Positions 1 through 56,697 of a stretch of DNA of 56,697 nucleotides are shown piece by piece (positions within the stretch are counted from its first letter, which is position 1; every line of letters starts with the position of its first letter). Source of the DNA: an archaeon (GTDB lineage: Archaea > Nanobdellota > Nanobdellia > Pacearchaeales > GW2011-AR1); assembly GCA_043817815.1 (NCBI GenBank), contig JBDRGM010000024.1, forward strand, positions 1 to 56,697, read 5' to 3'. Position numbers and translations under genes: made by a program. The notes beneath the pieces were generated by a model, which saw only the letters and a program-made list of their open reading frames with translations, was not told the origin of the DNA and made no database searches.

Positions 1-387
1 ACTTGGGTAGATTCCCCCAAAAATTTTAGGAACAGGAATATCTTTAATCGCATTCGCAAGTTCTAATCCTTGGTCATAAGTCATTTCTAAAATAGAAAAT
101 CCAATCAACCCAGGATGATAATCCCAAACAGCTTTTCTAAAATCTTCTTTAAGTTTTTCAGGACTCATCTTTATCCTCTTAACACCGTATTTTTCTAAAT
201 CAACTTTGATAACTTGCCCAGAATCTTCACGATAAAAATCTCCGGTCTCCTTACCTGTATCATAAAAAGTAGTATCATAAAGTTTCACCTCATGCCCTGC
301 TGCTTTAAGATGACTAGAAAGAACAGAAACCCCAACAGGAATTAAACTATCCATTCTATCGTTTGGGTAAACAAGCATAACTCTCAT
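1..387 (-). CDS. Partial B12-binding-domain radical SAM protein (N-terminal 129 aa only; the rest lies beyond the left window edge)
   Basis: Own translation of the minus strand from the ATG at 387 gives MRVMLVYPNDRMDSLIPVGVSVLSSHLKAAGHEVKLYDTTFYDTGKETG..., open to position 1. The N-terminal architecture matches the seven complete B12-type radical SAM ORFs in the window. CxxxCxxC is not visible because of truncation. Not in the supplied ORF track. Confidence 0.5.
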   Translation of the reverse strand, partial: MRVMLVYPNDRMDSLIPVGVSVLSSHLKAAGHEVKLYDTTFYDTGKETGDFYREDSGQVIKVDLEKYGVKRIKMSPEKLKEDFRKAVWDYHPGLIGFSILEMTYDQGLELANAIKDIPVPKIFGGIYPS

Positions 388-433
388 GATAAAATTGTAA
401 TCTCACTCTCTTTTAAAGATTATCAAAGTAAAC

Positions 434-1528
434 TCAACATATCCTCTTCAAAATCTCTCCCAACCCTTCCTCAGTCAACACTCTTGGATTATTCTCTAAT
501 CTCTCGGGATTATTAAATGCATTTTCAATTACAAATTCTGCGTCAACACCCAATTTTGATAATCTTGTCTCTAAATCAATTCCCTCAATCAAACTATTAA
601 TTATTTCCGAAGCTTCTTCAACACTTCCCACACCAATAATCTCAACTAATTCATCAATTGTTTTCTTAACATGCCCTGCACCTCTTTTATCATTACAATC
701 TTCTTGAGTTACCTTTGAATTATATTTTAACATTTCTCCTAAAGTCAAACCAACAGCATGTCCGTGAGGAACATCAAGATAAGATGTCATTGGATAAGCA
801 AGTGCATGACAAGCAGTTGTTTTTGAGATATTAATTGCTTTGCCCGCCAGATTAGACGCCAGCATCATCTTTTCTTTTGCGTTTTTATCCTCGCTGTTAA
901 CAGCTCTTTCTAAGTTTTCAAATACTAATCTAACTGATTCTTCTGCAAATCTTTTTGATTCATTTGTTGAATGAATTGACCAGTAAGATTCAATTGCCTG
1001 ACTCAAAGCATCCATACCATTAGAAGCTGCAATTTTTTTAGGAAGATTATAAACAAATTGTGGGTCGCAAATTGAATAATTTGGAAGAGTAATCTCCGGC
1101 TCTCCTTTAGATTGTTTTTCTTTTTCAATATAATAAACAATAAAATAAGTTGCTTCACTTCCTGAACCTGCTGTTGTTGGAATTGCAACCAAGGGAATTT
1201 TCTCACCAGTCTGCTGAAAATCAAAAAGCTTAATCGCTTTTGCAACATCAATTGCACTTCCACCACCAATACCCATAATACAATCATAATCTCTTTCATT
1301 GAATATTCCAAATCCCTTTTCTATTTCTTCTATTTTTGGATTAGGAGAAAAATCACAAAATCTTTCATAATCAACATCTTTTAAATTTTCTTCTATCCCT
1401 CTTTTTGCTCCACAAGTTTCATAAGAATTCCTTCCAGTAACAAGAAAAACATTTTTAGCATTTTCTCGTTCTAAAATATCTTTTAGATTCTTAATACTTC
1501 CGAAGCCGAAATGTTCTTGTTGAGTCAT
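434..1528 (-). CDS. Iron-containing (group III) alcohol dehydrogenase; by context phosphonoacetaldehyde reductase-like (FomC/PhpC type)
   Basis: 364 aa. Carries the GGGSAIDVAKAIK motif and the His-rich metal region CHALAYPMTSYLDVPHGHAVG typical of the Fe-ADH family. Its ATG overlaps the stop of the upstream Ppd-fusion gene (ATGA at 1525-1528). The substrate assignment is contextual inference. Confidence 0.75.
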   Translation of the reverse strand: MTQQEHFGFGSIKNLKDILERENAKNVFLVTGRNSYETCGAKRGIEENLKDVDYERFCDFSPNPKIEEIEKGFGIFNERDYDCIMGIGGGSAIDVAKAIKLFDFQQTGEKIPLVAIPTTAGSGSEATYFIVYYIEKEKQSKGEPEITLPNYSICDPQFVYNLPKKIAASNGMDALSQAIESYWSIHSTNESKRFAEESVRLVFENLERAVNSEDKNAKEKMMLASNLAGKAINISKTTACHALAYPMTSYLDVPHGHAVGLTLGEMLKYNSKVTQEDCNDKRGAGHVKKTIDELVEIIGVGSVEEASEIINSLIEGIDLETRLSKLGVDAEFVIENAFNNPERLENNPRVLTEEGLGEILKRIC

Positions 1529-4017
1529 TTTAATAAATTACTTGAGTATTCCACAAGTTCGTCCCATCCATTAACTTTTTTAATATTGGAGAGTACTTCA
1601 TTTTCACTTCCTCCAAAAAGCAAACAATTTACTTCCACTTGCTCATTAGGCATATGCCTAACATCATCATCAACAAATAAACAAGCATTATGGTATTTCG
1701 CAATACCCACCTTTTTTGAACCTGCAATTGGGTTGACATTTGCATATAGGGGGTCTTGTACAGAATAAATTCCTTTAAAACAATTGGATATATTATATTG
1801 CCTGCACCATTCTCTTAGGTTTTCTGTGTGGTCTTCTCTTCTCTGCGATACAAGATATAAATCCGCTATTTTCGACAAATTAAAGATTCCATTTAGTGCT
1901 CCTTCTTTTGGAGAAATTTGCAATGTGCCTTCCCTAGAATAAACATAAAAGCCCATTTGATCGTAAACTTTTTCTCCAATCATAGGAACAAGTTCTGGTT
2001 TGCTACATTGATAGGGTTTTAAATTCTCTAGAAATCTTCTGTCTTCTTGGAAATTTTCTTTGAGCCATTGAATTTTTTTTGCTCCAGTATCTAAAATAAC
2101 ATCATCCCCATCCAATAAAACTACTGGTTTGATTGTCCCAAAAGACCTCATAAACATTTCTTTATTTTCTTGAGGAGTAGAAGTTGGTCTTCCAAGGTCT
2201 TTTCTCGCACCCTTATTAACTTTAACAACAATCATATTAGGTCCTTCAAAATATTTCATTCCTTTTATTGAATTCACCAAATCTTGTTTCTTTTCAACTG
2301 TTTTAACATTATTATATCCGCAAGCTCTTGCAACTTCCCCAAAATCAACATTACTTGAATTTGTTGGCTGCCCCCCTGTTGAATCATAGGAACTATTATC
2401 AAAAATTATATGCGTAAAATTTTTTGGTTTGTAATTTCCTATTGTAGATAATGCTCCCATCTGCATCAGAACTGCTCCGTCTCCATCAAAACAATAAACT
2501 TTTTTATCTGGCTTTTGCAATGCTATTTCTGCAGCAATTGAAGCAGAACAACCCATGCTACCAACAGTCAAAAAATCTTTTGGAGTTTCTCCCCGATTAA
2601 TTCTTAGTTCAAATAATTCTCTTGAGGTTTTTCCAGTAGTGGATATAACTACCTCATTCCCTTGAAGATTGTCAATAACAGTTTTAATTGCATTTTCTCT
2701 TGACATTTCATAAGCGGTTCTAAAAATATTTCTTGGATTATATTCTTCAAAAGTTTTTTTTTTAATAATTATTGCAGATGCATAGTTATTTTGTTCTGCA
2801 GTTTCCTTAGCACGACTTATAACCTCTCTTGCTTCTTCAATATTACCTGGCAAGATTTCATAAGGAATTTCCAATGTCTTAAGCTGCGACTCCATAATTC
2901 TTCCCATCATTTTATGTTGTGGTTCATCTGGCTTTTCAGGTTCTCCTCTCCAACCAATCATCAAAACCATTGGAATAGCATAGACTTCTTTTGATGCTAA
3001 AGATGTTAAGGGGTTTACTATTTTTCCAAGTCCTGAATTCTGCATGTAAACAACACCTGTTTTTCCTGTTGAAAGATGATATCCTGTTGCATGAGCAACA
3101 GCTTCGCATTCATTACAAGCAACTCTGTTTATTAAGCCATTTCCATCTCCTAAAAATTTCATCCAATCTTTAAAAGTAGAATCAGGAACACCTGAAAAAA
3201 AAGTTAAATCATTTTCCTTAAATGCATTTGCTAACTCATGACAAGAAATTATAGCTTCTTTTTTGGGTTTTAAATATTCTTTTGCCTCTTCTAAATCTTC
3301 TGGATGATCTATCTCTGCGCATTCTCTTTTGGATAAAATAGAGTTGATGGTGTTTCCTTCTTCTATCAATCTCCGAAGAAGAAAAGAAGGTGAAGGAAAT
3401 TTAGAAATTTCTCCAGATTCAATTAAATTTTTTATTCTCCCAATAAATTCATTACTCCCTGTTTTTGAAAATTTTAAAATCCCAACAGTCTCTCCACTAG
3501 TCTCTTCAGGACCTAATTCTTTTGAAATTTTTTTAATAATGCCTCTTTCAATTAGAACTTTTGTTGAGCCTTTTTCAATTCTTTCTCCATGATAACTTTC
3601 GTAAGATTCTTCTATTCCATATTGAATTTTTTTAAAATTATCAACAACAATACAGAAATCATTATTATCCTGAAGGAGATTTTTGATAACTTCCTCTTCA
3701 ATATAGACATCACCCATGAGAAGAATAAACGGTGATTCTAATTCTTCTCTTGCACAATATAAACTTTCTAAAACTCCCGTTTCACTATATCTTGGATTTA
3801 AATAAAATTTTAAATTAAAATCTTTTGTGGCTTCTATAATCTTCTCTTTTTTGTAACCTACAACAACACTGATATCATTGATTCCATTTTTTTTCAAAAC
3901 TTCAACTTGATTTCTGATTATTGATTTCCCATTTATTTCTAAAAGACATTTTGGGTTATCTTTTGTCAATTCCCCCATTCTTGATCCAATTCCTGCAGAG
4001 AGTATTATCGCCTTCAT
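1525..4017 (-). CDS. Three-domain fusion: LicC/PntC-type nucleotidyltransferase + phosphonopyruvate decarboxylase (ThDP) + HAD-like phosphatase domain
   Basis: 830 aa. aa 1 to about 250: MKAIILSAGIGSRMGELTKDNPKCLLEING (NTP-transferase G-rich loop). aa about 255-625: FFSGVPDSTFKDW ... CFDGDGAVLMQMG ... IIFDNSSYDSTGGQ (Ppd-like with a ThDP GDG..N motif). aa about 635-830: VVLLDGDDVILDTG and ACLFVDDDVRH (HAD motifs I and IV). Confidence 0.8.
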   Translation of the reverse strand: MKAIILSAGIGSRMGELTKDNPKCLLEINGKSIIRNQVEVLKKNGINDISVVVGYKKEKIIEATKDFNLKFYLNPRYSETGVLESLYCAREELESPFILLMGDVYIEEEVIKNLLQDNNDFCIVVDNFKKIQYGIEESYESYHGERIEKGSTKVLIERGIIKKISKELGPEETSGETVGILKFSKTGSNEFIGRIKNLIESGEISKFPSPSFLLRRLIEEGNTINSILSKRECAEIDHPEDLEEAKEYLKPKKEAIISCHELANAFKENDLTFFSGVPDSTFKDWMKFLGDGNGLINRVACNECEAVAHATGYHLSTGKTGVVYMQNSGLGKIVNPLTSLASKEVYAIPMVLMIGWRGEPEKPDEPQHKMMGRIMESQLKTLEIPYEILPGNIEEAREVISRAKETAEQNNYASAIIIKKKTFEEYNPRNIFRTAYEMSRENAIKTVIDNLQGNEVVISTTGKTSRELFELRINRGETPKDFLTVGSMGCSASIAAEIALQKPDKKVYCFDGDGAVLMQMGALSTIGNYKPKNFTHIIFDNSSYDSTGGQPTNSSNVDFGEVARACGYNNVKTVEKKQDLVNSIKGMKYFEGPNMIVVKVNKGARKDLGRPTSTPQENKEMFMRSFGTIKPVVLLDGDDVILDTGAKKIQWLKENFQEDRRFLENLKPYQCSKPELVPMIGEKVYDQMGFYVYSREGTLQISPKEGALNGIFNLSKIADLYLVSQRREDHTENLREWCRQYNISNCFKGIYSVQDPLYANVNPIAGSKKVGIAKYHNACLFVDDDVRHMPNEQVEVNCLLFGGSENEVLSNIKKVNGWDELVEYSSNLLK

Positions 4018-5045
4018 TTTTTTCTTAACACTGGAAAAGTCTCCAAGATATTTTTATAATTTCCCATTACTATCCCAGAACCTTTTTTAATTAATTCTGG
4101 AATTTTTTCTTTGGGAATAAAAGGGGCGGGGCTTGAGCCAGCGATTCTGTATAATATTGTTGCTCCCGCATATTTAACCATTCTTCTTTCAATCCCTTCC
4201 AATCCAAGAGAAGTTATTTCATCCAGATATCCCTTGGCAATAGATTCAATTGCAGATTCTGTTATATTGTTATTTCCATTTAATAATGCAAATAAAAGAT
4301 AATGCCCTGTAGCAAGACCAATATCATAAGCAGGATCACCTATTCCTGAAGCAGTTTCAAAATCAACTATTCCAATACCTGCATTTGGTCTTTGAAAAAT
4401 ATTTTTAGGACAGCAATCAGCATTAATAAGGACATTATATTTATGTCTTGTATTAGCACTATCATAAAGCCTTCGCAATTCTCCCAACACTTTTTCATCT
4501 TTAACTTTTATTCCTGTTGTTCTTGCATTAAGCATGAGTTCCCAATTTTCTCTATCTTCCTTTTTCTTCCTAATATTATTTCTTTTTCCATATGTATGTT
4601 TGTGGGAAATTCCTAAAAACAATCCGATATTTCCAGCAACATCTTTCTTAAAATCCCCTTTTAAGAGGGCTTCTTGAAGTAGAACTCCCCCATCTCCTTT
4701 AACATCAGAAGTAATTAGGATATTGTTTAGAGAATCATAAGAAAAGACTTTCGGTATTCTAATCTCTTGAGGCATAATATTTTCAAGAGAGAGAAGAGCA
4801 TTCTTTTCAGATTCAATTCTCTGTGGAGGAAGAGATTGCAAATCATTTCCCACTTTTTCAGGATATTTTACTTGTTCGAGTGCTTGTTTAAAATAAACAT
4901 CTCCTTTATCTGTTCCTACCCGATATACAAAATTTAAAAGTCCTATATCAATAAACTCTGTTTCTTTTACTTCTGCATCTAGCAAATCTTTGCATTTATT
5001 AACAAAATATCTCTCTCTAAAATCTGGGTCTCTTAATTCTCTCAT
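4014..5045 (-). CDS. APH/choline-kinase/methylthioribose-kinase-fold small-molecule kinase
   Basis: 343 aa. Catalytic-loop-like INADCCPKNIF and metal-binding IGIVDFETAS (DFE equivalent of DFG). N-terminal FIDIGLLNFVYRV resembles the MTR/choline kinase nucleotide loop. Start and stop overlap neighbours (ATGA at 4014-4017). Substrate unknown. Confidence 0.6.
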   Translation of the reverse strand: MRELRDPDFRERYFVNKCKDLLDAEVKETEFIDIGLLNFVYRVGTDKGDVYFKQALEQVKYPEKVGNDLQSLPPQRIESEKNALLSLENIMPQEIRIPKVFSYDSLNNILITSDVKGDGGVLLQEALLKGDFKKDVAGNIGLFLGISHKHTYGKRNNIRKKKEDRENWELMLNARTTGIKVKDEKVLGELRRLYDSANTRHKYNVLINADCCPKNIFQRPNAGIGIVDFETASGIGDPAYDIGLATGHYLLFALLNGNNNITESAIESIAKGYLDEITSLGLEGIERRMVKYAGATILYRIAGSSPAPFIPKEKIPELIKKGSGIVMGNYKNILETFPVLRKK

Positions 5046-5054
5046 CTTAAGTTT

Positions 5055-6422
5055 TTATCTCCCTCCATGAATCAATTCTAAAATTTCTTTAATAGGCATG
5101 CAATCCCCCTCACATTCATGAGCTCTTCCATGAAGTAGTATTCCCTCAGCTGTCTTTTTCATTGCAGGATATGCACTTCTAAGAAGATGATTTGCATAAA
5201 TCACCATGTTCACCCCGACATCAATTAATTCTTCTTCTTTAATATGACTGTATGCAGAAGGAACCGCCACTAAAGGAACTTTGTTTTCAAATTTAGAATA
5301 CTCTTTGCAAAATTCAAAAATTTCTTTGCAATCCTTTTTTTTGCTGTGAATCATTATTGCATCTGCACCTGCTTTAATATATGCTTGTGCCCGAATCAAA
5401 GCATCATAAATCCCTTTGCCTAAAATCAAACTTTCAATTCTTGCTATAATCATGAAATCTTGTTCTAATTGTGCCCTTTTTCCATTAGAAATTTTTTCTG
5501 CAAATCTTGAAACCTCTTCTTGCACCTGCTCAACTTCAGTTCCAAATAAAGAATTTTTTTTCAGCCCGGTTTTATCTTCGATTATAACTGCAGATACTCC
5601 CAATCTTTCTAAGGTTCTAACCATAAATGTAAAATGTTCAATTTCTCCACCATTGTCTCCATCTAATATAATTGGTTTTGTTGTTGAATCTAAAACCTGT
5701 GTTATAGTATTAATTCTTGAAGTTAAATCAACAATTCCTGTATCTGGCTTACCTTTAGATACTGAATCAGTAAGACTACTTATCCAGACTCCATCAAATT
5801 CTTTTTTTGAATGGTCTTTTTTAACAACTGTTTTTTCAGCTATTAATGCAGTCAACCCATTATGAACCTCAAGAATCCTAATCATTGGTTTAAATTCAAA
5901 TAGTCTTCTTAATCTTTTCATTCTGACCTCTGAAGTTATCCCTATCTCTTTCATTCCTTCTTGTAATTTTGTTGAAGAAATATTTTTTGTGTAGGGCACT
6001 TCAATCATTTGCCCTCCCCATTCACTCAATGCATCTATCACTCTTTGCCGAATGTTTTGTTGAATACCTGTTCTCCAATCATCTCCGTGGACAACATAAT
6101 CTGGTCTGACTTTTCTCAAAGTTGGAACATAATCAAAATTTTCCTGTGGAACTACTTCCTTCACCCCCTTTATATTTTCCGCAATTATTCTTCTCTGTTC
6201 AAATGGAATCAAAGGAACTCTCTTATAACTTGCAATTGCTTCATCAGTTAGTAAACCAACAACAACATCCCCATATTTAACTGCTTCTCTTATAATATTA
6301 ATATGCCCATGGTGCAATAAATCTGCACATAATCCTACATAAACTTTCTTTCTACGCCCTTCGCTGAAATTGCCAATCTCTTCAGTATTTTCCAGGTTCA
6401 AATCTTTTTTCTCTTGTGTCAT
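5055..6422 (-). CDS. pepM: Bifunctional cytidylyltransferase - phosphoenolpyruvate mutase (Fom1-type fusion)
   Basis: N-terminal half: [23 protein letters not shown] (HxGH cytidylyltransferase motif). C-terminal half: [19 protein letters not shown], i.e. the EDKxxxxxNS signature that separates PEP mutase from other isocitrate-lyase-superfamily members. The track start 6464 is a TTG; the ATG at 6422 (MTQEKKDL...) is preferred. It still overlaps the upstream radical SAM gene by 41 nt. Confidence 0.85.
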
Positions 6423-7800
6423 TTTTATTATACTCTCTATTAAATTTAGCAGCAAGTTCTTCAACTTCTACTGATGTAAAGTCCTTTGTGTTAATATTCC
6501 CTAATTTGAATAACTGCTCATTCCAACCAGCACCCTTTCTCAAATAATCTTTTTTTTCGCATATATTTAACAATTCTGAACCTACTAATGGAGTTGCAGC
6601 AAAAAAACTTGAACTATCAAATCCACAATCACTCACAAAATTATATGTCTCATTCATATTTTCAATTGTTTCTCCAGGTAAACCACAAATAGCAAAAGAA
6701 TGAACCTTAATCCCAATTTCTTGGGCTTTTTTTACAAGGGGTTTCACCTTCGCTAAATCAAGTGGCTTCTTGACAATTTCATTTAAAACTCTTTGATTTC
6801 CACTTTCAACAGCAAATGTTAGCTGATAAAATCCAGCCTCCTTCATTTTTTCTAGCAATTCATTATCTAATGCCCACGCAGCAAGACCTTGCGGAGCACA
6901 CAAATGCAATCCAAAATCTTTAATTGCATCTAGAATTTCCATAGCTCTATTTTTATTTAATGTAAAATTATCGTCTGTAATCTGAATTTCATCTATATTA
7001 TATTTCTCTTTTAGTTCCTTTATTTCATTAATGACACTTTGTGCGCTTCTTCCCCTATAACGATTTCCCCAAAAATTTGTTGTTGTGCAAAAAACACATC
7101 TAGCAGAGCACCCTCTTGAAGTCATAATCTGAGCAATTCTTTTTCCTTTTGGGTATGGATTTTGAGGAGTATTTATCCTAAAATACATTTCCATATTTAA
7201 TAAATGTCTTGCAGGAAAAGACAGACTATTCAAATCCCCAATATACTGCTTTTTCGAATTAATGAATTTAATCCCTTCATATTTTCCAGCCAAGCCATCT
7301 ATTTCTGAAACATCTTTATCATTATTCAGAGCATCAAGTAATTGAGAAGTAGGAAGTTCCCCCTCTCCCAAAACAATAAAATTAACTATATCTAAAAAAT
7401 CTCCTACAGCATAAGTTGGATGTGAACCTCCAACTAATGTGATTATATCTTCATCAACTTCTTTAGTAATTTTTAAAACATGTTTCGCATTTCCCGCTTG
7501 CGAAGAAAATATGCAGGAAACACCAACAACGTCTGGTTTAAATCCATCAATTTTTTTCTTTACTGTTTCATCATCCAACCCATAAGTCACAAATTTCCCA
7601 TCATCACTTTCAACAGCATTATCATACCCCTCATTAGCAATATCTAAAATTTTAACTTCATAACCCTCTCTCTCCAAAAATCCTCCCAAATAAGCAAGAC
7701 CAATTGGTGTTATGCACCTCCTGACATCCTCCTTGAATAATGTATACCTCGGAACCATCAACATTACTTTTTGCACCTTTTTTACACAATCTTTTATCAT
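6382..7800 (-). CDS. B12-binding-domain (class B) radical SAM enzyme, Fom3-like by context
   Basis: 472 aa. N-terminal Rossmann-like B12-type domain (MLMVPRY...[22 protein letters not shown]; VGGSHPT). Radical SAM cluster motif [14 protein letters not shown] (CxxxCxxC). First gene of the phosphonate operon. Confidence 0.85.
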
Positions 7801-7861
7801 TACATATAATTATATACAATTACTTTTTAAAGATTGCTTAGTATTCTTAGGTAATAAAATT

Positions 7862-8083
7862 TTAGATATAACCCAATTTCTCTAACCGATTCTTAATCTC
7901 TCTCTCTGTTTTTTTATCTAAAACTTCTCCATCAATAGAATCAGGGGAAGAAAGAATCTGCCTCAAGATAAAACAAATATACGCAGAAACAGAATGCATA
8001 CCTGTTCCTTTAATTTTTTCCTTAATAGAATTTATCAAAGGCATAGGCAGTGAAACTGTACCATACTCTCTATCTTTTTCCAT
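7862..8083 (-). CDS. Ribbon-helix-helix (CopG-like) small DNA-binding protein
   Basis: 73 aa. GTVSLPMPLINSIKEKIKGTGMHSVSAYICFILRQIL fits a beta-strand/helix/helix RHH layout. The C-terminal tail RLEKLGYI is shared with ORF 9601..9885. Confidence 0.45.
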   Translation of the reverse strand: MEKDREYGTVSLPMPLINSIKEKIKGTGMHSVSAYICFILRQILSSPDSIDGEVLDKKTEREIKNRLEKLGYI

Positions 8084-8164
8084 AATTTATTTATGAGAAG
8101 ACTATATTAAAACATTTCTATTAATCCCATAAAAATTTAAAAATAGCTATAAACTACGAATTAA

Positions 8165-9598
8165 ATGCAAAAGAAAAATAATAAACCAAACATAATTTTT
8201 ATAACAATAGATGCCTTAAGGGCAAGAAACCTTGGCTGCTATGGTTATCACAGAAACACCTCCCCAAATTTAGACTCCTATGCAAAACAAGGAGTTTTGT
8301 TTGAGAAGTTTTTTTCCTCTTATAATTGTTCTCACAAATCATTTTTGTCAATTCTTAGTGGAAGACATGTGTTAGGACAGGACCTCGAGCACTATCCTTC
8401 AAAAAGAGAGATGAAATCCTTTTTTGATACAGGAGGAATTCTTTTGTCTGAAATACTTCAGAAAAATGGATATAAAACACATTTTTTAAGAAAACTATTT
8501 GGCTGGCAAAAGATTGGTTTTGATTACTCCCTTAAACAAGAGGCCCAAGAAGCATCTAAAAAGTGGAATATAATCAGATTTATTAAAAAAAGCAATAAGA
8601 TTTATAACATAGCACAATACGTCTTACATAACTCTTACGCTATTCCTGAAAAATTAGAAAGTAAAATAAGGTCGAATAACACTGGAGAAACAGCCACAAA
8701 TGAAGCAATAGAAATAATAAGGCAAAACAAAAAAAATAATTTTTTCTTATGGCTCCATTATACTGACGCTCATGTTCCCCACATTTTTCCACACTCATTT
8801 AGTGGCAAATTCACACCAAAAAAAGAAAGCAAGAGAATATTTGAAATCCCTGAATTCAATAAACGTAATAAAAAGGATATAGGTTTTTTAAAAGCCTGCT
8901 GGAAAGCTAAAGACACTGTTGAAGACATAATCGCAAAATATGATACAGCCATCTCATATGATGATTGCCTGATAAGTAAAATCGTAGATACTTTAAAAGA
9001 AGAAGATTTATTAAAAGACACAATTATATTCATTTTTGCAGACCATGGAGAAAGCCTAAAGGAGCATGGATTATATTTCACCCATTGCGGTTTTTATGAT
9101 ACTACTTTTCATATACCTTTAATCCTCTTTGGAAAAGGAATTTTAAAAAACAAAAGAATAAAGGCATTAACTCAATTAGAGGATATTACCCCCACTATCT
9201 TAGATTTAGCAAAGATAGAATATGATCCTGCTTTATTCGATGGTAAAAGTTTAGTTCCTCTAATGACTGAAGAAAAAGACAAGATAAGAGAATCTATTTT
9301 TATGGAAGAAAGGGCTTGTGGACTAATAAAAAGGGGAATAAGAACTGAAAAATATAAATACAGCGAATCACCTGAATCGGGATATTCAACATGCCTTCTT
9401 TGTAACACAAATCATGGAGGAACTGTTAATTTGTATGATTTGGAGAAAGACCCAGAAGAAAATATAAACCTTGCAAAAGAAGATAAAAAAATTTTAATTA
9501 AAATGAAATCAAAACTAAATAAAACAATAAAAGATTTGAAAACAACAGATGAGAAAAGAAGAATAAAAACTTTTATTAATAAGACTCTACATAGATAA
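8165..9598 (+). CDS. Alkaline-phosphatase/sulfatase-superfamily protein lacking the canonical formylglycine signature
   Basis: 477 aa. N-terminal NIIFITIDALRARNLGCYGY (metal-ligand Asp region) and IFADHGESLKEHG (sulfatase-family DHGE motif). The position where C/S-x-P-x-R is expected reads NCSHKSFLSILSGR. Confidence 0.7.
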   Translation: MQKKNNKPNIIFITIDALRARNLGCYGYHRNTSPNLDSYAKQGVLFEKFFSSYNCSHKSFLSILSGRHVLGQDLEHYPSKREMKSFFDTGGILLSEILQKNGYKTHFLRKLFGWQKIGFDYSLKQEAQEASKKWNIIRFIKKSNKIYNIAQYVLHNSYAIPEKLESKIRSNNTGETATNEAIEIIRQNKKNNFFLWLHYTDAHVPHIFPHSFSGKFTPKKESKRIFEIPEFNKRNKKDIGFLKACWKAKDTVEDIIAKYDTAISYDDCLISKIVDTLKEEDLLKDTIIFIFADHGESLKEHGLYFTHCGFYDTTFHIPLILFGKGILKNKRIKALTQLEDITPTILDLAKIEYDPALFDGKSLVPLMTEEKDKIRESIFMEERACGLIKRGIRTEKYKYSESPESGYSTCLLCNTNHGGTVNLYDLEKDPEENINLAKEDKKILIKMKSKLNKTIKDLKTTDEKRRIKTFINKTLHR

Positions 9599-9600
9599 AA

Positions 9601-9885
9601 ATGGAAGAAAAAATAACCCTTTTGATATCTAGAGAATTAAAAGAAAGAATAGAAGAAAAAATAAATAAAACAGAGTTTAAATCAGTTGAAAATTATCTCT
9701 TATATTTTCTAGAGCAGATTGTTTCTGAGGAGGAAGGAACTTGGGAACAAGGCTATACTGAAGAGGAAGAAAAAGATATTAGGGGTCCTGGAGCACTTTC
9801 CAGAGAAGATACCCAAAACTCTCCTTATAGTGAAGAAGATGAAGCTGCTCTGAAAAAAAATCTTGAAGACTTGGGTTACCTCTAA
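9601..9885 (+). CDS. Ribbon-helix-helix (CopG-like) small protein with acidic linker; paralogue of 7862..8083
   Basis: 94 aa. KITLLISRELKERIEEKINKTEFKSVENYLLYFLEQIV (RHH-like), an acidic Glu-rich linker, and a C-terminal NLEDLGYL matching RLEKLGYI of the other RHH ORF. Confidence 0.4.
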   Translation: MEEKITLLISRELKERIEEKINKTEFKSVENYLLYFLEQIVSEEEGTWEQGYTEEEEKDIRGPGALSREDTQNSPYSEEDEAALKKNLEDLGYL

Positions 9886-10125
9886 TTCCTATTAAATATT
9901 TTACTCTTTAGGAAGATAACAAGGATTTAAAAAAAGAGGTATATCTTAAAGAATGTTAAATATGAATAATTAAAAAATGGCGAATAAAGAATTAGTTTTA
10001 ATGGGCTTGTTTTTCCTTGATTTATTTGTAATATTCTATGCTGTTTTAATGGCCAGATTAAAAGTAAAACTCGATGTGGAATATATAAAGGGACAAAAGA
10101 AGAAACTGTGGGGGATGCAGTAAAT

Positions 10126-10617
10126 ATGAAAAAATTGAATTTTGGATGTGGGACAAATATTTTAGAAGGTTACGATAATATAGATATTCAGAAAGGAGAG
10201 GGAATAATCAAGAGTTTTGATTTTGATAAATTTCCTTATCCAATCAAAGACAATACTTATGATGAAATTCTCTTTGAGAATACAATCGAACACTTATATA
10301 AACCAGAGAAAGCATTATTAGAACTTCATAGGATTTGCAAGTCAGACGCAAAAATAATCATAAAGGTTGTTTATTACAACAATAAAGGAGCATATACAGA
10401 TATGACTCATAGAAGTTTTTTCTCAGAGAGGAGTTTTGTTAATTTTGTCAATGAGGTTAATGTTCCAGATAAACAAAAAATGTTTGAGTTAGTCTCCTTA
10501 AAATTAATTCCTTCAAAATTTGGAGGCATTTTTCCAAAACAATTCCGAAGAAGGTTAAGTTCAATCCTGTCAGGGGTAATCAAATTGATTCATTTGGAAT
10601 TGAAAGTAATCAAATAG
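10126..10617 (+). CDS. Class I SAM-dependent methyltransferase
   Basis: Motif I LNFGCGTNILEGYDNIDI. ILFENTIEHL (motif II/III region). The track start 10108 is a GTG; the ATG at 10126 (MKKLNFGCG) is preferred. Confidence 0.7.
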   Translation: MKKLNFGCGTNILEGYDNIDIQKGEGIIKSFDFDKFPYPIKDNTYDEILFENTIEHLYKPEKALLELHRICKSDAKIIIKVVYYNNKGAYTDMTHRSFFSERSFVNFVNEVNVPDKQKMFELVSLKLIPSKFGGIFPKQFRRRLSSILSGVIKLIHLELKVIK

Positions 10618-10618
10618 A

Positions 10619-11443
10619 TTATTTTTTCTTACAAATTATCATATAATTTATTATCCCTAATAGACCAAACTTGGCTAAAATTCTTTTAGGCAGGCTTTCT
10701 TGAGTTTCAATTAGTTTTTTTAATTCATCTATATTTTCATACAATCCAATATCTCTTCCAATCTCTTCTTTAACAGGAACAAAGTTTTTTGAAATTAAAA
10801 CTTGAATGTCGTTTAATGTAAACATATAAGGGTGATGGATATTAAATATCTCTCTAGTTAAAATTTCCTTCAATTTTCCGTAAATCTTCGCTATATAAAT
10901 AAATTTTTTTTGATAAATATAATTCTCAAGATGAAAAATCCCCTCGTTTTTTAAGACCCTTTTTATCTCAGAAAAAACTCTGTCTGGAAGTTCTGTGTGA
11001 TCCAAAACATTAATTAAGATAACCACATTAAAATATTCGTCGGGAAATGGGATTTCTTCACCCCTTCCTTTTTTGAGATTACTTGATTCATAATCAAACT
11101 TGAATCTTTTTTTATAAAAATCAGCCAAGGGGTCTATAGAATATCTTTCTCCTTCTTTAAAATAATTAATAACATCTTCAGGTCCACAACCAATTTGTAA
11201 AATTTTAGTATTTTTATCTGTTTTAGTAAAATGAGACCAGTCTTCTAATAAAATTTCAGCTTTTTTTGGATATCTATCTCTTGATTCATTTAAAAGTGAT
11301 TCAGTTGTGTAATCCTCCCAAAATTCTTCCTCAGAATTTTGTGCAATTTCCCAGCGCTTAGCATCTGTTTTTCCTTTTAATTTACTTCTACGAGTTTCAT
11401 TAGTTCCTTTTTTTAAGTCATTTAACAATTTTTTAGATATCAT
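10619..11443 (-). CDS. Class I SAM-dependent methyltransferase
   Basis: 274 aa. Motif I ILQIGCGPEDVINYF; VVILINVLDHTELP; GIFHLE. Only 1 nt from the upstream radical SAM gene. Confidence 0.7.
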   Translation of the reverse strand: MISKKLLNDLKKGTNETRRSKLKGKTDAKRWEIAQNSEEEFWEDYTTESLLNESRDRYPKKAEILLEDWSHFTKTDKNTKILQIGCGPEDVINYFKEGERYSIDPLADFYKKRFKFDYESSNLKKGRGEEIPFPDEYFNVVILINVLDHTELPDRVFSEIKRVLKNEGIFHLENYIYQKKFIYIAKIYGKLKEILTREIFNIHHPYMFTLNDIQVLISKNFVPVKEEIGRDIGLYENIDELKKLIETQESLPKRILAKFGLLGIINYMIICKKK

Positions 11444-11444
11444 C

Positions 11445-12854
11445 TTAACTGTTCTTAAAATTTCTCATCCCAATAAAGGGCAGTACAACACCATCTCTCC
11501 ATATTAAAAATCTTTTAGCACTTTTTAAAATATGTCTGTAATCACCAACATTTAACCAATACCTTAGTCTTTTAATTTTGTTTCTATGAAATCCCGTACT
11601 TATAATTTTTTGAATAGTTCTGATTATATGCTCATCAGGAATTTCACTGACTTTGTGTTTTACTTCTATCTTTAATGTGTTCCCAGTCCATTTAACCCAT
11701 TCTTCTAATGTTTCAGGTTTTGTAATCAAACTTCTTGAAACACAGTAGTCAAATAAGGGGGCTCCTGGAAGAGGCAGATATATCTTAGCATTCGGAAGGT
11801 CTGGCTTATATTTTTTCACAAAATTCAAAGTCATGTTTATTTCTTCAACAGTTTCAGTAGGAAGTCCAACCATGAAACTTGCATCGCAGGTTATACCATG
11901 TCTCATACATTTTTTAACAGCATCTATGTTTTGTTGTATTGTTGTTCTTTTATTTAAAAAATTTAAAACTCTCTGGCTTCCAGATTCTATTCCTATCTGA
12001 ATTGTATGACACCCCGCATCCTTCAACACCTTTAACACTTCATTATCCAAGTCATCTGCTCTTGCAAAACAAAAAAAGTGCACTCCTTTATTTTTTAAAT
12101 ATTTACAAACTTCAATTGTTTGTTCCCGATTAGATAAGAAATTATCATCTGCAATTGAAAAGGTTTTTATTTTGTATTTTTCAATTAATTTCCTAAAGAA
12201 TTCTATCATCTGTTCAGATGTATAGCTTCTAACACAAGGTTTCCCGTTTACCCCCCAGCTTCGTGTAGAACAGCAAAAAGTACAATTCCCACTACAACCT
12301 CTACTTAAAACAACATAGATATGACCATATTTTTTAAGTTCAAGTAAATCATAATTAGGAAGCTTGAGTTTGGCAACATCAATAAAGGGTCTTAAGGGAT
12401 TCTTATTGACATTTTTCAGTTTTCCTAATTTTTTCGGATTTTTATCAAATGTATCACAAAATTCTAAAAACGCTTCTTCACCCTCGCCCCTAATAATGTA
12501 ATCTATATAAGGCTCTTTTAAAACAGAGTCTGGGTCAACAGAAGCATGAATCCCCCCAACAACTATAATCGCTCCCTCCAAAACACTCTGGGTTAACTTC
12601 CCAAGATGCATTACATCGTGAAGCATCGGAGTGGTCATGCTTGTAAGACCAATTATGTCGGGTTTATATTCTTTCAAGAGTTTCGTATAATCCTCGTCAT
12701 GAGGGTAAATATTTCTATCATAGATTTTAACTTCATGCTTATCTTCTATTGCAGTTCCAAGATAAACTAAATTTATTGGAGTATTAATCCTTTCCCTTCT
12801 AAATTCATTATTTTTAAGGTCATCATGAGGTTCAATCAATAAAACTCTCGCCAT
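11445..12854 (-). CDS. B12-binding-domain (class B) radical SAM enzyme
   Basis: 469 aa. MARVLLIEPHD...NLVYLGTAIEDKHEVKIYD, VGGIHAS (B12-type domain). LSRGCSGNCTFCCS (CxxxCxxC). Confidence 0.85.
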   Translation of the reverse strand: MARVLLIEPHDDLKNNEFRRERINTPINLVYLGTAIEDKHEVKIYDRNIYPHDEDYTKLLKEYKPDIIGLTSMTTPMLHDVMHLGKLTQSVLEGAIIVVGGIHASVDPDSVLKEPYIDYIIRGEGEEAFLEFCDTFDKNPKKLGKLKNVNKNPLRPFIDVAKLKLPNYDLLELKKYGHIYVVLSRGCSGNCTFCCSTRSWGVNGKPCVRSYTSEQMIEFFRKLIEKYKIKTFSIADDNFLSNREQTIEVCKYLKNKGVHFFCFARADDLDNEVLKVLKDAGCHTIQIGIESGSQRVLNFLNKRTTIQQNIDAVKKCMRHGITCDASFMVGLPTETVEEINMTLNFVKKYKPDLPNAKIYLPLPGAPLFDYCVSRSLITKPETLEEWVKWTGNTLKIEVKHKVSEIPDEHIIRTIQKIISTGFHRNKIKRLRYWLNVGDYRHILKSAKRFLIWRDGVVLPFIGMRNFKNS

Positions 12855-12857
12855 TTT

Positions 12858-13649
12858 CTATTTTCCTAAACCTTTCTCATTTAATTCAGATATTTTTTTT
12901 GATTTATATTTTGATAAAAACTTAGCCACTTTTTCAAACAATTCAAAGTCATCCAAATATGCCATTGTTGCAGGATGGATCAATATTATACTTGGAACTT
13001 TATTTTTTTCATTTTCTTTCACTCTTTTCTTTAAAATTTCAAACCACTCTTCTACCTTTATCCTGCCTTTTGTGCATGAAGCAAAAGGGTCGCGATTTTC
13101 AGGTCTTAGTTCTCCATAGATAATTGTGTTTTGGTCTACAGGAATATTAATCGGTAAATGAATCATTCCCCCTGATTCAAAAGGCTTTTTATCTCCTAGT
13201 AAATCTGAAATATATAAAACCCCTTCTTTTTGTAAAATTTCAAAAGTTTTTCTATTAGAACCAAACGCATGAGTTCTCCATGAACTCATTTTCAAACCTT
13301 TCTTTTCAAAAGCTTCTTTTGTTTTTTTAATATCTTTTTTTTGAAACTCAGAAGAGCCATATATACAGCCATAAATTCTCCTGTAAATATAACTTTTAAT
13401 AATGTTCATTTTTCCGAAATTATCATAGGTATGCCCCCCTAATTGAATATCATATTCTAGCAATTCGTTTATCTCTTGAGATTCATTTTTATTATCTAAG
13501 CTTATGCCATTAACAAAAAGCGTGCAATTTAACCCATACTTTTTCAAAATATCAAGATACTTCTTAGATGCTTTAATTTCAGAACCTATTTTTTTTTGTT
13601 CCCATGTCTTCAATTTGTTTGAATGAACATCTCCTGTAATAAATATCAT
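12858..13649 (-). CDS. Putative polysaccharide deacetylase-like (CE4/NodB-like) protein, divergent
   Basis: 263 aa. FITGDVHS, LGGHTYDN and SWRTHAFGS sit in the order and spacing of CE4 motifs 1-3, but all are degenerate. Start overlaps the stop of the upstream gene (13646-13649). Confidence 0.35.
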   Translation of the reverse strand: MIFITGDVHSNKLKTWEQKKIGSEIKASKKYLDILKKYGLNCTLFVNGISLDNKNESQEINELLEYDIQLGGHTYDNFGKMNIIKSYIYRRIYGCIYGSSEFQKKDIKKTKEAFEKKGLKMSSWRTHAFGSNRKTFEILQKEGVLYISDLLGDKKPFESGGMIHLPINIPVDQNTIIYGELRPENRDPFASCTKGRIKVEEWFEILKKRVKENEKNKVPSIILIHPATMAYLDDFELFEKVAKFLSKYKSKKISELNEKGLGK

Positions 13650-16360
13650 TTTATATTTAAAATTCTCATCAAGCCTTCGTCTAAGCTAACTTTTGGCTCC
13701 CAGCCAAGAAATTCTCTCGCTTTATTTATATCTGCATAACTATTACTGTTTATAAAATTATTATCACTAAAATTTACTTGCTTTGTTCCTTTTACTATCT
13801 TTTCTACTAATTCCATAACACTATGACTCTCTCCTGAACCTACATTAAATATTTCAAAAGAATTTTTAGCAATGCTCTTTTTAATAGCATCTATCACGTC
13901 ATCAACATAAACGAGGTCTCTTTTTGGATAAGGATTACCTAAATTTATGCTTTCATTTTCTAATTGAGAAATTATGTCTGGAATTAAAAATCCTTTTTGT
14001 TGCCCTTTACCATAGGGATTAAAGAGCCTTAAGATAATTACATTTACCCCAAATTTTTTATTATAGTGTTCACATAATTTTTCAGCAATTGCTTTTGTTA
14101 ATCCATAGAATGATTTTGGATTAACAGGGGTGTCTTCTCTTATTTGGGAATCTGAATCTCCATACACTGATGCACTTGAAACAAAAACCAAACCATTCCC
14201 AGTCTTTTTGCAATACTCTAAAACATTCAAAGTACCATTAACATTAACATTAAACATCTCTAACTCATTGTCATTTTTTGTTAATGCAGCTAAGTGAATA
14301 ATCTTATCTGCAAATAATCCATCAAAATCACTCATATTTTCAATATTTTTTCCTTCATCTTTATCAAAAGTAATAATCTCATATTTCCTCCCTAATTCTT
14401 CAACTAATCTTTTCCCCAAAAATCCACTACTCCCTGTCACAATTATCCTCCCAAGTTTTTGCCATCTTGCTCTTGCTGCTTCAACAATCTCTTTGATTCT
14501 ATTTTTAGAGAGATTCTCTGTTTCAATTACCGGTTCACCTTTTTGCAGATAATCATCAAAATTTTTAGACAGAATTTTTATTCCATACATTTCAGGATTA
14601 TTCCAAATAGGACTTCCAGGAAAAGGAGTCAACGAATAAAAATCCGCAAAGCCTAATCCTTTATTTCTAAACTCTTCTGCAAATTCAATTGTTTTTCTCG
14701 CTGTTTCTTCAGTCTCTCCAGGCAAGCCAATAATAAAAAAACCTTTAACATGGAGATTATATCTACTAAATAATTCTATAGCATTTTTATTAGATTCAAC
14801 AGTTGTTCCTTTATTTATATTTTGTAAAATTTTATCATTCCCGCTTTCAATTCCCAATGCAACAGAGATGCATCCACTATTCTTTAGCCTCCTGACCACA
14901 TCCTCGTTAACATCAGTGCTCCTCATTTCAATTCTATACTTCATCTGTTCTTCTTTAAAAATATCTATAATTGTTTCAAAATGTTCTTTTTTCACAACAA
15001 AGTTTTCATCAAAAATATACACTGCTTCATAACCTTGCTGTTTTAATTTTTTCACCTCTTGCCTTACATTTTCAGGATTTCTAAATTGAACCTTTTTTTC
15101 ATGACTTGCGCAGAAAATACAACTAAAAGGACAACCTCTTGAAGTCATCATCGTAGCTGTTCTTAAATTTTTGCCTGTTTCATAATCTTGAGTATACATA
15201 GAATATTTATTTGAATCTAATTTATCTCTATCTGGAATAGCAAAATCATTTATATTAACTTCTTCAGAAATAATTCCTCTTACACCTTGTATTGCTTTAA
15301 TAGATCCAACCTCTCCATTCCCAACAATTATTGCATCTGCAATACCTTCAAAAGATTCTGGCATTGCAGTTACATGAGCTCCGCCAACCATTATTTTTGT
15401 TTTAGGAGAAATAATCTTTATTTTCTCCCCAAGTTCTCTCATTTGTTTATAACAAGGAGAACTTATTACACTTAATCCAATCCAGCCAGGCTTTTCTGAT
15501 TTAACTTTCTCTAAAAATACATTCACATCAAAATGATTCAAATCAAATATCTCATTATTTATATTATTCTTAGTTAGTGCACTTGAAATATACATAATCC
15601 CTAAGGGGGGCCTGTCTCCAGCATCACGCAAGAAATTTCTTTCATCTGGCGAGACTAAAAAAACGTTTATTTCTTCATTTATTCTGCATAATTCCTGCGC
15701 CTTTTCAAAATCATCAATTTTTCCAATGTCTATCCACTGACCTTCATGTAAAAATTCAACAACATTTCCCCCTTCTGAAATCACCTTCTTAACTAATTCA
15801 TCCATGTTATAAAATTCGTCTTCTGGAATATATCTTAGAACTCTTGGATTCAGCATATACATTCCAGTGCATATCTTAACTTCTATTGTGGGCTTTTCAG
15901 TCCAACCAGTAATTTTTTTATTTTCTGTTTCCATAACCCCATAATTTACAGGAACCTCAATCTTCCTCGTAACCAGACTAACATCTGCATTATTTTCTTT
16001 GTGATTTTTTTTCATCTCTTTTATATTCAAGTCTGTGATTAAATCCCCATTCATCACAAAAAAATCTTCATGAATTTTATCTTTAAGAAGTTTTAAAGGC
16101 CCTGCAGTGCCCAATGGCTTTGATTCTTTTAGGTAATTTATATTTAGGCCTATCTTTAACCCGTCGCCAAAAAGAGTTTCAAAAAGATAAGATTTGTAAT
16201 TTGTTGCTAAAGTAATATCTCTTATCCCTTGGTTCCTTAGATTCTCAAAAATTAATTCCAGTACTGGTTTGCCATTGATTGGCAATAATGGTTTAGGAAT
16301 TACTTGTGTGTATGGTCTTAGCCTTTTTCCCTCTCCCCCTGCTAAAATCACAGCCCTCAT
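13646..16360 (-). CDS. Three-domain fusion: sugar-phosphate nucleotidyltransferase + B12-binding radical SAM + extended-SDR NAD-dependent epimerase/dehydratase
   Basis: 904 aa. aa 1 to about 235 (about 16360-15656): MRAVILAGGEGKRLRPYTQVIPKPLLPING. aa about 240-640 (about 15643-14441): PPLGIMYISSAL..., VGGAHVT, TSRGCPFSCIFCAS. aa about 645-904 (about 14428-13649): RIIVTGSSGFLGKRLVEEL ... FYGLTKAIAEK (GxxGxxG plus YxxxK). Confidence 0.8.
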   Translation of the reverse strand: MRAVILAGGEGKRLRPYTQVIPKPLLPINGKPVLELIFENLRNQGIRDITLATNYKSYLFETLFGDGLKIGLNINYLKESKPLGTAGPLKLLKDKIHEDFFVMNGDLITDLNIKEMKKNHKENNADVSLVTRKIEVPVNYGVMETENKKITGWTEKPTIEVKICTGMYMLNPRVLRYIPEDEFYNMDELVKKVISEGGNVVEFLHEGQWIDIGKIDDFEKAQELCRINEEINVFLVSPDERNFLRDAGDRPPLGIMYISSALTKNNINNEIFDLNHFDVNVFLEKVKSEKPGWIGLSVISSPCYKQMRELGEKIKIISPKTKIMVGGAHVTAMPESFEGIADAIIVGNGEVGSIKAIQGVRGIISEEVNINDFAIPDRDKLDSNKYSMYTQDYETGKNLRTATMMTSRGCPFSCIFCASHEKKVQFRNPENVRQEVKKLKQQGYEAVYIFDENFVVKKEHFETIIDIFKEEQMKYRIEMRSTDVNEDVVRRLKNSGCISVALGIESGNDKILQNINKGTTVESNKNAIELFSRYNLHVKGFFIIGLPGETEETARKTIEFAEEFRNKGLGFADFYSLTPFPGSPIWNNPEMYGIKILSKNFDDYLQKGEPVIETENLSKNRIKEIVEAARARWQKLGRIIVTGSSGFLGKRLVEELGRKYEIITFDKDEGKNIENMSDFDGLFADKIIHLAALTKNDNELEMFNVNVNGTLNVLEYCKKTGNGLVFVSSASVYGDSDSQIREDTPVNPKSFYGLTKAIAEKLCEHYNKKFGVNVIILRLFNPYGKGQQKGFLIPDIISQLENESINLGNPYPKRDLVYVDDVIDAIKKSIAKNSFEIFNVGSGESHSVMELVEKIVKGTKQVNFSDNNFINSNSYADINKAREFLGWEPKVSLDEGLMRILNIK

Positions 16361-16421
16361 TTGATAATACTCCTATGAATATTAACACATGAATGAAAAA
16401 TTTTATATTTTATTTTCATTT

Positions 16422-17411
16422 TCAGATATTTTCTCTTTCCTCTTTATATTTATCAAAATTATTTCTTACATAATCTACAACTTCAGTCAAACCTTGTTCA
16501 AGGGAATATATAGGTTCCCATCCCAAGACGTTTTTTGCTTCTGAATTATCTCCTAATAACATCATCACCTCACTTTTTTCTGGTCGAATTCTTTCATCTT
16601 TTGTTTCAATTGTAAATTCTTTATTAATTATTGATTTAATTTTTTCAACAAGTTCTTCAATCGAGATAGTTTTACCAGAACTAATATTAATTGTTTTTCC
16701 AATTGACTCATCAGATTCAGCAACTTTGATAAATCCTCTGACAACATCTTTTACATAATTAAAATCTCTCTTTGGAGACAATGAACCTAGTTTTATCTTA
16801 TCATTTGTTAAAGCCTGATAAATAATTGTGGGTATAACTGCTCTCATTGATTGTCTTGGTCCATAGGTATTGAAAGGTCTAATTGTTGCTACAGGGAGAT
16901 TGTACGTCCTGTAAAAACTTTCAGCAAGTTTGTCTGCAGAAATTTTTGTAGCAGAATAAGGTGATTGTGCTTGCAAAGGGTGTTTCTCATTCATCGGAGA
17001 ATAAATAGCAGTCCCATAAACTTCAGATGTGGAAGTCACAACAACTTTTTTTACATCATATTCTCTAGAAGCTTGAAGTATATTTAATGTTCCTATTATA
17101 TTTGTCTCAACAAAATCGCGAGGGTCATCATAAGAATATGGAATTGAAATCAATGCTCCTAAATGAAAAACAACATCAACATCTTTCACAGCTCTTTTAA
17201 CACAATCATAATTCTTTAAATCTCCCCTAATTATCTCTATTTCATTGAGTATCTCTTTAGGGAGCTCCTTTAGATTTTTAATATTTCCGTCAGAATTATA
17301 TCTAACCAAAGCTCGTACCTTTGAACCCATCTTAACTAACTCCTCTGTCAGATGACTTCCAATAAATCCTCCAGCACCTGTAACCAGCACTCTTTTGCCT
17401 TTTAGTTCCAT
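16422..17411 (-). CDS. NAD-dependent NDP-sugar epimerase/dehydratase (extended SDR)
   Basis: 329 aa. VLVTGAGGFIGSHLTEEL (GxxGxxG), TSTSEVYG, SPYSATKISADK (YxxxK). Confidence 0.85.
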   Translation of the reverse strand: MELKGKRVLVTGAGGFIGSHLTEELVKMGSKVRALVRYNSDGNIKNLKELPKEILNEIEIIRGDLKNYDCVKRAVKDVDVVFHLGALISIPYSYDDPRDFVETNIIGTLNILQASREYDVKKVVVTSTSEVYGTAIYSPMNEKHPLQAQSPYSATKISADKLAESFYRTYNLPVATIRPFNTYGPRQSMRAVIPTIIYQALTNDKIKLGSLSPKRDFNYVKDVVRGFIKVAESDESIGKTINISSGKTISIEELVEKIKSIINKEFTIETKDERIRPEKSEVMMLLGDNSEAKNVLGWEPIYSLEQGLTEVVDYVRNNFDKYKEERENI

Positions 17412-17521
17412 AATTTTTGAACAAGTGCGAGGTATTTAAAGATTGTTAAGAAAGAATACATCATTTAGAAGTATTTTTAAAAAATACATAACTTCTTAAA
17501 TCTCTAATTTAGTCCTAAGAA

Positions 17522-18010
17522 ATGGAAAAAGTAAAATATCATGCATCAGGAACATTAGTTTTACCTAATGGTGAGTTTGATAGAACTTTGCTTTTATTTT
17601 ATGATATGGAATATCCTCTAAAAATTTTTAGAGATAACTTTAAACTCTGGGGAGGATTTTGTGAAGGGGATGATTCTCCACTCCAAACTTTAGAAAGAGA
17701 GTTTGTAGAGGAAATAAAAGAAGATACTAAAAACCAAAATTCAGAAAGAAAATATGCTAGAGAAAGTATAATGAAAAAATTTAGAGAAGATGTAATTAGC
17801 ACAGCTAAAGGAATTGAAGATTTTCACATTTCTGTAAAAAAGGGTTCTGCTACTAAAGAAGATTTCAATTGTCTTGTTAGTATATATTCTTCTCCAATAG
17901 ATTCTTCTTTATTTAATGAAGTATCTGATATTCTTTCAAAAGATAGACAATTAAACAACGAGGGTTTGGCAAGAGTAGTATCAATTGATGAGCTAAAAAA
18001 AGGGGGGTGA
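17522..18010 (+). CDS. Nudix-like hydrolase; reading frame probably continues to 18168 after a -1 shift
   Basis: 162 aa. WGGFCEGDDSPLQTLEREFVEEIKE fits G-x5-(E/D)-x7-RE-U-x-EE of the Nudix box. The ORF stops right after an A7G6 run, and the -1 frame stays open for 53 more codons. Confidence 0.6.
   Translation: MEKVKYHASGTLVLPNGEFDRTLLLFYDMEYPLKIFRDNFKLWGGFCEGDDSPLQTLEREFVEEIKEDTKNQNSERKYARESIMKKFREDVISTAKGIEDFHISVKKGSATKEDFNCLVSIYSSPIDSSLFNEVSDILSKDRQLNNEGLARVVSIDELKKGG
17995..18007 (+). promoter_or_regulatory. A7G6 homopolymer run containing an A_AAA_AAA -1 slippery heptamer at the end of the Nudix-like ORF
   Basis: Zero frame reads cta aaa aaa ggg ggg tga. The -1 frame from this point reads ...K K R G V R G A W G N A S M V G K V L G I K I P E Y D F I Q V M S L G Q K P L D S F R E Y K E N F I Y E M N P E K stop (TAG 18166-18168). 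Confidence 0.35.
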
Positions 18011-18174
18011 GAGGTGCTTGGGGAAATGCTTCAATGGTTGGAAAAGTTTTAGGAATAAAAATCCCAGAATATGATTTTATACAAGTGATGTCATTAGGAC
18101 AAAAACCATTAGATTCTTTTAGAGAATATAAAGAAAACTTTATTTATGAAATGAATCCTGAAAAATAGATAAAA

Positions 18175-18783
18175 TCAATTTATCCTCACAGAATAATCCT
18201 TTTTCAACTCTTTTCTTAACTGCTTAAGATTTTCAAACAAAATGCCTTTTCCCCCAATTTTATTAAATCCTTTAACAAACTCATTATTATCATCAGTAAA
18301 AAGAGCATTTTCTGCGTCGACACCCAATTTCTCCAAAATTCTTCTATATATCTTTGCTTCTGGTTTAACAGAATCTTCTAAGCAGGAAAAGACTTCTGCA
18401 TCAAAATATCTCTTATAATCCTTATCATAAAAATACCCTACAGTTGGTAAGGCAGTGTTAGATAAAAATCCTGTTTTATATCTATTATCTTTTAATTCTT
18501 GAACCAACGAAAAAATATATTCTCTTTTTGAAACAATTTCATCAAAACTTTCTCTCCACAATGAAGATGTTTTTGGTTCACCAACACCAAATTTATCACA
18601 TATATTTTTCCACAAATCTTTTTCTAAAATTCTTCCTCGCTCAAATTGTTCATTATATTTCATAAATTCTCTTTTAAGCTCATTATCTTTAATTCCAAGT
18701 TGTGTTCCACAATAAGAAATTAGTTTATCTAATGGATTGTCTATTAGAACATTTCCCCAATCAAATATTACTGCTTGAATCAT
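18175..18783 (-). CDS. HAD-superfamily phosphatase (YihX-like subfamily IA)
   Basis: 202 aa. AVIFDWGNVLID (DxGxV variant of motif I, as in sugar-phosphate phosphatases of the YihX type), GFLSNT (motif II), LFTDDNNEFV (motif IV). Confidence 0.7.
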   Translation of the reverse strand: MIQAVIFDWGNVLIDNPLDKLISYCGTQLGIKDNELKREFMKYNEQFERGRILEKDLWKNICDKFGVGEPKTSSLWRESFDEIVSKREYIFSLVQELKDNRYKTGFLSNTALPTVGYFYDKDYKRYFDAEVFSCLEDSVKPEAKIYRRILEKLGVDAENALFTDDNNEFVKGFNKIGGKGILFENLKQLRKELKKDYSVRIN

Positions 18784-18865
18784 CTATCAGCATAAAAAAT
18801 TTAAGTTATAAATCTTTTCAATTTTCTATAACAAAGCATATAAACCTCTCTTATGATAGAGAAAA

Positions 18866-19930
18866 ATGATTAAAAAAATCTGTTTTTTTAGTACTAGTTT
18901 TGCAATGCATAAGCAAGTTAGATTAAAATATGCTGAGAGATATTTGCCTAAAGACATACAGATTTTTCTTTTAACACCTGCAGCACACAATAAATACAAA
19001 TTAAAAAGAGCAGAGGTTATTGAGATATCTGGAAGCAAAATAAACTTTGTTTTAGAATTAAGAAGGTTCTGCAAAAAAAACAGAATAGACCTGCTGACTA
19101 ATCTTGGAACAATTAATGAATCTTTTGGAATGGTCTTTGCAACTTTTGGATTAAAGACAAAATACATAATTAACTTTATAGGAAATATATGGGATATTAC
19201 AAAATTGCAAAATAAATCAAAGAATTTGTTTTTATTTATCAAAAAGATTTTTCTTGCAATACCATTTATTTTTGCCAAGAAAATTATTCAACCCTCACCA
19301 GACCTCGCTGACAAAACAAAAAAATATTATCCCTTCACTAAAAGCAGAGTATTTCATACACCATTAATTGTTGATGAGAAATTATTCTCTCCAAAAGATA
19401 AAGCAAGTGCTAGGAAAAAATTAAAACTTCCAATTAAAAAAGACATCATACTATCTGTTGGAAGAGTCTCTTATCTTAAGGGTTCAGATATACTAATTGA
19501 ACTTGCTAAAAAAAATCCAGACAAATTATTCATAATTGTAGGAGAAATAATTGACAAAACTTATGAAAAAGAGAGATTACCAAACCTCGTGTTAATTCAT
19601 TCAGTAAAAGGAAAAGAGCTGGCAGATTATTATAACTCTGCTGATTTATTTATTTTTCCAAGTAGGATTGAGGCATATGGTATGGTTCATAGGGAAGCAA
19701 TGTCATGTGAAACACCGTCATTAATTTCAGACATTCCTGCATTAGGACTAACAGAACATGCTCTCAAATCAAAGCCAAATGCAGAAGAAATGCAAATACA
19801 ACTTGATAAATTCTTTTCAATGTCAGAGAAAGAAAGAAAAAAATTAGGAAAAATCAGCAGAGGCTATATCCTTAAAGAAAATTCTTATAATAGTCTCAAG
19901 GAGATCCATAAAGAACTCTTATTGAGCTAA
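18866..19930 (+). CDS. GT4-family (GT-B fold) glycosyltransferase
   Basis: 354 aa. SVGRVSYLKGSD, LFIFPSRIEAYGMVHREAMSCETPSLISD (E-x7-E motif). Confidence 0.8.
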   Translation: MIKKICFFSTSFAMHKQVRLKYAERYLPKDIQIFLLTPAAHNKYKLKRAEVIEISGSKINFVLELRRFCKKNRIDLLTNLGTINESFGMVFATFGLKTKYIINFIGNIWDITKLQNKSKNLFLFIKKIFLAIPFIFAKKIIQPSPDLADKTKKYYPFTKSRVFHTPLIVDEKLFSPKDKASARKKLKLPIKKDIILSVGRVSYLKGSDILIELAKKNPDKLFIIVGEIIDKTYEKERLPNLVLIHSVKGKELADYYNSADLFIFPSRIEAYGMVHREAMSCETPSLISDIPALGLTEHALKSKPNAEEMQIQLDKFFSMSEKERKKLGKISRGYILKENSYNSLKEIHKELLLS

Positions 19931-21112
19931 CTTTTTCATCCTAACTTTTTCATAAAATTTTTCTATATCTTTTACTATGTTACCTGTGCTAGATTCTTTT
20001 TGGAACTTTCTCACATTTTTTTGTAACTGGAGGTAATTTTGTGCTTCTAATATTTTTCTAAAATTTTTCAAATCTATTTCTTCTATTGAAAACCCAATCT
20101 TATATTTATTAATTATCTCTGCAGTATATTCATTTTGGGCACTTGTAATAGTAGGTAATCCTGCTTCAAGATAATTTGTCACTTTTGCAGCATTCTCTGT
20201 TTTTAAAATTCCAGGATTTTCTTCAACCTCTGATTTGTCTCTAAAATCAGGCAAAATACCATAAGTATATTCAGACGATTCCTCATTCAGATTATAAGGG
20301 CTTACTCTTTCGTGAAAATGATAATAAAGATTATTTCTTGATTCTTCTCTTAGTATCTGGTTGTCTCCTGCATCTTCAGAAGGACCATATGAATGAAGGT
20401 GTATTTTTTGTAGGGTGAAAATTTTTATCAAATCTAAAAAAGAGATAGTATTATTATTCCAGCTTGGAAATGGACTTCCGCCATAAACAATATGAATTTC
20501 ATTATTTTTCTTTTGTTTTGGAGGAAAAATCCATTCATCAAGCGGACAAGGGAGCAGAGCCATTTTAGGGGCATTAACCTTATAATTAAGTAATTCAAAT
20601 TGCCCAAGTGAATGTTTATTTAAGACACCATCAACCATCTTGAAACATATTCTCTCACAGATTCTTTGAAATTCTCCTTTCAACCCAAATCTTTTAAAAA
20701 GAGCTTTTCTTGTTTCAACACCCCACATATCATTTGAAAAATATATTTTAGTTATATCTTTTCTTGATAATGATAGAGCCATTAAGCTAAATACATCTGG
20801 ACCAGTAACTTGGAAAATATAGGGTCGCACTTCTCTAAGTTTTTTTAAAAAAATTCTTCCTCTCTCACTTAAAATAGTATTTAAAAAATTAATAAATATT
20901 CTAAAAAAATTACGATTCAATTTATGACTTAATTCAAGCTCAAAAATATGATTATATGCCTTCCCATAAAACTCTTTATCAACTTTTGAAAAACAAAAAA
21001 GAATTGTTTCATATTCTCCTGTTAGTTTTAAACTTCTAGCAATTCTATAATTCATTGCAGTTGGTTTTGGTTCAATAAAAATAATTTGTTTCTTTTCCAT
21101 CATCCCATCCAA
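19919..21112 (-). CDS. Hypothetical protein, possibly a GT-B-like glycosyltransferase
   Basis: 397 aa long clean ORF with a 13-nt overlap to the upstream gene. The C-terminal half (IHIVYGGSP..., VTNYLEAGLPTITSAQNEY) only loosely resembles GT-B donor-binding domains. Start uncertain (MDGMMEKK). Confidence 0.3.
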   Translation of the reverse strand: MDGMMEKKQIIFIEPKPTAMNYRIARSLKLTGEYETILFCFSKVDKEFYGKAYNHIFELELSHKLNRNFFRIFINFLNTILSERGRIFLKKLREVRPYIFQVTGPDVFSLMALSLSRKDITKIYFSNDMWGVETRKALFKRFGLKGEFQRICERICFKMVDGVLNKHSLGQFELLNYKVNAPKMALLPCPLDEWIFPPKQKKNNEIHIVYGGSPFPSWNNNTISFLDLIKIFTLQKIHLHSYGPSEDAGDNQILREESRNNLYYHFHERVSPYNLNEESSEYTYGILPDFRDKSEVEENPGILKTENAAKVTNYLEAGLPTITSAQNEYTAEIINKYKIGFSIEEIDLKNFRKILEAQNYLQLQKNVRKFQKESSTGNIVKDIEKFYEKVRMKKLAQ

Positions 21113-21630
21113 TTATACAAATCCTTCCTCTCAATAATTATTGCAGATCTTCCAGAACTCTTTGCTATTTCATAAGCACCAATTACTTCAAGAGGAGTTT
21201 TAGGTTCATAAACATCAATATTTTTTACAATTTTTTTAAAAATTTCACTGAAATCCTGTGTATGTTGCATCCCCGGGTCTAATGGTTTACTTGAACCCAC
21301 TGCCGCTCTTATTATAACAGGCATTTTAAATTGTCCTTCTGACATTGTTTCTAATTTATCTAAATGATTAACAATACCGTCGAGAGCAATTAACATAAAG
21401 TCATGCCTCTCAAAAAACAAAACAGGCTTAAATCCTTCTAAAGCCATTCCCATTGCAAGTCCAATCATTAAATTTTCTGCCAAAGGTGTTTCAAGTTTTT
21501 TTGATTCAGGAATATTTGCAAGAGTTCCATATCCTTTAGAACCATAGCTTATGTTATATCCTATGAAGATTGTTTTCTCATCTTGGGCTAAATTTTCCAT
21601 TGATAATTTTATTGCCTCACCGTATTTCAT
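21100..21630 (-). CDS. Small 2-oxoacid dehydrogenase E1 beta-like / transketolase pyrimidine-binding-domain protein
   Basis: 176 aa. FIGYNISYGSKGYGTLANIPESKKLETPLAENLMIGLAMGMALEGFKPVLFFERHDFMLIALDGIVNH resembles the Pyr domain of E1 beta. The start codon abuts the stop of the E1 alpha-like gene (21630). Confidence 0.6.
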   Translation of the reverse strand: MKYGEAIKLSMENLAQDEKTIFIGYNISYGSKGYGTLANIPESKKLETPLAENLMIGLAMGMALEGFKPVLFFERHDFMLIALDGIVNHLDKLETMSEGQFKMPVIIRAAVGSSKPLDPGMQHTQDFSEIFKKIVKNIDVYEPKTPLEVIGAYEIAKSSGRSAIIIERKDLYNWMG

Positions 21631-22259
21631 TAGAAACTCGCACCCCCTGCTTTCATTCCAGAAAAATCAACCCAGTTGCCAGTGCCAACATGAGGATATG
21701 TTGCTTCAAAATAATATCTTCTCACACAACTTGGCCAGTTCATCTCAGACTTATTATATCTTACATGTTTAGGTGTCTCAACAGAACGATTATTGTCTTC
21801 AATAATAAATGTGCACGGCAAATCATGTCCATCAACATACCTCACAGCTTCGTAAAAATGCCCTTCGTCTTCTGCACCATCCCCAATAAAACACCAAACG
21901 CGATTGCTACTGCCTTTTTTCTTTAAAGCCCATGCAGTTCCTGCTGCAATAGCAACACAACCTGCAACAATCGAGGACGTAACAAAATTAATACTCTTAT
22001 CATAAATATGCATACTATCTCCACGCATTATAAATTCCTTCAATCTCTCAAAAGAACCTCCTGCCAGCAAATAATGATAATGCCCTCGATGCGTTGAAAA
22101 AACATAATCACCTGGCTTCACATCCTTAAATATCTCAATCAACTGCTCCTCGTTTCCTCCACAAAGATGAACAGGATATGGAATCTTCGCGGCCTCCCAA
22201 AGTTCTGCAATGTCATTTTCAAAATCTTTTAATTTTCTAATAATCTCTTCTTTATCCAT
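21630..22259 (-). CDS. Small ThDP-binding E1 alpha-like protein
   Basis: 209 aa. FIGDGAEDEGHFYEAVRYVDGHDLPCTFIIEDNNRS is a ThDP GDG-x(25-30)-NN motif. STHRGHYHYL resembles the E1 alpha region. Confidence 0.65.
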   Translation of the reverse strand: MDKEEIIRKLKDFENDIAELWEAAKIPYPVHLCGGNEEQLIEIFKDVKPGDYVFSTHRGHYHYLLAGGSFERLKEFIMRGDSMHIYDKSINFVTSSIVAGCVAIAAGTAWALKKKGSSNRVWCFIGDGAEDEGHFYEAVRYVDGHDLPCTFIIEDNNRSVETPKHVRYNKSEMNWPSCVRRYYFEATYPHVGTGNWVDFSGMKAGGASF

Positions 22260-22330
22260 CTTAATCTCGAGATAGATTTATTTATAAAAATTTATGTAGT
22301 GGAGATATGTAATAGATAAATTTTTTATCT

Positions 22331-23572
22331 TTATTTGTTACCTAAATCTGCAATGAGAGCAGCATCAGGAAGCATGTTAAATTTGCTCAAAAAAAGAGGA
22401 AGGGTTTCAGGTTTGATACTAATCAAAATTGGATGTTCTCCAATAGCTTCTTCTCTTCCATAATTTTTTGTAGCAAGTTCTTCTGTTGAATAATTTGTAA
22501 TAATATTGGTTGAAAAGTATGGAAGTGTTCGCGAATTATCTCCTAGATGAATATGTGTAATCTTAAATTCATTTTCTTTTAAATCAAATTCTTCGCTCAT
22601 CTCTTTAGTGACTTCATCTTTATAAAATTTACCAAAGTTAAATCCTTCATTAAAAAATTCTTTCTTAAATGGTGGTGTTCCTCCAGTGGTAGCAATACAA
22701 TCTGAAGCAATACCCATTCCTTTAGCTTTTTTAACAAGACCAATCTCTTTTCTATTGTCTGAACCCATTGAAAATCCTAGTGCTATATATCTTGCTCTAT
22801 CTTCATTAGTAATACCTAATTCCGGCATTAATTCTTCTACTGTTTTTCCCGTAGAATACCCTGCTTTCATTAACCCCTGTATTTCTTTTGTTTCAATACC
22901 AAATGCTCTTGATAATGCATCATAATCCTTTTCAAATAGTTGTCCTATATTGTTTGTCTTAAATTTTTGAATAATATCTGGAGAAAATCTCTTAGTACTT
23001 AAAAATTCTCCAACAGATTTTGCAGTGAACCTATCTTTTAATTCTGGATTATATCTTGCCATAAATTTCTCAATAGTATCTGCCGCTCCAAAAGTATTGA
23101 TAAACAAATCTATAGGTTTGCTTTGTAATATTGTTTCTAATAAATCTGCTGGTCCCGTAGGCTCACCAGGTTCAGACCAAAGCTTTGTTGCTTTAAAATC
23201 ATAATACCCTCCTTCACAAATGTTTATAGGAGGATTAGCATCTCCAACAATTGCAGTAGGTCCATTAAACATTGTTTTATCCCAAATAATACGTCCAGCA
23301 TTTCTATAAGCCATTAATGCTGCAGGAACTTGATATTTCTCTTTTAAAGGTTTTACTCTGACTTCATCAAAAGAATCAAAACGAGCAATAACAGAAGTAT
23401 CTTTTCTTAATTCTTCTAAACCAGGTCGAGAATCTCCTCTGTGAGAATAAACAATTTCTTTTAATTTTTTTTTATCCATTCCTGGAACAATTGAATAAAA
23501 TTCTGCATATTGTTCATGTCCTGTTTCATCTTTCCCTAAAGAATGTTGATAATGTGCAGGTCTTTCTTTCAT
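22331..23572 (-). CDS. Hypothetical protein (413 aa), function unknown
   Basis: Long uninterrupted ORF in an AT-rich background. No motif recognised with confidence; GGTPPFKKEF...KDEVTKEMSEEFDL is only a very loose Nudix-box-like string. Confidence 0.5.
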   Translation of the reverse strand: MKERPAHYQHSLGKDETGHEQYAEFYSIVPGMDKKKLKEIVYSHRGDSRPGLEELRKDTSVIARFDSFDEVRVKPLKEKYQVPAALMAYRNAGRIIWDKTMFNGPTAIVGDANPPINICEGGYYDFKATKLWSEPGEPTGPADLLETILQSKPIDLFINTFGAADTIEKFMARYNPELKDRFTAKSVGEFLSTKRFSPDIIQKFKTNNIGQLFEKDYDALSRAFGIETKEIQGLMKAGYSTGKTVEELMPELGITNEDRARYIALGFSMGSDNRKEIGLVKKAKGMGIASDCIATTGGTPPFKKEFFNEGFNFGKFYKDEVTKEMSEEFDLKENEFKITHIHLGDNSRTLPYFSTNIITNYSTEELATKNYGREEAIGEHPILISIKPETLPLFLSKFNMLPDAALIADLGNK

Positions 23573-23670
23573 AAAATATTTCCGACAACTTAATTTATAA
23601 GTATTGTTGTAATTTTTTATAAGTATTTGAGATATATTAAATTTTTAAAGAGAAGTCCTTTTTAATTAAA

Positions 23671-24441
23671 ATGGAACAATTTAATCTTGAAACTTATAAC
23701 CCAATTAACTACAATGGATGGATTCTCGGAGATGAAGCAAGAAAAGGAGTTAATATCAAAAGATTAGGAATTTTTAATCCGAATGAAATAAAATTGTTTG
23801 ATTTTTTAATACCTTATCAAGATCAGAGAAATGATCCAGGACAAGGAGAATTAGTCGCTTATATCACAGAAAAATCTCGTATTTATTATCCAGGGATTAT
23901 TAGGGAAGTTGCAAACCCTGCAGCGATGGGACATGATACTGGCTTTTGGGGGGGAGATCCAACTGCATGGAAAAAGTTAGTTGATTCAGGAAGTGATACA
24001 GAGGGCGAACTTAATCGCAGACCCCATCAAAATAGAGGATGTTTAATAATGGGTAAGGCTGTTCAAGCAGTTGGTTATCCTTCAGAAGAATATCATAATG
24101 AAATTGCAGATATTATTGGAGACCACGATACAAGAAAACTTCCTGCAACAAATAATGGAAAATTAGTTCGTATGGCTGATTTAGATTGGAGAGTTACATA
24201 TCCTTGCATACAAATATACAAACAAAATTCAAATCCAGAACAGATTATAAAGGAAGCAGAAAGAGCTTGTTTAAATGAAGAATTTTTACCTCACTTAGGA
24301 AAAGTTGGAGAGGGAATAGCAAGAGCCGAATTAGCAAACACCATCTTCTTTAAATTTGGAGAAGAACAAGCAAGAGTTCTTGAAAAAGATTATGCTCCAG
24401 AATTCCAAAGAGTTAAAGGATTTTATGAATCTCTTCGATAA
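23671..24441 (+). CDS. Hypothetical protein with HD-like motifs (possible metal-dependent phosphohydrolase/oxygenase fold)
   Basis: 256 aa. AAMGHDTGFWGG, IADIIGDHDTRKL and LVRMADLDW give an H/HD/D pattern, but the spacing was not verified against an HD-domain model. Confidence 0.3.
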   Translation: MEQFNLETYNPINYNGWILGDEARKGVNIKRLGIFNPNEIKLFDFLIPYQDQRNDPGQGELVAYITEKSRIYYPGIIREVANPAAMGHDTGFWGGDPTAWKKLVDSGSDTEGELNRRPHQNRGCLIMGKAVQAVGYPSEEYHNEIADIIGDHDTRKLPATNNGKLVRMADLDWRVTYPCIQIYKQNSNPEQIIKEAERACLNEEFLPHLGKVGEGIARAELANTIFFKFGEEQARVLEKDYAPEFQRVKGFYESLR

Positions 24442-24457
24442 TTAATAAATCAAAGTC

Positions 24458-25594
24458 TTACAAATACCTCTTCCCAAATCCAACATCACCAATTGTCATA
24501 GAATTTCCCCCATTCATACATGCACTTAAACCTCTATCCAAAACTATGTTCTGACCGGTTAGACTATTAAGATCATCTGATGCAAGAATAACAACTCCTC
24601 TTGCAAAATTTTCAGGAGTATCTAAACCAATTGGAGTGTTTTCATCACCAAATTTTGTAAAATCCTCTTCAGGCAATAATCTAAAATGTTCAACAACTGA
24701 GACCCCTCCAGGATTTATAGAATTAACTCTTATTCCTCTTGGAGCTAACTCAATTGCAAGAACCCTTGAGGCAGAGGTTACTCCTCCTTTTGTTCCAGCA
24801 TAAACAGAATGACCTGCCTGAGCCCTTATAGCATGATTAGAAGCCATGTTAAGTATAACTCCTCCTTTTGGCATATGTGGAACAACTTTTTGTGTAACAA
24901 AATAATTTCCTCCTTCATTAACTTTTTTTAAAATTTCAAAATCTTGAGGAGTCACTTCTAAAAAAGGTTTGTTTAATGTAATCCCCGCATTGTTCACAAG
25001 AACATCCACATGCCCTAAATAGCCAACAGCATCTTGTGTAAATCTCTCAATCTCTTCATATTCTCTAAAATCCCCTTGAAATGCTTCTGCCTTCCCTCCA
25101 GATTCTTTAATTAAGTCTACTGCAGAGAAAGCTCCTCTTGAAAATTTTTCATAAGGATAATGCAATGCAACTTTCGCGCCTCTTCTTGCAAACTCCAAAG
25201 CAACCGCTCTTCCTATTCCAGTCTCAGAGCCAGTCACAATAGCATTCTTACCTTCAAACAAAACAGTATTCGATTTTGGGTTCATATAATTTCCTTCTGC
25301 CAAACTTAATGCTCTTCCTAACCCCCTGTCTGCCACATTTTTAATAAAGTAAAGTTCTCCTTGCTCTTCTAAATTCCCAATATATCTTCCTATTCCTTCA
25401 TTTAATTGAGGGCTACTTGATAAACGATGTTCAATAGATTTCTGAAGAGCATCTTTCATAAAACCATAACCTATTCCAAAACACTCATTTAATCTAAAAA
25501 ATTCAGTCACATCCACCCCATTAAAATGTCCACTATATTTTCCATCGTCAGAATAAACACAATCAATTAGTCCTCTCCAAACAATCTCTTTCAT
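24458..25594 (-). CDS. Classical short-chain dehydrogenase/reductase with an approximately 110-aa N-terminal extension of unknown function
   Basis: 378 aa. NAIVTGSETGIGRAVALEFARRGAKV (TGxxxGxG), VLVNNAGI, SVYAGTKGG (YxxxK). Confidence 0.8.
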   Translation of the reverse strand: MKEIVWRGLIDCVYSDDGKYSGHFNGVDVTEFFRLNECFGIGYGFMKDALQKSIEHRLSSSPQLNEGIGRYIGNLEEQGELYFIKNVADRGLGRALSLAEGNYMNPKSNTVLFEGKNAIVTGSETGIGRAVALEFARRGAKVALHYPYEKFSRGAFSAVDLIKESGGKAEAFQGDFREYEEIERFTQDAVGYLGHVDVLVNNAGITLNKPFLEVTPQDFEILKKVNEGGNYFVTQKVVPHMPKGGVILNMASNHAIRAQAGHSVYAGTKGGVTSASRVLAIELAPRGIRVNSINPGGVSVVEHFRLLPEEDFTKFGDENTPIGLDTPENFARGVVILASDDLNSLTGQNIVLDRGLSACMNGGNSMTIGDVGFGKRYL

Positions 25595-25610
25595 AAATAT
25601 TTATAACACA

Positions 25611-26660
25611 TCAAACAAAATTATCATGCCCTAATGGATTTGTCAATCTATGAAGATATCTGTTAATAGAGTCTAATCTGCATCCATGCCTGCAACTTTC
25701 AACACCAATTTCATTTAACTTTCTCACAACCTTTCTCCTCCTCTCACTTTCCCAGATTTCGCTAAAACTCTTTTCATATAAATTACCATAACTAAATTCT
25801 TTTTTACCATAAAATAAATTACAAGGGATTATATTTCCATTTGCATCTATCAAAGCAAAAAATGGCAATCCATGGCATTTTTTATAAGTTGCACCCTCGT
25901 GAATTCTTTGTGCAGTAGCTTTTCTAAAAAATATTTTAAATTCATCAGTCTCAAGTTCTTTCAAAGGAGCTTCAAGAGAATTATATTCATCTAAATCAAC
26001 AACCAACCTATTCACACTATCTGGATGTTGAGAATATGGTTTTATCTGCAAATTGTCAACTCCAATCTCCTTCAACATCCCAGCAAGTTTCACAGCCTCG
26101 CCCATATTTTGAGGAATCACTAAAAACTGCGTCCCAATTACTACATTAAGCCCAAGTTCTCTCTTCACCCTAACGCACTCTCTCAAATTTTCAACTAATC
26201 TATTAAAATCATCAGAAGAAGTTCCATGAACTAAGGCATAATTTTCAGGACTTCCAGAATCAATGCTAAATCTTATCCAGGACAAATGAGGAAGGCAATC
26301 TTCAATTTTAGATTTCGTTAAAAGAACTCCATTTGTCGTCATTGAAATATCTAATCCAAACTGTTTTGCTTTCTGCACAAATAATCCTATGTCTTTATGA
26401 AGAGCAGGTTCTCCCTCACCAGCAAACATAATTGACTTCACGCCTTTCTCACCCATTTCTTTTAGTAAAGATAACATCACATCTCTATCAAAAAAATCAG
26501 AACTCTTCTCTAAAAAATCAAGCGCACAAAAAACACATTTATGATTGCACAAATTTGTCGGCGCTATCTCAACATAAATAGGATAACAATCACCCTTTTC
26601 ATACCACTCACCAACTCTCCTAGGATGATACATTAATTTGTGGTGATCAACATCTTCCAT
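25611..26660 (-). CDS. Radical SAM enzyme with Cys-rich SPASM/twitch-like C-terminus
   Basis: 349 aa. IAPTNLCNHKCVFCALD (CxxxCxxC), MFAGEGEPAL (SAM-binding GGE-like). C-terminal KKCHGLPFFALIDANGNIIPCN ... ESCRHGCRLD. Confidence 0.8.
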   Translation of the reverse strand: MEDVDHHKLMYHPRRVGEWYEKGDCYPIYVEIAPTNLCNHKCVFCALDFLEKSSDFFDRDVMLSLLKEMGEKGVKSIMFAGEGEPALHKDIGLFVQKAKQFGLDISMTTNGVLLTKSKIEDCLPHLSWIRFSIDSGSPENYALVHGTSSDDFNRLVENLRECVRVKRELGLNVVIGTQFLVIPQNMGEAVKLAGMLKEIGVDNLQIKPYSQHPDSVNRLVVDLDEYNSLEAPLKELETDEFKIFFRKATAQRIHEGATYKKCHGLPFFALIDANGNIIPCNLFYGKKEFSYGNLYEKSFSEIWESERRRKVVRKLNEIGVESCRHGCRLDSINRYLHRLTNPLGHDNFV

Positions 26661-26737
26661 TTAATCCTCCTTTGTTTTTCATTAAGCTTTCAATCAAAAA
26701 GTCTTTTAAAAGAATTTATGTAGTTGAGTTATATAGA

Positions 26738-28363
26738 TTAAGGAATAAACCAATAATAATCTCCAGTATAACCAGCCTCACTAAACAACTTCTTCCAATC
26801 ATCAACATGCATATATGTTTCTGCAGTTAGATTCCAGTCAATCATTCTCCTCTTCTCCTCTTCATTTCTCCATGCGTCAACTGTGATGAACACATTCTTG
26901 CCAATCCTTTGCATCTCTTGCAAAGCCTTCTTACACTCACTTCTTGAAAGATTGTGAATAGTAGTTATAGAAATAACTAGATCAAATTCCTTATCCTTAA
27001 ATTTACTCAAATCTCTTGCATCACCAACACTCAAAAATTGTTTTACTTCTGGTTTAGAATTTTCAATCGCATAATCAGATATATCAATTCCCTCAACACT
27101 AATCCCTGGCATTGCTTCTTTAAGGTCATGCAACATAAATCCTTTTGCACATCCAACATCCAACACCTTGCTCTCAGAAGTAAGACCATAATGTTTAATC
27201 ATGTCCTGAACAACTCCTGAAAAAAATCTAGGATTATAACTATATCCTCCATAACCCTGCCTTCTTTCACCATCAAAAAACTTTCTCCCAAATTTCTTAG
27301 CAGTGACTATATCCTCCCATGTTTTCTCAACACCTTTTTTAGTAACATCTCGATTTGCCCTTGGATATTTTTCCATCAAATTTATTTCACCAGAAGTTTT
27401 TGTCGGTTCATGAATCCAAGAAGAATTATTCTGAACCCCTCCAATCAACTCTTTTTTAATCATATTAACAATATTTTCTGGAGAAAAACCCATGTTCTCA
27501 CAATTTTTTTTATATCCACAATATCTTCTTACATATTTTTCCCCAAGATTTATCGAAGAATATTTTACCTCTAAATTTTTAGAAGCCTTCAAAACATCAT
27601 CAAATATCCCCCCATGAATACTATGCTCTTCAATTACAAGACACTTTTTTGTTTTAGACAAACTTTTAATAACAATTTCATTATCAAATGGTTTTATTGT
27701 GTGAATGTAAATTATCTCCACATCTATTCCATCATTTTTCAACAACTCTACAGAATCTATCGCGTTTTTTAACTGAGGACCTGTAGCAATAATTGTAACA
27801 TCTTTGCCTTCTCTCACAAGAATCCCTTTTCCAAATTTAATCTGCTCGTCACTAAACTCAACACCATGTGAATTTGCAGGAACCCTAAAATAATTTGGAG
27901 TTCCTTTATCATAGATTTGTTTAAACAATAAATTAAATTCTTTTGGGCTTCCAGGATAAATTATTTGAGAACCCTCAACATTTTTTAAAAGTGCAAAATC
28001 ATCATAACAATGATGTGTAGAACCAAGTGTACCATAGTCAAATCCTGCTCCAATCGAAACAAGGTTGGCTTTTAATTTTTGATAACCAAAGCCAAGTTTA
28101 ATTTGTTCAAAAGACCTTTCAATTAAAAATGGGGCTATTGTGTGAATAACAGGGATAAATCCTATCTTAGATAATCCTGCAGCAATATTTGTCATTGTTG
28201 GTTCACAAACTCCAACATTGTAAAATCTTCCAGGACATGCTTGAGCAAAAGGCTGGAGAGCAAAATGACTTATATCTGCAACCATCGCAACAATTCTAGG
28301 GTCCTGCTTTCCAACTTCAAGTACTGTATCTGCAAATTCCTGTCTTATCTGTTTAGTTTCCAT
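26738..28363 (-). CDS. Fusion: transketolase C-terminal half (Pyr + C-terminal domains) + class I SAM methyltransferase
   Basis: 541 aa. aa 1 to about 310: IVAMVADISHFALQPFAQACPGRFYNVGVCEPTMTNIAAGLSKIGFIPV (transketolase Pyr domain). aa about 330-541: YGGYSYNPRFF...KVLDVGCAKGFMLHDL...DLVISITTIHNL (MT motifs I-III). Confidence 0.8.
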   Translation of the reverse strand: METKQIRQEFADTVLEVGKQDPRIVAMVADISHFALQPFAQACPGRFYNVGVCEPTMTNIAAGLSKIGFIPVIHTIAPFLIERSFEQIKLGFGYQKLKANLVSIGAGFDYGTLGSTHHCYDDFALLKNVEGSQIIYPGSPKEFNLLFKQIYDKGTPNYFRVPANSHGVEFSDEQIKFGKGILVREGKDVTIIATGPQLKNAIDSVELLKNDGIDVEIIYIHTIKPFDNEIVIKSLSKTKKCLVIEEHSIHGGIFDDVLKASKNLEVKYSSINLGEKYVRRYCGYKKNCENMGFSPENIVNMIKKELIGGVQNNSSWIHEPTKTSGEINLMEKYPRANRDVTKKGVEKTWEDIVTAKKFGRKFFDGERRQGYGGYSYNPRFFSGVVQDMIKHYGLTSESKVLDVGCAKGFMLHDLKEAMPGISVEGIDISDYAIENSKPEVKQFLSVGDARDLSKFKDKEFDLVISITTIHNLSRSECKKALQEMQRIGKNVFITVDAWRNEEEKRRMIDWNLTAETYMHVDDWKKLFSEAGYTGDYYWFIP

Positions 28364-29183
28364 TTAATAGCTCCTGTTTTATTTCATGTAATTCCGGTTC
28401 ATTAGGAACCTTTGAATGCCATGCTCCATTATTCTCCATAAAGCTCACACCCTTACCTTTCACAGTGTTGGCAATAATAACTTTCGGCCTTGAGTCATAA
28501 TCAAATGAAATATTATTCAATGCTCTTAGTATCTCTTGTTCAGAATGCCCATCAACCTCATAAGTCTCCCACCCAAAAGCTTCCCATTTTTTTTTCATAT
28601 CTGGGACAGGAGATACCGCAGATTTATTATTATCAACAATAACACACAAATTTCCCAACTTCAAATTTGGAGCTAAAAGAGCAGTCTCCCAAACAGTTCC
28701 TTCATTACTCTCTCCATCTCCAATCAGCGTTATAACCTTGTTTCTCTTTTTCTTTATCTTTAATCCAAGCGCAACTCCTGCTGCGTAGCCAATACCATTT
28801 CCTAATGAACCAGTTGAAGCTTCAACTCCAGGAACCTTTGTCCAATCAGGATGTCCTCCTAAAATCCTTTCACCAATACAGTTTGAACTTAACCTCTCTT
28901 TATCAATAAAACCATACTTTTCTAATATAACATAAAGAGCCATACAACCATGCCCCTTGCTTTGTATAAAATAATCTCTGTCTTCCCATTCTGGATTTTT
29001 AGAATCATACTTCAAAAAACTCCCATACAATGCTGAAAGAATGTCTATTATTGAAAAAGCACTTGGAATATGTCCCTCATTAAAATCATAAGCCAATTCA
29101 GCAATTTTAATTCGAAGCTCCTGATTCATATTTTCCCAAGAGAATTTTCCTTTAAATTTATATCTGTGATATTGTATATACAT
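28353..29183 (-). CDS. Transketolase N-terminal half (ThDP-binding PP domain)
   Basis: 276 aa. SKGHGCMALY, GSLGNGIGYAAGVAL, LIGDGESNEGTVWETALLAPNLKLGNLCVIVDNNKS (ThDP motif). Overlaps the C-terminal-half gene by 11 nt. An internal ATG at 29129 (MNQELRIK) is an alternative start. Confidence 0.8.
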   Translation of the reverse strand: MYIQYHRYKFKGKFSWENMNQELRIKIAELAYDFNEGHIPSAFSIIDILSALYGSFLKYDSKNPEWEDRDYFIQSKGHGCMALYVILEKYGFIDKERLSSNCIGERILGGHPDWTKVPGVEASTGSLGNGIGYAAGVALGLKIKKKRNKVITLIGDGESNEGTVWETALLAPNLKLGNLCVIVDNNKSAVSPVPDMKKKWEAFGWETYEVDGHSEQEILRALNNISFDYDSRPKVIIANTVKGKGVSFMENNGAWHSKVPNEPELHEIKQELLNGN

Positions 29184-29216
29184 TAATTATTTAAATCAAG
29201 AATATTACAAATTTTA

Positions 29217-30248
29217 ATGTTATCAAAAGTATATTTTTCTAAAAAATTTGATTCAGATTCAATTATAAATTTATTTGAAAGAGTTCATAATGATTTAAGT
29301 CAGATTACTCCCAACGAGAGAGTTGCGATTAAGGTTCATTTTGGAGAAAAAGGGAATACGCGATTTGTTTCTCCGAGATATATAAAACCAATAATTGATT
29401 CACTGAACAAATTCAACAGTAATTATTTCATTACAGATGCAAACACCTTGTATAAGGGAATGAGAGTTAATGCAACAGACCATAAGCAGGTTGCAAAAGA
29501 ACATGGGTTTTATGACTTAAATTCTGAAATAACAATCGCCGATGGGGAATTAGGAGAAAATGAAGAACTTGTAAAAATTCCTGGCAGAATTTTTTCAGAA
29601 GTTAAAATAGGAAAAGCAATTGCTGATTCAAGCACAATAATTGCTATATCCCATTTTAAAGGACACAATCTTTTTAGTTTTGCAGGGGCAATAAAAAATT
29701 TAGGCATGGGTTGTGCTTCAAAAGCAGGAAAACAATCCCAGCATTCAAATTTTAAACCTGCAGTAAATGAAAACTGTATACTTTGCAGAATGTGTATTAA
29801 TGAATGTCCTGTCAGCGCAATTATAGAAGAAAATTCAAAAGCAGTAATTAACCAATCCATCTGTATTGGATGTGCAAAGTGCATTGCAGTTTGTAATAAC
29901 AAAGCAATAAGAACACACTGGCTTGGAACCGAAGAAACACAAAAAAGAACAGCTGAATATGCTCTCGGGGCAATGAATAATAAAAAAGGAATTTTCTTTA
30001 ACTTCATAAATAATGTCACAGAACAATGTGATTGTGCAAAAGAGGACTCCAGAATAATCTGCAAAGACATCGGAATTGTAGCATCAACAGACCCTGTTGC
30101 CTGTGACAAAGCATCATATGATTTAGTAATTAAAGAATCGGGAAAGGATATATTTAAAGAATTACACGAATGTGATGGAACACTCTTATTTGATTATGCT
30201 CAGGATATTGGATTAGGTAAAAAAGAGTATGAGTTGGTTGAATTATGA
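29217..30248 (+). CDS. DUF362-like protein with an inserted 2x[4Fe-4S] ferredoxin domain
   Basis: 343 aa. VAIKVHFGEKGNTRFVSPRYIKPIID (DUF362-like N-terminus). Two CxxCxxCxxxC motifs: CILCRMCINECP and CIGCAKCIAVCN. Confidence 0.7.
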   Translation: MLSKVYFSKKFDSDSIINLFERVHNDLSQITPNERVAIKVHFGEKGNTRFVSPRYIKPIIDSLNKFNSNYFITDANTLYKGMRVNATDHKQVAKEHGFYDLNSEITIADGELGENEELVKIPGRIFSEVKIGKAIADSSTIIAISHFKGHNLFSFAGAIKNLGMGCASKAGKQSQHSNFKPAVNENCILCRMCINECPVSAIIEENSKAVINQSICIGCAKCIAVCNNKAIRTHWLGTEETQKRTAEYALGAMNNKKGIFFNFINNVTEQCDCAKEDSRIICKDIGIVASTDPVACDKASYDLVIKESGKDIFKELHECDGTLLFDYAQDIGLGKKEYELVEL

Positions 30249-31721
30249 TTCCCTATTAACTTTTCTTCTAAAGTTATATCTTATAATTTTTAGTCTATTG
30301 AATAAAAGTGATTCCATAGTCGGTGAAACTTTAAATATTCCTTTAGAAATTTTGGCAACAAATAAATCAGCACCATTCAAAATTACCTTCAAATAATTAA
30401 TCTTCATTGGACTAATCCTTTTGAATGTAAAATAATAATCTATCATTGCTTTCTGAGTCTCTTTTGGAAAATTGAAGAAATTTCTGTTAATTGTCTCAAA
30501 CATTTGTGAATCAAGAACTCTCGCAAAATATGTTCTTGACAATTCATAATCTTTCCCCTTCAAATACCATTTTTTAATATTAGGGTAATTATCATAGTAA
30601 ATAGTTGCAGGAATTGGAGTAAGTATTGAAAGATGCAAATCTTTTGTATATTTTGTTAGTTCTAAAAAAAGTTTCTTTTCCTCTTTTAATAATGCAGGTG
30701 TCTCAAAAGGAAAACCAACCATCATAAAAATAGAAATATTAATGTCATTCTTCTTCATTGACTTAAAAATTTTATGGGCGTTTTCTATTGGTTGCTCTTT
30801 GTTTATTTTCTTTAGTGAAAAAGAGGTTAGTCTTTCTAAACCAAAAATAACTTTATTAAATCCTGCTTTTTTCATTAATTTTATCAGATTATCATCAATA
30901 GGAAATCTTATTGTTGTTTGGCACGAAAGGGATATCTTTTTGTTTAAACCTGATTCTATCATCTTATTGCAAAAATCTCTTAATCTTTTTGGGAAAATAG
31001 TTATGTTATTGTCTGCAATAAATAAATCTCCAATTCCATATTTATTATATAAATCCTTAATATTAGAAAACATCCACCCCGCTGAAGCAACTCTTTTATC
31101 TTTTCTTTGAATTTTATCAGAACAAAATGTGCATTTAAAAGGACATCCTCTCTGTCCTGTCAAATCGAACAATCCTTGCTCTGTCAAGTCATAATCTTCA
31201 AGGTTAAACAAATCATAATTCACTATTGGTACATCATCAAGATTGTCTAAAACAGGAAACTCTTTTGCAAAATGAAAACTTCCATTTGATTTTTTATATG
31301 ATACACCTTTAACTTTATTAAGATTTTCTATATTTTCCAACAAAGGCAAAATAACTTTTTCCCCTTCCCTATTAATAACAATATCCACTCCATACTCCAA
31401 TGCTTCTTCGAAACAATGTTTCATATGTATTCCCCCTGCAATAACTTTCAATTTAGGGAACTCTCTTTTAACTTTCTTTATTTGCTCATAAGTTGGATAA
31501 GCATTATAAAGAGTAATTGAATAAGCAAGAACATCTGGCTTAAACTCTTCAATAATATTAATTATTTCCTCATCCTTATAAAATCTTAATTGTGAATTAT
31601 TATCTAAAATCTTTACTTTATGCCCCGCATCATGAACTATCGTCGCTATAATACCCATTCCATTATTCAATCTTGAATTTGATATTTGTCCTGACGAATT
31701 TCTAATAAAAAGAACTTTCAT
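30243..31721 (-). CDS. B12-binding-domain (class B) radical SAM enzyme
   Basis: 492 aa. MKVLFIRNS...GMGIIATIVHDAGHKVKILD, AGGIHMK. GQRGCPFKCTFCSD (CxxxCxxC). Confidence 0.85.
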   Translation of the reverse strand: MKVLFIRNSSGQISNSRLNNGMGIIATIVHDAGHKVKILDNNSQLRFYKDEEIINIIEEFKPDVLAYSITLYNAYPTYEQIKKVKREFPKLKVIAGGIHMKHCFEEALEYGVDIVINREGEKVILPLLENIENLNKVKGVSYKKSNGSFHFAKEFPVLDNLDDVPIVNYDLFNLEDYDLTEQGLFDLTGQRGCPFKCTFCSDKIQRKDKRVASAGWMFSNIKDLYNKYGIGDLFIADNNITIFPKRLRDFCNKMIESGLNKKISLSCQTTIRFPIDDNLIKLMKKAGFNKVIFGLERLTSFSLKKINKEQPIENAHKIFKSMKKNDINISIFMMVGFPFETPALLKEEKKLFLELTKYTKDLHLSILTPIPATIYYDNYPNIKKWYLKGKDYELSRTYFARVLDSQMFETINRNFFNFPKETQKAMIDYYFTFKRISPMKINYLKVILNGADLFVAKISKGIFKVSPTMESLLFNRLKIIRYNFRRKVNRES

Positions 31722-31856
31722 TTCCCAACCTCCAATATTTTTAATTCCCCTTCTAATCCATTTAAATGAGCGAATAGATTTGTTTCCATCTTTATTATAA
31801 CTATCTGGTAACTATTCCTTAAATATGTCTTTTAAGTTTTTTGGTAACTTTATCAT

Positions 31857-32123
31857 ATGAAAAAGGTAACTAAATGGGAAGATGTAAGTTTTATCATTTC
31901 AAGTGATTACAGAAAGAAAGTTTTAAGCAATTTAGAAAATCAGAGGATGCCTTTTAGCATAAGCAAGAAATTGAATATAAATAAAACACACATAAGTCGG
32001 GCATTAAAAGAATTAGAAGGGAAAAAGATGCTTCTGTGTTTAACCCCCAATTCTAATAAAGGGAAGTTATTTGTTATTTCTGAATATGGGAAAAAGATTT
32101 TAGAAGAGATTAAAAAATTATAG
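31857..32123 (+). CDS. Small winged-helix-turn-helix transcription regulator (ArsR/MarR-like)
   Basis: 88 aa. RKKVLSNLENQRMPFSISKKLNINKTHISRALKELEGKKML is a typical HTH plus recognition-helix layout. Confidence 0.5.
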   Translation: MKKVTKWEDVSFIISSDYRKKVLSNLENQRMPFSISKKLNINKTHISRALKELEGKKMLLCLTPNSNKGKLFVISEYGKKILEEIKKL

Positions 32124-32201
32124 AAAATCTTGGTTGTATTGAAAATTCATATTTGATTTAAGTAAAATCTATAGATAATATTCTTTCCAATTTCCTCTTA
32201 T

Positions 32202-33218
32202 TTATTCAATTTTATTCTTCTTCTCCAACTCAAAAACTTCATAAGCATCTAATGGTTTTGGTCTGCTAACATATGGTTCTATACATTTATTAAAAAATTC
32301 TTTGTCTTCCCCGCAAAGACATTTTGTATGTTTGCCGTCAAACCATTTGTTCTTTAGTAAATCATCTCGCATCTTTTTTATACTTTTGTCCGCAACATTT
32401 CCAAGCGAATATTGTAAAAATACACAAGGTGTAACATTTCCGTCGACAGTAATATATATTGTCTCCCATCCTGCCCTGCACCTGTCTCCGTCGGGTTTGT
32501 ATAAATCTCTTTTTATTATCGGATGCCCATCAGACGCAGTAATATTATCAAGAGAGAGTTGTTTAAGATAGGCAGTATCTTCTGGTGTAAGTAAAACATC
32601 TCTTCTGCCATCCCATTCCCCAACAGGCATTGCAATATCAATTTGCAGTCTAACCCCTTTTTCCTTAGCATATTCTATGAGTTTTCTAAATCCTTCAGAA
32701 TATAAACTCTTATGCGTTGGAACAGCTGTCACACTTGCAAAAAGTCCAGCCTTCATAACATTATCAACTGCTTCTACAACGCGTTTATATGAACCTAGCA
32801 TTCTGTTCTTGTCATGTTCCTCTTCTATCCCTGAATCAAGGCTAAAACAAATCTTGTCAACTTTTAATTCTTTAAGTTTTTGTATCATTTCAGGAGTCAT
32901 GTTCCATCCGTTGCTTAAAACATTAATGTAACTCTCGTCAGGATGCGCCATCTCAATCATCTTCTCTAATCTCTCAAAATCCATAATTGGCTCCCCCCCT
33001 CCAAAAATAAAGTGAGACACTCCCATATCATACAACTCAGAAAAAGCTTTTTCAAGTTTTTCTAAAGGAATCGGTTGTGTATGACGAAAAGTTCTGAAAT
33101 AGCAATGAGGGCAATTCATCCCGCACAAATTAGTCGCATCCCAAACCACTGTCTTCAAATCTCCATCTTTCTGTTTTTTCTGGCGCTCATGCAATTTTTG
33201 TTTTTCTGAATATACCAT
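32202..33218 (-). CDS. Radical SAM enzyme with SPASM-type C-terminal domain
   Basis: 338 aa. DATNLCGMNCPHCYF (CxxxCxxC), IFGGGEPI. C-terminal DGDRCRAGWETIYITVDGNVTPCVF ... KCLCGEDKEF. Confidence 0.8.
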   Translation of the reverse strand: MVYSEKQKLHERQKKQKDGDLKTVVWDATNLCGMNCPHCYFRTFRHTQPIPLEKLEKAFSELYDMGVSHFIFGGGEPIMDFERLEKMIEMAHPDESYINVLSNGWNMTPEMIQKLKELKVDKICFSLDSGIEEEHDKNRMLGSYKRVVEAVDNVMKAGLFASVTAVPTHKSLYSEGFRKLIEYAKEKGVRLQIDIAMPVGEWDGRRDVLLTPEDTAYLKQLSLDNITASDGHPIIKRDLYKPDGDRCRAGWETIYITVDGNVTPCVFLQYSLGNVADKSIKKMRDDLLKNKWFDGKHTKCLCGEDKEFFNKCIEPYVSRPKPLDAYEVFELEKKNKIE

Positions 33219-34055
33219 TTACTCTACCTTAATTTCATTTCCTGTTCTTCTTAATTTATACATATTTAGATTAGACATTAAAGTTTCAGCTAATTTGTCA
33301 TTTCCCCATTTGTCATAAACCACTGAAAAATTCCTCCCCCCACAAGTCTGCCTTCCTTTTTCACATAACCATTCAATGCAGCCAAAAATATCTTCCATGC
33401 TTGTGCCCTCTTCTTTCCCCATAAACTCTGCAGTTTTATTATAATTCTCTTCGCCAGATTTTTCTCTTCCTTCACTAAGTGTTTCATAATGCATTTTTGT
33501 TTTTGTCATCCCTGGACCAATAATAAAGACATTCAAATCTTCAGCTTCAGAATCTATTAATTCACACATTTTAATTAACATTATTTTTGAAACAGTGTAT
33601 GCAGAATAATTTGGAAATGCATTGTTAGTTCCTCCACCTGCAAAAAATACAACATTAGAAACCTTGTCTTGATTTCTAAGAGGATATAATCCATGAAGAG
33701 CACGCAATTGTTCTATAGAATTTATGTGAACAGAGTCGCTCCATTCATTAAAATTACAATTAAAAAACTTTCCAATGGGCTTTTGTGTTCCAGGGCATGA
33801 AATAAAAATGTTCCAATTCAAATCCAGCTTTTTATAATTTTTAATAAAATCATCAACACTCTTTTTATTTAACATATCGCAGTAAAAAAAGTGGCAATTT
33901 GGAATCTTCTTCAACTCATCGAGTCTTCCTTTTGATTTATACGTCCCTACAACATTATACCCTTTTTCAGAATATTTTTTTGCAAGTGCTGTTCCAATAT
34001 CGCTTGTTATAGAGATTATCACAACATTTTTTTTACAATTTCTTAAAAACTCCAT
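33219..34055 (-). CDS. Short-chain dehydrogenase/reductase
   Basis: VVIISITSDIGTALAKKY (degenerate TGxxxGxG), FFAGGGTN, SAYTVSKIMLIKM (YxxxK). The ATG at 34055 (MEFLRNCKK) is preferred over the track start 34163, which would overlap the divergent gene. Its stop codon (33219-33221) directly abuts the start codon of the downstream radical SAM gene 32202..33218, with no intergenic gap. Confidence 0.65.
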   Translation of the reverse strand: MEFLRNCKKNVVIISITSDIGTALAKKYSEKGYNVVGTYKSKGRLDELKKIPNCHFFYCDMLNKKSVDDFIKNYKKLDLNWNIFISCPGTQKPIGKFFNCNFNEWSDSVHINSIEQLRALHGLYPLRNQDKVSNVVFFAGGGTNNAFPNYSAYTVSKIMLIKMCELIDSEAEDLNVFIIGPGMTKTKMHYETLSEGREKSGEENYNKTAEFMGKEEGTSMEDIFGCIEWLCEKGRQTCGGRNFSVVYDKWGNDKLAETLMSNLNMYKLRRTGNEIKVE

Positions 34056-34151
34056 TTTATTAAGGAGAGATTTTAATTTATAAAGATATATGTAAGACAA
34101 ATCTATTTTTAATACATAAATTTTTATAAAGGGACTGCACATGAATTTTTC

Positions 34152-35264
34152 ATGATCACTCAAAGATATGGTGGGTTGAAAATATTACATCATCCAGAAA
34201 AACTCGTTTCACTTCGGGACGGAAAAATTACTGCCCCTATTTATGTACGTTTCAAGCCAACTAATAAATGCAACCATCACTGCAGTTTTTGTTCATATGA
34301 CCCAAGTGAAGGCGATGTTGGAGTTCGTGATAAACTGAACAGAATTGATGAGATTCCTATAAAGAAAATTCTAGAAATATTAGATGACTTTAAAGAGATG
34401 GGAGTAAAAGCAATAACTTTTTCCGGGGGAGGAGAACCACTTGTTCATCCTCACATTGAAGAAGCAATTCAAAAGACGTTTGACAATGGAATCAAACTTT
34501 CCATGATAACAAACGGACAAGAATTAAGAGGACGAAAAGCAATTGTACTAACAAATGCAAATTGGGTAAGAGTATCTGCAAATGCTTGCACGCCAGAATC
34601 TTTTTCTTTAATAAGAGGAGTCCCTGAAAAATGCTTTTACGAATTATCAGAAAATATCAGAAATTTTGCAAAGATGAAAAGAAAAGAATGCGAATTTGGA
34701 ATTAATTATGTTGTTCAAAAAGAAAATGCAGACCAGGTTTATGATTCTGTAAAGTACTTTAAGGATTTAGGAGTAAACCACATTAAAATTACTCCAATGT
34801 GGAATCAGACTTTTAGAGAATATCACGCACCAATAAAAGAAAAAGTTCTAAGTCAGATTAAAAAAGCTAAAGAGGATTTTGAAGAAGAAGGTTTTGCAGT
34901 TTATGATACATATAAAGGGGACTTTTCAGGAGCAAGTGTTTCAGAGAGGCATTACCCTCAATGTTATGTGATGCAGACAGTTCCTGTAATTGGTGCAGAT
35001 TGTAATGTTTATTTTTGTCATGATAAAGCTTATGCAGATTCTGGAAAACTTGGCTCTATAAAAAACAGAACATTCAAAGACTTATGGTTCAGTAAAGAAG
35101 CACAAGAAATTTTTAAAAACTTTGACCCTAGGGAAAGTTGCAAACACCATTGTGCAAATGATACTAAAAACAAACACATTAAAGGAATTATCAACAGAGA
35201 ACAGGATTATGAACTCTGTCATGATGCATTAGACTGCTATGGTGATGATGTGAGTTTTGTTTGA
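34152..35264 (+). CDS. Radical SAM enzyme with Cys-rich C-terminus
   Basis: 370 aa. FKPTNKCNHHCSFCSYD (CxxxCxxC), TFSGGGEPLV. C-terminal YPQCYVMQTVPVIGADCNVYFCHD ... CKHHCAND. Confidence 0.8.
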   Translation: MITQRYGGLKILHHPEKLVSLRDGKITAPIYVRFKPTNKCNHHCSFCSYDPSEGDVGVRDKLNRIDEIPIKKILEILDDFKEMGVKAITFSGGGEPLVHPHIEEAIQKTFDNGIKLSMITNGQELRGRKAIVLTNANWVRVSANACTPESFSLIRGVPEKCFYELSENIRNFAKMKRKECEFGINYVVQKENADQVYDSVKYFKDLGVNHIKITPMWNQTFREYHAPIKEKVLSQIKKAKEDFEEEGFAVYDTYKGDFSGASVSERHYPQCYVMQTVPVIGADCNVYFCHDKAYADSGKLGSIKNRTFKDLWFSKEAQEIFKNFDPRESCKHHCANDTKNKHIKGIINREQDYELCHDALDCYGDDVSFV

Positions 35265-35284
35265 ATTTTATCTATATAATATTC

Positions 35285-36202
35285 TCAATTTCTAATATCT
35301 TTAATCTTTACGCTAGTATGCCCTAATTCTTGCTTATAATTTGTTTTTACCTTTACATCACATGGATGGCAATCTCCATATTTAGAACACTCTCGAAAAT
35401 CATCATTTATCTGAAATTCTGGATGAATCAAAGTTCCAACAGGAAACTCTTCTGAAAACAAATCTCTATGGCATCTGTAAATTTTTGCATCCGGACCAAT
35501 CAACAATTCAGTGGTTTTGCATAAACATTCTTTTGTGGTTGGTTGTAATATTGAATTCCTATACTTTGAATAATTACCATGTAAGATTGAAAATTTATTT
35601 CCAGAATCATCTGTTCCTTGAAATTTTCCTGTAAACGACTTTGGTCTGAAACTTATTCCATTATTCTTGCATTTCAGTGCCATTTGCTCTATTGCCTCAA
35701 TAATTTGCGGATGAGGATACATCACAGATTCTATCCCAATGCTAAATCCAGCATCTTGTAGTGCTTTAACATTTTCAACAAGCTTTTGCCCATTTCCCAT
35801 TTGTTCTGAATGATAAGAAACGCGAATAGAAGGATAAGGAACATTTCTCTTTATTCTATTAGGATTAACTTCAGAAATAAATTTCTTTATTCCAAATTCC
35901 CCCCACTGGAGGTTTGTCAATATATCTATGTTTAATTCTGGTTTTATATTATTTAATATATAAAAAAAATCCCTATGTAATGAGGGCTCTCCTCCCGATA
36001 AAGTAACAGGAACATCTTCTCTTGATTCAATCTTGTTCAAAGCATCCACCCACTCTCTTCCGGATATCTCTCTAAATCTAATTCTGTTAAAATCCTGAGA
36101 ATTTTTTAAATTATTAAGACAAAATCCGCAATTGAGATTACATCTCATTGTTAAAAACACTCCAATGTATTTGTAAGTATCTGGAATTATTATTGGCCTC
36201 AT
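35285..36202 (-). CDS. Radical SAM enzyme with Cys-rich C-terminus
   Basis: 305 aa. FLTMRCNLNCGFCLNN (CxxxCxxC), TLSGGEPSL. C-terminal KECLCKTTELLIGPDAKIYRCHRD ... CSKYGDCHPCD. Confidence 0.75.
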   Translation of the reverse strand: MRPIIIPDTYKYIGVFLTMRCNLNCGFCLNNLKNSQDFNRIRFREISGREWVDALNKIESREDVPVTLSGGEPSLHRDFFYILNNIKPELNIDILTNLQWGEFGIKKFISEVNPNRIKRNVPYPSIRVSYHSEQMGNGQKLVENVKALQDAGFSIGIESVMYPHPQIIEAIEQMALKCKNNGISFRPKSFTGKFQGTDDSGNKFSILHGNYSKYRNSILQPTTKECLCKTTELLIGPDAKIYRCHRDLFSEEFPVGTLIHPEFQINDDFRECSKYGDCHPCDVKVKTNYKQELGHTSVKIKDIRN

Positions 36203-36250
36203 TTTGAATAAAGAAACCTAATGAATCTTATTTAAAAAGATTGTGAATAT

Positions 36251-37327
36251 TTAGTACCTATATTGGTTTTGTATTGCGTCACTAAATGGGATTGTTCTTT
36301 TAGTAACTACCCCCTTGTCCTTATCTGCTGGAATAAATGCTTCTGAAACCAAAAATTTCTTATGAGCAATCTTTTTCAATTTTCCACCTTCAATCTCAAA
36401 AATTTCCGGAACCATCATCTCCTTATCATTTAACTTAATCAATTTTAATCCATATCTGTAAAGAAAAGTATCCATCCCTTCTTCATCTCTATATTTATCT
36501 TCTGCATGAAAGATAAAATCAATATTTTTGATAGTGGTCTGAACACAGGTGACTATCTGATAACAGTTATTTGGAGAATCAAAATAAATTCCTACATTTT
36601 CTCCTAAGAATTTCGGTTCTGCACCTTCTGTTTGAGTAGCGCTCATAACGGGAAATGGACTTAAATTTACTAAACATTCTAATTTTCCTTCCATTGGAGT
36701 CACTTCGTAACCTATATCTGAGGTATATCTAAATCCGGCATTTTCAAATGGCGCAAAACTTACTGGGTCAGCATTCTTCACTATCTTTACGCTTCCTTTT
36801 AATATCTCTTTACCCCTAACTACACTGAATTCTTCCAAAATCTTTTTGCATTCTCTTGATATATCAAAATTATTGACCACATTTACTTCTTCTAAACTTT
36901 CTATTGCAGATGTTCTTAATATTGAATCTGCCACATTAATGTCTTTGGGAACCCTGTCCTCTTGCTCAAGGCATCCTCCAACTCCATTACCATAATAGCC
37001 ATTAATTAACGCTAAAGTGTTTTGGCCTCTTTTACAAGTTGCTACCAAAAATCTATTATCTCTATATGTCAGAACTTCTGCAACTCCCAACCCCCTGTTA
37101 GCAAACTGTAAACCAGGAGCACTATGTAAGCCAGAATACATTCTTCCAGGACTAATACCTTTTCTCTGGTTCATCATTTCTGAAAAAGACCTATAATTCC
37201 CTCCATGGTCCCATATATATACTTCCCCTTTCTTTTCATCTATTCTTGCATAAGCAGGTTTTACTATCAGATGTTTTTTAGAACCATCAATTTTTCTTCC
37301 ATCTTCAAATAAATTTTCTTTAACCAT
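36251..37327 (-). CDS. Hypothetical protein (358 aa), possibly a divergent Nudix-fold protein
   Basis: Long clean ORF. GVGGCLEQEDRV...SILRTSAIESLEEVNV resembles a Nudix box with an insertion. FLVATCKRGQN resembles YLVLLQVRGKN of ORF 44864..45679. Confidence 0.4.
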   Translation of the reverse strand: MVKENLFEDGRKIDGSKKHLIVKPAYARIDEKKGEVYIWDHGGNYRSFSEMMNQRKGISPGRMYSGLHSAPGLQFANRGLGVAEVLTYRDNRFLVATCKRGQNTLALINGYYGNGVGGCLEQEDRVPKDINVADSILRTSAIESLEEVNVVNNFDISRECKKILEEFSVVRGKEILKGSVKIVKNADPVSFAPFENAGFRYTSDIGYEVTPMEGKLECLVNLSPFPVMSATQTEGAEPKFLGENVGIYFDSPNNCYQIVTCVQTTIKNIDFIFHAEDKYRDEEGMDTFLYRYGLKLIKLNDKEMMVPEIFEIEGGKLKKIAHKKFLVSEAFIPADKDKGVVTKRTIPFSDAIQNQYRY

Positions 37328-37383
37328 TTTGTATTATCTACATTGGTTTTAAAAGGATTATGGATATTGAATATATAATCCCC

Positions 37384-38394
37384 TCAACTACTATAATCTG
37401 TTGAAATTCTTTCAAGAGCATATTCTCTTCTTTTTATCACATCCATCTTTTCCAAGAGGGAAATTGTTTCATTATAAACTTTTTCTAAAGAAATTTCTCC
37501 CATGCAATTTTTTTCCCTTTTACATTTTCCTTCAAAACAAGGCATGCAATCAGGGATAAACTCTGGAAGAATAGCTATTCCTCTTCCATGAAAATATACT
37601 TCTCTGTGGGGTGTGGGGCCAAATAATCCAAAAACTTTTTTTCCAAGTGCAAGACTCAGATGTAGCCCAAGACTATCGCAACTAATAATTAATTTACAAG
37701 AATTTATCCAGTCCATATATTCATAAAGGTTTTCTAAAACTTTAGGTCCTTGCTTATCTTGCCTGCTGACTTTATACCCTTTTTCTATTAGCATACTTTC
37801 TAGTTTATCCCAATATTCTTTTGGCCATAATTTTGTCGGCCATTTTTCTCCAACATGAATATTCAATCCAACATCATAAATCTCAACTGTTCTTGGTCGA
37901 TAACCTAAAATAATTTCTTCTTTTTCCCATTTTTTATCAACCATTTCAAATAAGAGTTCATGAAAGATTTTTAGATTCCCCTTCTTCACTTCTGGACTTG
38001 CGCCAACTGCAAGAACCTCAACAGCCTTATCCAATGCTTCTGCTGTTCCTGTTTGGGTATTAAATGTAAAGCCATACCTTGCTCTTCTTGCGCGAATCTT
38101 ATCAGACAGCGCACATATACCTGGAATTTTTTCTAAATTAATAACTCTGTCAAATTCTTCAGATTGCAACTGCAACGCTGTTGTGAAATCATATTCCAAT
38201 AGGCGGTTAATATAAGGATTTTCTTTTAGAAGTGGAAATGCTTTTTTATCAGTAACCCAAGTAACATGGTCCCCCTTGTATTTATGCAGTAACGGAGTAA
38301 CTCTCAAAACATCGCCATAACTTACCTTTCTTGAATTATTTTCGCCTTCTAAAAATTCAGTGTAACCTGTTTTTATAATCAATATTTTTTCCAT
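37384..38394 (-). CDS. GT9-family glycosyltransferase (heptosyltransferase-like)
   Basis: 336 aa. MEKILIIKTGY...GDVLRVTPLL; LIISCDSLGLHLSLALGKKVFGLFGPT (GT9 signature region). Confidence 0.75.
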   Translation of the reverse strand: MEKILIIKTGYTEFLEGENNSRKVSYGDVLRVTPLLHKYKGDHVTWVTDKKAFPLLKENPYINRLLEYDFTTALQLQSEEFDRVINLEKIPGICALSDKIRARRARYGFTFNTQTGTAEALDKAVEVLAVGASPEVKKGNLKIFHELLFEMVDKKWEKEEIILGYRPRTVEIYDVGLNIHVGEKWPTKLWPKEYWDKLESMLIEKGYKVSRQDKQGPKVLENLYEYMDWINSCKLIISCDSLGLHLSLALGKKVFGLFGPTPHREVYFHGRGIAILPEFIPDCMPCFEGKCKREKNCMGEISLEKVYNETISLLEKMDVIKRREYALERISTDYSS

Positions 38395-38416
38395 TTTAAA
38401 TTCGATCTCTTTTAAT

Positions 38417-39844
38417 CTAAGGATTAGCCCTCTTCAAGGTATCCTTTCTAATCTCATCTAATCTTTCTTCACTAATTCCCATCATCCTTGCAATATTCTT
38501 TCTTTTTTCAGGACTTGAAAAATTAATTCTATCCCATTCATAAGCTCTTAAAACCTTCAAGTCTTGAGGACGAAATTCAGAACTTTTTATCCATCCGTCT
38601 GTCCACAAATGTTTGTTAAATTCAAAACCCTCCTTAAGATAACCTCCCTCTTTTGTTATCCTATAAAGTTCTGTATTTGGAAGAGGAGTCGCAATAAATA
38701 TCTTAGCATAATCAACATCTATCTCCTCTGCAAATTTAATTGTCTCCCGTATCTCTTCCCATGTTTCTCCTGGAAATCCAATTATAAAATTAACTGACAA
38801 GTCAATACCCCTCTGTTTTATTTTTTCTATCATTTCTTTTGCTTGTACTAAATCAATTGGCTTGTGAATAATATCTTTTAGCACTCTCTGATTACCACTT
38901 TCAATTGCAACTCCTAAAAACTGGCAACCACTCTCTTTCATCAAGTCAAGTATCTCATCATCTAATGTAAAAAGTCCTACTGCAGAATTATACCATTTTA
39001 AATTATATTTTCTGTCAATCATTATTCTAAATAACTCTTTAGCTCTTTCTCTGTTTGCAGTAAGATTATCATCATCAAAAGATAAAGCCTTTATGCCATA
39101 GTCTCTGATTAACCACTCTATCTCCTCAGTGATGCTCTTTAAACTCCTGAATCTTATTTTCTTTCCAGAGATAGATTCAACTTCACAAAAACAACACCCA
39201 TATGGGCATCCTCTTGAAGTAAGAACTCTCGCATAAGGCATCGCTCTTGGTCTGTCAACGCTTTCTCTTTGTATTTGGTTTGTATATTTCGTAAGATCAA
39301 CAAGGTGATATGCCGGCAAAGGGAGTGCATCAAGATCCTCAATAAAATCAACTCTTCCACCTCCCCTAATTTGTCCATGTTCTTTATATAACACGCCTCT
39401 TTCTGGGAAGTTCCCTTTTTCACTTAAAAAATCACAAAGCTGTTTAAATGCATATTCCCCTTCCCCCACAACAACACAGTCAACATAAGGGCTTTGAATA
39501 AATGGTTTATGATCAGAAATTACACTAACTCCTCCAAGAACAACTTTTGTGTTTGGACTGGTTTCCTTTATAGTTTTAGCTGCTATCAATGCAGAAGCAG
39601 TGTATTCATTTGTAATTGTAGATATTCCCACAATATCTGGCTGCATATTTCTTATTGATTCAGAAAAATCTTCGACAGATAAATTATCTAAATTAGCATC
39701 GATGATTTTTACATCATAATCTTTTTCAACCATCGCTGCAATAAGACATAAATTATAAGGGTGCATTATCCAACTTGTTCTTTCCATGAATTCTGCCCAT
39801 TTGGGATTTGGATACATTAAAACCACTTTCTTTTTTTCATTCAT
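38417..39844 (-). CDS. B12-binding-domain (class B) radical SAM enzyme
   Basis: 475 aa. KKVVLMYPNP...NLCLIAAMVEKDYDVKIID, LGGVSV. TSRGCPYGCCFCEV (CxxxCxxC). Confidence 0.85.
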   Translation of the reverse strand: MNEKKKVVLMYPNPKWAEFMERTSWIMHPYNLCLIAAMVEKDYDVKIIDANLDNLSVEDFSESIRNMQPDIVGISTITNEYTASALIAAKTIKETSPNTKVVLGGVSVISDHKPFIQSPYVDCVVVGEGEYAFKQLCDFLSEKGNFPERGVLYKEHGQIRGGGRVDFIEDLDALPLPAYHLVDLTKYTNQIQRESVDRPRAMPYARVLTSRGCPYGCCFCEVESISGKKIRFRSLKSITEEIEWLIRDYGIKALSFDDDNLTANRERAKELFRIMIDRKYNLKWYNSAVGLFTLDDEILDLMKESGCQFLGVAIESGNQRVLKDIIHKPIDLVQAKEMIEKIKQRGIDLSVNFIIGFPGETWEEIRETIKFAEEIDVDYAKIFIATPLPNTELYRITKEGGYLKEGFEFNKHLWTDGWIKSSEFRPQDLKVLRAYEWDRINFSSPEKRKNIARMMGISEERLDEIRKDTLKRANP

Positions 39845-39892
39845 ATTTGATAAATCTATTATTTGTTTATAAGTATTATTGAGGTATTTTAC

Positions 39893-41062
39893 CTACATCT
39901 CCTCATAATCCTTAACTGTATCATCAATAATCTTCTCCCATCTATACCTTTCTGCATATTTTTTCACATTCTTTTTCTTCCACTTTAAAATTCCTTTAAC
40001 TGCCTTAACAATTTCCTCCGAATTTTTCTTTTTTATTAATAGTCCTTCTTGGTTGTTTTTTATCACAAGAGGCATTCCCGCAACATCTGTAGACACAATA
40101 GGCAAATTTCTTGCCATAGCTTCCATCACTGTTACAGAAGCCCCTTCTTTTGCCGCTGAAGGTAATATAAACGCGTCTGCCGCACTAAAATATGGAAGTT
40201 TTTCCTTATCAAAAATAGGCCCTAAAAATTCAACATTTTTTAGTTCTCTTAATTTAGTTTCTTCTTCATATTTTTCTTGTTCTCCCCACCCAATTATTTT
40301 CAATTCAATATCTGGAAGTTCTTTCATAGCATCTAATAAATATGGAATCCCCTTAAATTTGTTTATCCTTCCCAGATATAAAAGAATTTTTTTGTTCAAG
40401 GGCCATCCAACTTTTTTGCGAGCAAGTTTCTTATCCATATAATCAAAATAATAATCATCAATTCCCATTGTTTGGAATTTTATTTTGGAATTTGGGGCCC
40501 TTTTTGTCAAGTATTCAATTTCAAAAGAACTAAGTGGGTAAAAGATTTTCACATTTTTCAAAACACGATTTTCCCATAATTGACCTAGCAAAAATGCAGG
40601 AAAAAACAATCTGTATTCTTTAATCTCTCTCACAAGTTTTAATGGCCAACTCCCTCCATGATGTTGGGCAATTATATTTTGATTTTTGAAGAGAGTGGAA
40701 ATAAGAAGCCCATGCAGATTATGATATTCATGCAAATGAAAAATTAATTTATAACCTTCTTTTTCACTTTTTTTAACCTCTTTTTTTAATTCTTTTAACA
40801 TAGATATTGAAAAATCAAGCCCATACATTGGGGAGAAAGTTGTAGGAAATTGCCTATATCTAACACCCGATTCATTAAATTCCATATTCTTTTTTATCTT
40901 TTCAGGACACCAACACTCCACTTCAATCTTAGGATAAAATCTCTTAATCTGTTTAGCAGTCAGTGAAAACCAATCTCCCACAATCATCTCTCTAGGTGTT
41001 TTTTGGCATACTGCCCAGACAGCATGTGAAGCATGAGCAATTAATACTGTTTTAATCTTCAT
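39893..41062 (-). CDS. GT4-family (GT-B fold) glycosyltransferase
   Basis: 389 aa. LYLGRINKFKGI, FILPSAAKEGASVTVMEAMARNLPIVSTD (E-x7-E). Start overlaps the stop of the upstream radical SAM gene (41059-41062). Confidence 0.8.
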   Translation of the reverse strand: MKIKTVLIAHASHAVWAVCQKTPREMIVGDWFSLTAKQIKRFYPKIEVECWCPEKIKKNMEFNESGVRYRQFPTTFSPMYGLDFSISMLKELKKEVKKSEKEGYKLIFHLHEYHNLHGLLISTLFKNQNIIAQHHGGSWPLKLVREIKEYRLFFPAFLLGQLWENRVLKNVKIFYPLSSFEIEYLTKRAPNSKIKFQTMGIDDYYFDYMDKKLARKKVGWPLNKKILLYLGRINKFKGIPYLLDAMKELPDIELKIIGWGEQEKYEEETKLRELKNVEFLGPIFDKEKLPYFSAADAFILPSAAKEGASVTVMEAMARNLPIVSTDVAGMPLVIKNNQEGLLIKKKNSEEIVKAVKGILKWKKKNVKKYAERYRWEKIIDDTVKDYEEM

Positions 41063-42597
41063 TTTCCAGACCTAAATTTAAACCTATAACTGAATTTTTT
41101 AATTCTCTCCATAAGTTTTCTTTCTAAATTTGGAGAAAGACTATGCAACAATATTGAGATATTACTTAACACAAACAATCCCTGATAAACAATCTGAACT
41201 GAAATCAAATTCTTAAATCTCCTTTTTGTGAAAATATACAAATTCCATTTTCCCATAATTTTGTATAATTTATCTATCTCTCTGAAATATTTTTTATCAA
41301 ATTTAAAAAAATTATTATGCAAGTGGTCCCAATACTGATGATAATAAGACATAAAAAAAGGTCTGTAATCATCTTTGAATAAAGGCTTTTTATCAATCCA
41401 CCATTTTTCAAATCCATATTCTTTTGCATACTTATCATACATATCTGTCCCTGGCTGAGGCTGAAGTATCCCCCCATAAAACCCTTGAGTAATATTATGT
41501 TTAATTCGATGAATATATTTTTGCATCTCTTTCATATCTTCTGGATTTTCCCAAGGAAACCCACACAGAATATTAGTTCCCACTCTTACATCAAATTCCC
41601 CGCACCATTTTAAAATATCATCCGCACGTTTAGTATATTCTTCAGGCGTTGTCACGCCATTAGCCCCAATTACTTTATTCATTCCTAACAAGGTCTTAGG
41701 CACAGAATTTTCAATTCCTAAAATTATTAACTCACACCCTGCCTGTTTCATCTTCTTAATCATATCTCTATCTAAAAAATCAACCCTTGTTCCACATGAC
41801 CACTTTAATTTAGATTTTGATTCTACAAATAAATCACAAAGTTCTATCACTCTTTTCTTGTTAATAGTAAATGCATCATCAATAAAATTAATAAAATCAA
41901 CACCATACTCTTTTTGAAGATATGTAATCTCTTCAAAAACTTTTTTAGCAGACATAATTCTAAATCGTTTTTCAAATAGAGTAAAGCAATAAGTACACTT
42001 GCCAGGACAACCTCTTGTAGATAAAATCTGTCCAAAATTATTTATTTCATTTTTAATTCTAACATAATCAGACTTTCTGTTTATCTTTTTATCAGGAAGA
42101 GGGATACTATCCAAATCATTAACAATCTCTGCATTTCCAGTGTTTATAATTTTTCCTTTATCTTTATATGCCAGGCCTTTAATTTTTTTAAAACTTTTTT
42201 TTGAATCAACTGCCTCTAAAAATTTCTTAAATGAAATTTCAGCCTCTCCAATAAAAGCAATATCAGCCCCCCTTTCCAAAACCTCTTCAGGACATGCTGT
42301 TGAATGAGGTCCACCAACAATAAGAAGCTCACAATAAGGTTTAATATCTTTCATTAATTTATAGGAATATCTTGCAGCATTTGTAAAAACATGCACACCA
42401 ACAATTGAAGGCTTTTCTTTCTTAATCAACTCAACAATATCTTCGTTTGTTTTCTCATTATATTGTGCATTAAGATTTTCAACTAACACTTCATAACCTT
42501 TATCCTCTGCAATCCTGCCAAGAAAACTAAATGACATCGGAGGAGACGGATCATCCATTCCCGTTCGCGCTTTCAAAAATAATATCTTTTTTGTCAT
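41059..42597 (-). CDS. B12-binding-domain (class B) radical SAM enzyme
   Basis: 512 aa. KKILFLKART...FSFLGRIAEDKGYEVLVEN, VGGPHST. STRGCPGKCTYCFT (CxxxCxxC). Confidence 0.85.
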   Translation of the reverse strand: MTKKILFLKARTGMDDPSPPMSFSFLGRIAEDKGYEVLVENLNAQYNEKTNEDIVELIKKEKPSIVGVHVFTNAARYSYKLMKDIKPYCELLIVGGPHSTACPEEVLERGADIAFIGEAEISFKKFLEAVDSKKSFKKIKGLAYKDKGKIINTGNAEIVNDLDSIPLPDKKINRKSDYVRIKNEINNFGQILSTRGCPGKCTYCFTLFEKRFRIMSAKKVFEEITYLQKEYGVDFINFIDDAFTINKKRVIELCDLFVESKSKLKWSCGTRVDFLDRDMIKKMKQAGCELIILGIENSVPKTLLGMNKVIGANGVTTPEEYTKRADDILKWCGEFDVRVGTNILCGFPWENPEDMKEMQKYIHRIKHNITQGFYGGILQPQPGTDMYDKYAKEYGFEKWWIDKKPLFKDDYRPFFMSYYHQYWDHLHNNFFKFDKKYFREIDKLYKIMGKWNLYIFTKRRFKNLISVQIVYQGLFVLSNISILLHSLSPNLERKLMERIKKFSYRFKFRSGK

Positions 42598-42707
42598 GAT
42601 TAATTTAATACCCTAATTCACATTTAAAAGAATTTATGTATCAAGGTTATACTAATATTCAATCTTCCCTCAATAATCTTTAAATACCTCTCAATTTTTT
42701 TCTTTCA

Positions 42708-43841
42708 ATGCCAACAATGCCCTTCTCGCATAAGATTAAGCTTTTATCTCATTTTGTATTTGAAAGACGATTCAGAGAAATCTATAATATGTTTTGGGTT
42801 TATCCCTTGTGGTGGAATCGAAGATGGTCCTCATTCATATTAAACAAGTTCTTACCTAAGATTGGAATTGATTTATTCCCGCCTTTTTTAGAAATAGAAC
42901 CAACAACTGTTTGTAATTTGAAATGTGTTTGTTGTGAGCATACATATTGGAAAGAGCCTTCAAAAAACATGACTTTTGAACAATTTAAAAAAATCTTTGA
43001 TGATTTTGGAAAACCAAAATGGCTTGGCTTAACAGGAATTGGTTCATCTTATCTCAATAAAGATTATCACAAAATGCTCGCATATGCAAAAAGCAAAGGA
43101 ACACTCATTGAAGTATTTGACCATTTCACCCATTTTGAAGATGATTCCAAAATAAAAGAACTAATAGAGATTGGCCCTGATTTTCAATTTGTCTCAACTT
43201 ATGGAGCAACAAAAAAATCTTTTGAAAAAGTATGCCAAGGAAGTGACTATGAATTAATTGAAAAGAATATCAAAAGATTTGTAGAGCTAAAAAAACAAAT
43301 GAAAAAAAGATTTCCAATATTGAGTTTTCACTACATTATCACAAGCGAATCAAAAGACGAACTACTAAAATTCTTAGACTTTGTGCATTCACTTAATACA
43401 GAAATTGGAGAAATACTTGTAACACCCATGATTCATAGTTTTAAAGAAGCAGAAAAATATGCTGTTGATATTGACAAAGATTATGTTAATAGAATTAGAG
43501 AAAAGGCAGAAAAATATAAAATACCTATTACAATAAATATGAATTCTAAAAAAGAAACAGAGTCTCTTGAAAGAAAACCTCCTATGAGCAACTGCAAAGA
43601 ACTTATCATGCCTTTTATTTTTGTAACAGGTCATGTGACTCCTTGTTGTGGTCAAAACGAAGCAAATCAGCGAGAGTGGCAAAAAAAGATGTCATTAGGA
43701 AATGCTTTAGAAAAGCCCTTTAGAGAAATATGGTATTCACCAAAATACATTATGATGAGGAAGATGATTAGAAGAAATGAATGCCCAGAGGAGTGTAGGT
43801 TGTGTCCTGCTTATGAGAAGAGGGTTGATATAAAAAAATAA
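42708..43841 (+). CDS. Radical SAM enzyme with SPASM-type C-terminal domain
   Basis: 377 aa. EPTTVCNLKCVCCEHT (CxxxCxxC). C-terminal MSNCKELIMPFIFVTGHVTPCCGQ ... CPEECRLCPAY. N-terminal start uncertain (several in-frame Met). Confidence 0.75.
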   Translation: MPTMPFSHKIKLLSHFVFERRFREIYNMFWVYPLWWNRRWSSFILNKFLPKIGIDLFPPFLEIEPTTVCNLKCVCCEHTYWKEPSKNMTFEQFKKIFDDFGKPKWLGLTGIGSSYLNKDYHKMLAYAKSKGTLIEVFDHFTHFEDDSKIKELIEIGPDFQFVSTYGATKKSFEKVCQGSDYELIEKNIKRFVELKKQMKKRFPILSFHYIITSESKDELLKFLDFVHSLNTEIGEILVTPMIHSFKEAEKYAVDIDKDYVNRIREKAEKYKIPITINMNSKKETESLERKPPMSNCKELIMPFIFVTGHVTPCCGQNEANQREWQKKMSLGNALEKPFREIWYSPKYIMMRKMIRRNECPEECRLCPAYEKRVDIKK

Positions 43842-43842
43842 A

Positions 43843-44823
43843 ATGAAAACAGATTACATATATGCAATAGAAAATATTTTACCCTCAAAGAAATTAAGAA
43901 GAGTTATACTTTCTGTCACAAATCTATGCAATTCAAGATGTAAAACTTGTTCTCTTTGGAAAAATAAAGATAGAGTTGAACCGAGTTTTGAAGATTTAGA
44001 AAAACTTGCAAAATCAAGATTATTCAAAGAGGTAAGATTTCTTGTGTTGACAGGTGGAGAGCCTTTTTTAAGAAAAGATTTAGATGAGGTTGTAAACATG
44101 TTCAAGAAACAAAATCCCAAACTTCATATAACTATTTTATCCAATGCACTTCTTCCAGAAACAATTATTAAAAAGGTAATGAATATGCCAAGAGATGTAT
44201 TGATAACAATGTCATTTAATGGAAAAGAAGAGACTCATGATGAGACAAGAGGCGTAAAAGGAAACTTCAAAAAATTGCTAAAGACAATTGAAGGGTTAAA
44301 AAACATCAATCAGAATATAAACTTAATTTTCACAGTAACAAAAGAAAATCATGACCAGTTATTATGGGCATGGGATTTCGCAAAAAAACAAAATCTGAAT
44401 ATTTTGCTTAATCCAGAAATGGATTATGGAAGACTTGAAACAGAAAAAGGAAGGGGATTAAATGAAACTCAAAAACAAAAAGTTCTCGAGCAATTAAAAA
44501 AAATTTATTCAGAAAGAAAAAGACCCTTTTTCGACGACACTTACCTTCTGTTTTTCAAAAAAGTTTACAATAATCAGACAGTAACAGATAGATGCTATGC
44601 AGGAACAAATTCAATTTACATAGATTTTACAGGAGACGTTTATCCATGTGAAAACCTTGTTGGAATAATAAAACCTTTTGGGAACATAAATGGTAAAATA
44701 GCAATCCCAAAAAACTATACTAAAAAAATAAAGGAAATGGATTGTTATGAACATTGCTACCTCCTCTGTGAGATGGTTAGGAATTTAAGAAAACACCCTT
44801 TGAAGACACTGGGGGAACGGTGA
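43843..44823 (+). CDS. Radical SAM enzyme with SPASM/twitch-like C-terminus
   Basis: 326 aa. SVTNLCNSRCKTCSLW (CxxxCxxC), LTGGEPFL. C-terminal DRCYAGTNSIYIDFTGDVYPCEN ... CYEHCYLLC. Starts 1 nt after the preceding radical SAM gene. Confidence 0.75.
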   Translation: MKTDYIYAIENILPSKKLRRVILSVTNLCNSRCKTCSLWKNKDRVEPSFEDLEKLAKSRLFKEVRFLVLTGGEPFLRKDLDEVVNMFKKQNPKLHITILSNALLPETIIKKVMNMPRDVLITMSFNGKEETHDETRGVKGNFKKLLKTIEGLKNINQNINLIFTVTKENHDQLLWAWDFAKKQNLNILLNPEMDYGRLETEKGRGLNETQKQKVLEQLKKIYSERKRPFFDDTYLLFFKKVYNNQTVTDRCYAGTNSIYIDFTGDVYPCENLVGIIKPFGNINGKIAIPKNYTKKIKEMDCYEHCYLLCEMVRNLRKHPLKTLGER

Positions 44824-44863
44824 AATTGATTACAATAATATTTTTAAACTTAGGGGAAGAGAT

Positions 44864-45679
44864 ATGTTCATGCAAATCCAGACAGAACAGGACATGATCA
44901 ATTTCTGTAACGAAGTAAATACTAGTGGAAAACCTTTTGATATTAAAATTTCAGATGATTTAACTCCTTCTGAAGTTGAGAACTGGGAAAAATTGAGAGA
45001 ACAATATGATAATTTTCCTGGAGCACAATTAAAACAAGGAATAAAAGAAATAACTCTTTCCAATTCTTCTCCTGCTGGAAAGGCTTTGGAATTAAACACA
45101 ATCCCTTATCTTCACCCTTTTGCTAAAACCCCAGAGGGCAAACCTGAACTAAAATGCTCAATGACTGGAGTTTTTGTTAATTGTGTTGATACTTCAAGAT
45201 ATTTAGTACTACTCCAAGTAAGAGGAAAAAATATTGAATCAGAATATTCCTTCCAAAATGCTGCTTCTGGTTTTGGAAAGTTTAGAGTGCCTTTACTTGA
45301 AACTGCAAGAACAGAATTATTTGAAGAAGCAGGAATTGAATATGCTCGATTTTTATTTGATGGAAGAGCAGTTGATTTTCTTCCATTTAAGGCAGGAGAT
45401 TATTACCCGCCATTAGCAAGTTTTACGTGCGAAAATGTTCTTTCAGATTTTCCTTATTTTGAAAACTTAGAAAGTATATTAGAATTTAGAGAAAAAGTTA
45501 TAATGGGCATCAAAGAAGGAGCAATTAAAGAGAAGGAAGGCCATCATTTTACAGTTCCTTATAGAAGTCTTGAAAAAATTGCAGGAGAATTAAATAACCA
45601 AGGAAGATTCTACGGTCCTGTCTATGATTCAATTATTAATTCTATGAGAGCTTTAAAAAATAACAAAATGTTAGGTTAA
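44864..45679 (+). CDS. Nudix-like protein (degenerate Nudix box)
   Basis: 271 aa. SGFGKFRVPLLETARTELFEEAGIEY matches G-x5-x-x7-(T)E-L-x-EE-x-G-I. An ATG two codons downstream (44870) is an alternative start. Confidence 0.45.
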   Translation: MFMQIQTEQDMINFCNEVNTSGKPFDIKISDDLTPSEVENWEKLREQYDNFPGAQLKQGIKEITLSNSSPAGKALELNTIPYLHPFAKTPEGKPELKCSMTGVFVNCVDTSRYLVLLQVRGKNIESEYSFQNAASGFGKFRVPLLETARTELFEEAGIEYARFLFDGRAVDFLPFKAGDYYPPLASFTCENVLSDFPYFENLESILEFREKVIMGIKEGAIKEKEGHHFTVPYRSLEKIAGELNNQGRFYGPVYDSIINSMRALKNNKMLG

Positions 45680-47605
45680 TTATTCCTTATACATTTTCCA
45701 AGCATACATATAAGCCTGAACCATTTTATCAGTAAAGGCTTTCCAGCTTAAGTTATCTTTAACAAACATTGCACCTTTCTTTGCTTTCTCCTTATATTCC
45801 TTCTTGTGCTTATGAATATCTAATAAGAATTTTGAATAATCGCTTGTAACAATTCCCAATTCTTTTTTCTTCATCAATGATGCGGTTTCAATTTCTAGAG
45901 ATACAATCACAGGAAGTTCTGCACACAATGCTTCAAGAGGAACAAGTATTCCCCCCTGTTTTTTAGTTGGAAAAAGCCCAACATCTGCTGCTTTATACAA
46001 ATCTCTTAATTCATTTCTTGTCTTAAGATAACCAGCAAATAAAACATGCTTTTCCAATTTCTTCTCTTTCACATACTTTTCGAGTTTTTCCTTATATTCA
46101 GAATCTTCTCTTCCTGTAAAAATAAGTAAGATATTAGGAATCTTGTCTTTTACTTTTTCAACTGCTTTTATGCTCTCAAACTGATTTTTGACATCACATA
46201 AAATTCCAGACTGAACAACAACAAATTTATTTTTCAAATTGAAACTCTTAATAGCCTTCTCAGCATTTCCTCCTGAAAAAAAATCATAATCTATTCCAAA
46301 ATCAATTAACTTAGCATTTCTTCCATATCTCTCTCTTGCTCTAATCTGATTTAATTCTTCTGCAACAGTAATTACATCCATACTTCTTCTGATGATAAAT
46401 CTATCTACCCATACCCTTATTTTGTGCAGTGTCTTATAAAAAAATCCTGCATCTGGTTTACTAAATAAACTTGGAGGTAGATTCATAAACCACACAGCAG
46501 GTTTTTTCTTTGGCCATAAAGTCCAAGTAACAGGAAAATCATGAAAATTAATTACATCATAATTATCTTTTATTTCACTAAGTTTTTTTCTAAAGGCTTT
46601 TATTGCATCAAGAATATCCAGCATATTCTTATAACCAGGAGGATTCAAATCTATATTGTTTTTTGGAATTATAACTTCTGTATTCAACAACTGAGTTTCA
46701 ACTTCCTTAGAACTTGATAAAGCAAGAATATCATTTTTTATCCCTCTTCTTGTAAGTTCATTTGCTAATTCCACAATTAACAACTCTCCTCCGCCATAAT
46801 ACTTCATTTGATTATGAACAATCAATACTTTCGGATTACTCTCCCTAATCATTTCTTTTGCATAATGTAAATCCTCATAGGTGTTTATGTTAATATAACC
46901 TTCTGCAATAGTATACACTTTTACTTTCTTTCCATCATCAATTGCACACTGAATCATATCTACCATCTCTTTCTGATTTCGATACATGTTAATAGGAGTT
47001 TTTTCAATATACTCCAAAATTTCATTTCTAAAAATACAATGGCCTGTCCCCTTTAAGTTATTAATCGGAAACCTTGGTTTCTCTACTAATCTAAAAGTCC
47101 TACCTAAATCATTTATCATTACAGAATACGTTTTTTTAATGCTTGATTTATCCTCCTCACGCACAACTCCACAAACTGCAAATAACTCTTCTCTCTTAAA
47201 TTTCCTTAGCATCCCTTTCATATCTGGCTTAACCATGACCTCGTCTCCAAGCATCAATATAAAATCACTCTTTCCAATTGCTTCTTTTGCATTCTTAATG
47301 GCATTAACTATCCCCTCTCCTCTTTTTTCGAGTACATAAGTCACCTTAACTTCCTTATATTTCTCACCTATTTTTTTAATAATTTCCTCGGGCTTATAAC
47401 AAAGAACAAGTATTATCTCAGTAACTTCTGCATCTATTGCCCTGTCAAGATTATTTTCTAATAATGTTTTATCATAAATTTCAAGCATTGCCTTGTTCTT
47501 CTCCTTAGTCATTTCCTCTAATCTAATCCCTTTTCCACCTGCAATTACAACGGCCTTCATACCTCTCAATCCCCCACTTTCATTTAAAGCATTTATATAA
47601 CTCAA
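45680..47605 (-). CDS. Fusion: sugar-phosphate nucleotidyltransferase + GT4-type glycosyltransferase
   Basis: 641 aa. N-terminus MKAVVIAGGKGIRLEEMTKEKNKAMLEI (an ATG at 47560 may be the true start). C-terminal half LIVHNQMKYYGGGE ... FTGRED ... LFPTKKQGGILVPLEALCAELPVIVS (GT-B donor domain). Its stop codon directly abuts the stop of the convergent gene 44864..45679. Confidence 0.8.
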   Translation of the reverse strand: MSYINALNESGGLRGMKAVVIAGGKGIRLEEMTKEKNKAMLEIYDKTLLENNLDRAIDAEVTEIILVLCYKPEEIIKKIGEKYKEVKVTYVLEKRGEGIVNAIKNAKEAIGKSDFILMLGDEVMVKPDMKGMLRKFKREELFAVCGVVREEDKSSIKKTYSVMINDLGRTFRLVEKPRFPINNLKGTGHCIFRNEILEYIEKTPINMYRNQKEMVDMIQCAIDDGKKVKVYTIAEGYININTYEDLHYAKEMIRESNPKVLIVHNQMKYYGGGELLIVELANELTRRGIKNDILALSSSKEVETQLLNTEVIIPKNNIDLNPPGYKNMLDILDAIKAFRKKLSEIKDNYDVINFHDFPVTWTLWPKKKPAVWFMNLPPSLFSKPDAGFFYKTLHKIRVWVDRFIIRRSMDVITVAEELNQIRARERYGRNAKLIDFGIDYDFFSGGNAEKAIKSFNLKNKFVVVQSGILCDVKNQFESIKAVEKVKDKIPNILLIFTGREDSEYKEKLEKYVKEKKLEKHVLFAGYLKTRNELRDLYKAADVGLFPTKKQGGILVPLEALCAELPVIVSLEIETASLMKKKELGIVTSDYSKFLLDIHKHKKEYKEKAKKGAMFVKDNLSWKAFTDKMVQAYMYAWKMYKE

Positions 47606-47674
47606 ATATACTTTTCTAAAATATATGTCGCACTTCTACATAATACTTAAAAGTAAATTCATTTTACAATTTTA

Positions 47675-48319
47675 ATGAAAAAGATAATTGGAATTGGTGG
47701 AGCAGTAATAAAAACAGGTATTGGAGAGGATTTAAAGAAAAACATAGACCAGATAGAAATGATAATTTATAATGGCGGGGCAATATTTCATGATTTTCAA
47801 TTAGCTCTTGAAGGATACACTTCAGTTCCAATAAGCGAATTAGTAAACACTCACGAAAGAATAAAGTTTTCAAGTTTATATCTCTTAGAATGGTTAAAAG
47901 GAAATAAAGAACCTCCAGAAGGCTCTCTTGCGAAATTTTGTAAAGACCGGGGAATTCCTGTTCTTTTATTTACTGCCTTAGGATGCGATTACTGGCAGTT
48001 ATTTTCTGATGACTGGGGAGTTTTAGGAAGAAAGTCCCAAAGAGATTTCGAGATTCTAAAAAAAAGGTTTAATGAAAAACCATTCCATTACATTAACATG
48101 GGTTCTGCAGTTATACATCCAGAAGTATTCCTAAAAGCAATTTCAGGAGTCAAGCATAAATTCAGAGCAGACGTTGTGGATTTTTTAGACATGTACCGCC
48201 CAAGAACAAGAGTAGCAGTCTACGGCAAATATTTTAAAATGACTTTCAAAGAATATATGGACAACGAATTCAATAAAAATGAAAATAACTTTAATCTCCC
48301 CCGCGACATTTCCATCTGA
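47675..48319 (+). CDS. Hypothetical protein; weak resemblance to the deoxyhypusine-synthase-like Rossmann fold
   Basis: 214 aa. IIGIGGAVIKTGIGEDLKKNIDQIEMIIYNGGAIFHDF, RGIPVLLFTALGCDYW and YINMGSAVIHPEVFLKA line up by eye with the DHS blocks GxxSNLISSGIRE...VTTAGGxEED, IPVFxPALTDGS and ILGGGVxKHH. Much shorter than a canonical DHS. The 3-prime end overlaps the next gene by 41 nt. Confidence 0.25.
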   Translation: MKKIIGIGGAVIKTGIGEDLKKNIDQIEMIIYNGGAIFHDFQLALEGYTSVPISELVNTHERIKFSSLYLLEWLKGNKEPPEGSLAKFCKDRGIPVLLFTALGCDYWQLFSDDWGVLGRKSQRDFEILKKRFNEKPFHYINMGSAVIHPEVFLKAISGVKHKFRADVVDFLDMYRPRTRVAVYGKYFKMTFKEYMDNEFNKNENNFNLPRDISI

Positions 48320-49817
48320 CCAGGGAATCAGGACAATCTCTGCAGTTTTAAAAAAAGCAGGGCATAATGTGAAAACAGTTTTTATGTCATTAAGCGAAGA
48401 CTATTCAAGGAATTATACAAGACAAGAGCTCAACAAACTCTTGATGATGTGTAAAGACTCTCAGTTGATAGGAATAAATTCTTTTGCATCAACTTCAAAG
48501 AGAGCAGCAAGAATAATCTCATTTTTAAAATCACGCGTAAGTGCTCCAATAGTATATGGAGGAGTACACGCAACAATTTCACCAGAGGATTGCATAAGAT
48601 ATTCAGATATTGTTTGTGTTGGTGAAGGCGAAGGAGCAATTCTAGATTTAGTAAAAGCAATTGAAGAAAACAAACCAATCAACAAAATAAAAAACTTATG
48701 GATTAAAGAAGATAATCAAACAGTCAAAAATCCAGTAAGACCAGTAATAGACAATCTAGATAAATTACCAATCCCAGACTTTGACATAAAGGATCATTAC
48801 ATCTTAGAAAGCGGGGGAATAAGAAAATTTATTGAACAAGATTTAGCAGGACAAATATTCTTCTTAACAGGAAGAGGATGTCCTTATGGATGTGATTATT
48901 GTAGTAACTCTTTTTTCAACAAGCTCTATGAAGGAAAAAGAAAGCAAATAATGAGGTGGAACTCTCCAGAATACATAATAAATGGAATCTTAGAATTAAA
49001 GAAGAAATTTCCAAATTCTCTAGGTTATTTTGATATTCGCGACGACACTTTCTCATTAAGACCTTTGGAAGACATTAAAAAATTCTGTAAATTATACAGA
49101 GAAAAGGTAAACATGCGTTTCAAATGTTTAGGAGACCCGCGGACAATTTCAGATGAAAAAATAAAACTTCTTGTTGATGCAGGTTGCACAGATATTATAA
49201 TTGGTATTCAAGGAGCAGAAAGAGCAAACAAAGAAATTTATCACAGAAATCAGACAGACACGCATGTCATAAACGCTGCAAATATCCTCAACAAATACAA
49301 AGATAAACTAGCTACCATGTACGATGTTATAACATGTAATCCTTATGAAAAACCAGAGGACATCATAAACATGATAAGACTTCTTCAAAAACTTCCAAAA
49401 CCATTTTACCTCTCAGTAAACAACTTAGTTTTCTTTCCAGGCTCACAACTTTACAGAAAAGCAAAATCAGATGGAACAATCAAAACAGAAAAAGACACAG
49501 CAGCAGAGTTAAACTACTGGGACAGAAGCAAACACATCCGCCTCAAAAGAAAAAACATATACCTCAATCTAATCCTCAATATGATGCGTGGACCTGCAAC
49601 AGAATCCAGATTTGGATTAATGCCAAACACACTAATCAATTATTTATTAGAACCAGAAAGAGTAAGAAAAAATTTGAGTAACTCAAATTCTTCGTTAATT
49701 GTTTTAAGACTCGTCGCTGTTCAGGATTTAATCAGAGAAAGAATAATGAAACCAACTTTCAGAAGCATGCCTATCTCATTTAAAATTTGGTATGATAAAA
49801 TGAGGTATAGGGCTTAA
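48279..49817 (+). CDS. B12-binding-domain (class B) radical SAM enzyme
   Basis: 512 aa. MKITLISPATF...IRTISAVLKKAGHNVKTVF, YGGVHAT. TGRGCPYGCDYCSN (CxxxCxxC). Confidence 0.85.
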   Translation: MKITLISPATFPSDQGIRTISAVLKKAGHNVKTVFMSLSEDYSRNYTRQELNKLLMMCKDSQLIGINSFASTSKRAARIISFLKSRVSAPIVYGGVHATISPEDCIRYSDIVCVGEGEGAILDLVKAIEENKPINKIKNLWIKEDNQTVKNPVRPVIDNLDKLPIPDFDIKDHYILESGGIRKFIEQDLAGQIFFLTGRGCPYGCDYCSNSFFNKLYEGKRKQIMRWNSPEYIINGILELKKKFPNSLGYFDIRDDTFSLRPLEDIKKFCKLYREKVNMRFKCLGDPRTISDEKIKLLVDAGCTDIIIGIQGAERANKEIYHRNQTDTHVINAANILNKYKDKLATMYDVITCNPYEKPEDIINMIRLLQKLPKPFYLSVNNLVFFPGSQLYRKAKSDGTIKTEKDTAAELNYWDRSKHIRLKRKNIYLNLILNMMRGPATESRFGLMPNTLINYLLEPERVRKNLSNSNSSLIVLRLVAVQDLIRERIMKPTFRSMPISFKIWYDKMRYRA

Positions 49818-49819
49818 AA

Positions 49820-50320
49820 ATGGTAAAAGATTTGATAAATCAATTAAATATTGTTAAGGTAATTAAAAAAGGAGACATTGTTCTAAGTCATGGTGAAGAG
49901 ACAAATTTTTATATAGATATAAAAAAAGCATATGGTTATCCTTCTGCTAGAAAATTAATTTGCGATTATTTGTGTGAGTCTTTAGATAAGAGAGTTAATT
50001 GTGTTGCAGGCTCAGGTCATGGAGGGATTTCACCCGCCTCTATTATTGCGGATAGACTAGGAATTCACCTAACTTTAATAAGGAAACAAACAAAAGGATA
50101 TGGTCTTGATTCAATTATTGATGGCTATGTGCCAACTCCTTCTGATTTTGTTTCGATAATTGATGATGTTTTTACTACTGGAGGAACTTTGAGAGGAATA
50201 ATCGAAGTTTTAGAACCTACAGGAACAGATATTTTAGATTGTTTAGTTATTGTTAAAAGAGGAGAGGGCGAATTAAATATTCCTTTAAAATATTTAATTA
50301 AGGGAACTGATTTAACCTAA
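49820..50320 (+). CDS. Type I phosphoribosyltransferase, orotate-PRTase-like
   Basis: 166 aa. GEETNFYIDIKKAYGYP (OPRT-like N-terminal block) and FVSIIDDVFTTGGTLRG (PRPP-binding motif). The pyrE assignment is not secure given the context. Confidence 0.65.
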   Translation: MVKDLINQLNIVKVIKKGDIVLSHGEETNFYIDIKKAYGYPSARKLICDYLCESLDKRVNCVAGSGHGGISPASIIADRLGIHLTLIRKQTKGYGLDSIIDGYVPTPSDFVSIIDDVFTTGGTLRGIIEVLEPTGTDILDCLVIVKRGEGELNIPLKYLIKGTDLT

Positions 50321-50578
50321 TTCTTTCTCAACCCTTTCATGCACTTCAAAATCATAATCCTCTCCATATTTTTCGTTTAAGAAATTCTCATAAGTATGAA
50401 TCATTGCCATTACAACTCTTTTTTCTTCCTTAGTTAAATCACACATACATGCAGAACATAAAGGACATTTGAAATCTCCACACTTTTTACACTGCTCAAC
50501 TTTTTGTTTCTCTTTATCAAACCATTCAAAACATTTGAAACATCTAACTTTATTTGGCCTACACATTTTCATACACAC
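50312..50578 (-). CDS. Small Cys-rich (zinc-ribbon-like) protein
   Basis: 88 aa (or 84 aa from the ATG at 50566). CRPNKVRCFKCFEWF...CKKCGDFKCPLCSACMCD gives several CxxC pairs. Overlaps the queC stop and the PRTase stop. Confidence 0.4.
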   Translation of the reverse strand: MCMKMCRPNKVRCFKCFEWFDKEKQKVEQCKKCGDFKCPLCSACMCDLTKEEKRVVMAMIHTYENFLNEKYGEDYDFEVHERVEKELG

Positions 50579-51263
50579 TCACATCTTCAACCTCACAAAA
50601 TCTAAACGCCTTCTTACGTGATTTACATCCTGCACAAACACCGCAATGAACAGGGACTCCATCCTCAAACCCTCTTCCAACATAACAACTACAAGTCTGC
50701 TTTAAGTCAACCCCAAGTTCTTTTGCTAACTCAATAACTTCTTCTTTATCTTTTTCTAAAAAAGGAGCTTTGAACTTAAGATTCCCCTCTTGAGTACAAA
50801 AGCCAGAAGTTTTATTCATCTGTTCTAGAAATTCAGGAGTTGTGTCTTTAAATTGCAACTCACCTTCGTGTTTTATCCCAATATAAACATCGTACTTTTC
50901 ACCTTTTGAAATTAATTCAGATTCTGCAAAACTAAGACCAATCAACAAAAACAAAGCATTTCTACAAGGAACATACCATGAAACTAAATCATCATCTTCA
51001 ACCTTCTTAACATCTTCGTCTCTAACCTCTTTGTTTATCAAAGAAGTACTAACTTCACCTAACCATTTAACATCAACAACCTTCAACTCAGCATCTAACT
51101 CACGAGCAACTTTCTTAACACAATATAGTTCTTCTTCTAAAGACTTCTGTCCGTAATCAAAGAAAACAAATTTCAGTTTGTCAACTTTCTCAACTTTTTT
51201 CAGATAATGTGCCAAAACAACACTATCTAATCCTCCTGACACAAGTACTATCGCATTAGTCAT
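50559..51263 (-). CDS. queC: 7-cyano-7-deazaguanine (preQ0) synthase QueC
   Basis: AIVLVSGGLDSVVLAHYL (SGGxDS PP-loop). C-terminal TCSCYVG...VHCGVCAGCKSRKKAF (QueC zinc Cys cluster). The ATG at 51263 (MTNAIVLVSGG) is preferred over the track start 51314. Confidence 0.8.
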   Translation of the reverse strand: MTNAIVLVSGGLDSVVLAHYLKKVEKVDKLKFVFFDYGQKSLEEELYCVKKVARELDAELKVVDVKWLGEVSTSLINKEVRDEDVKKVEDDDLVSWYVPCRNALFLLIGLSFAESELISKGEKYDVYIGIKHEGELQFKDTTPEFLEQMNKTSGFCTQEGNLKFKAPFLEKDKEEVIELAKELGVDLKQTCSCYVGRGFEDGVPVHCGVCAGCKSRKKAFRFCEVEDVSVYENV

Positions 51264-51432
51264 GTTTTTACATAATCCCTTTTCTTTAAAATCTATTGGA
51301 GCATTGATAGTCACTTTATATCTTAACTAACATCGTCCATTAACAAAATCTTTTCTATTAACTACATCACATCAATCTGCGTTAGCACGTATTTTGGGAG
51401 GAGGGGGAAGTATACTTCACATCTACACAAAC

Positions 51433-51440
51433 TTTATATA
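51433..51440 (+). promoter_or_regulatory. TATA-like element TTTATATA upstream of the IF5A-like mini ORF
   Basis: 21 nt separate the element from the ATG at 51462. Confidence 0.3.
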
Positions 51441-51461
51441 AACTGCTCTTTGAAATATTTT

Positions 51462-51665
51462 ATGCCAAAAAAGAAAGCAAGTGAAGTAAAAGAAGGAGAT
51501 GTTATAACTGTTTATGGAGAAAAGTCTGTTGTAAAAAAAGTTGAGACCTCTGGAAAAGGGATAAAGCAGGGCAAAGTAAAGTACAGAATAGAAGCAGAAA
51601 CCATAGGCAGTAAAAAAAATATAGTGGTGATAAGACTTGCAGAAGATTTAATTGAAACAGAATAA
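51462..51665 (+). CDS. Mini protein resembling the N-terminal (KOW/SH3-like) domain of aIF5A/EF-P
   Basis: 67 aa from the ATG at 51462 (the track start 51450 is a TTG). EVKEGDVITVYGEKSVVKKVETSGKGIKQGKVKYRIEAETIGSKK aligns by eye with the IF5A block xGxxVxIDGxPCxIVExSTSKTGKHGHAKxxxVGIDIFTGKK. No C-terminal OB domain is present. Confidence 0.35.
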   Translation: MPKKKASEVKEGDVITVYGEKSVVKKVETSGKGIKQGKVKYRIEAETIGSKKNIVVIRLAEDLIETE

Positions 51666-51666
51666 A

Positions 51667-52551
51667 ATGATTGATGTAATTATCACCTCTTACAAAGAAC
51701 CAGAATCCACCCTAAAGTGTGTTGGCTCATTTCTAAATCAAGACATAGAAGAAAAATTAAGAATCACTGTTATTGACCCTTTTCCTGAAGTTGAAAAATT
51801 ACTAAAAAACAAATACAAAAATAAAATTGATTTCTTCTTAGACCCTGGAGAAGGAAAAAGCTATGCGCTAAATATTTTCTTAGAAAACATCTATTCTCAA
51901 AACAAAGACGACTTAATCATTTTTACAGACGGAGATGTTTATGTCTCAGAAAATACAGTAAGTGAAATAGTAAACGCATTCAAAGACAAAAACGTAGGAT
52001 GTGTAACAGGCAAACCAGTTGCACTTGATTCAAAAGATAATATTATGGGATTCTGGAGCAACCTTGTCTTTGAAGGAATCCACAAAGTCAGAGAAAGACT
52101 TTCTGAACAGGAAAAATTCTTTGAATGTTCTGGATATTTATTTGGAATCCGAAATGGAGTTCTCAAAGGATTTCCAATGGAAGCTTCTGAAGACGGAATA
52201 ATTCCTTATTTGTTCTGGAAAGAAAGTTATAATATAAAGTACTTGCCAAAAGCAGAAGTTTATGTATTGAACAATTACAACTATAAAAAATGGCTCAAAC
52301 AAAAAATACGAAACATTAAAGGTCATGAGAATTATAACTCTCTTGCTCCAGACATGCCAAGAACAAAATCATTTGTCAATGAAATAAAACAAGGGACATT
52401 TTTTGCCTTAGCATATCCACAAACACTAAAACAAACTTACTGGACAATACTTTTATTTGGAGCACGACTTCATATCTACTTGAAAGCATTTTACGATATT
52501 AGAATAAAAAAGCGAAAATATGATGATGGTTGGAGGGGGAGTGATCATTGA
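51667..52551 (+). CDS. GT2-family (GT-A fold) glycosyltransferase
   Basis: MIDVIITSYKEPE (GT2 N-terminal strand), IFTDGDVYV (DxD). The ATG at 51667, 1 nt after the preceding stop, is preferred over the track start 51652. Confidence 0.75.
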   Translation: MIDVIITSYKEPESTLKCVGSFLNQDIEEKLRITVIDPFPEVEKLLKNKYKNKIDFFLDPGEGKSYALNIFLENIYSQNKDDLIIFTDGDVYVSENTVSEIVNAFKDKNVGCVTGKPVALDSKDNIMGFWSNLVFEGIHKVRERLSEQEKFFECSGYLFGIRNGVLKGFPMEASEDGIIPYLFWKESYNIKYLPKAEVYVLNNYNYKKWLKQKIRNIKGHENYNSLAPDMPRTKSFVNEIKQGTFFALAYPQTLKQTYWTILLFGARLHIYLKAFYDIRIKKRKYDDGWRGSDH

Positions 52552-52571
52552 AGGGTTTAACATCAGAATTT

Positions 52572-52594
52572 AACGAAGTCGTGAGCGTAGCGAA
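52572..52594 (+). repeat. Partial module copy (AACGAAG + GTGAGCGTAGCGAA)
   Basis: AACGAAG at 52572-52578 and GTGAGCGTAGCGAA at 52581-52594. The 14-mer is identical to those in copies A and B except for the variable 8th base (t/a/g). Confidence 0.55.
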
Positions 52595-52629
52595 CGATTT
52601 GAGGAACGGAGAGGTAAATATAAGGCGAC

Positions 52630-52643
52630 GTATTTATAAATAC
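52630..52643 (+). promoter_or_regulatory. TATA-like element inside a perfect 14-bp palindrome GTATTTATAAATAC
   Basis: TTTATAAA (52633-52640) ends 25 nt upstream of the ATG at 52666. There is no SD-like sequence, consistent with an archaeal leaderless transcript. Confidence 0.35.
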
Positions 52644-52665
52644 AAGAAGATCTCTAATGTAATAA

Positions 52666-53226
52666 ATGTCAAATATAATTAAAGTTCCCAATGTTGTAAT
52701 TGATTCAAGTGAACCTCCAACTAATCTTTCACCTAAATATTTTAATCGAGAAGCTCAAATTGAAAGAGAATATTTGAGATGTGCAAAAAAAGTGAAAAGA
52801 CTTTGGCCAGCAATTAGTTCAAACAAATTGCTAGGAATATTTTGTGGAGGTTCTCAAACTCATGGAGATTATTCAGATGATTCAGATGTTGATTTTGTAG
52901 TATATAGGGTGGGCAAACCAATGCAAATTCATGCTGAGTATTCTGGACTTGTTGATGGTCTAAAAGATGAGTTTGATATCTATGTTAGACATTGGTGGGG
53001 TGCTGAAGGATCAAAAGGAGGATCAATTGATTTTGTAATCACATCAATGCCATTTGGAATTCTATTTGATTTATTAGACTGTAGATGGAAACAGTCAAAC
53101 ATGTCTCGTAATCCTATGATAAAAGAGTGGAGTTCTTTATTAGATGATCTTCCACCAGATTACCAAACATTAAAACAAGACATGGGTTTTCTAAATTATT
53201 GTTTAAATCAACGAACAATACATTAA
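52666..53226 (+). CDS. Minimal Pol-beta-superfamily nucleotidyltransferase (MNT/KNTase-like)
   Basis: 186 aa. GIFCGGSQTHGDYSDDSDVDFVVY (GS-x(n)-DxD), then GGSIDFVITS (third acidic residue). No HEPN partner ORF is visible. Confidence 0.65.
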   Translation: MSNIIKVPNVVIDSSEPPTNLSPKYFNREAQIEREYLRCAKKVKRLWPAISSNKLLGIFCGGSQTHGDYSDDSDVDFVVYRVGKPMQIHAEYSGLVDGLKDEFDIYVRHWWGAEGSKGGSIDFVITSMPFGILFDLLDCRWKQSNMSRNPMIKEWSSLLDDLPPDYQTLKQDMGFLNYCLNQRTIH

Positions 53227-53351
53227 GCCGCCTTATATTTATTGAACATCGCGATTAAACAACCCATAGGGCTCGAGGTGTAGAAATTTTTCCCTCGTGA
53301 AACAGAGCTGGAAAAATTGCGGAACACTCGAGTGTTTTTGCGAAGCAAAAA

Positions 53352-53465
53352 TATGGGAAAAATGTGTCCCGAAAAAAGAGGGTGAGCGAAGCGAAAACAT
53401 TTTTCTGTTTAATCTGCTGTTCCCAGACCCGAAGGGCACGAGCTGAAACACAAAGTTTCCTCGTG
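53352..53465 (+). repeat. G+C-rich hairpin module, copy A
   Basis: TGGG + stem GAAAAATGT (53357-53365) / ACATTTTTC (53397-53405) enclosing GTGAGCGAAGCGAA, then TGTTTAA. This is followed by hairpin CACGAG-CT-GAAAC-acaaa-GTTTC-CTCGTG (53437-53465). Confidence 0.7.
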
Positions 53466-53590
53466 AGTTTAAAATTTCATTTTAGGGTGGGGGAGGAGGA
53501 TGGTTGTTTCCGACGACCAAAAAATTAGAGAGAAAAGCCTGCCCTTTTTGTTTCTTTTTTCTAAAAAGAAAATGAGGGGTTCTTTTGTTT

Positions 53591-54088
53591 TTATTTTTTC
53601 TTTAAAATACTTTTTGGAATAACTAATGGATATATCCATCTAAGAATATAGTAAAAACCAATAACAATTATAACTGAAAGAATTAAATTTAACGGAGTTG
53701 AGATTAGACCCAAAATTAGACTCAGAACTCCTAATAAAAAAATGCTTAGATTAGAAAATATTTTTTTATAAAAAGGGATACTATTTTCTAAATTTTCATA
53801 TTCTTGTCTTAATTCTTCTTTATATTTTATTTTCATAATTTCAAAATCTTCGGTTTTTTTGAAATCTTCCCAATACTCATTGAATCTTTCATCGGAAACA
53901 CCATATTCCTCTTGATATTTCTCAGACATATTGTTTCTAGTATTATCTATCATATTTTGATAAGAAGATTCAAGATAATTTTCTAAATATCTTTCTTGCT
54001 GAATGTTGTAATTCCATAAAGATATAATCAAAAATAAAACTAAAAATCCTAAGATAAAGTAAGTCTTTCTAAATGCCTTTTCATTCAT
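53591..54088 (-). CDS. Hypothetical membrane protein (1 N-terminal + 2 C-terminal predicted TM helices, acidic Tyr/Glu-rich middle)
   Basis: 165 aa. TYFILGFLVLFLIISLW, then IFSNLSIFLLGVLSLILGLI and LILSVIIVIGFYYIL. Overlaps the upstream ORF by 4 nt. Confidence 0.45.
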   Translation of the reverse strand: MNEKAFRKTYFILGFLVLFLIISLWNYNIQQERYLENYLESSYQNMIDNTRNNMSEKYQEEYGVSDERFNEYWEDFKKTEDFEIMKIKYKEELRQEYENLENSIPFYKKIFSNLSIFLLGVLSLILGLISTPLNLILSVIIVIGFYYILRWIYPLVIPKSILKKK

Positions 54089-54552
54089 TTTAATTTTCCT
54101 TCAAAAGTAATTTTAATTTCATTTTTCTCTTTTGGGTTTTTTGGCTTTGGGTTTTTTGAAATAAATTTGTTTATCTCTTCATAAATTTTACTTTTTTGTT
54201 CTCCAGAGAGATTTGCTAAACCAGCAATATTTTTTACATCTACCGCTTGCGTTTGTATGACTCCTTTTTCAGTTAGTTCAAATTTTAAAGTAAATTTTTC
54301 AGATTTCTCCTCTGAAAAATTATAAATTACCTTTCCTTTTAATTTTGTCTTTCCTATTGCTTCTCTGTTTTCTTTTGCTTGTTTTCTTCTTTCTCGTTCA
54401 AATTTGTTAGCTTGTTCTAATGCTTCTTGCATATTTGAAGTTTTGACAGGCTCCTCTTTCATGCCTGCTTTTTTAAGATAATAGTCTCTATTCTTATCTT
54501 CCTGGCTTTTGAATTTCTTTTTCTTACCAAATATCTTTTTTAAAAAGTTCAT
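54085..54552 (-). CDS. Hypothetical basic, Lys-rich protein
   Basis: The ATG at 54552 (MNFLKKIFGKKKK...) is preferred over the track start 54594. A TATA-like TTTTATAT lies about 20 nt upstream on the minus strand. No recognisable domain. Confidence 0.4.
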   Translation of the reverse strand: MNFLKKIFGKKKKFKSQEDKNRDYYLKKAGMKEEPVKTSNMQEALEQANKFERERRKQAKENREAIGKTKLKGKVIYNFSEEKSEKFTLKFELTEKGVIQTQAVDVKNIAGLANLSGEQKSKIYEEINKFISKNPKPKNPKEKNEIKITFEGKLK

Positions 54553-54597
54553 AAAATAAATAGAAAAAGAGAATATAAAAAAGTATCTGTGCATTAA

Positions 54598-54606
54598 TTA
54601 TATAAA
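54598..54606 (+). promoter_or_regulatory. TATA-like element TTATATAAA upstream of the small 2-TM ORF
   Basis: 22 nt separate the element from the ATG at 54629. It lies in a 76-nt divergent intergenic region shared with ORF 54085..54552. Confidence 0.3.
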
Positions 54607-54628
54607 GATTGAAACTTCTATAATTAAA

Positions 54629-54847
54629 ATGGCAAAAAAAGATTTACCAACAATAAAACAAAAAAATATGTTTTGGTGTGGTGCATTAGTGGGTCTCGTG
54701 GGAGGTGTATTTGGAGGATTATTTGCAAATTCATTTTATGATTATCTTAAGGATTTATTGGGAGGAGGGATTACAACAATTTTGTCAGGTTTGGTTTTTT
54801 TGGGAATTATTTATTTCGCATCTAAACAAATTACAAAGATAATCTAA
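54629..54847 (+). CDS. Small Gly-rich two-TM membrane protein
   Basis: 72 aa. MFWCGALVGLVGGVFGGLFA and ITTILSGLVFLGIIYFA. Its TATA-like element ends 22 nt upstream of the ATG. Confidence 0.4.
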   Translation: MAKKDLPTIKQKNMFWCGALVGLVGGVFGGLFANSFYDYLKDLLGGGITTILSGLVFLGIIYFASKQITKII

Positions 54848-55157
54848 CTAATTCTCGAAGTGAGACAGGCAAATTGTCCGTAGGACTAAGAACCCCTCAA
54901 AGTAAATGAAAAATTTGGGTGTAACGAAGTGAAACCTTTTACCCCTTGTTATACAAAGTGCGAAGCATTTTGTTGGTTTTCTCGTCGGTCGGGTAAAAGA
55001 AGTTTTTCTCTGAAAACAAAGTTTTCAGCTATCTGTCCGAAGGACGCAGGATTTTTTCTCCTATCTCGGGTGGGCAAAAAATGAAATTTTAAATTTGGTC
55101 GGCTTTGCCGACGCTGGGAACATCGGGCTTAAACGAAGTTGCGACCGTAGGGAGCAA

Positions 55158-55195
55158 TTTGGGAAAATGCCGAGCTGAGGCATTTTCCGTTTAAG
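55158..55195 (+). repeat. G+C-rich hairpin module, short copy C
   Basis: TTTG + stem GGAAAATGCC (55162-55171), loop GAGCTGA, GGCATTTTCC (55179-55188), then GTTTAAG. It has the same flanks as stem 1 of copies A and B but lacks the internal insert. A GTGAGC-CGAAG-GCGAA variant lies at 55211-55226. Confidence 0.6.
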
Positions 55196-55280
55196 CCCTG
55201 TTAAGTGAGGGTGAGCCGAAGGCGAAAGCGCAGCGTCCCCCAAGCGACTGAAAGGAGTGCAGAGTTCCTGTGGTCGCCCC

Positions 55281-56048
55281 CTATCTAATAATTGATTCTC
55301 GTATAACATCTAAAATAGAATTAAGAGCTTGTTTTTTCTGTTCGGCAGAGGCAATTCTGTAATCAGATTCTGAATAGCGTTTATCCTTTACATCAAGTAA
55401 AGCAACTGCTGGAATTCCAAAAAGTCTGCTACATGCCAATACAGAAGCACTTTCATATTCTCCAGAATCACAATCTTGTTCACCAATTTCAGCAAGAGAA
55501 ATCTTCCACCACATTGCTTCATCCATCAACTGAGTTGGTTCTGTAAAATCAGGTAAATATCCTGGTGTGATACAGCAGTAAACTTTACTTGGTCTAAAAT
55601 CTAAGGATTTCTCTTGCGCAATACCTAGAACTCTTTCCAGCAGTTGCGGATTTGGTTGAGTGACATCATTAACGCCTCTGCCCCTGGCATTTTGATAAAT
55701 GCTTTGTTCAAAGCTATCGGGTGAAAATGTGTCTCTTGCAAAAACAAGATTGCCGGGCTCTAATTCAGAATTCCTGAAAGCATATACACTACCTACAAAG
55801 TATACTTCTGGTTTTTGGTCGGTTGGTAAATATTCTGAGGCATATTCAATCATGGCTTGCCCAGCAACAGCTCCAGAATATCCAGTAAACAATACTTTGG
55901 TTAAACCATCCAATCCCTCATACAATGAGTCATTAAAATTGCCATGCCAAAACCGACCATCAGATTTTGGAACTTTGTGCAAATCTAATTTTTCAGTAAA
56001 TGCTTTCAGGACTTTTTCAGTTGTTTTTGGACTAATTATCAAAGACAT
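55281..56048 (-). CDS. Nucleoside phosphorylase/nucleosidase superfamily protein (PNP_UDP_1-like)
   Basis: VLFTGYSGAVAGQAMIEYA, VYFVGSVYAF and DCDSGEYESASVLACSRLFGIPAVALLDVKD resemble the phosphate-loop, core and D/E-M/Y-E-S/T-A blocks of MTA/purine/uridine phosphorylase-type enzymes. The ATG at 56048 is preferred over the TTG at 56063. Visibly more G+C-rich than the rest of the window. Confidence 0.6.
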   Translation of the reverse strand: MSLIISPKTTEKVLKAFTEKLDLHKVPKSDGRFWHGNFNDSLYEGLDGLTKVLFTGYSGAVAGQAMIEYASEYLPTDQKPEVYFVGSVYAFRNSELEPGNLVFARDTFSPDSFEQSIYQNARGRGVNDVTQPNPQLLERVLGIAQEKSLDFRPSKVYCCITPGYLPDFTEPTQLMDEAMWWKISLAEIGEQDCDSGEYESASVLACSRLFGIPAVALLDVKDKRYSESDYRIASAEQKKQALNSILDVIRESIIR

Positions 56049-56070
56049 AATAAAGAGAATCAATTGTAAT

Positions 56071-56078
56071 TATATAAA
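56071..56078 (-). promoter_or_regulatory. TATA-like element TTTATATA upstream of the PNP-like gene
   Basis: On the minus strand, 22 nt separate the element from the ATG at 56048. It lies inside the IR bracket. Confidence 0.35.
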
Positions 56079-56153
56079 CATTATTGTTCTTGGGGCGACC
56101 ACAGGAATTGCACATAACAATTAGTTAAACAAAGTTTTTTCTGAAAGAAAAAA

Positions 56154-56269
56154 TTTGGGAAAATTCTGTAGCCCTAAAGGGCGTGAGCGGAGCGAAGGAA
56201 TTTTCTGTTTAACGGATGTTCGCCGACCGAACGAAGTGAGGCACGAGCTGACGCTACAGCGTCCTCGTG
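56154..56269 (+). repeat. G+C-rich hairpin module, copy B
   Basis: TTTGGG + stem GAAAATTC (56159-56166) / GAATTTTC (56198-56205) enclosing GTGAGCGGAGCGAA, then TGTTTAA. This is followed by hairpin CACGAG-CT-GACGC-taca-GCGTC-CTCGTG (56242-56269). Same order and strand as copy A. Confidence 0.7.
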
Positions 56270-56302
56270 AGAAAAAATCTGTTCACATCCGATTTTACGC
56301 GT

Positions 56303-56346
56303 AATTGTCGACATTTTATTTTTTAATTATTTTGTCGTCGACAATT
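56303..56346. repeat. Perfect 10-bp stem hairpin AATTGTCGAC ... GTCGACAATT with a 24-nt A/T-only loop
   Basis: Arms at 56303-56312 and 56337-56346. Pairing extends by CG after one mismatch. Confidence 0.6.
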
Positions 56347-56471
56347 TCGTTTAATCAGCGAGGTTATGCGACAATTTTAATTTCGCATTTGAGTGTTAAA
56401 CGAAGCTTAAAATCTTAAAGGATGTGAATTTACCGACGGAGAAGGCAGATTTTTATTTTGGCGAACACGAA

Positions 56472-56497
56472 GTTATCATAAATAAACTTATGATAAC
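56472..56497. repeat. Perfect 10-bp stem hairpin GTTATCATAA-ataaac-TTATGATAAC
   Basis: Arms at 56472-56481 and 56488-56497. It lies about 90 nt downstream of the stop of the partial minus-strand gene, beyond oligo-T tracts. Confidence 0.55.
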
Positions 56498-56585
56498 ATT
56501 CCAAAGGAGGGCATAAAAAGATGAATTATTAATAAAAGAAATAGGAAAAAACATTAAAAAAAATAAAAATAAAAATAAAATAATC

Positions 56586-56697
56586 TTAGTTTTTAATTAC
56601 TGCTAGGACTACGCTAAGCAATGTAGTTATAACAACTACCCAACCGACAATCATTGCCAGAGTTGCTCCGCCAAGCCAGGATGGTAGTGTTAGTGGT
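56586..56697 (-). CDS. Partial CDS: C-terminal hydrophobic anchor of a protein whose N-terminus lies beyond the right window edge
   Basis: Own minus-strand translation: ...PLTLPSWLGGATLAMIVGWVVVITTLLSVVLAVIKN stop (TAA = tta at 56586-56588), followed by long oligo-T/A tracts. Not in the ORF track. Confidence 0.35.
   Translation of the reverse strand, partial: PLTLPSWLGGATLAMIVGWVVVITTLLSVVLAVIKN

Follow-up and report, generated by a model that had tools for sequence, protein, structure and literature searches.

A Fom1-like operon probably directs the biosynthesis of a nucleotide-activated phosphonate for the cell surface of a DPANN-type archaeon

The operon at one end of a 56.7-kb stretch of DNA (the window) from a DPANN-type archaeon probably (rough probability 0.6) directs the biosynthesis of a derivative of 2-hydroxyethylphosphonate (HEP) that is nucleotide-activated and becomes linked to a glycoconjugate on the cell surface. 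The HEP derivative is possibly methylated. A sequence-only reading of the window had proposed that a Fom1-type fusion of a cytidylyltransferase (CyTase) and a PEP mutase, a phosphonopyruvate decarboxylase (Ppd), and an Fe-dependent alcohol dehydrogenase (Fe-ADH) lead to HEP and a CMP conjugate. This proposal is strengthened because the PEP mutase and Ppd domains score above the cutoffs of their equivalog models and the CyTase domain closely matches that of Fom1. Similar clusters are common in DPANN archaea. In other words, the operon represents a known pathway in variant form rather than an oddity.

Organization of the operon

The operon reads on the minus strand and begins with an ORF for a 73-aa protein (7862..8083) that has orthologs in related loci. 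It continues with a class B (cobalamin-binding) radical SAM enzyme referred to as radical SAM-A (6382..7800; PF02310 and PF04055), a Fom1-like fusion gene (5055..6422; PF01467 and PF13714), an APH-fold small-molecule kinase (4014..5045; PF01636), an 830-aa triple fusion (1525..4017; PF02776/PF02775 plus PF12804/PF00483), an Fe-ADH (434..1528; PF00465 and PF25137), and the N-terminal 129 aa of radical SAM-B (1..387), the remainder of which is cut off by the contig end. On the plus strand, an alkaline-phosphatase-superfamily (AP-superfamily, 'sulfatase'-fold) enzyme (8165..9598; PF00884) is followed by a gene for a 94-aa acidic protein (9601..9885). The 73-aa gene and the two outer domains of the 830-aa protein, LicC-like at the N-terminus and NT5C-like HAD at the C-terminus, were overlooked in the sequence-only reading.

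All six minus-strand ORFs of that reading were found at their coordinates, and profile HMMs matched the expected genes (PF04055 with PF02310, PF01467 with PF13714, and PF00465). Its description of overlapping start and stop codons holds for three of the five junctions, while the other two have gaps (-41, +9, -4, -4, and +46 nt, starting from the radical SAM-A/fusion junction). The 41-nt overlap between radical SAM-A and the Fom1-like gene is kept in two Nanoarchaeia loci (L008 and L009), and the ATG at 6422 is backed by an NCBI gene call (P0001, 455 aa). The translations contain the motifs [13 protein letters not shown] (HxGH), [15 protein letters not shown] (EDKxxxxxNS), FFSGVPDS, GDGAVLMQMG, and GGGSAIDVAK, and CSARCVFC (CxxxCxxC) was read in a radical SAM translation.

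Enzymes of the phosphonate core

The PEP mutase domain (5064..5912, minus strand) of the Fom1-like gene scored 398 bits against the NCBI equivalog model TIGR02320 (cutoff 320) compared to 98 bits against prpB. A roughly four-fold higher score for the PEP mutase model than for the methylisocitrate lyase model argues against a methylisocitrate-lyase-like mutase half. Further evidence comes from a PF13714 match of 185 bits, the motif [10 protein letters not shown], and matches to the PDB PEP mutases 5unc and 1m1b (E about 1e-42). The HxGH CyTase domain of the Fom1 type (5943..6362, minus strand; residues 21-160 of the same gene product; PF01467) aligns without gaps to 5x3d, the crystal structure of the Fom1 CyTase domain, with 81 of 140 residues identical (58%, E=6e-56).

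The Ppd domain (2143..3252, minus strand) occupies residues 256-625 of the 830-aa protein. It scored 443 bits against TIGR03297 (cutoff 313) and only 141 bits against the sulfopyruvate decarboxylase beta model, a difference of about three-fold that speaks against a ThDP decarboxylase of the sulfopyruvate type. The stand-alone Ppd proteins of three related loci (L001, L002, and L008) are 48-74% identical to this domain. Compared from end to end with the Fe-ADH domains of nine Ppd-Fe-ADH fusion proteins, to which it is orthologous, the Fe-ADH shows 38-54% identity, and an Fe-ADH comes after Ppd in L001-L004, L006, L007, and L008. This homology and context suggest that the enzyme is a phosphonoacetaldehyde reductase yielding HEP.

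The accessory module

In the 830-aa protein, the Ppd domain lies between a LicC/PntC-like nucleotidyltransferase domain (residues 1-255; 3253..4017, minus strand) and an NT5C-like HAD phosphatase/nucleotidase domain (residues 626-830; 1528..2142, minus strand). A full-length match to this architecture was not found among 5.8 billion proteins. The two flanking domains are joined directly in the protein P0247, so that Ppd sits inserted between P0247-type halves. The N-terminal half of P0247 and the LicC-like domain (PF12804/PF00483) share 55% identity. In the PDB, this domain matches LicC best (1jyk, E=4e-20), with PntC (6pd1) at E=9e-9. The NT5C-like domain belongs to a family of 172 representatives in which D11, D13, and K144 are invariant and D158 and D160 nearly so. 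PF06941 is matched by 38 of 50 family members; the window domain reaches 20.9 bits, below the cutoff of 24.8. A Foldseek search with the model of this domain (pLDDT 62) returned HAD hydrolases only.

The kinase (PF01636, 42.6 bits) shows weak matches to MTR-kinase and PsiK (E=1e-3 for the latter). An ortholog with 43% identity occupies the same position in L005, and D210, N215, and D228 are common to both copies. What could such a module do? The APH-type kinase, the LicC-like cytidylyltransferase, and the NT5C-like phosphatase would most likely activate a second alcohol or sugar partner, or re-activate the finished phosphonate. The module is window-specific.

Radical SAM enzymes

The best NCBIfam match of radical SAM-A is the Sden_1168 family (338 bits, E=9e-101), a score under the family cutoff of 575; PhpK reaches 88 bits. 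Relatives of at least 50% identity are PepM-adjacent in 10 of 12 assessable loci, while relatives at 35-45% identity occur mostly in pepM-free glycan clusters that hold genes for NDP-sugar dehydratases, glycosyltransferases, DegT, and NeuA/NeuB. The window itself contains eight B12 radical SAM genes and six other radical SAM genes spread through its glycan genes. As a result, adjacency to pepM could partly reflect a glycan island rich in radical SAM genes.

The radical SAM-B fragment has no match of its own in the profile search. Its earlier designation as a second, truncated B12-type radical SAM enzyme is backed by L008, where a complete B12-binding radical SAM enzyme of 526 aa, 70% identical to the fragment at its N-terminus, stands after the Fe-ADH, that is, in the same operon position. 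Along its entire length, the L008 enzyme shares 37% identity with a radical SAM domain that is joined to Ppd in P0242 and P0245. Its NCBIfam matches are all weak, the best being PhpK (85 bits, cutoff 600). Radical SAM-A is a candidate methyltransferase acting on a CMP-phosphonate, and methylation of the Fom3 type by the radical SAM enzymes is plausible by analogy.

The AP-superfamily enzyme

The AP-superfamily enzyme shows partial matches to EptA/MCR phosphoethanolamine transferases. In L001 (two copies), L002, and L019, the region upstream of radical SAM-A holds orthologs that are 52-62% identical to it. The sequence-only reading had seen a sulfatase-superfamily neighbor, and the PF00884 fold agrees with it. 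However, the formylglycine motif (CxPxR) is absent from the protein; the Cys is not conserved, and the adjoining Ser/Thr is. No transmembrane segment or signal peptide was detected in it. By sequence, it looks like a phospho(no)transferase or hydrolase with a Ser/Thr nucleophile, and it is a candidate for a cytoplasmic CMP-phosphonate phosphonyl-transferase or hydrolase, the transferase role being a guess. In L006, a nucleotide-pyrophosphatase-type gene stands after the Fe-ADH.

Distribution and genomic surroundings

Many MAGs with the label Woesearchaeota, Pacearchaeota, Nanoarchaeota, or Nanoarchaeia contain the same CyTase-PEP mutase fusion at 65-84% identity, and all four genome loci retrieved are DPANN. 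These findings overturn the earlier expectation that the pathway is unusual for a reduced-genome archaeon. The core order of the 73-aa gene, radical SAM-A, Fom1-like gene, Ppd, and Fe-ADH is kept in Woesearchaeota (L001, L002, and L019) and Nanoarchaeia (L008 and L009), with or without radical SAM-B and the AP-superfamily enzyme. Two Pacearchaeota loci (L003 and L004) carry the Fom1-like gene, Ppd, and Fe-ADH with no radical SAM gene adjoining, which indicates that methylation is not obligatory for the pathway. A related arrangement is found in an Omnitrophota bacterium (L007), where a radical SAM-A homolog and another B12 radical SAM gene flank pepM-ppd-Fe-ADH.

The operon of the window is surrounded by genes for GT2, GT4, and GT9 glycosyltransferases, NDP-sugar enzymes, and a polysaccharide deacetylase. 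HppE and FomD, which the sequence-only reading had not seen in its first piece, were not detected anywhere in the 56.7 kb, and the search for HppE, MpnS, and HepD across the rest of the contig found none within the window. Neither a FomA/FomB-type kinase nor an exporter was found in the 56.7 kb, and LicD, CDP-alcohol phosphatidyltransferase (CDP-OH_P_transf), and other lipid genes were not found among the window ORFs scanned. In bacteria and archaea, kinase, nucleotidyltransferase, arylsulfatase, and glycosyltransferase genes are typical neighbors of pepM-aepY-phpC clusters, and these neighborhoods were read as producing phosphonate esters of exopolysaccharide (PMC9381506).

Proposed pathway and alternative products

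In the proposed pathway, the first two steps are shown by the sequence: the PEP mutase domain converts PEP to phosphonopyruvate, and the Ppd domain irreversibly decarboxylates it to phosphonoacetaldehyde. All steps after Ppd are inferred. Homology and conserved context suggest that the Fe-ADH reduces phosphonoacetaldehyde to HEP and that the Fom1-type HxGH CyTase domain forms CMP-HEP from HEP and CTP. Fom1 produces CMP-HEP and Fom3 methylates it (PMC6697681; PMC8992657). Operon coupling and the Fom3 precedent are the grounds for the last two steps. One or both cobalamin radical SAM enzymes may alkylate the CMP-bound phosphonate, most likely by C-methylation to CMP-2-hydroxypropylphosphonate. 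The AP-superfamily enzyme would then use the CMP-phosphonate anhydride, releasing CMP, and the phosphonyl group would pass to a sugar or glycan supplied by the surrounding glycosyltransferase and NDP-sugar genes.

Is the phosphonate methylated at all? Plain HEP may be placed on the glycan while nucleotide sugars of the glycan island around the operon serve as substrates of both radical SAM enzymes. The pepM-free clusters of the more distant radical SAM-A relatives, the scatter of radical SAM genes among the glycan genes of the window, and the Pacearchaeota loci all fit such a scheme. It is rather unlikely, however, because the subclade of at least 50% identity adjoins the Fom1-like gene in 10 of 12 loci, with a conserved 41-nt overlap, a radical SAM-B-type enzyme is physically fused to Ppd, and radical SAM genes flank the Omnitrophota core as well. 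A P-methyltransferase activity of radical SAM-A, with a C-P-C-linked phosphinate as the product, is highly improbable. It is suggested by the name of the best family ('Sden_1168 family B12-binding radical SAM P-methyltransferase'), and Allen and Wang reportedly found in 2014 that SD_1168 P-methylates N-acetyl-demethylphosphinothricin in vitro. P-methylation requires an H-phosphinate, whose formation runs through HepD, phosphonoformate, and CPEP mutase, and this route is absent from the window. The sub-cutoff Sden_1168 score and the low PhpK score also speak against it. Furthermore, the literature leaves the physiological substrate and reaction of SD_1168 open ('C- or P-methylation', PMC9204698), and a 2026 review places it among Csp3 methyltransferases (PMC12931638).

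Where the activated phosphonate ends up is a separate question. It might become the head group of a phosphonolipid on archaeol or diacylglycerol instead of a glycan ester. CMP-AEP-dependent phosphonolipid synthesis by the CDP-alcohol phosphatidyltransferase family is established, and a gene of this family lies two genes upstream of the operon in the Nanoarchaeia loci L008 and L009. 'Burkholderiales_CDP-OH' phosphonolipid clusters are also known (PMC8942020). A lipid product is nonetheless improbable, as the window ORFs scanned include no such gene, the neighbors are glycosyltransferases and NDP-sugar enzymes, and L008 encodes a PMT-type GT-C alongside. A free, secreted antibiotic of the fosfomycin type could draw on counterparts of Fom1, Fom2 (Ppd), FomC (Fe-ADH), and possibly Fom3, and FomD, the CMP-releasing hydrolase, could conceivably be replaced by the NT5C-like HAD domain or the AP-superfamily enzyme. 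It is very improbable given the lack of an HppE-type cupin epoxidase, DUF402 (FomD), a FomA/FomB-type kinase, and an exporter in the 56.7 kb, the embedding of the operon among glycan genes, and a core that is common across DPANN MAGs. Thus, the absence of HppE, FomD, MpnS, and HepD together with the glycan-tailoring island makes a surface phosphonate ester far likelier than fosfomycin, and the earlier preference for a surface head group is the better reading.

Comparison with known systems

Like the early fosfomycin pathway of Streptomyces, the operon has the bifunctional Fom1 architecture, the Ppd and Fe-ADH steps, and a cobalamin radical SAM enzyme, which in the window is translationally coupled to the Fom1-like gene. 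It differs in having two radical SAM enzymes instead of one and in lacking FomD, HppE (Fom4), and FomA/B. Moreover, it sits in glycan genes of a DPANN host, which points to a conjugate as the probable end product instead of an epoxide antibiotic. The phosphonyl-tailoring (Pnt) cell-surface pathways with nucleotidyltransferases of the PntC/LicC and Fom1 types (Rice et al. 2019, PMC6697681) share with the window a nucleotidyl-activated phosphonate in a cell-surface glycan gene context, a PF12804 enzyme, and a Ppm fused to PF01467, as 23.6% of bacterial Ppm are. In contrast to these pathways, the window branches at an Fe-ADH (HEP) instead of an AEP transaminase, its PF12804 domain forms one protein with Ppd and the NT5C-like phosphatase, and its operon includes an APH kinase as well as tailoring enzymes of the radical SAM type.

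The LicA/LicC pair resembles the APH-fold kinase adjoining the LicC-like cytidylyltransferase, a pair that recurs together in L005. However, the window lacks a LicD transferase, its kinase is weakly nearer to MTR-kinase/PsiK than to choline kinase, and its cytidylyltransferase is fused to Ppd and the HAD nucleotidase. Among curated families, that of SD_1168 (Sden_1168) of Shewanella denitrificans scores highest for radical SAM-A; the alignment spans nearly the full length, at a score below the family cutoff. The match transfers no function to radical SAM-A.

Nitrosopumilus maritimus reportedly carries a methylphosphonate/exopolysaccharide cluster, said to have been described by Metcalf et al. 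in 2012. This cluster and marine pepM-aepY-phpC neighborhoods (PMC9381506) share with the window an archaeal PepM-Ppd-Fe-ADH route to HEP and nearby sulfatase-fold, nucleotidyltransferase, kinase, and glycosyltransferase genes. Unlike N. maritimus, the window has no MpnS but B12 radical SAM enzymes in the tailoring position, and its lineage is DPANN and not Thaumarchaeota.

Small proteins of the operon region

In six loci (L001, L002, L006, L010, L012, and L019), the gene immediately upstream of radical SAM-A or the Fom1-like gene encodes an ortholog of the 73-aa protein (70-85% identity). No Pfam family was found for this protein. Its AF2 model, of low confidence (pTM 0.36), has an extended N-terminus followed by three helices, and the protein may be a ribbon-helix-helix-type regulator or a pathway subunit. 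Direct pairwise comparison of the 73-aa and 94-aa proteins within the window gave no significant similarity. The 94-aa protein is conserved behind the AP-superfamily gene, with 47% identical orthologs in L001 and L019, and tblastn connected the 73-aa protein with them (31-33% identity, E from 5e-9 to 3e-5). Judged by these matches, the 94-aa acidic protein is a distant paralog of the 73-aa protein.

The phosphonate operon and its core enzymes

The minus-strand genes at the start of the contig form a genuine phosphonate operon of the 2-hydroxyethylphosphonate (HEP) type. ORF translation bore out the six consecutive minus-strand ORFs that a sequence-only reading had placed in 1..7800. In the direction of transcription, they encode a B12-binding radical SAM enzyme, here called radical SAM-A (6382..7800; PF02310 71 bits, PF04055 87 bits), a 455-aa Fom1-like fusion of a PF01467 cytidylyltransferase (CyTase) and a PEP mutase (PepM) (5055..6422), a 343-aa kinase (4014..5045), an 830-aa multidomain protein composed of LicC-like, phosphonopyruvate decarboxylase (Ppd), and NT5C-like parts (1525..4017), a 364-aa Fe-ADH (434..1528), and the first 129 codons of a second B12-type radical SAM enzyme, radical SAM-B, whose gene runs off the contig end (387..1). 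Every motif quoted in that reading was found in the translations, and profile HMMs from Pfam agreed with all of its domain calls. Its description of overlapping start and stop codons holds at three of the five junctions but not at the other two, because the spacings are -41, +9, -4, -4, and +46 nt.

A 73-aa ORF at the operon head (7862..8083, minus strand) had been missed. Its orthologs are 70-85% identical and occupy the equivalent position in six other loci. In other words, this small protein is more conserved than the operon enzymes. It matched no Pfam family, and its structure model consists of three helices at low confidence (pTM 0.36). A distant 94-aa paralog is present at 9601..9885, after the sulfatase-fold gene discussed below. 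An Rfam scan of the window returned no cobalamin riboswitch and no other RNA family, and the window has no tRNA genes. A scan for sigma-70 promoters and terminators stayed at chance level, the sigma-70 model not being applicable to archaea.

The C-terminal half of the Fom1-like fusion is a PEP mutase. It scored 398 bits against TIGR02320, above the equivalog cutoff of 319.55, compared with 147 bits for phosphonopyruvate hydrolase and 98 bits for prpB (methylisocitrate lyase), and its translation carries the Ppm-specific EDKxxxxxNS motif (defined in PMC6697681). A grouping with isocitrate or methylisocitrate lyases is refuted by the 398 versus 98 bits. The N-terminal CyTase domain matches PF01467 (60.6 bits), has an HxGH motif in the form HHGH, and aligns without gaps to the Fom1 crystal structure 5x3d (E=6e-56, 81/140 identical). 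Thus, the proposal that this gene encodes a Fom1-type CyTase-PepM fusion stands. The Ppd domain likewise exceeds its equivalog cutoff (TIGR03297, 443 bits versus 312.5), and its scores of 141 bits for sulfopyruvate decarboxylase beta and at most 45 bits for acetolactate synthases refute a sulfopyruvate- or acetolactate-type grouping.

The Fe-ADH matches PF00465 and PF25137 and has a conserved position after Ppd (L001-L004, L006, L007, and L008). Fusions of Ppd and Fe-ADH are very common, and the Fe-ADH halves of such proteins are 38-54% identical to the window Fe-ADH. By its fold and its link to Ppd, it is a candidate phosphonoacetaldehyde reductase of the PhpC/FomC type. Judged by profile score, it is not a member of the PsrA / Phn_Fe-ADH family, as it reached 152 bits against TIGR03405, whose equivalog cutoff is 423.7.

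The cobalamin radical SAM pair

Radical SAM-A combines PF02310 and PF04055 with a CxxxCxxC core (CSARCVFC), as expected of class B enzymes. Its best curated family is Sden_1168 (NF038361), at 338 bits under a cutoff of 575. In a similarity network, SD_1168 falls into one cluster with Fom3, MoeK5, and HpnJ; its natural substrate is unknown (PMC9204698; PMC12931638). The truncated gene at the contig end is named radical SAM-B because it is 70% identical to a 526-aa radical SAM enzyme encoded at 15009..16589 of L008, a locus retrieved for comparison on a 536-kb Nanoarchaeia contig. Two retrieved proteins, P0242 and P0245, consist of Ppd fused to a radical SAM-B-type enzyme.

The coupling of radical SAM-A to the phosphonate genes is visible at several levels. 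Its gene overlaps the Fom1-like gene by 41 nt in the window, in L008, and in L009, a second Nanoarchaeia locus. A metagenome scan with the family alignment yielded 80 loci with radical SAM-A relatives. Among relatives of at least 50% identity, PepM was adjacent in 10 of the 12 loci with enough flanking sequence, whereas at 35-45% identity PepM lay within 8 kb in just 7 of ~65. Thus, only the subclade of at least 50% identity is tied to the Fom1-like gene. The other 35-45% relatives reside in glycan clusters with B12 radical SAM enzymes, NDP-sugar dehydratases, GT2, GT4, DegT, and NeuA/NeuB, a setting that places the wider family in the chemistry of nucleotide-activated glycans.

The alkaline-phosphatase-superfamily neighbour

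The gene at 8165..9598 had been described as encoding a sulfatase-superfamily protein. The alkaline-phosphatase-superfamily (AP-superfamily) fold is indeed present, but the formylglycine motif C/S-x-P-x-R of sulfatases is absent, the site reading CSHKS. Over six orthologs, the Cys position is occupied by C/G/V/V/V/A and the Pro and Arg are absent; the residue that follows the Cys position is a conserved S/T, S56 in the window protein. The protein has no signal peptide and no TM segment, and it shows partial matches to phosphoethanolamine transferases. On this active-site pattern, it is better described as a probable Ser/Thr-nucleophile AP-superfamily enzyme.

In L006, another comparison locus, a type I phosphodiesterase / nucleotide pyrophosphatase gene (PF01663; 13774..14961) directly follows the Fe-ADH gene and a sulfatase-fold gene lies upstream. 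Two different AP-superfamily enzymes are therefore attached to one core in that locus.

Proposed pathway and product

How would these enzymes work together? The sequences themselves show the first two steps, from PEP to phosphonopyruvate by PepM and from phosphonopyruvate to phosphonoacetaldehyde by Ppd. Homology and conserved context suggest that the Fe-ADH would then reduce phosphonoacetaldehyde to HEP and that the Fom1-type CyTase would convert HEP to CMP-HEP; activity of Fom1 on HEP has been described (PMC6697681). Alkylation of the CMP-phosphonate by either B12 radical SAM enzyme, or by both, may follow, a step for which the gene coupling and the precedent of Fom3 argue (PMC8992657). Finally, its conservation and the residues at its active site make the AP-superfamily enzyme a candidate for moving the phosphonyl group from the CMP-phosphonate anhydride onto a sugar or glycan, or else for hydrolyzing the anhydride. 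An enzyme of nucleotide-pyrophosphatase type occupies a similar place in L006.

The nature of the final product was weighed against several alternatives. A free antibiotic of the fosfomycin kind would fit the Fom1-like core, and it calls for late enzymes that the sequence-only reading had not seen. None of the window ORFs of at least 110 aa gave a match to HppE/cupin or FomD (DUF402), which upholds that observation. Extending the sequence search to the remaining contig, as had been suggested, gave no match to MpnS or HepD among annotated or orphan window ORFs, and the orphan ORFs had no sequence match to solved structures. By these searches, which for MpnS and HepD compared sequences only and could miss remote homologs, the window holds neither a complete fosfomycin cluster nor a methylphosphonate pathway. 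With the late enzymes of both pathways undetected and ~50 kb of glycan-tailoring genes surrounding the operon, a free antibiotic is much less likely than a conjugate on the cell surface, as had been anticipated. A catabolic role was rejected because the Ppd step drives the phosphonate route irreversibly in the biosynthetic direction. P-methylation leading to a phosphinate product was also rejected as the main reading; against the PhpK/BcpD P-methyltransferase model TIGR04479 (cutoff 600), radical SAM-A scored 87.6 bits and the full-length radical SAM-B from L008 scored 84.6 bits.

Within the surface-conjugate reading, a more specific proposal is that the DPANN operon, with a related one in Omnitrophota, uses Fom1-type cytidylylation and one or two cobalamin radical SAM enzymes to make a C-alkylated phosphonate, such as 2-hydroxypropylphosphonate (HPP), which a Ser/Thr AP-fold transferase would esterify to surface glycans. 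This proposal is tentative, with a probability of about 0.3. If it were true, it would represent the first Fom3-type chemistry beyond antibiotic biosynthesis and a candidate biological source of environmental C3 phosphonate esters. Such C3 phosphonate esters have been inferred in high-molecular-weight organic matter from the environment, and Repeta et al. 2016 reportedly observed propylene release. Should both radical SAM enzymes alkylate the CMP-phosphonate, Fom3-type chemistry would reach beyond a single antibiotic pathway into an envelope modification of wide occurrence, the radical SAM clade around SD_1168 would acquire a physiological setting, and the AP-superfamily fold would become the candidate for the missing phosphonyl-transferase/hydrolase step. 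Published 31P-NMR shifts are about 17-18 ppm for HEP and about 14-15 ppm for the phosphonate signals of CMP-HEP and CMP-HPP (PMC8158854).

Distribution in DPANN archaea and beyond

Phosphonate decoration of the cell surface is known in bacteria and Thaumarchaeota. The DPANN archaea considered here are thought to be host-attached, which puts the chemistry of their surface at the heart of their biology. A literature search found no report linking phosphonates to Woese-, Nano-, or Pacearchaeota; the DPANN mention in PMC11066067 is unrelated to pepM. In bacteria, Ppm fused to PF01467 accounts for 23.6% of Ppm proteins and both nucleotidyltransferase types occur in 2.8% (PMC6697681). The share of HEP branches among ppm neighbourhoods is 8.5%, and radical SAM genes flanking ppm-ppd receive a passing mention for Campylobacter only (PMC8942020). 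Kinase, nucleotidyltransferase, arylsulfatase, and GT genes neighbor pepM-aepY-phpC in bacteria and archaea, an arrangement read as exopolysaccharide phosphonate esters (PMC9381506).

The sequence-only reading had considered such an operon unusual for a reduced-genome archaeon. This did not hold. The Fom1-like fusion has at least 8,000 homologs, and the closest of them among the matches listed (65-84% identity) include MAGs of Woesearchaeota, Pacearchaeota, Nanoarchaeota, and Nanoarchaeia. All four genome loci recovered in a single-protein genome scan were also from DPANN archaea. Phosphonate genes are abundant in MAGs of Woese-, Pace-, and Nanoarchaeota.

The gene order is recognizable across these lineages. 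The three Woesearchaeota loci (L001, L002, and L019) display one or more AP-superfamily genes, the 73-aa gene, radical SAM-A (70-72% identical to the window copy), the Fom1-like gene, a stand-alone Ppd gene, and Fe-ADH. The Nanoarchaeia locus L008 runs from radical SAM-A through the Fom1-like gene, Ppd, and Fe-ADH to radical SAM-B. In the Omnitrophota locus L007, a radical SAM-A homolog (45% identity) is divergent from a PepM-NTP_transf_3 fusion, which is followed by Ppd, Fe-ADH, and a B12 radical SAM gene, and a third radical SAM gene has a stand-alone Fom1-type CyTase (58% identity) as its neighbour. What is new here is that, in DPANN archaea, a Fom1/Ppd/Fe-ADH core is accompanied by a conserved pair of cobalamin radical SAM enzymes and an AP-fold enzyme, and also that a highly conserved small protein heads the operon.

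Several features of individual loci were recorded as well. Immediately upstream of the phosphonate genes, L008 contains genes for a CDP-alcohol phosphatidyltransferase (8569..9348) and a PMT-type GT-C (6462..8561), and L009 is arranged likewise; a stand-alone PF01467 CyTase accompanies them in both loci. These upstream genes hint that some lineages direct the activated phosphonate to a lipid or to protein O-glycans. An apparent CyTase-radical SAM fusion in L007 was ruled out, the CyTase being a separate ORF directly downstream, so that the relationship is one of adjacency only. Near the phosphonate cluster of L007, a giant gene annotated with 8,605 residues and without a Pfam match occupies 17020..21590 and runs off the locus.

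The LicC-Ppd-NT5C protein and its kinase

The 830-aa protein consists of three parts. Residues 1-255 match PF12804 (60.9 bits), and their closest PDB entry is LicC (1jyk, E=4e-20), ahead of PntC(-AEPT) (6pd1, E=9e-9). This sequence similarity identifies the part as a MobA-like NTP-transferase fold nearest to LicC/PntC. Residues 256-625 are the Ppd domain (TIGR03297). Residues 626-830 form an NT5C-like HAD phosphatase domain, assigned on HAD motifs and a fold search. The window copy scored 20.9 bits against PF06941, under the gathering score of 24.8, and 38 of 50 family members match this model. Across 50 sequences, D11 and D13 (DxD, motif I) and K144 (motif III) are invariant, and D158 and D160 of motif IV are at least 90% conserved. 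The fold search returned HAD hydrolases only; the domain model that it used is of modest confidence (pLDDT 62) and serves purely as support for the motif evidence.

As assembled, the 830-aa protein had no other full-length match among 5.8 billion proteins, and its LicC-Ppd-NT5C architecture with a partner kinase is unique to this contig. A simpler relative, P0247, is encoded in comparison locus L005 (4476..5858). It joins LicC-like and NT5C-like parts (55% and 52% identical to the window domains) directly, without Ppd, and thus the window Ppd sits in the linker of a two-domain protein. The insertion is in frame (1525..4017, minus strand, as assembled), with the Ppd domain junctions near 3252/3253 and 2142/2143. 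On this assembly, the protein is a clear case in which one enzyme domain has been placed within another.

L005 repeats the accessory genes in the order Fom1-like, kinase (43% identity), and LicC-NT5C. The kinase had no match in a phmmer search against the PDB, and a two-sequence profile gave weak matches to PsiK and MTR kinase. By analogy, the kinase, LicC-like, and NT5C-like module may be said to resemble the LicA/LicC pair plus a phosphatase, with activation of an acceptor alcohol or sugar as one possible role. The arrangement points to an uncharacterised kinase / cytidylyltransferase / phosphatase side-branch.

The surrounding glycan-tailoring island

The region 1..49817 is an unusually radical-SAM-rich glycan-tailoring island. 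The 56.7 kb window contains 14 radical SAM genes, which alternate with GT2, GT4, and GT9 glycosyltransferases, SDRs, and methyltransferases. Eight are B12-binding (1..387, 6382..7800, 11445..12854, 13646..16360, 30243..31721, 38417..39844, 41059..42597, and 48279..49817) and six are of SPASM or other types (25611..26660, 32202..33218, 34152..35264, 35285..36202, 42708..43841, and 43843..44823).

Several of the island genes encode fused or split enzymes. The minus-strand gene at 13646..16360 specifies a 904-aa triple fusion of a sugar-1-phosphate nucleotidyltransferase, a B12 radical SAM domain, and an NAD-dependent epimerase/dehydratase, and a GDP-mannose-dehydratase-like gene (16422..17411) lies next to it. 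Such a fusion suggests that the radical SAM domain works directly on an NDP-sugar which its own polypeptide produces. In the 641-aa protein encoded at 45680..47605 (minus strand), an NTP-transferase is fused to a GT4 glycosyltransferase, which would combine sugar activation and transfer in one protein. Two split transketolase/DXS-like sets, with an N-terminal ThDP part and a pyrimidine-binding part in separate ORFs, are located on the minus strand at 21100..22259 and 26738..29183; within the latter, the ORF 26738..28363 also carries a SAM-dependent methyltransferase domain as a fusion. These split genes may encode enzymes of sugar two-carbon transfer.

Two orphan soluble proteins, one in the window (23671..24441, plus strand) and one in L005 (5906..6625), have no Pfam or NCBIfam match; in the window protein, the strings 'GHDT' and 'GDHDT' bear a likeness to HD-domain phosphohydrolases that was seen by eye only. 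Clearly non-glycan functions in the window are limited to QueC (7-cyano-7-deazaguanine synthase; 50559..51314, minus strand) and the phosphoribosyltransferase-domain ORF beside it (49820..50320).

Follow-up and report, generated by a model that had tools for sequence, protein, structure and literature searches.

Radical SAM genes clustered in a DPANN-type archaeon suggest an unusual, extensively modified sugar coat on the cell surface

The window analysed is a stretch of 56,697 nucleotides from an archaeon (GCA_043817815.1 JBDRGM010000024.1:1-56697), in which positions 1-49817 hold 42 ORFs. Fourteen of these are radical SAM (rSAM) genes, covering 36% of the bases, a density that corresponds to a binomial P of ~7e-14 against a 2% genomic background. 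The closest named relatives of the window proteins are from Nanoarchaeota, Nanoarchaeia and Pacearchaeota and, judged by sequence, the host is a DPANN-type (Nanoarchaeota/Pacearchaeota-like) archaeon. A regular-expression search for CxxxCxxC recovered exactly the 13 complete ORFs named in the first-pass annotation and none besides among ORFs of 100 aa or more, and all 13 exceed the gathering score for Radical_SAM (PF04055; 34 to 105 bits against 29.5). The B12-binding domain (PF02310) is above cutoff in all seven ORFs that had been called class B, the match in the 904-aa protein at 13646-16360 being to its middle part. The remaining six had been described as SPASM/twitch-like with a CNxxCxxC motif, a description that holds for most of them: SPASM (PF13186) is above cutoff in five, 35285-36202 has no Pfam SPASM match, and 32202-33218 reads CGMNCPHC instead. 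SAM-cluster and GGE-type motifs are present, and the suspicion that several ORFs lack them is not borne out; five of the six non-B12 ORFs carry GEGEP, GGGEP or SGGEP-type motifs and that of 42708-43841 is degenerate (TGIGSS). AF2 models of 6382-7800 (pLDDT 93.5) and 25611-26660 (pLDDT 90.8) align along their entire length with rSAM enzymes of known structure. Pairwise identity among the window rSAMs is at most 32% and they are old, divergent paralogues. None of the 13 rSAM ORFs reached an NCBIfam equivalog cutoff, and each reaction assigned below is therefore an analogy.

The left end of the window is a minus-strand phosphonate cassette flanked by two class B rSAM genes. The outer one (1-387) is cut by the contig end after its N-terminal 129 aa; since it shares 70% identity, over all 129 residues, with the N-terminal part of the 526-530-aa B12-rSAM encoded after the Fe-ADH gene in the related loci L003 and L005, it is taken as a real fourteenth rSAM gene, as had been claimed, although the B12-binding domain ascribed to it scores 29 bits in Pfam, below the 32.1 cutoff. 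Next to it is an iron-containing alcohol dehydrogenase (434-1528; Pfam Fe-ADH, ADH_Fe_C), which scores 152 bits, below cutoff, against Phn_Fe-ADH and is likely a phosphonoacetaldehyde reductase of the PhpC/FomC type; an Fe-ADH after the phosphonopyruvate decarboxylase (Ppd) is kept in L003, L005, L007 and L017. The adjoining gene (1525-4017) encodes a fusion of an N-terminal nucleotidyltransferase (Pfam NTP_transf_3), Ppd (TIGR03297, 443 bits, cutoff 312.5) and a C-terminal domain of ~200 aa with a weak resemblance to NT5C/HAD proteins (NT5C 20.9 bits, below cutoff). Next in coordinate order come an APH-family (choline/aminoglycoside kinase-like) small-molecule kinase (4014-5045; PF01636, E 8e-11), which is missing from an independently assembled sister contig, and a Fom1-type bifunctional cytidylyltransferase/PEP mutase (5055-6464; TIGR02320, 398 bits, cutoff 319.6) with the PEP mutase motif EDKxxxxxNS at residue 296 and an N-terminal domain 58% identical to the Fom1 domain of PDB 5X3D (E 7e-56). 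With PEP mutase and decarboxylase both above their equivalog cutoffs, phosphonate synthesis is encoded here as first annotated.

The second flanking class B rSAM (6382-7800, minus strand; Pfam B12-binding and Radical_SAM) gives a model that matches TsrM, AprD4, CysS, TokK and OxsB, with the highest TM-score for AprD4 (TMq 0.74). AprD4 is a diol dehydratase and not a methylase. The best NCBIfam family is Sden_1168 (338 bits, below the 575 cutoff), a P-methyltransferase family whose natural substrate is unknown (PMC9204698). Fom3 itself methylates cytidylyl-2-hydroxyethylphosphonate (HEP), and sequence networks group Fom3 together with MoeK5 and HpnJ (PMC9204698); by analogy, 6382-7800 is a candidate methylase of CMP-HEP in a Fom3-like role. 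Across the compared loci the corresponding rSAM always adjoins the Fom1-type cytidylyltransferase, even where the PEP mutase (Ppm) has another transferase as its fusion partner. L003, L005 and L007 share the order rSAM / CT-Ppm / Ppd / Fe-ADH / rSAM, except that L007 lacks the trailing rSAM, and an Omnitrophota bacterium locus (L017) has the identical phosphonate gene set in rearranged form. The genes at the left end correspond to the early steps of fosfomycin synthesis, flanked by two class B rSAMs. An epoxidase is absent: Pfam searches of the window gave no match to an HppE/Fom4-type epoxidase, a FomD-type hydrolase, an exporter or a resistance gene. Beyond the cassette lies a plus-strand alkaline-phosphatase-superfamily 'sulfatase' (8165-9598; Pfam Sulfatase), from which the formylglycine motif C/S-x-P/A-x-R is absent; it has a 69% ortholog at the same position in L007 and is a candidate phosphonyl transferase or esterase.

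Sugar machinery makes up much of what follows, as the earlier reading had it, with three nucleotidyltransferase domains, a LegB-like 4,6-dehydratase, several short-chain dehydrogenases/reductases (SDRs), a deacetylase and at least six glycosyltransferases by Pfam. Two class I SAM methyltransferases (10108-10617, plus; 10619-11443, minus; Methyltransf_11 and related Pfam families) precede a class B rSAM (11445-12854, minus; Pfam; 77% ortholog in L007; no NCBIfam cutoff reached) and a polysaccharide deacetylase family protein (12858-13649, minus; PF01522; 76% ortholog in L007). The 904-aa protein (minus; Pfam) is a fusion of a sugar-1-P nucleotidyltransferase, a class B rSAM and an NAD-dependent, epimerase/decarboxylase-like SDR, with PDB matches to Man-1-P guanylyltransferase and UDP-GlcA decarboxylase and with the motifs GEGKR, CPFSCIFC, GSSGFLG and YGLTK intact. 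Only one other protein has this architecture and four have a two-domain form, the latter located in amino-sugar clusters; because the rSAM is physically fused to two sugar enzymes, its substrates are very likely sugars. To the right are the LegB-like NDP-sugar 4,6-dehydratase (16422-17411, minus; TIGR04180, 446.8 bits, just under the 475 cutoff), a NUDIX-like ORF (17522-18010; weak Pfam match) with a NUDIX counterpart in the corresponding module of L015, a HAD phosphatase (18175-18783; Pfam), a GT4 glycosyltransferase (18866-19930, plus; Pfam) and a Gtf3-like glycosyltransferase (19919-21112, minus; Pfam), whose L007 ortholog has Gtf3_C. Further class B rSAMs, all assigned by Pfam, lie at 30243-31721 (minus; 57% ortholog in L010, a sugar cluster of another organism), 38417-39844 (minus; 64% ortholog in L015; best families HpnJ and Sden_1168, both below cutoff), 41059-42597 (minus) and 48279-49817 (plus). 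A GT9-like glycosyltransferase (37384-38394, minus; PF01075) has a 60% ortholog in L015 that adjoins the B12-rSAM ortholog there, and a GT4 enzyme (39893-41062, minus; Pfam) likewise has a 60% ortholog in L015. Towards the right end of the island are a sugar-1-P nucleotidyltransferase fused to a GT4 glycosyltransferase (45680-47605, minus; Pfam) and a GSU2086-like protein (47675-48319, plus; NF052581, 71 bits, below the 250 cutoff), the 3' end of which overlaps the start of the last rSAM gene. Just beyond, a GT2 glycosyltransferase (51652-52551, plus; Pfam) may extend the island.

The six non-B12 rSAMs, again recognised by Pfam, share the island with two pairs of thiamine-diphosphate enzyme genes. 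The SPASM/twitch-type rSAM at 25611-26660 (minus) belongs to a large family in Nanoarchaeota/Pacearchaeota, the members of which are 57-71% identical and share four invariant C-terminal cysteines. The best matches of its model are DesII, SuiB, SkfB and BlsE, with the best superposition on DesII (TMq 0.75) and a good one on BlsE (TMt 0.72), which is also the best PDB sequence match; as DesII and BlsE are nucleotide-sugar enzymes, the modelled fold supports the proposed sugar link. Its neighbour is a split transketolase-like enzyme (26738-29183, minus; Pfam, NCBIfam), whose N subunit is encoded at 28353-29183, while 26738-28363 joins the Pyr and C domains to a methyltransferase. In two proteins of other genomes, P0271 and P0280, a Pyr domain or a methyltransferase is fused to the SPASM rSAM, and their N-terminal domains share 38% and 47% identity with the two halves of 26738-28363, sequence evidence that links the 25611 rSAM functionally to both. 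The other thiamine-diphosphate enzyme is a minimal two-subunit one (21100-22259, minus; an E1 beta-like subunit of 176 aa and an E1 alpha-like one of 209 aa; Transket_pyr, E1_dh), with orthologs of 65% and 71% beside a SPASM rSAM in L015. A DUF362 protein with a two-[4Fe-4S] ferredoxin insert (29217-30248, plus; PF04015, Fer4 families) is a possible electron donor. SPASM rSAMs are also found at 32202-33218 (minus), 34152-35264 (plus; 59% ortholog in L012), 42708-43841 (plus) and 43843-44823 (plus), and 35285-36202 (minus; Pfam Radical_SAM) has a Cys-rich C-terminus (C226, C228, C244, C272, C278, C281) and 62-64% orthologs in L007 and L015. Between these genes lie two SDRs, at 24458-25594 (minus; adh_short_C2; 115-aa N-terminal extension) and 33219-34163 (minus; Pfam), and a putative winged-helix-like regulator of 88 aa (31857-32123, plus; ORF translation). 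Six ORFs in 1-49817 have no Pfam family match at E <=0.01; ORFs without a family match include two at 22331-24441 (413 aa, minus; 256 aa, plus; neither Pfam nor NCBIfam), which have 32% homologs beside a SPASM rSAM in L012, one of 358 aa (36251-37327, minus) and one of 271 aa (44864-45679, plus).

The concentration of rSAM genes, described at first as extreme, is not unique, as two related Nanoarchaeota/Pacearchaeota loci are equally or more dense: L012 has eight rSAM genes in 21 kb, among 17 genes, and L015 has seven in 15 kb, with a flippase and housekeeping genes after them. Together they hold orthologs of eight window genes at 59-71% identity and of a ninth, the 10619 methyltransferase, at 49%. 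Given that the contig is metagenome-assembled and that the sister contig lacks the region 21.1-35.3 kb, the concentration might reflect several genomes joined in assembly. This is highly improbable: GC is uniform (0.305-0.333 per 8-kb segment), every 8-kb segment correlates with the rest of the window at a tetranucleotide r of >=0.978, and this uniform composition gives no sign of the chimera that had been raised as a concern. Furthermore, the sister contig is syntenic over ~434-21112, orthologs from both halves are co-located in further DPANN contigs as long as 375 kb, and the genes lie close together, start codons overlapping stop codons.

It is suggested that the region from 1 to ~52.5 kb is probably an island of genes that together build a phosphonate-bearing surface glycoconjugate tailored by radical chemistry. 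Phosphonoglycans or phosphonolipids are the presumed products of about half of Ppm clusters, and exopolysaccharide is a known source of HEP conjugates (PMC8942020). The early steps follow the Fom1, Fom2, FomC and Fom3 logic of fosfomycin, AprD4 is among the class B fold matches, and DesII and BlsE are antibiotic-pathway enzymes, so the product could instead be diffusible, a phosphonate antibiotic or an aminoglycoside-like pseudo-oligosaccharide with rSAM tailoring as in fosfomycin, gentamicin and apramycin. That reading is improbable in view of the missing late fosfomycin, export and resistance genes, the number of glycosyltransferase and nucleotidyltransferase domains, the Wzx-like flippase and PMT-type transferases that adjoin the islands of relatives, and a layout across loci of conserved core and variable cassettes, like that of surface-polysaccharide loci. 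No more probable is a role in membrane lipids, in which the phosphonate would form phosphonolipid head groups and/or the class B and SPASM enzymes would methylate or cross-link isoprenoid chains by radical chemistry: phosphonolipids are the assigned product of many Ppm clusters (PMC8942020), CDP-alcohol phosphatidyltransferase genes lie beside the phosphonate cassette of relatives, and there are weak NCBIfam matches to the ladderane B12-rSAM, HpnJ/HpnR and Tes, but these score far under their cutoffs, the window holds neither a CDP-OH_P_transf gene nor any membrane enzyme, and sugar genes dominate its content. It is somewhat less probable still that the SPASM enzymes act as maturases of peptides or proteins, for example making RiPPs or cross-linking S-layer proteins or metalloenzymes, and stand among sugar genes by chance. 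SPASM domains are characteristic of peptide maturases, the best structural matches include SuiB and SkfB, and a tungsten-enzyme maturase is the best NCBIfam family for three of the six, well below cutoff; however, no precursor-like small ORF adjoins them, the sole 480-bp gap holding the winged-helix-like ORF, the 'sulfatase' needs no maturase as it lacks the formylglycine motif, gene fusions connect the 25611 family with a transketolase domain and a methyltransferase, and DesII and BlsE rank among the structures on which the 25611 model superposes best.

For the surface glycoconjugate, PEP mutase yields phosphonopyruvate and Ppd phosphonoacetaldehyde, from which the Fe-ADH would produce HEP; the Fom1-type cytidylyltransferase domain would convert this to CMP-HEP. 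If Fom1/Fom3 are a guide, the class B rSAM adjacent to that domain would methylate CMP-HEP to CMP-2-hydroxypropylphosphonate, which the second flanking class B rSAM may modify further. Given that neither epoxidase nor hydrolase is present, the CMP-phosphonate would serve as the donor that decorates a sugar, perhaps via the motif-less 'sulfatase'. Of the other class B rSAMs, that of the fusion protein would act on NDP-sugars and those in the repeated pairs of glycosyltransferase and class B genes on the growing glycan; for all of them, C-methylation of unactivated carbons appears most likely. The SPASM/twitch rSAMs may oxidise, deaminate, decarboxylate or rearrange sugar nucleotides in the manner of DesII, BlsE or BtrN. 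One of them, together with the transketolase-like enzyme and the methyltransferase, probably makes a branched-chain sugar, and the DUF362-ferredoxin may donate electrons. The window holds no flippase, polymerase, oligosaccharyltransferase or lipid-carrier priming transferase and no multi-pass membrane protein, and export of the glycan and its attachment, perhaps to an S-layer protein, a lipid or a polysaccharide, would fall to genes outside it.

The phosphonate genes, the sugar genes and the fused rSAM favour the radically tailored glycan or phosphonoglycan first proposed; its poly-C-methylation is a guess, given the equivalog cutoffs and the superposition on AprD4, as is real cobalamin use. 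The earlier remark on cofactor demand is apt for a DPANN-type host, as genomes of ~1 Mb, and cobalamin pathways that are seldom complete, have been reported for the group (PMC8421398). A literature search found no paper describing these DPANN rSAM islands. In summary, the island suggests that the cell surface bears an unusual sugar coat with extensive modification, and comparable uncharacterised islands occur in related archaea.

A regular-expression search of the window ORFs found the CxxxCxxC motif in exactly the 13 ORFs named by the first-pass annotation, and the radical SAM family PF04055 exceeded its gathering score in all 13 complete ORFs (Pfam). The B12-binding family PF02310 lies above its cutoff in each of the seven class B candidates (6382-7800, 11445-12854, 13646-16360, 30243-31721, 38417-39844, 41059-42597 and 48279-49817), including the middle of the 904-aa protein encoded at 13646-16360. 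The truncated ORF at 1-387 scores 29 bits for B12-binding against a cutoff of 32.1; despite this weak score it is counted as a fourteenth radical SAM gene because all 129 of its residues align, at 70% identity, with the start of the 526-530-aa B12-binding radical SAM protein that follows the Fe-alcohol dehydrogenase (Fe-ADH) in related loci, and the original tally of 13 complete enzymes and one truncated one is thereby confirmed. SPASM-like or Cys-rich C-termini had also been described for the other six enzymes (25611-26660, 32202-33218, 34152-35264, 35285-36202, 42708-43841 and 43843-44823); the SPASM family PF13186 is above cutoff in five of these, whereas 35285-36202 has a Cys-rich tail but no PF13186 match in Pfam. 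The SAM-binding GGE-type motif (G(G/E)GEP or SGGEP), which had been singled out for checking, is found in five of the non-B12 enzymes, while the sixth, 42708-43841, has a degenerate form (TGIGSS); in the class B enzymes an acidic, DDNF-like stretch lies at about the same position. AlphaFold (AF2) models of two representatives, 6382-7800 (pLDDT 93.5) and 25611-26660 (pLDDT 90.8), both adopt the partial TIM-barrel fold and have full-length Foldseek matches to solved radical SAM enzymes with a probability of 1.00. The model of 6382-7800 aligns along its length with TsrM, CysS, TokK, MgmA and OxsB, and its closest structure by TM-score is AprD4, which has the same fold but is a diol dehydratase and not a methylase. 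Two curated P-methyltransferase families were compared: the PhpK/BcpD family TIGR04479, for which 600 bits are needed, is matched at best with 147 bits, by the 13646-16360 protein, and the Sden_1168 equivalog NF038361 (at least 575 bits) scores 338 bits with 6382-7800 and 189 bits with 38417-39844. The class B enzymes would presumably be cobalamin-using methylases. Within 1-49817, radical SAM genes account for 14 of the 42 ORFs and 36% of the bases, a density with a binomial P of ~7e-14 when a background of 2% is assumed.

The left end of the island is occupied by a phosphonate operon (1-7800, minus strand) in which start and stop codons overlap. The PEP mutase (Ppm; 5055-6464) scores 398 bits with TIGR02320, above the equivalog cutoff of 319.6, contains the EDKxxxxxNS motif and has an N-terminal cytidylyltransferase (CT) domain with 58% identity to the Fom1 domain 5X3D (E 7e-56). 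It is accompanied by a phosphonopyruvate decarboxylase (Ppd) fusion (1525-4017; TIGR03297, 443 bits against 312.5) that begins with an extra nucleotidyltransferase and ends in a weakly HAD-like tail, by the Fe-ADH (434-1528), an APH-family kinase (4014-5045) and the class B enzymes at 6382-7800 and, truncated, at 1-387, all on the minus strand. At its C-terminus the Ppd fusion has 206 aa (1525-2145, minus strand) that weakly match an NT5C/HAD-type nucleotidase (20.9 bits, cutoff 24.8), a domain that relatives, with a Ppd of 375 aa, do not have. Fom3 is known to methylate cytidylyl-2-hydroxyethylphosphonate (PMC9204698), and the operon would provide a route from PEP through phosphonopyruvate, phosphonoacetaldehyde and 2-hydroxyethylphosphonate (HEP) to CMP-HEP and a methylated CMP-phosphonate. 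The link between 6382-7800 and Fom3 consists of adjacency and family-level similarity, its best curated family being the Sden_1168 P-methyltransferase, whose natural substrate is unknown (PMC9204698). A homologue of 6382-7800 from Vulcanimicrobiota, 44% identical, does not adjoin phosphonate genes, and similarity at about this level therefore does not predict role. The gene order radical SAM, CT-Ppm, Ppd, Fe-ADH, radical SAM is repeated in Nanoarchaeota loci; a sister contig, L007, lacks the trailing radical SAM gene. The cassette genes are also shared, in rearranged form, by a bacterial locus of GC 0.52 (Omnitrophota MAG GCA_030698625.1, 2272-12012), which encodes a class B enzyme, a Fom1-like CT, Ppm, Ppd, Fe-ADH, a second class B enzyme and a GT2; there the CT (uncalled, 9608-10009, 58% identical) adjoins a radical SAM gene and the Ppm is fused to a different transferase. 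The phosphonate cassette crosses the boundary between archaea and bacteria. The neighbourhood of the Omnitrophota locus further holds a 661-aa radical SAM protein and a giant gene of 8605 residues. Beside the operon in the window, the 'sulfatase' at 8165-9598 (plus strand) is missing the C/S-x-P/A-x-R formylglycine motif and has a 69% counterpart at the same spot in L007; it is a candidate phosphonate transferase or esterase.

The adjoining block (10-17.4 kb) encodes a LegB-like 4,6-dehydratase (446.8 bits against a cutoff of 475), a three-domain fusion, a polysaccharide deacetylase, a class B enzyme and two ordinary methyltransferases, and is conserved in L007 at 66-77% identity except for its two methyltransferases, which have no match there. 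In the fusion protein (13646-16360) the class B radical SAM domain lies between a domain like Man-1-P guanylyltransferase and an SDR domain resembling a UDP-GlcA decarboxylase or epimerase, and all motifs are intact. In an index of 5.8 billion sequences the three-domain form was found in one other protein only and the radical SAM + SDR form in four, one of which sits in an amino-sugar cluster; in species-representative genomes the fusion protein has no close relative, the only match being an unrelated nucleotidyltransferase of 27% identity from a Lachnospiraceae MAG. This protein is the strongest evidence that the class B enzymes here act on sugars, probably at the NDP-sugar stage. In architecture (N-terminal B12-binding domain and radical SAM barrel) and context (sugar genes and glycosyltransferase pairing), though not by sequence membership, these enzymes are like the cobalamin radical SAM sugar methylases GenK, GenD1, Fms7 and MoeK5. 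Unlike those, one of the window enzymes is fused to domains that form and modify NDP-sugars, which suggests action at the nucleotide-sugar stage, and whereas the hosts of the known enzymes are actinomycete antibiotic producers, the host here is an archaeon with a reduced genome. Further right (37384-42597), glycosyltransferase and class B genes alternate, and similar pairs occur in relatives.

The SPASM enzyme encoded at 25611-26660 is one of a large family found across Nanoarchaeota and Pacearchaeota at 57-71% identity. The family has four invariant C-terminal Cys; a full two-cluster motif would need seven, and the four fit a single auxiliary cluster. Its best sequence match in the PDB is BlsE, and its model fits DesII best (TMq 0.75) and BlsE also well (TMt 0.72), both being nucleotide-sugar enzymes. 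DesII, BlsE and BtrN, each with one auxiliary cluster of partial-SPASM or twitch-like type, rank among the family's best matches in both sequence and structure, but identity is only 16-21%, and nothing in those systems corresponds to the family's fusion linkage to a transketolase Pyr domain and a methyltransferase. In other genomes the family is fused to the Pyr domain (protein P0271) or to the methyltransferase (P0280 and others), and the added domains are 38% and 47% identical, respectively, to the two halves of 26738-28363. Given that these fusions match both halves of that gene, the SPASM enzyme, the split transketolase-like enzyme and the methyltransferase are predicted to form one functional unit. 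When 25611-29183 (minus strand) is set against P0271, P0280 and two further fusion proteins (P0292 and P0309), the domains fused there are parts of the neighbouring gene in the window. Another thiamine enzyme is encoded at 21100-22259 (minus strand) as a minimal E1-like pair of 209 and 176 aa, with PP and Pyr domains only; the pair is 65-71% conserved and adjoins a 25611-family ortholog in a related DPANN locus, L015 (11040-12211). Branched-chain sugar pathways use thiamine enzymes that resemble E1 or transketolase, such as AviB1/AviB2 of avilamycin biosynthesis. Like these, the window has two-subunit thiamine-diphosphate enzymes in a sugar cluster, which could plausibly add a two-carbon branch to a keto-sugar; unlike them, its E1-like pair is minimal and its transketolase-like pair is fused to a methyltransferase and has a radical SAM partner. 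The DUF362-ferredoxin at 29217-30248 may serve as electron donor.

Several smaller ORFs accompany these genes. The island has a single large gap, flanked by a class B gene and a SPASM gene, and it holds an 88-aa winged-helix-like ORF (31857-32123, plus strand; …ISKKLNINKTHISRALKELEGKKMLL…) that may be a local regulator. The ORF at 47675-48319 (plus strand), which resembles the GSU2086 family (71 bits against a cutoff of 250), overlaps the start of the class B gene at 48279-49817 by 41 bases, suggesting coupled translation. The right edge (49820-51314) contains a QueC homologue (Pfam QueC, E 1e-45) together with a small ORF resembling phosphoribosyltransferases; here PADLOC returned QueC itself and a very weak QatC match only. 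The region 52666-54594 contains an NTP_transf_2 ORF and, on the opposite strand, two small ORFs that match no family convincingly; three hydrophobic segments occur in one of them. For the unmatched ORFs, Pfam at a lenient threshold (E up to 5), NCBIfam and PADLOC returned nothing of use. Neither a tRNA nor an Rfam family is present in the window. The island encodes no multi-pass membrane protein, and the genes for export and attachment must lie outside it; the islands of relatives are flanked by Wzx-like flippases and PMT-type transferases.

The first-pass annotation knew of no characterised glycan or phosphonate cluster with this many radical SAM genes, a claim of uniqueness that fails within DPANN. 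In a Pacearchaeota-type locus, L012, eight of the 17 genes within 21 kb encode radical SAM enzymes, and the assembly collection lists the gene by which this locus was found in 42 blocks; L015 has seven in 15 kb, with genes for a flippase, SecDF and an RNA polymerase subunit directly after them, and a Nanoarchaeota locus has five class B genes in 21 kb. For eight window genes, L012 or L015 has orthologs of 59-71% identity; the ortholog of the 10619 methyltransferase is 49% identical. At 1-3171, L012 also encodes a HemN-like and a 672-aa radical SAM protein with no counterpart in the window, so the radical SAM repertoire differs between genomes. In metagenome contigs, 30243-31721 has orthologs of 57-59% in two loci, without synteny and in a different organism of GC 0.42. 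The related loci are as dense as the window or denser; the window is the largest example seen, but it represents a trait that recurs and is conserved in the lineage. Full-text searches of the available library on DPANN, Nanoarchaeota, Woesearchaeota or Pacearchaeota together with radical SAM, phosphonate, PEP mutase or cobalamin turned up no account of such islands, and surveys of Ppm neighbourhoods name a radical SAM only beside the Campylobacter ppm-ppd (PMC8942020).

Given the phosphonate operon, it is possible that the island makes a diffusible natural product. It shares with the early fosfomycin pathway of Streptomyces (Fom1, Fom2, FomC, Fom3) a CT-Ppm, a Ppd, an Fe-ADH, an adjacent class B enzyme and the implied sequence from HEP through CMP-HEP to a methylated CMP-phosphonate. 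Unlike that pathway, however, the window adds a second class B enzyme, a kinase and an extra nucleotidyltransferase, its radical SAM enzyme falls nearest, below cutoff, to the Sden_1168 family and not to a curated Fom3 family, and its cassette is embedded in an archaeal glycan island. Furthermore, neither the HppE/Fom4 epoxidase nor the FomD hydrolase was found in the window: the Pfam match lists of the 48 listed ORFs, read by eye and covering ORFs with a family assignment, contain no cupin, HppE-like or DUF402-type family, and this is therefore not a fosfomycin cluster. A diffusible product is less likely than a surface glycan, as is a pathway whose products would be membrane lipids. The Ppm clusters of phosphonoglycans and phosphonolipids (HEP/PhpC-type, Nitrosopumilus maritimus methylphosphonate, Stackebrandtia HEP-exopolysaccharide) likewise have Ppm, Ppd and Fe-ADH beside nucleotidyltransferases, sulfatase-family and sugar genes, and their predicted product is cell-surface-bound (PMC8942020, PMC8931226). 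The window differs from them in that class B enzymes flank the core and no MpnS/HEPD-type oxygenase is matched in it (Pfam, NCBIfam), the family-less ORFs lying far from the phosphonate operon; its radical SAM count is far above that of any neighbourhood described in the same surveys (PMC8942020, PMC8931226).

The presence of SPASM enzymes raises the alternative that they mature peptides, which is also less likely. No RiPP precursor ORF was found in the only sizeable gap, which holds the winged-helix-like ORF instead. Maturation of the neighbouring sulfatase by a SPASM enzyme was rejected, given that the sulfatase has no formylglycine motif; an anSME family does not occur among the listed NCBIfam matches of the six non-B12 enzymes. 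Nor is the density likely to be an artefact of assembly. A chimera was rejected on three observations: GC is low across the window (0.29-0.35) and tetranucleotide use has no break, each 8-kb segment correlating with the rest at r >= 0.978; L007, independently assembled, is syntenic with ~434-21112 and also carries the 35285-36202 ortholog; and orthologs of genes from both halves of the window co-occur on other contigs of up to 375 kb. The segment 21.1-35.3 kb is missing from L007, and the island therefore comprises a conserved core and variable cassettes. The closest named relatives of two different window proteins are in Nanoarchaeota, Nanoarchaeia and Pacearchaeota MAGs, at 57-73% identity. 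All-against-all BLASTP, proposed at first pass to separate paralogue expansion from independent recruitment, gave identities of at most 32% among the class B and at most 26% among the other radical SAM enzymes, and recent expansion was rejected on this basis; the set was assembled from old, distinct lineages.

In summary, the initial interpretation of the island is supported in part: a pathway for a radical-tailored glycan or phosphonoglycan is the best reading and is fairly probable, with the methylation chemistry, the use of cobalamin and the product as its conjectural parts. A broader proposal is put forward with more doubt than confidence: that Nanoarchaeota/Pacearchaeota-type DPANN, with genomes of ~1 Mb, conserve a costly cobalamin, Fe-S and thiamine pathway for a hyper-modified surface phosphonoglycan bearing C-methylated and branched-chain sugars, made by enzyme types not yet described. 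These would include a class B radical SAM enzyme acting directly on an NDP-sugar, as the nucleotidyltransferase/radical SAM/SDR fusion, and a SPASM radical SAM enzyme working with a transketolase-like thiamine enzyme and a methyltransferase as one unit; CMP-2-hydroxypropylphosphonate, or a further methylated form, would be the donor that decorates the glycan, turning the early pathway of fosfomycin to the cell surface. The related Woesearchaeota have genomes of ~1 Mb in which cobalamin pathways are rarely complete (PMC8421398). If the proposal is true, these episymbionts would depend on external corrinoids, and the coat could underlie attachment to the host or evasion of viruses or hydrolases.

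Although DPANN archaea have lost most biosynthetic capacity, this lineage retains islands with radical SAM enzymes as one third of the genes, conserved at ~60-70% identity across the few related genomes compared. The retention and conservation of such islands in reduced genomes points to strong selection for an unusual chemistry of the cell surface. The island also offers testable enzymology in the form of a rare class B radical SAM enzyme fused to nucleotide-sugar enzymes, a radical SAM/thiamine-enzyme/methyltransferase module joined by gene fusions, and a fosfomycin-like CMP-phosphonate route that seemingly feeds a glycan and not an antibiotic, and it bears on which organisms produce phosphonates in the environment and on how ultra-small archaea depend on cobalamin.

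Follow-up and report, generated by a model that had tools for sequence, protein, structure and literature searches.

By the number of characterized members, methylation is the commonest reaction of class B radical SAM (rSAM) enzymes (PMC11659888, PMC9204698). GenK, GenD1 and MoeK5 C-methylate sugars, and HpnJ co-clusters with Fom3 and MoeK5 in similarity networks (PMC9204698). Fom3 methylates a cytidylylated substrate (PMC9204698, PMC8158854). The structures of OxsB, TsrM and TokK have yielded three markers of cobalamin contact, namely G-x-S/T-x-X in the beta3-alpha3 loop, a Gly-Gly pair on beta4 and a Gly-Glu pair at the start of alpha5, and OxsB additionally carries a CX4CX2C motif and extra domains (PMC9204698). 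AprD4 binds no cobalamin (PMC12931638) and requires the NADPH-dependent reductase AprD3 as its dedicated partner (PMC5461906, PMC7941887). DesII is an rSAM lyase that acts on an NDP-sugar (PMC11434129).

We analyzed 56,697 nucleotides of archaeal DNA (GCA_043817815.1 JBDRGM010000024.1:1-56697), the whole of which is referred to here as the window. A rare architecture was found in this uncultured archaeon, in which a nucleotidyltransferase (NT), a B12-like/rSAM module and a short SDR are joined in a single protein (NCBI MFH1607961.1; 13646..16360, minus strand; 904 aa plus the stop codon). The ORF listing gives an ATG start and zero internal stops across the 904 codons, and the modules follow the order NT (residues 1-224), Rossmann domain plus rSAM (232-635) and SDR (636-904). 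Four Pfam domains are present, each past its gathering cut-off. At a G+C content of 31-32%, a 904-codon frame with four significant domains is far beyond chance. Catalytic motifs are intact in the NT, rSAM and SDR modules alike. A sequence-only reading of the window had described one ORF with three domains, and this description holds: the 904-aa frame is uninterrupted, Pfam matches account for the NT, B12-binding/Radical_SAM and SDR parts, and the strings quoted in its support (MRAVILAGGEGKRLRPYT, TSRGCPFSCIFCAS, IIVTGSSGFLGKRL and YGLTK) all occur in the translation.

The same three modules are encoded in one ORF by P0002, a protein of 908 aa found on ENA and Logan contigs that is 73% identical to the fusion across 100% of the length. 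P0002 is an ortholog from an independent contig with a syntenic operon; it is continuous, neither stop nor frameshift interrupts the window's own ORF between the domains, and both inter-module junctions are kept in frame between the two proteins. The NT/rSAM junction, delimited by alignment with relatives, comprises seven residues (225-231, CRINEEI; 15668..15688, minus strand). Proteins of rSAM-SDR type begin exactly after the equivalent of this junction, where P0002 retains a Met. The rSAM/SDR junction is almost linker-less (WQKLGRIIVTG), a feature common to six proteins, four of them besides the window fusion and P0002, and the AF2 pLDDT exceeds 90 through it. Triple fusions numbered only two among 5.8 billion protein clusters. 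In agreement with the earlier remark that no such enzyme was known, we found no characterized NT-rSAM-SDR enzyme in the literature, including reviews of B12-dependent rSAM enzymes, and none of 18,950 NCBIfam models describes this architecture.

The NT module (15689..16360, minus strand) was assigned as a sugar-1-phosphate nucleotidyltransferase from PF00483 and its motifs. In Pfam, NTP_transferase (PF00483) matches residues 3-223 (E 1e-44; 153 bits against a cut-off of 21.2) and is covered from profile position 2 to 240 of 245. The translation and an alignment to 8yre reveal LAGGEGKRLRPYT, GTAGP, NGD, EKP and WIDIG, and the module has the N-terminal G-x-G-x-R-L-x-P-x-T signature of sugar-1-phosphate nucleotidyltransferases. 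GDP-mannose pyrophosphorylases are the nearest solved structures (E 3e-34), and the closest relatives of the module use GTP. No NCBIfam equivalog specifies its sugar or nucleotide: the best, NF052502 (Man-1-P guanylyltransferase), gives 159 bits against 440, and RmlA, HddC, GlmU-type and other NT equivalogs all fall under their cut-offs.

The middle module consists of a Rossmann-type B12-binding-like domain (residues 232-366; 15263..15667, minus strand), defined by PF02310, the AF2 model and motif counts, and an rSAM partial TIM barrel with a C-terminal cap (residues 367-635; 14456..15262, minus strand), defined by PF04055 and Foldseek. Pfam places B12-binding (PF02310) at residues 247-350 (E 1.7e-15; 57 bits against a cut-off of 32.1) and Radical_SAM (PF04055) at residues 406-561 (E 6.6e-30; 105 bits against 29.5). 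The cluster motif C410-x3-C414-x2-C417 lies at bases 15110-15133, its cysteines are invariant in 65/65 relatives, and G503-I-E505-S-G is present in the barrel. A middle domain without the cobalamin-binding fold had been named as grounds for refuting the earlier proposal; the AF2 model confidently shows a Rossmann (B12-binding-like) domain together with the rSAM barrel (pLDDT 96). All three cobalamin markers fall at the predicted secondary-structure positions in this model, with G295 kept in 54/65 and S/T297 in 56/65 family members (beta3-alpha3 loop), G326 and G327 in 65/65 each (beta4), and G349 in 60/65 and E350 in 62/65 (start of alpha5). The "complete B12-type radical SAM core" of the sequence-only reading thus stands as regards fold, markers and cluster motif. 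Because AprD4, the nearest solved structure, has this fold without cobalamin, use of the cofactor by the module is a prediction from conserved residues. In a PDB sequence alignment, AprD4 has H-T where the rSAM clade keeps GE. No cobalamin acquisition genes were identified within the window.

By sequence, the best PDB match of the rSAM module is MgmA/QCMT (9CCB; E 7e-13), followed by AprD4 (E 2e-12). Each of the two fold searches ranks AprD4 first (E 5e-21, TM 0.80, rmsd 4.1 A), and full-length Foldseek matches to TsrM, CysS, OxsB and MgmA lie at TM 0.66-0.74 (OxsB 0.69, MgmA 0.66). AprD4 neither methylates nor binds cobalamin, and the cobalamin-dependent rSAM enzymes OxsB and BchE catalyze non-methylating reactions; both observations speak against methylation. 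The module fits no curated class B family in NCBIfam, with scores about 4- to 10-fold under cut-offs. PhpK gives 151 against 600, HpnJ 118 against 578 and MJ_1487 104 against 251, and BchE, QCMT, Sden_1168, HpnR, KedN5 and others are likewise under every cut-off. Assignment to the AprD4 family (NF033070) was rejected at 68.5 bits against a cut-off of 500, with ten other class B families scoring higher, as was QCMT membership (TIGR04014; 81 bits against 360). The stand-alone relatives P0122-P0125 also fail the curated class B NCBIfam cut-offs. The module falls instead within a clade that has no curated model, made up of compact proteins of ~400 aa from glycan clusters, many on viral contigs, and this clade is marked by its glycan context and its conserved cobalamin-binding markers. 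Since no curated family was matched, the chemistry of the module is extrapolated from distant relatives. The fusion ties a large uncharacterized family of radical enzymes, common in viruses too, to sugar-nucleotide tailoring.

The C-terminal module (residues 636-904; 13649..14455, minus strand) is a short extended SDR by PF01370, PDB matches and alignment with cassette SDRs. Pfam Epimerase / GDP_Man_Dehyd domains match residues 639-898 (E 6e-43; 147 bits for PF01370 against a cut-off of 20.9). Its motifs are GSSGFLG, FD at the end of beta2, SSASVYG and YGLTK, and both GxxGxxG and the Ser/Thr...YxxxK triad are conserved across fused and unfused relatives. PDB matches include UDP-xylose synthase, 4-epimerases and 4-ketoreductases. 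NDP-sugar 4,6-dehydratases (RmlB/GMD/LegB) carry one or more acidic residues right after the catalytic Ser/Thr (TDE or TSE). We rejected a 4,6-dehydratase assignment for the fused SDR, as SSASVYG has no acidic residue after the Ser whereas the neighbor at 16422-17411 has STSEVYG; for the same reason, the fused SDR is considered to be of the reductase or epimerase type.

The operon genes all lie on the minus strand with little space between them, and the second SDR, deacetylase-like protein, class B rSAM and methyltransferase listed in the sequence-only reading were all recovered. The upstream gene (16422..17411, minus strand) encodes a LegB/Pal-like NDP-hexos(amin)e 4,6-dehydratase-type SDR, which matches LegB (TIGR04180) over its full length at 446.8 bits, narrowly under the cut-off of 475, and Pal (6bwl) at E 3e-42. 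Orthologs of 66-69% identity lie directly upstream in L001, L005 and L007. No NeuB-type genes of a legionaminic acid cassette were seen within the window. Downstream, the start of a gene for a CE4 (polysaccharide deacetylase)-like protein (12858..13649, minus strand; PF01522, 33 bits) overlaps the stop codon of the fusion (ATGA). A CE4-like gene also follows the SDR in L001 (76%), L007 (63%) and L093 (by position and Pfam domain). It is succeeded by a second B12-binding/rSAM protein (469 aa; 11445..12854, minus strand; Pfam and NCBIfam), as in L001 (77%) and L093, and the final operon gene encodes a class I SAM methyltransferase (274 aa; 10619..11443, minus strand).

The order dehydratase-NT-short SDR, in separate genes and without rSAM, occurs in species-representative genomes of many phyla, including Woesearchaeota and Thermoplasmata among the archaea and Bacteroidota, Proteobacteria, Nitrospirota, Bacillota, Margulisiibacteriota and Planctomycetota among the bacteria. 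The closest unfused locus, CE4-like gene included, is L007, a Ca. Woesearchaeota contig (CAZCDH010000005.1) with identities to the window of 68% (dehydratase), 53% (SDR) and 63% (CE4-like), an NT that scores 289 bits against the NT module and an NT-SDR gap of 5 bp. The fusion descends from such a cassette of LegB-like 4,6-dehydratase, NT, short SDR and CE4-like genes, in which a compact B12-type rSAM gene came to lie between the NT and the SDR and was joined to both in frame. NT-SDR, rSAM-SDR and SDR-NT fusions also occur among relatives, and those of rSAM-SDR type neighbor NT, dehydratase-type SDR, DegT aminotransferase and glycosyltransferase genes. Stand-alone rSAM relatives of ~400 aa (37-45% identity, spanning residues 232-635) are located amid glycosyltransferases, methyltransferases and SDR pairs, and on the viral contig L097 a dehydratase-type SDR, an NT whose gene overlaps that of the rSAM, a sugar O-methyltransferase and a GT2 are all encoded separately. 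As the same modules are separate or variously fused elsewhere, the fusion represents an evolutionarily labile joining of neighboring operon genes. The dehydratase is a separate gene here and in every relative of the fusion, so that the earlier idea of a single-polypeptide assembly line is only partly right: the chain joins the NT, rSAM and SDR modules, between which any channeling of substrate would be hypothetical, but leaves out 4,6-dehydration, the logical step between activation and the later reactions.

The fusion is a genuine, predicted tri-functional enzyme of nucleotide-sugar tailoring for a cell-surface glycan. It is hypothesized, with a probability of roughly 45%, that the locus C-methylates an NDP-6-deoxy-hexos(amin)e intermediate by cobalamin-dependent radical chemistry and then reduces the ketone at C4. 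The NT module would convert a hexose- or N-acetylhexosamine-1-phosphate and an NTP to an NDP-sugar, from which the separate upstream dehydratase would form an NDP-4-keto-6-deoxy intermediate. The rSAM module would then use a 5'-deoxyadenosyl radical to take hydrogen from the nucleotide-linked sugar, and methylcobalamin would most probably donate a methyl group to the carbon radical, so that the sugar becomes C-methyl-branched or is extended in its chain. The fused SDR would use NAD(P)H to reduce the C4 ketone, and the CE4-like protein, second B12-rSAM and methyltransferase may further modify the product. In this scheme we infer which sugar is modified and at which position, whether the rSAM acts before the SDR, and that the chemistry is methylation. 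At the family level, the rSAM module most resembles the main methylase cluster (PhpK first and HpnJ second, with MgmA/QCMT in the PDB).

Against this scheme, the SDR has no need of the rSAM, because the cassette works without it, and a keto-producing radical reaction would explain the tight rSAM-SDR fusion equally well. In the main rival reading, which we consider unlikely, the rSAM module would be a cobalamin-free 1,2-diol dehydratase of the AprD4/AprD3 kind, or a DesII-like lyase, working on an NDP-sugar. Hydrogen would be removed from a carbinol carbon and the neighboring hydroxyl eliminated, and the resulting deoxy-keto sugar would be reduced by the fused SDR, possibly after an earlier 4-keto-6-deoxy reduction, to yield a 3,6-dideoxy-type sugar without PMP enzymes. 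AprD4 leads the fold matches (TM 0.80 against 0.66-0.74 for cobalamin enzymes) and ranks second by PDB sequence, but the structural preference may reflect a shared compact size of about 400-450 aa, and the AprD4 family model scores below those ten other class B families. The pairing of AprD4 with AprD3 is mirrored by the linker-less fusion in six proteins; however, the short SDR already has a role in the rSAM-less cassette. DesII offers a precedent for rSAM lyases on NDP-sugars, and a DegT aminotransferase directly precedes P0005, reminiscent of DesI/DesII logic. Against this, GG, GE and G-x-S/T are strongly conserved in the clade, and AprD4 lacks the GE.

Some other cobalamin-type change of an NDP-sugar, with the SDR processing the resulting carbonyl, is unlikely; candidates are epimerization, dehydrogenation, OxsB-like ring contraction and carbon-skeleton rearrangement. 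The class B enzymes do include the non-methylases OxsB, BchE and HpnJ, OxsB is among the fold matches, and the module matches no curated family. It nonetheless shows no specific similarity to such enzymes and lacks the CX4CX2C motif and extra domains of OxsB, and methylation predominates among characterized class B members.

It is very unlikely that the rSAM module acts on a phosphonate made by neighboring genes (methylating a nucleotide-linked phosphonate at P or C, as with Fom3 or PhpK), with NT and SDR merely co-located. A phosphonate cluster (Fom1-like CTase-PEP mutase, decarboxylase and Fe-ADH) lies ~6 kb downstream on the same strand, a proximity kept in L001, and the PhpK P-methyltransferase family is the best NCBIfam match of the rSAM core. 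That cluster, however, has its own B12-rSAM (6382-7800), whose match to the Sden_1168 P-methyltransferase family is far stronger at 338 bits. Furthermore, rSAM-SDR fusions (L003, L004, L094) and stand-alone relatives (L087-L092, L097) sit in glycan clusters where no phosphonate genes were seen, and fusion to an NT and an NDP-sugar-type SDR argues for a sugar substrate.

Even though the window is a contig assembled from a metagenome and most genomes carry these modules as separate genes, an artifact (mis-assembly or an error removing stops) or a decaying pseudogene with some inactive modules is hardly credible, because the independent P0002 shares the continuous ORF, junctions and operon, four further proteins have the rSAM-SDR junction, which is confidently modeled, and the catalytic motifs of all three modules are intact and conserved.

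Radical C-methylation followed by ketoreduction, our preferred reading, can be set beside several known systems. DesII, a radical SAM TDP-4-amino-4,6-dideoxyglucose deaminase, likewise acts directly on a nucleotide-activated 6-deoxy sugar after a 4,6-dehydratase (PMC11434129), but it is unfused, has no B12-binding-like domain and was not among the sequence or fold matches of the rSAM module. MgmA/QCMT, a B12-dependent rSAM enzyme that C-methylates a glutamine of methyl-coenzyme M reductase, is similar in compact size and class B fold but has a protein substrate. AprD4 has the same two-domain layout and likewise partners an NAD(P)H reductase in acting on a sugar, whereas its substrate is paromamine rather than an NDP-sugar, it is separate from AprD3 and the GE marker is missing. 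The unfused cassette of L007 resembles the window in gene order, use of a single strand and orthologous dehydratase, NT, SDR and CE4-like genes; we found no experimentally defined product of it in the literature. Its genes are separate and without rSAM, whereas the window has a ~400-aa rSAM fused between NT and SDR and, further downstream, genes for another rSAM and for a methyltransferase.

The likeness to Fom1/Fom3 is one of logic, in that an NT installs a nucleotidyl handle and a B12-rSAM then acts on the nucleotide-linked molecule (PMC9204698, PMC8158854). In the fosfomycin system, however, the NT of Fom1 is joined to PEP mutase and not to rSAM, there is no SDR, and the substrate of Fom3 is CMP-hydroxyethylphosphonate rather than the NDP-sugar proposed for the window fusion. 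GenK, GenD1 and MoeK5 are similar by description, being class B rSAM enzymes that methylate sugar carbons beyond the reach of ordinary SAM methyltransferases (PMC9204698); curated models for these three were absent from the hits. Those enzymes are unfused, measure about 500-650 aa and work on (pseudo)oligosaccharide or lipid-linked intermediates of antibiotic pathways, whereas the rSAM of the window is a compact 400-aa module fused to an NT and an SDR in a surface-glycan locus.

We have identified a single gene of 904 codons on the minus strand (13646-16360) that joins a nucleotidyltransferase (NT; residues 1-224), a B12-binding-like radical SAM module (rSAM; residues 232-635) and a short SDR (residues 636-904). 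The ORF starts with ATG, carries a GGAG 10 nt 5' of that codon, has no internal stops, and shares its stop codon with the start of the next gene as an ATGA overlap. The sequence-only reading had placed three domains in this ORF, and Pfam recovers all of them: NTP_transferase (residues 3-223; E 1e-44), Radical_SAM (406-561; E 6.6e-30) and Epimerase/GDP_Man_Dehyd (639-898; E 6e-43) lie above their curated cut-offs, and B12-binding (247-350) scores 57 bits against a cut-off of 32. All of the peptide strings quoted in that reading occur in the translation, and the catalytic signatures of the three modules are intact. The protein is deposited at NCBI as MFH1607961.1, with 'MAG: sugar phosphate nucleotidyltransferase [archaeon]' as its sole annotation.

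Among 5.8 billion protein clusters searched, there was one other full-length triple fusion, P0002 (908 aa; ENA and Logan contigs), which is 73% identical across 100% of its length; the triple form thus numbers two sequences, and the shorter rSAM-SDR form four (P0003-P0006; 667-685 aa, 54-74% identity). The NT-rSAM junction is in frame in both triple fusions, reading FEKAQELC-RINEEI-NVFLVSPDE in the window and FEKAQELC-SIDKKM-KVFLVSPDE in P0002. The rSAM-SDR junction, ARARWQKLG[RK]I[IL]VTGS, is likewise kept in frame and recurs without a linker in the four rSAM-SDR proteins, whose N-termini coincide exactly with the end of the NT module; P0002 keeps a Met at that position. AF2 models residues 232-904, this junction included, with pLDDT >90. 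Because of the orthologue, the conserved junctions, the intact signatures and the high pLDDT, an assembly or sequencing artefact is very unlikely as the source of the fusion. The NT part of the full-length model (pLDDT 30-50) is unreliable, because single-domain relatives were pooled in the underlying alignment and its NT sequences were wrongly placed by MAFFT (12-16% identity); it was left out of account, for inter-domain contacts too.

The origin of the fusion can be read from its neighbors. GTDB was scanned at one genome per species with the family alignment as query, followed by analysis at the ORF level. Loci matching residues 1-900 were found in many species, and a triple fusion was rejected for all of them; these were separate adjacent genes without rSAM, none fused at the ORF level. 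They constitute a cassette of fixed order and strand, comprising a LegB-like SDR (~329 aa), an NT (~235 aa) and a short SDR (~264-295 aa), that occurs in Woesearchaeota, Thermoplasmata, Bacteroidota, Alpha- and Betaproteobacteria, Nitrospirota (Ca. Magnetominusculus), Bacillota, Margulisiibacteriota and Sedimentisphaerales. In the closest cassette locus, L007 of a Ca. Woesearchaeota genome, a CE4/deacetylase-like gene directly follows the SDR, the NT-SDR gap is 5 bp, and the window proteins are matched at 68% (dehydratase), 53% (SDR) and 63% (CE4-like) identity. The window operon is thus this cassette with a ~400-aa B12-type rSAM inserted and fused in frame between NT and SDR, and with a second B12-rSAM (11445-12854, minus strand) and a class I methyltransferase (10619-11443, minus strand) added at its end. 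Fusion among cassette genes is evidently recurrent and labile, because the same neighbors are also joined as NT-SDR (P0007 and P0121, 55-59% identical, without rSAM and still preceded by the dehydratase gene) and in reverse as SDR-NT (P0008). Independent NT-SDR fusions occur in high-G+C bacteria (P0142, P0157, P0191). Beside the added methyltransferase gene lies a 169-aa ORF with a GTG start (10108-10617, plus strand; 53% identical to a counterpart at 8250-8591 of L007) that aligns with class I methyltransferase profiles in their C-terminal part alone and may be a truncated gene or have a mis-called start.

The order of dehydratase, fusion, CE4-like gene (12858-13649, minus strand) and second rSAM is syntenic in a relative's locus, L001, and the core of rSAM-SDR, CE4-like gene and second rSAM is kept in another, L093. 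In L003, the rSAM-SDR gene lies within a 20-gene glycan cluster, immediately preceded by a DegT aminotransferase, while unfused genes for NT and dehydratase-type SDR lie one gene downstream. An unfused NT gene was expected upstream of P0003; the fragment there encodes a membrane protein. A promoter and terminator scan of the window, made with bacterial consensus sequences, gave nothing above shuffled sequence.

The rSAM module's nearest curated families in NCBIfam give 151 bits for PhpK, 118 for HpnJ, 110 for the ladderane rSAM, 107 for BchE, 104 for MJ_1487, 81 for QCMT and 68 for AprD4, all far below the cut-offs. The best phmmer matches among solved structures are MgmA/QCMT 9CCB (E 7e-13; 9CCB is QCMT, PMC12931638), AprD4 (2e-12) and TokK (4e-8). 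An AF2 model of residues 225-640, built from an alignment of 65 family members (pLDDT 96, pTM 0.92), was compared with known folds using Foldseek, which ranked AprD4 first (TM-score 0.80, RMSD 4.1 A), followed by TsrM (0.74, 8.6 A), CysS (0.72, 4.3 A), OxsB (0.69, 12.9 A), MiaB (0.67, about 5 A) and MgmA (0.66, 7.8 A). The middle domain is thus modeled with the cobalamin-binding fold that had been proposed for it. The fold alone is no proof of cobalamin use, because AprD4 shares it and binds no cobalamin (PMC12931638). Published markers of cobalamin binding, based on the OxsB, TsrM and TokK structures (PMC9204698), were sought in the 65-sequence alignment, where all of them coincide with the secondary-structure elements predicted for them: G-x-S/T in the beta3-alpha3 loop (54/65 and 56/65), Gly-Gly on beta4 (both residues in 65/65) and Gly-Glu where alpha5 begins (60/65 and 62/65). 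At the Gly-Glu site AprD4 has His-Thr in a pairwise alignment. Since the markers are conserved in the clade, the module is probably a true cobalamin enzyme, on moderate evidence.

The closest solved relatives of the NT are eukaryotic GDP-mannose pyrophosphorylases (E 3e-34) and an HddC-type heptose-1-P guanylyltransferase (E 3e-23), so that we lean toward GTP as its nucleotide; the NT reached no cut-off of the curated equivalog models. The separate dehydratase-type SDR (16422-17411, minus strand), with the motif STSEVYG, scores just short of LegB membership (447 bits; cut-off 475), and Pal of Bacillus thuringiensis is its closest relative. This dehydratase and the CE4-like gene together hint at an N-acetylhexosamine as substrate; the CE4-like protein found no significant relative among solved structures. 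A legionaminic-acid-type pathway was rejected, as NeuB-, NeuA- and aminotransferase-type genes were not found in the window despite the LegB-like dehydratase. The fused SDR is ~40 residues below typical extended SDR length and carries GSSGFLG, an Asp ending beta2, SSASVYG and YGLTK; the Asp suggests NAD, as in SDRs generally. It lacks the acidic residue found in dehydratases and resembles UDP-xylose synthase, 4-epimerases and GDP-4-keto-6-deoxymannose reductases to about the same degree. In the rSAM-less cassette, C4 reduction (or epimerization) of the dehydratase product would be its obvious role.

Our favored scheme, to which we assign a probability of roughly 45%, is cobalamin-dependent radical methylation coupled to C4 reduction. 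The NT module would form an NDP-sugar, which the separate dehydratase would convert to a 4-keto-6-deoxy intermediate; the rSAM module would generate a substrate radical and then add a methyl group from methylcobalamin, and the fused SDR would reduce C4. The CE4-like protein, the second rSAM and the methyltransferase would elaborate the product for use by glycosyltransferases of the island. The architecture, its origin, the genomic context and the cofactor markers are observed, and from them we infer the substrate, the site of modification, the order of the steps and the methylation itself. The main rival, AprD4/AprD3-like dehydration and ketoreduction, is unlikely: it gains from the lead of AprD4 in the fold ranking and from the linker-less fusion of rSAM to a reductase, and loses by the conserved cobalamin markers of the clade and the low AprD4-family score. 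Its fuller form is, if anything, less likely still; the rSAM-SDR didomain would then be a fused AprD4/AprD3-type deoxygenase, performing cobalamin-free dehydration of an NDP-6-deoxy-hexose and ketoreduction in one polypeptide, and providing a PMP-independent route to 3-deoxy or 3,6-dideoxy sugars for glycan decoration in archaea and many phages. If true, this deoxygenation route would be new. Other radical chemistries are doubtful, and a phosphonate substrate for the rSAM module is improbable.

The relatives of the rSAM module point to glycans. An exhaustive search of 1.84 billion representatives found many stand-alone proteins (392-409 aa, 37-45% identity) that span residues 232-635 end to end; the clade comprises dozens of 50%-identity clusters with hundreds of copies on viral contigs, and its stand-alone members reached no NCBIfam cut-off. 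Where looked up, their genes are flanked by GT4 and GT2 glycosyltransferases, methyltransferases, PIG-L or SDR genes and split E1-type TPP enzymes; the contig is often virus-like, carrying PolB/Prim-Pol, HNH nucleases and numerous small ORFs. Viral and virus-like carriers include L089/L090 (PolB, Prim-Pol, DNA methylase), L091/L092 (HNH nucleases, many small ORFs) and L095-L174 from IMG/VR, where a scan with a 10-sequence alignment gave at least 359 tblastn-confirmed stretches related to the module. On the viral contig L097, which has a dehydratase-type SDR, a rhamnosyl-O-methyltransferase-like gene and a GT2, the last part of an NT gene overlaps the first part of a 401-aa B12-binding/rSAM gene, which repeats the NT-to-rSAM order in unfused form. 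Dehydratase-type SDRs were found at 18/80 viral loci with window proteins as low-sensitivity probes, a count that carries no claim of enrichment. Viruses appear to carry class B-type (cobalamin-dependent) rSAM enzymes inside glycan-modification modules. Because of the glycan-cluster contexts across the clade, a nucleotide-sugar substrate would be the most economical reading for all of it. The compact ~400-aa viral genes typically lie beside a GT4 or GT2, a ~410-aa methyltransferase-like gene and SDR pairs. P0153 (764 aa), of the same family, has a ~330-residue insertion straight after CxxxCxxC (…GCVYGCVFC / LDGNTMVV … VLVHN / CGSAKIKKW…) that, ending in HN and followed by Cys, looks like a Hint-type intein. 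P0140, P0146 and P0188 (2096-2331 aa) each contain 4-7 separate stretches matching the module, in what appears to be a tandem series of class B-type radical SAM domains.

The fusion had also been proposed to act as a single-polypeptide assembly line. The physical coupling of three activities stands; the dehydratase step, placed by pathway logic between the NT and the later steps, lies outside the polypeptide, so that either an intermediate has to be released and taken up again or the fusion has to form a complex with the separate dehydratase. With an NT-rSAM linker of ~7 residues and an rSAM-SDR junction essentially without one, the modules must pack closely. Other fusions in the window pair an NT domain with a phosphonopyruvate-decarboxylase-like enzyme, another with a GT4, and a cytidylyltransferase with PEP mutase; gene fusion is thus habitual in this small, AT-rich genome and need not signal channeling. 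The GT4 fusion (45680-47605, minus strand; 641 aa), an 'activate and transfer' pairing with a sugar-phosphate nucleotidyltransferase, is the fourth nucleotidyltransferase fusion in the window.

The 57-kb window contains 13 radical SAM genes. Seven have a B12-binding domain (6382-7800, 11445-12854, 13646-16360, 30243-31721, 38417-39844 and 41059-42597 on the minus strand; 48279-49817 on the plus strand), four are SPASM-type (25611-26660 and 32202-33218, minus; 34152-35264 and 42708-43841, plus) and two are others (35285-36202, minus; 43843-44823, plus). GT2, GT4 and GT9 glycosyltransferases are interspersed among them, and the window is an exceptionally radical-SAM-rich glycan island for an apparently small-genome (DPANN-like) archaeon. 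Amid the island lies a DUF362 protein (29217-30248, plus strand) into which a 2x[4Fe-4S] ferredoxin domain is inserted; it might, speculatively, donate electrons to the rSAM enzymes there. In a 541-aa protein (26738-28363, minus strand), transketolase pyrimidine-binding and C-terminal domains are fused to a class I methyltransferase; its gene adjoins a separate transketolase N-terminal gene (28353-29183, minus strand). Homologues lie at 18646-20381 of L007, and in viral L095 the N-terminal gene alone finds a match. Another split E1-type TPP pair (21630-22259 and 21100-21630, minus strand) is 37-44% identical to pairs on phage-like L091 and L092, which also carry a stand-alone rSAM relative. 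That these transketolase-/E1-type enzymes form two-carbon branches on sugars is speculation.

A phosphonate biosynthesis cluster occupies 434-7800 on the minus strand, with a sulfatase-family gene beside it (8165-9598, plus strand). It comprises an Fe-ADH (434-1528), an 830-aa fusion of NTP_transf_3 to a phosphonopyruvate-decarboxylase-like TPP enzyme (1525-4017), an APH-type kinase, a Fom1-like cytidylyltransferase joined to PEP mutase (5055-6464) and a B12-rSAM (6382-7800) whose nearest family is that of the Sden_1168 P-methyltransferase (338 bits against a cut-off of 575). The cluster, the sulfatase and their position next to the sugar operon are all kept in L001, in which the decarboxylase, 375 aa long, has no NT domain; this suggests a phosphonate-decorated glycan.

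All parts of the fusion belong to known superfamilies, and its novelty is in the combination and not in a new kind of enzyme. As had been supposed, no characterized NT - B12-rSAM - SDR enzyme appears in the curated family models or the literature searched, where we found no relevant description of such a fusion, of B12-rSAM enzymes acting on nucleotide sugars, or of cobalamin-dependent C-methylation of nucleotide sugars in surface-glycan synthesis. The class B radical SAM family is very large, and for most of its members no substrate is known. The fusion serves as a "Rosetta stone" that ties an uncurated, virus-rich, compact ~400-aa class B clade to a sugar nucleotidyltransferase and a sugar-nucleotide reductase, and hence to a nucleotide-sugar role, and sets it in a defined cassette beside a 4,6-dehydratase. 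Because the candidates are narrowed to a few NDP-6-deoxy-hexos(amin)e intermediates, the chemistry is directly testable in vitro, and either outcome, methylation or deoxygenation, would help to interpret both the glycan islands of DPANN-like archaea, unusually rich in radical SAM genes, and the phage modules that modify glycans. Counted over characterized members, methylation is the commonest class B chemistry (PMC11659888; PMC9204698). Sugar C-methylation has precedents in GenK, GenD1 and MoeK5 (PMC9204698), and Fom3 acts on a nucleotide-linked substrate (PMC9204698, PMC8158854). If the fusion is a methylase, it would perform cobalamin-dependent C-methylation at the level of the nucleotide sugar, for a cell-surface glycan rather than for antibiotic synthesis.
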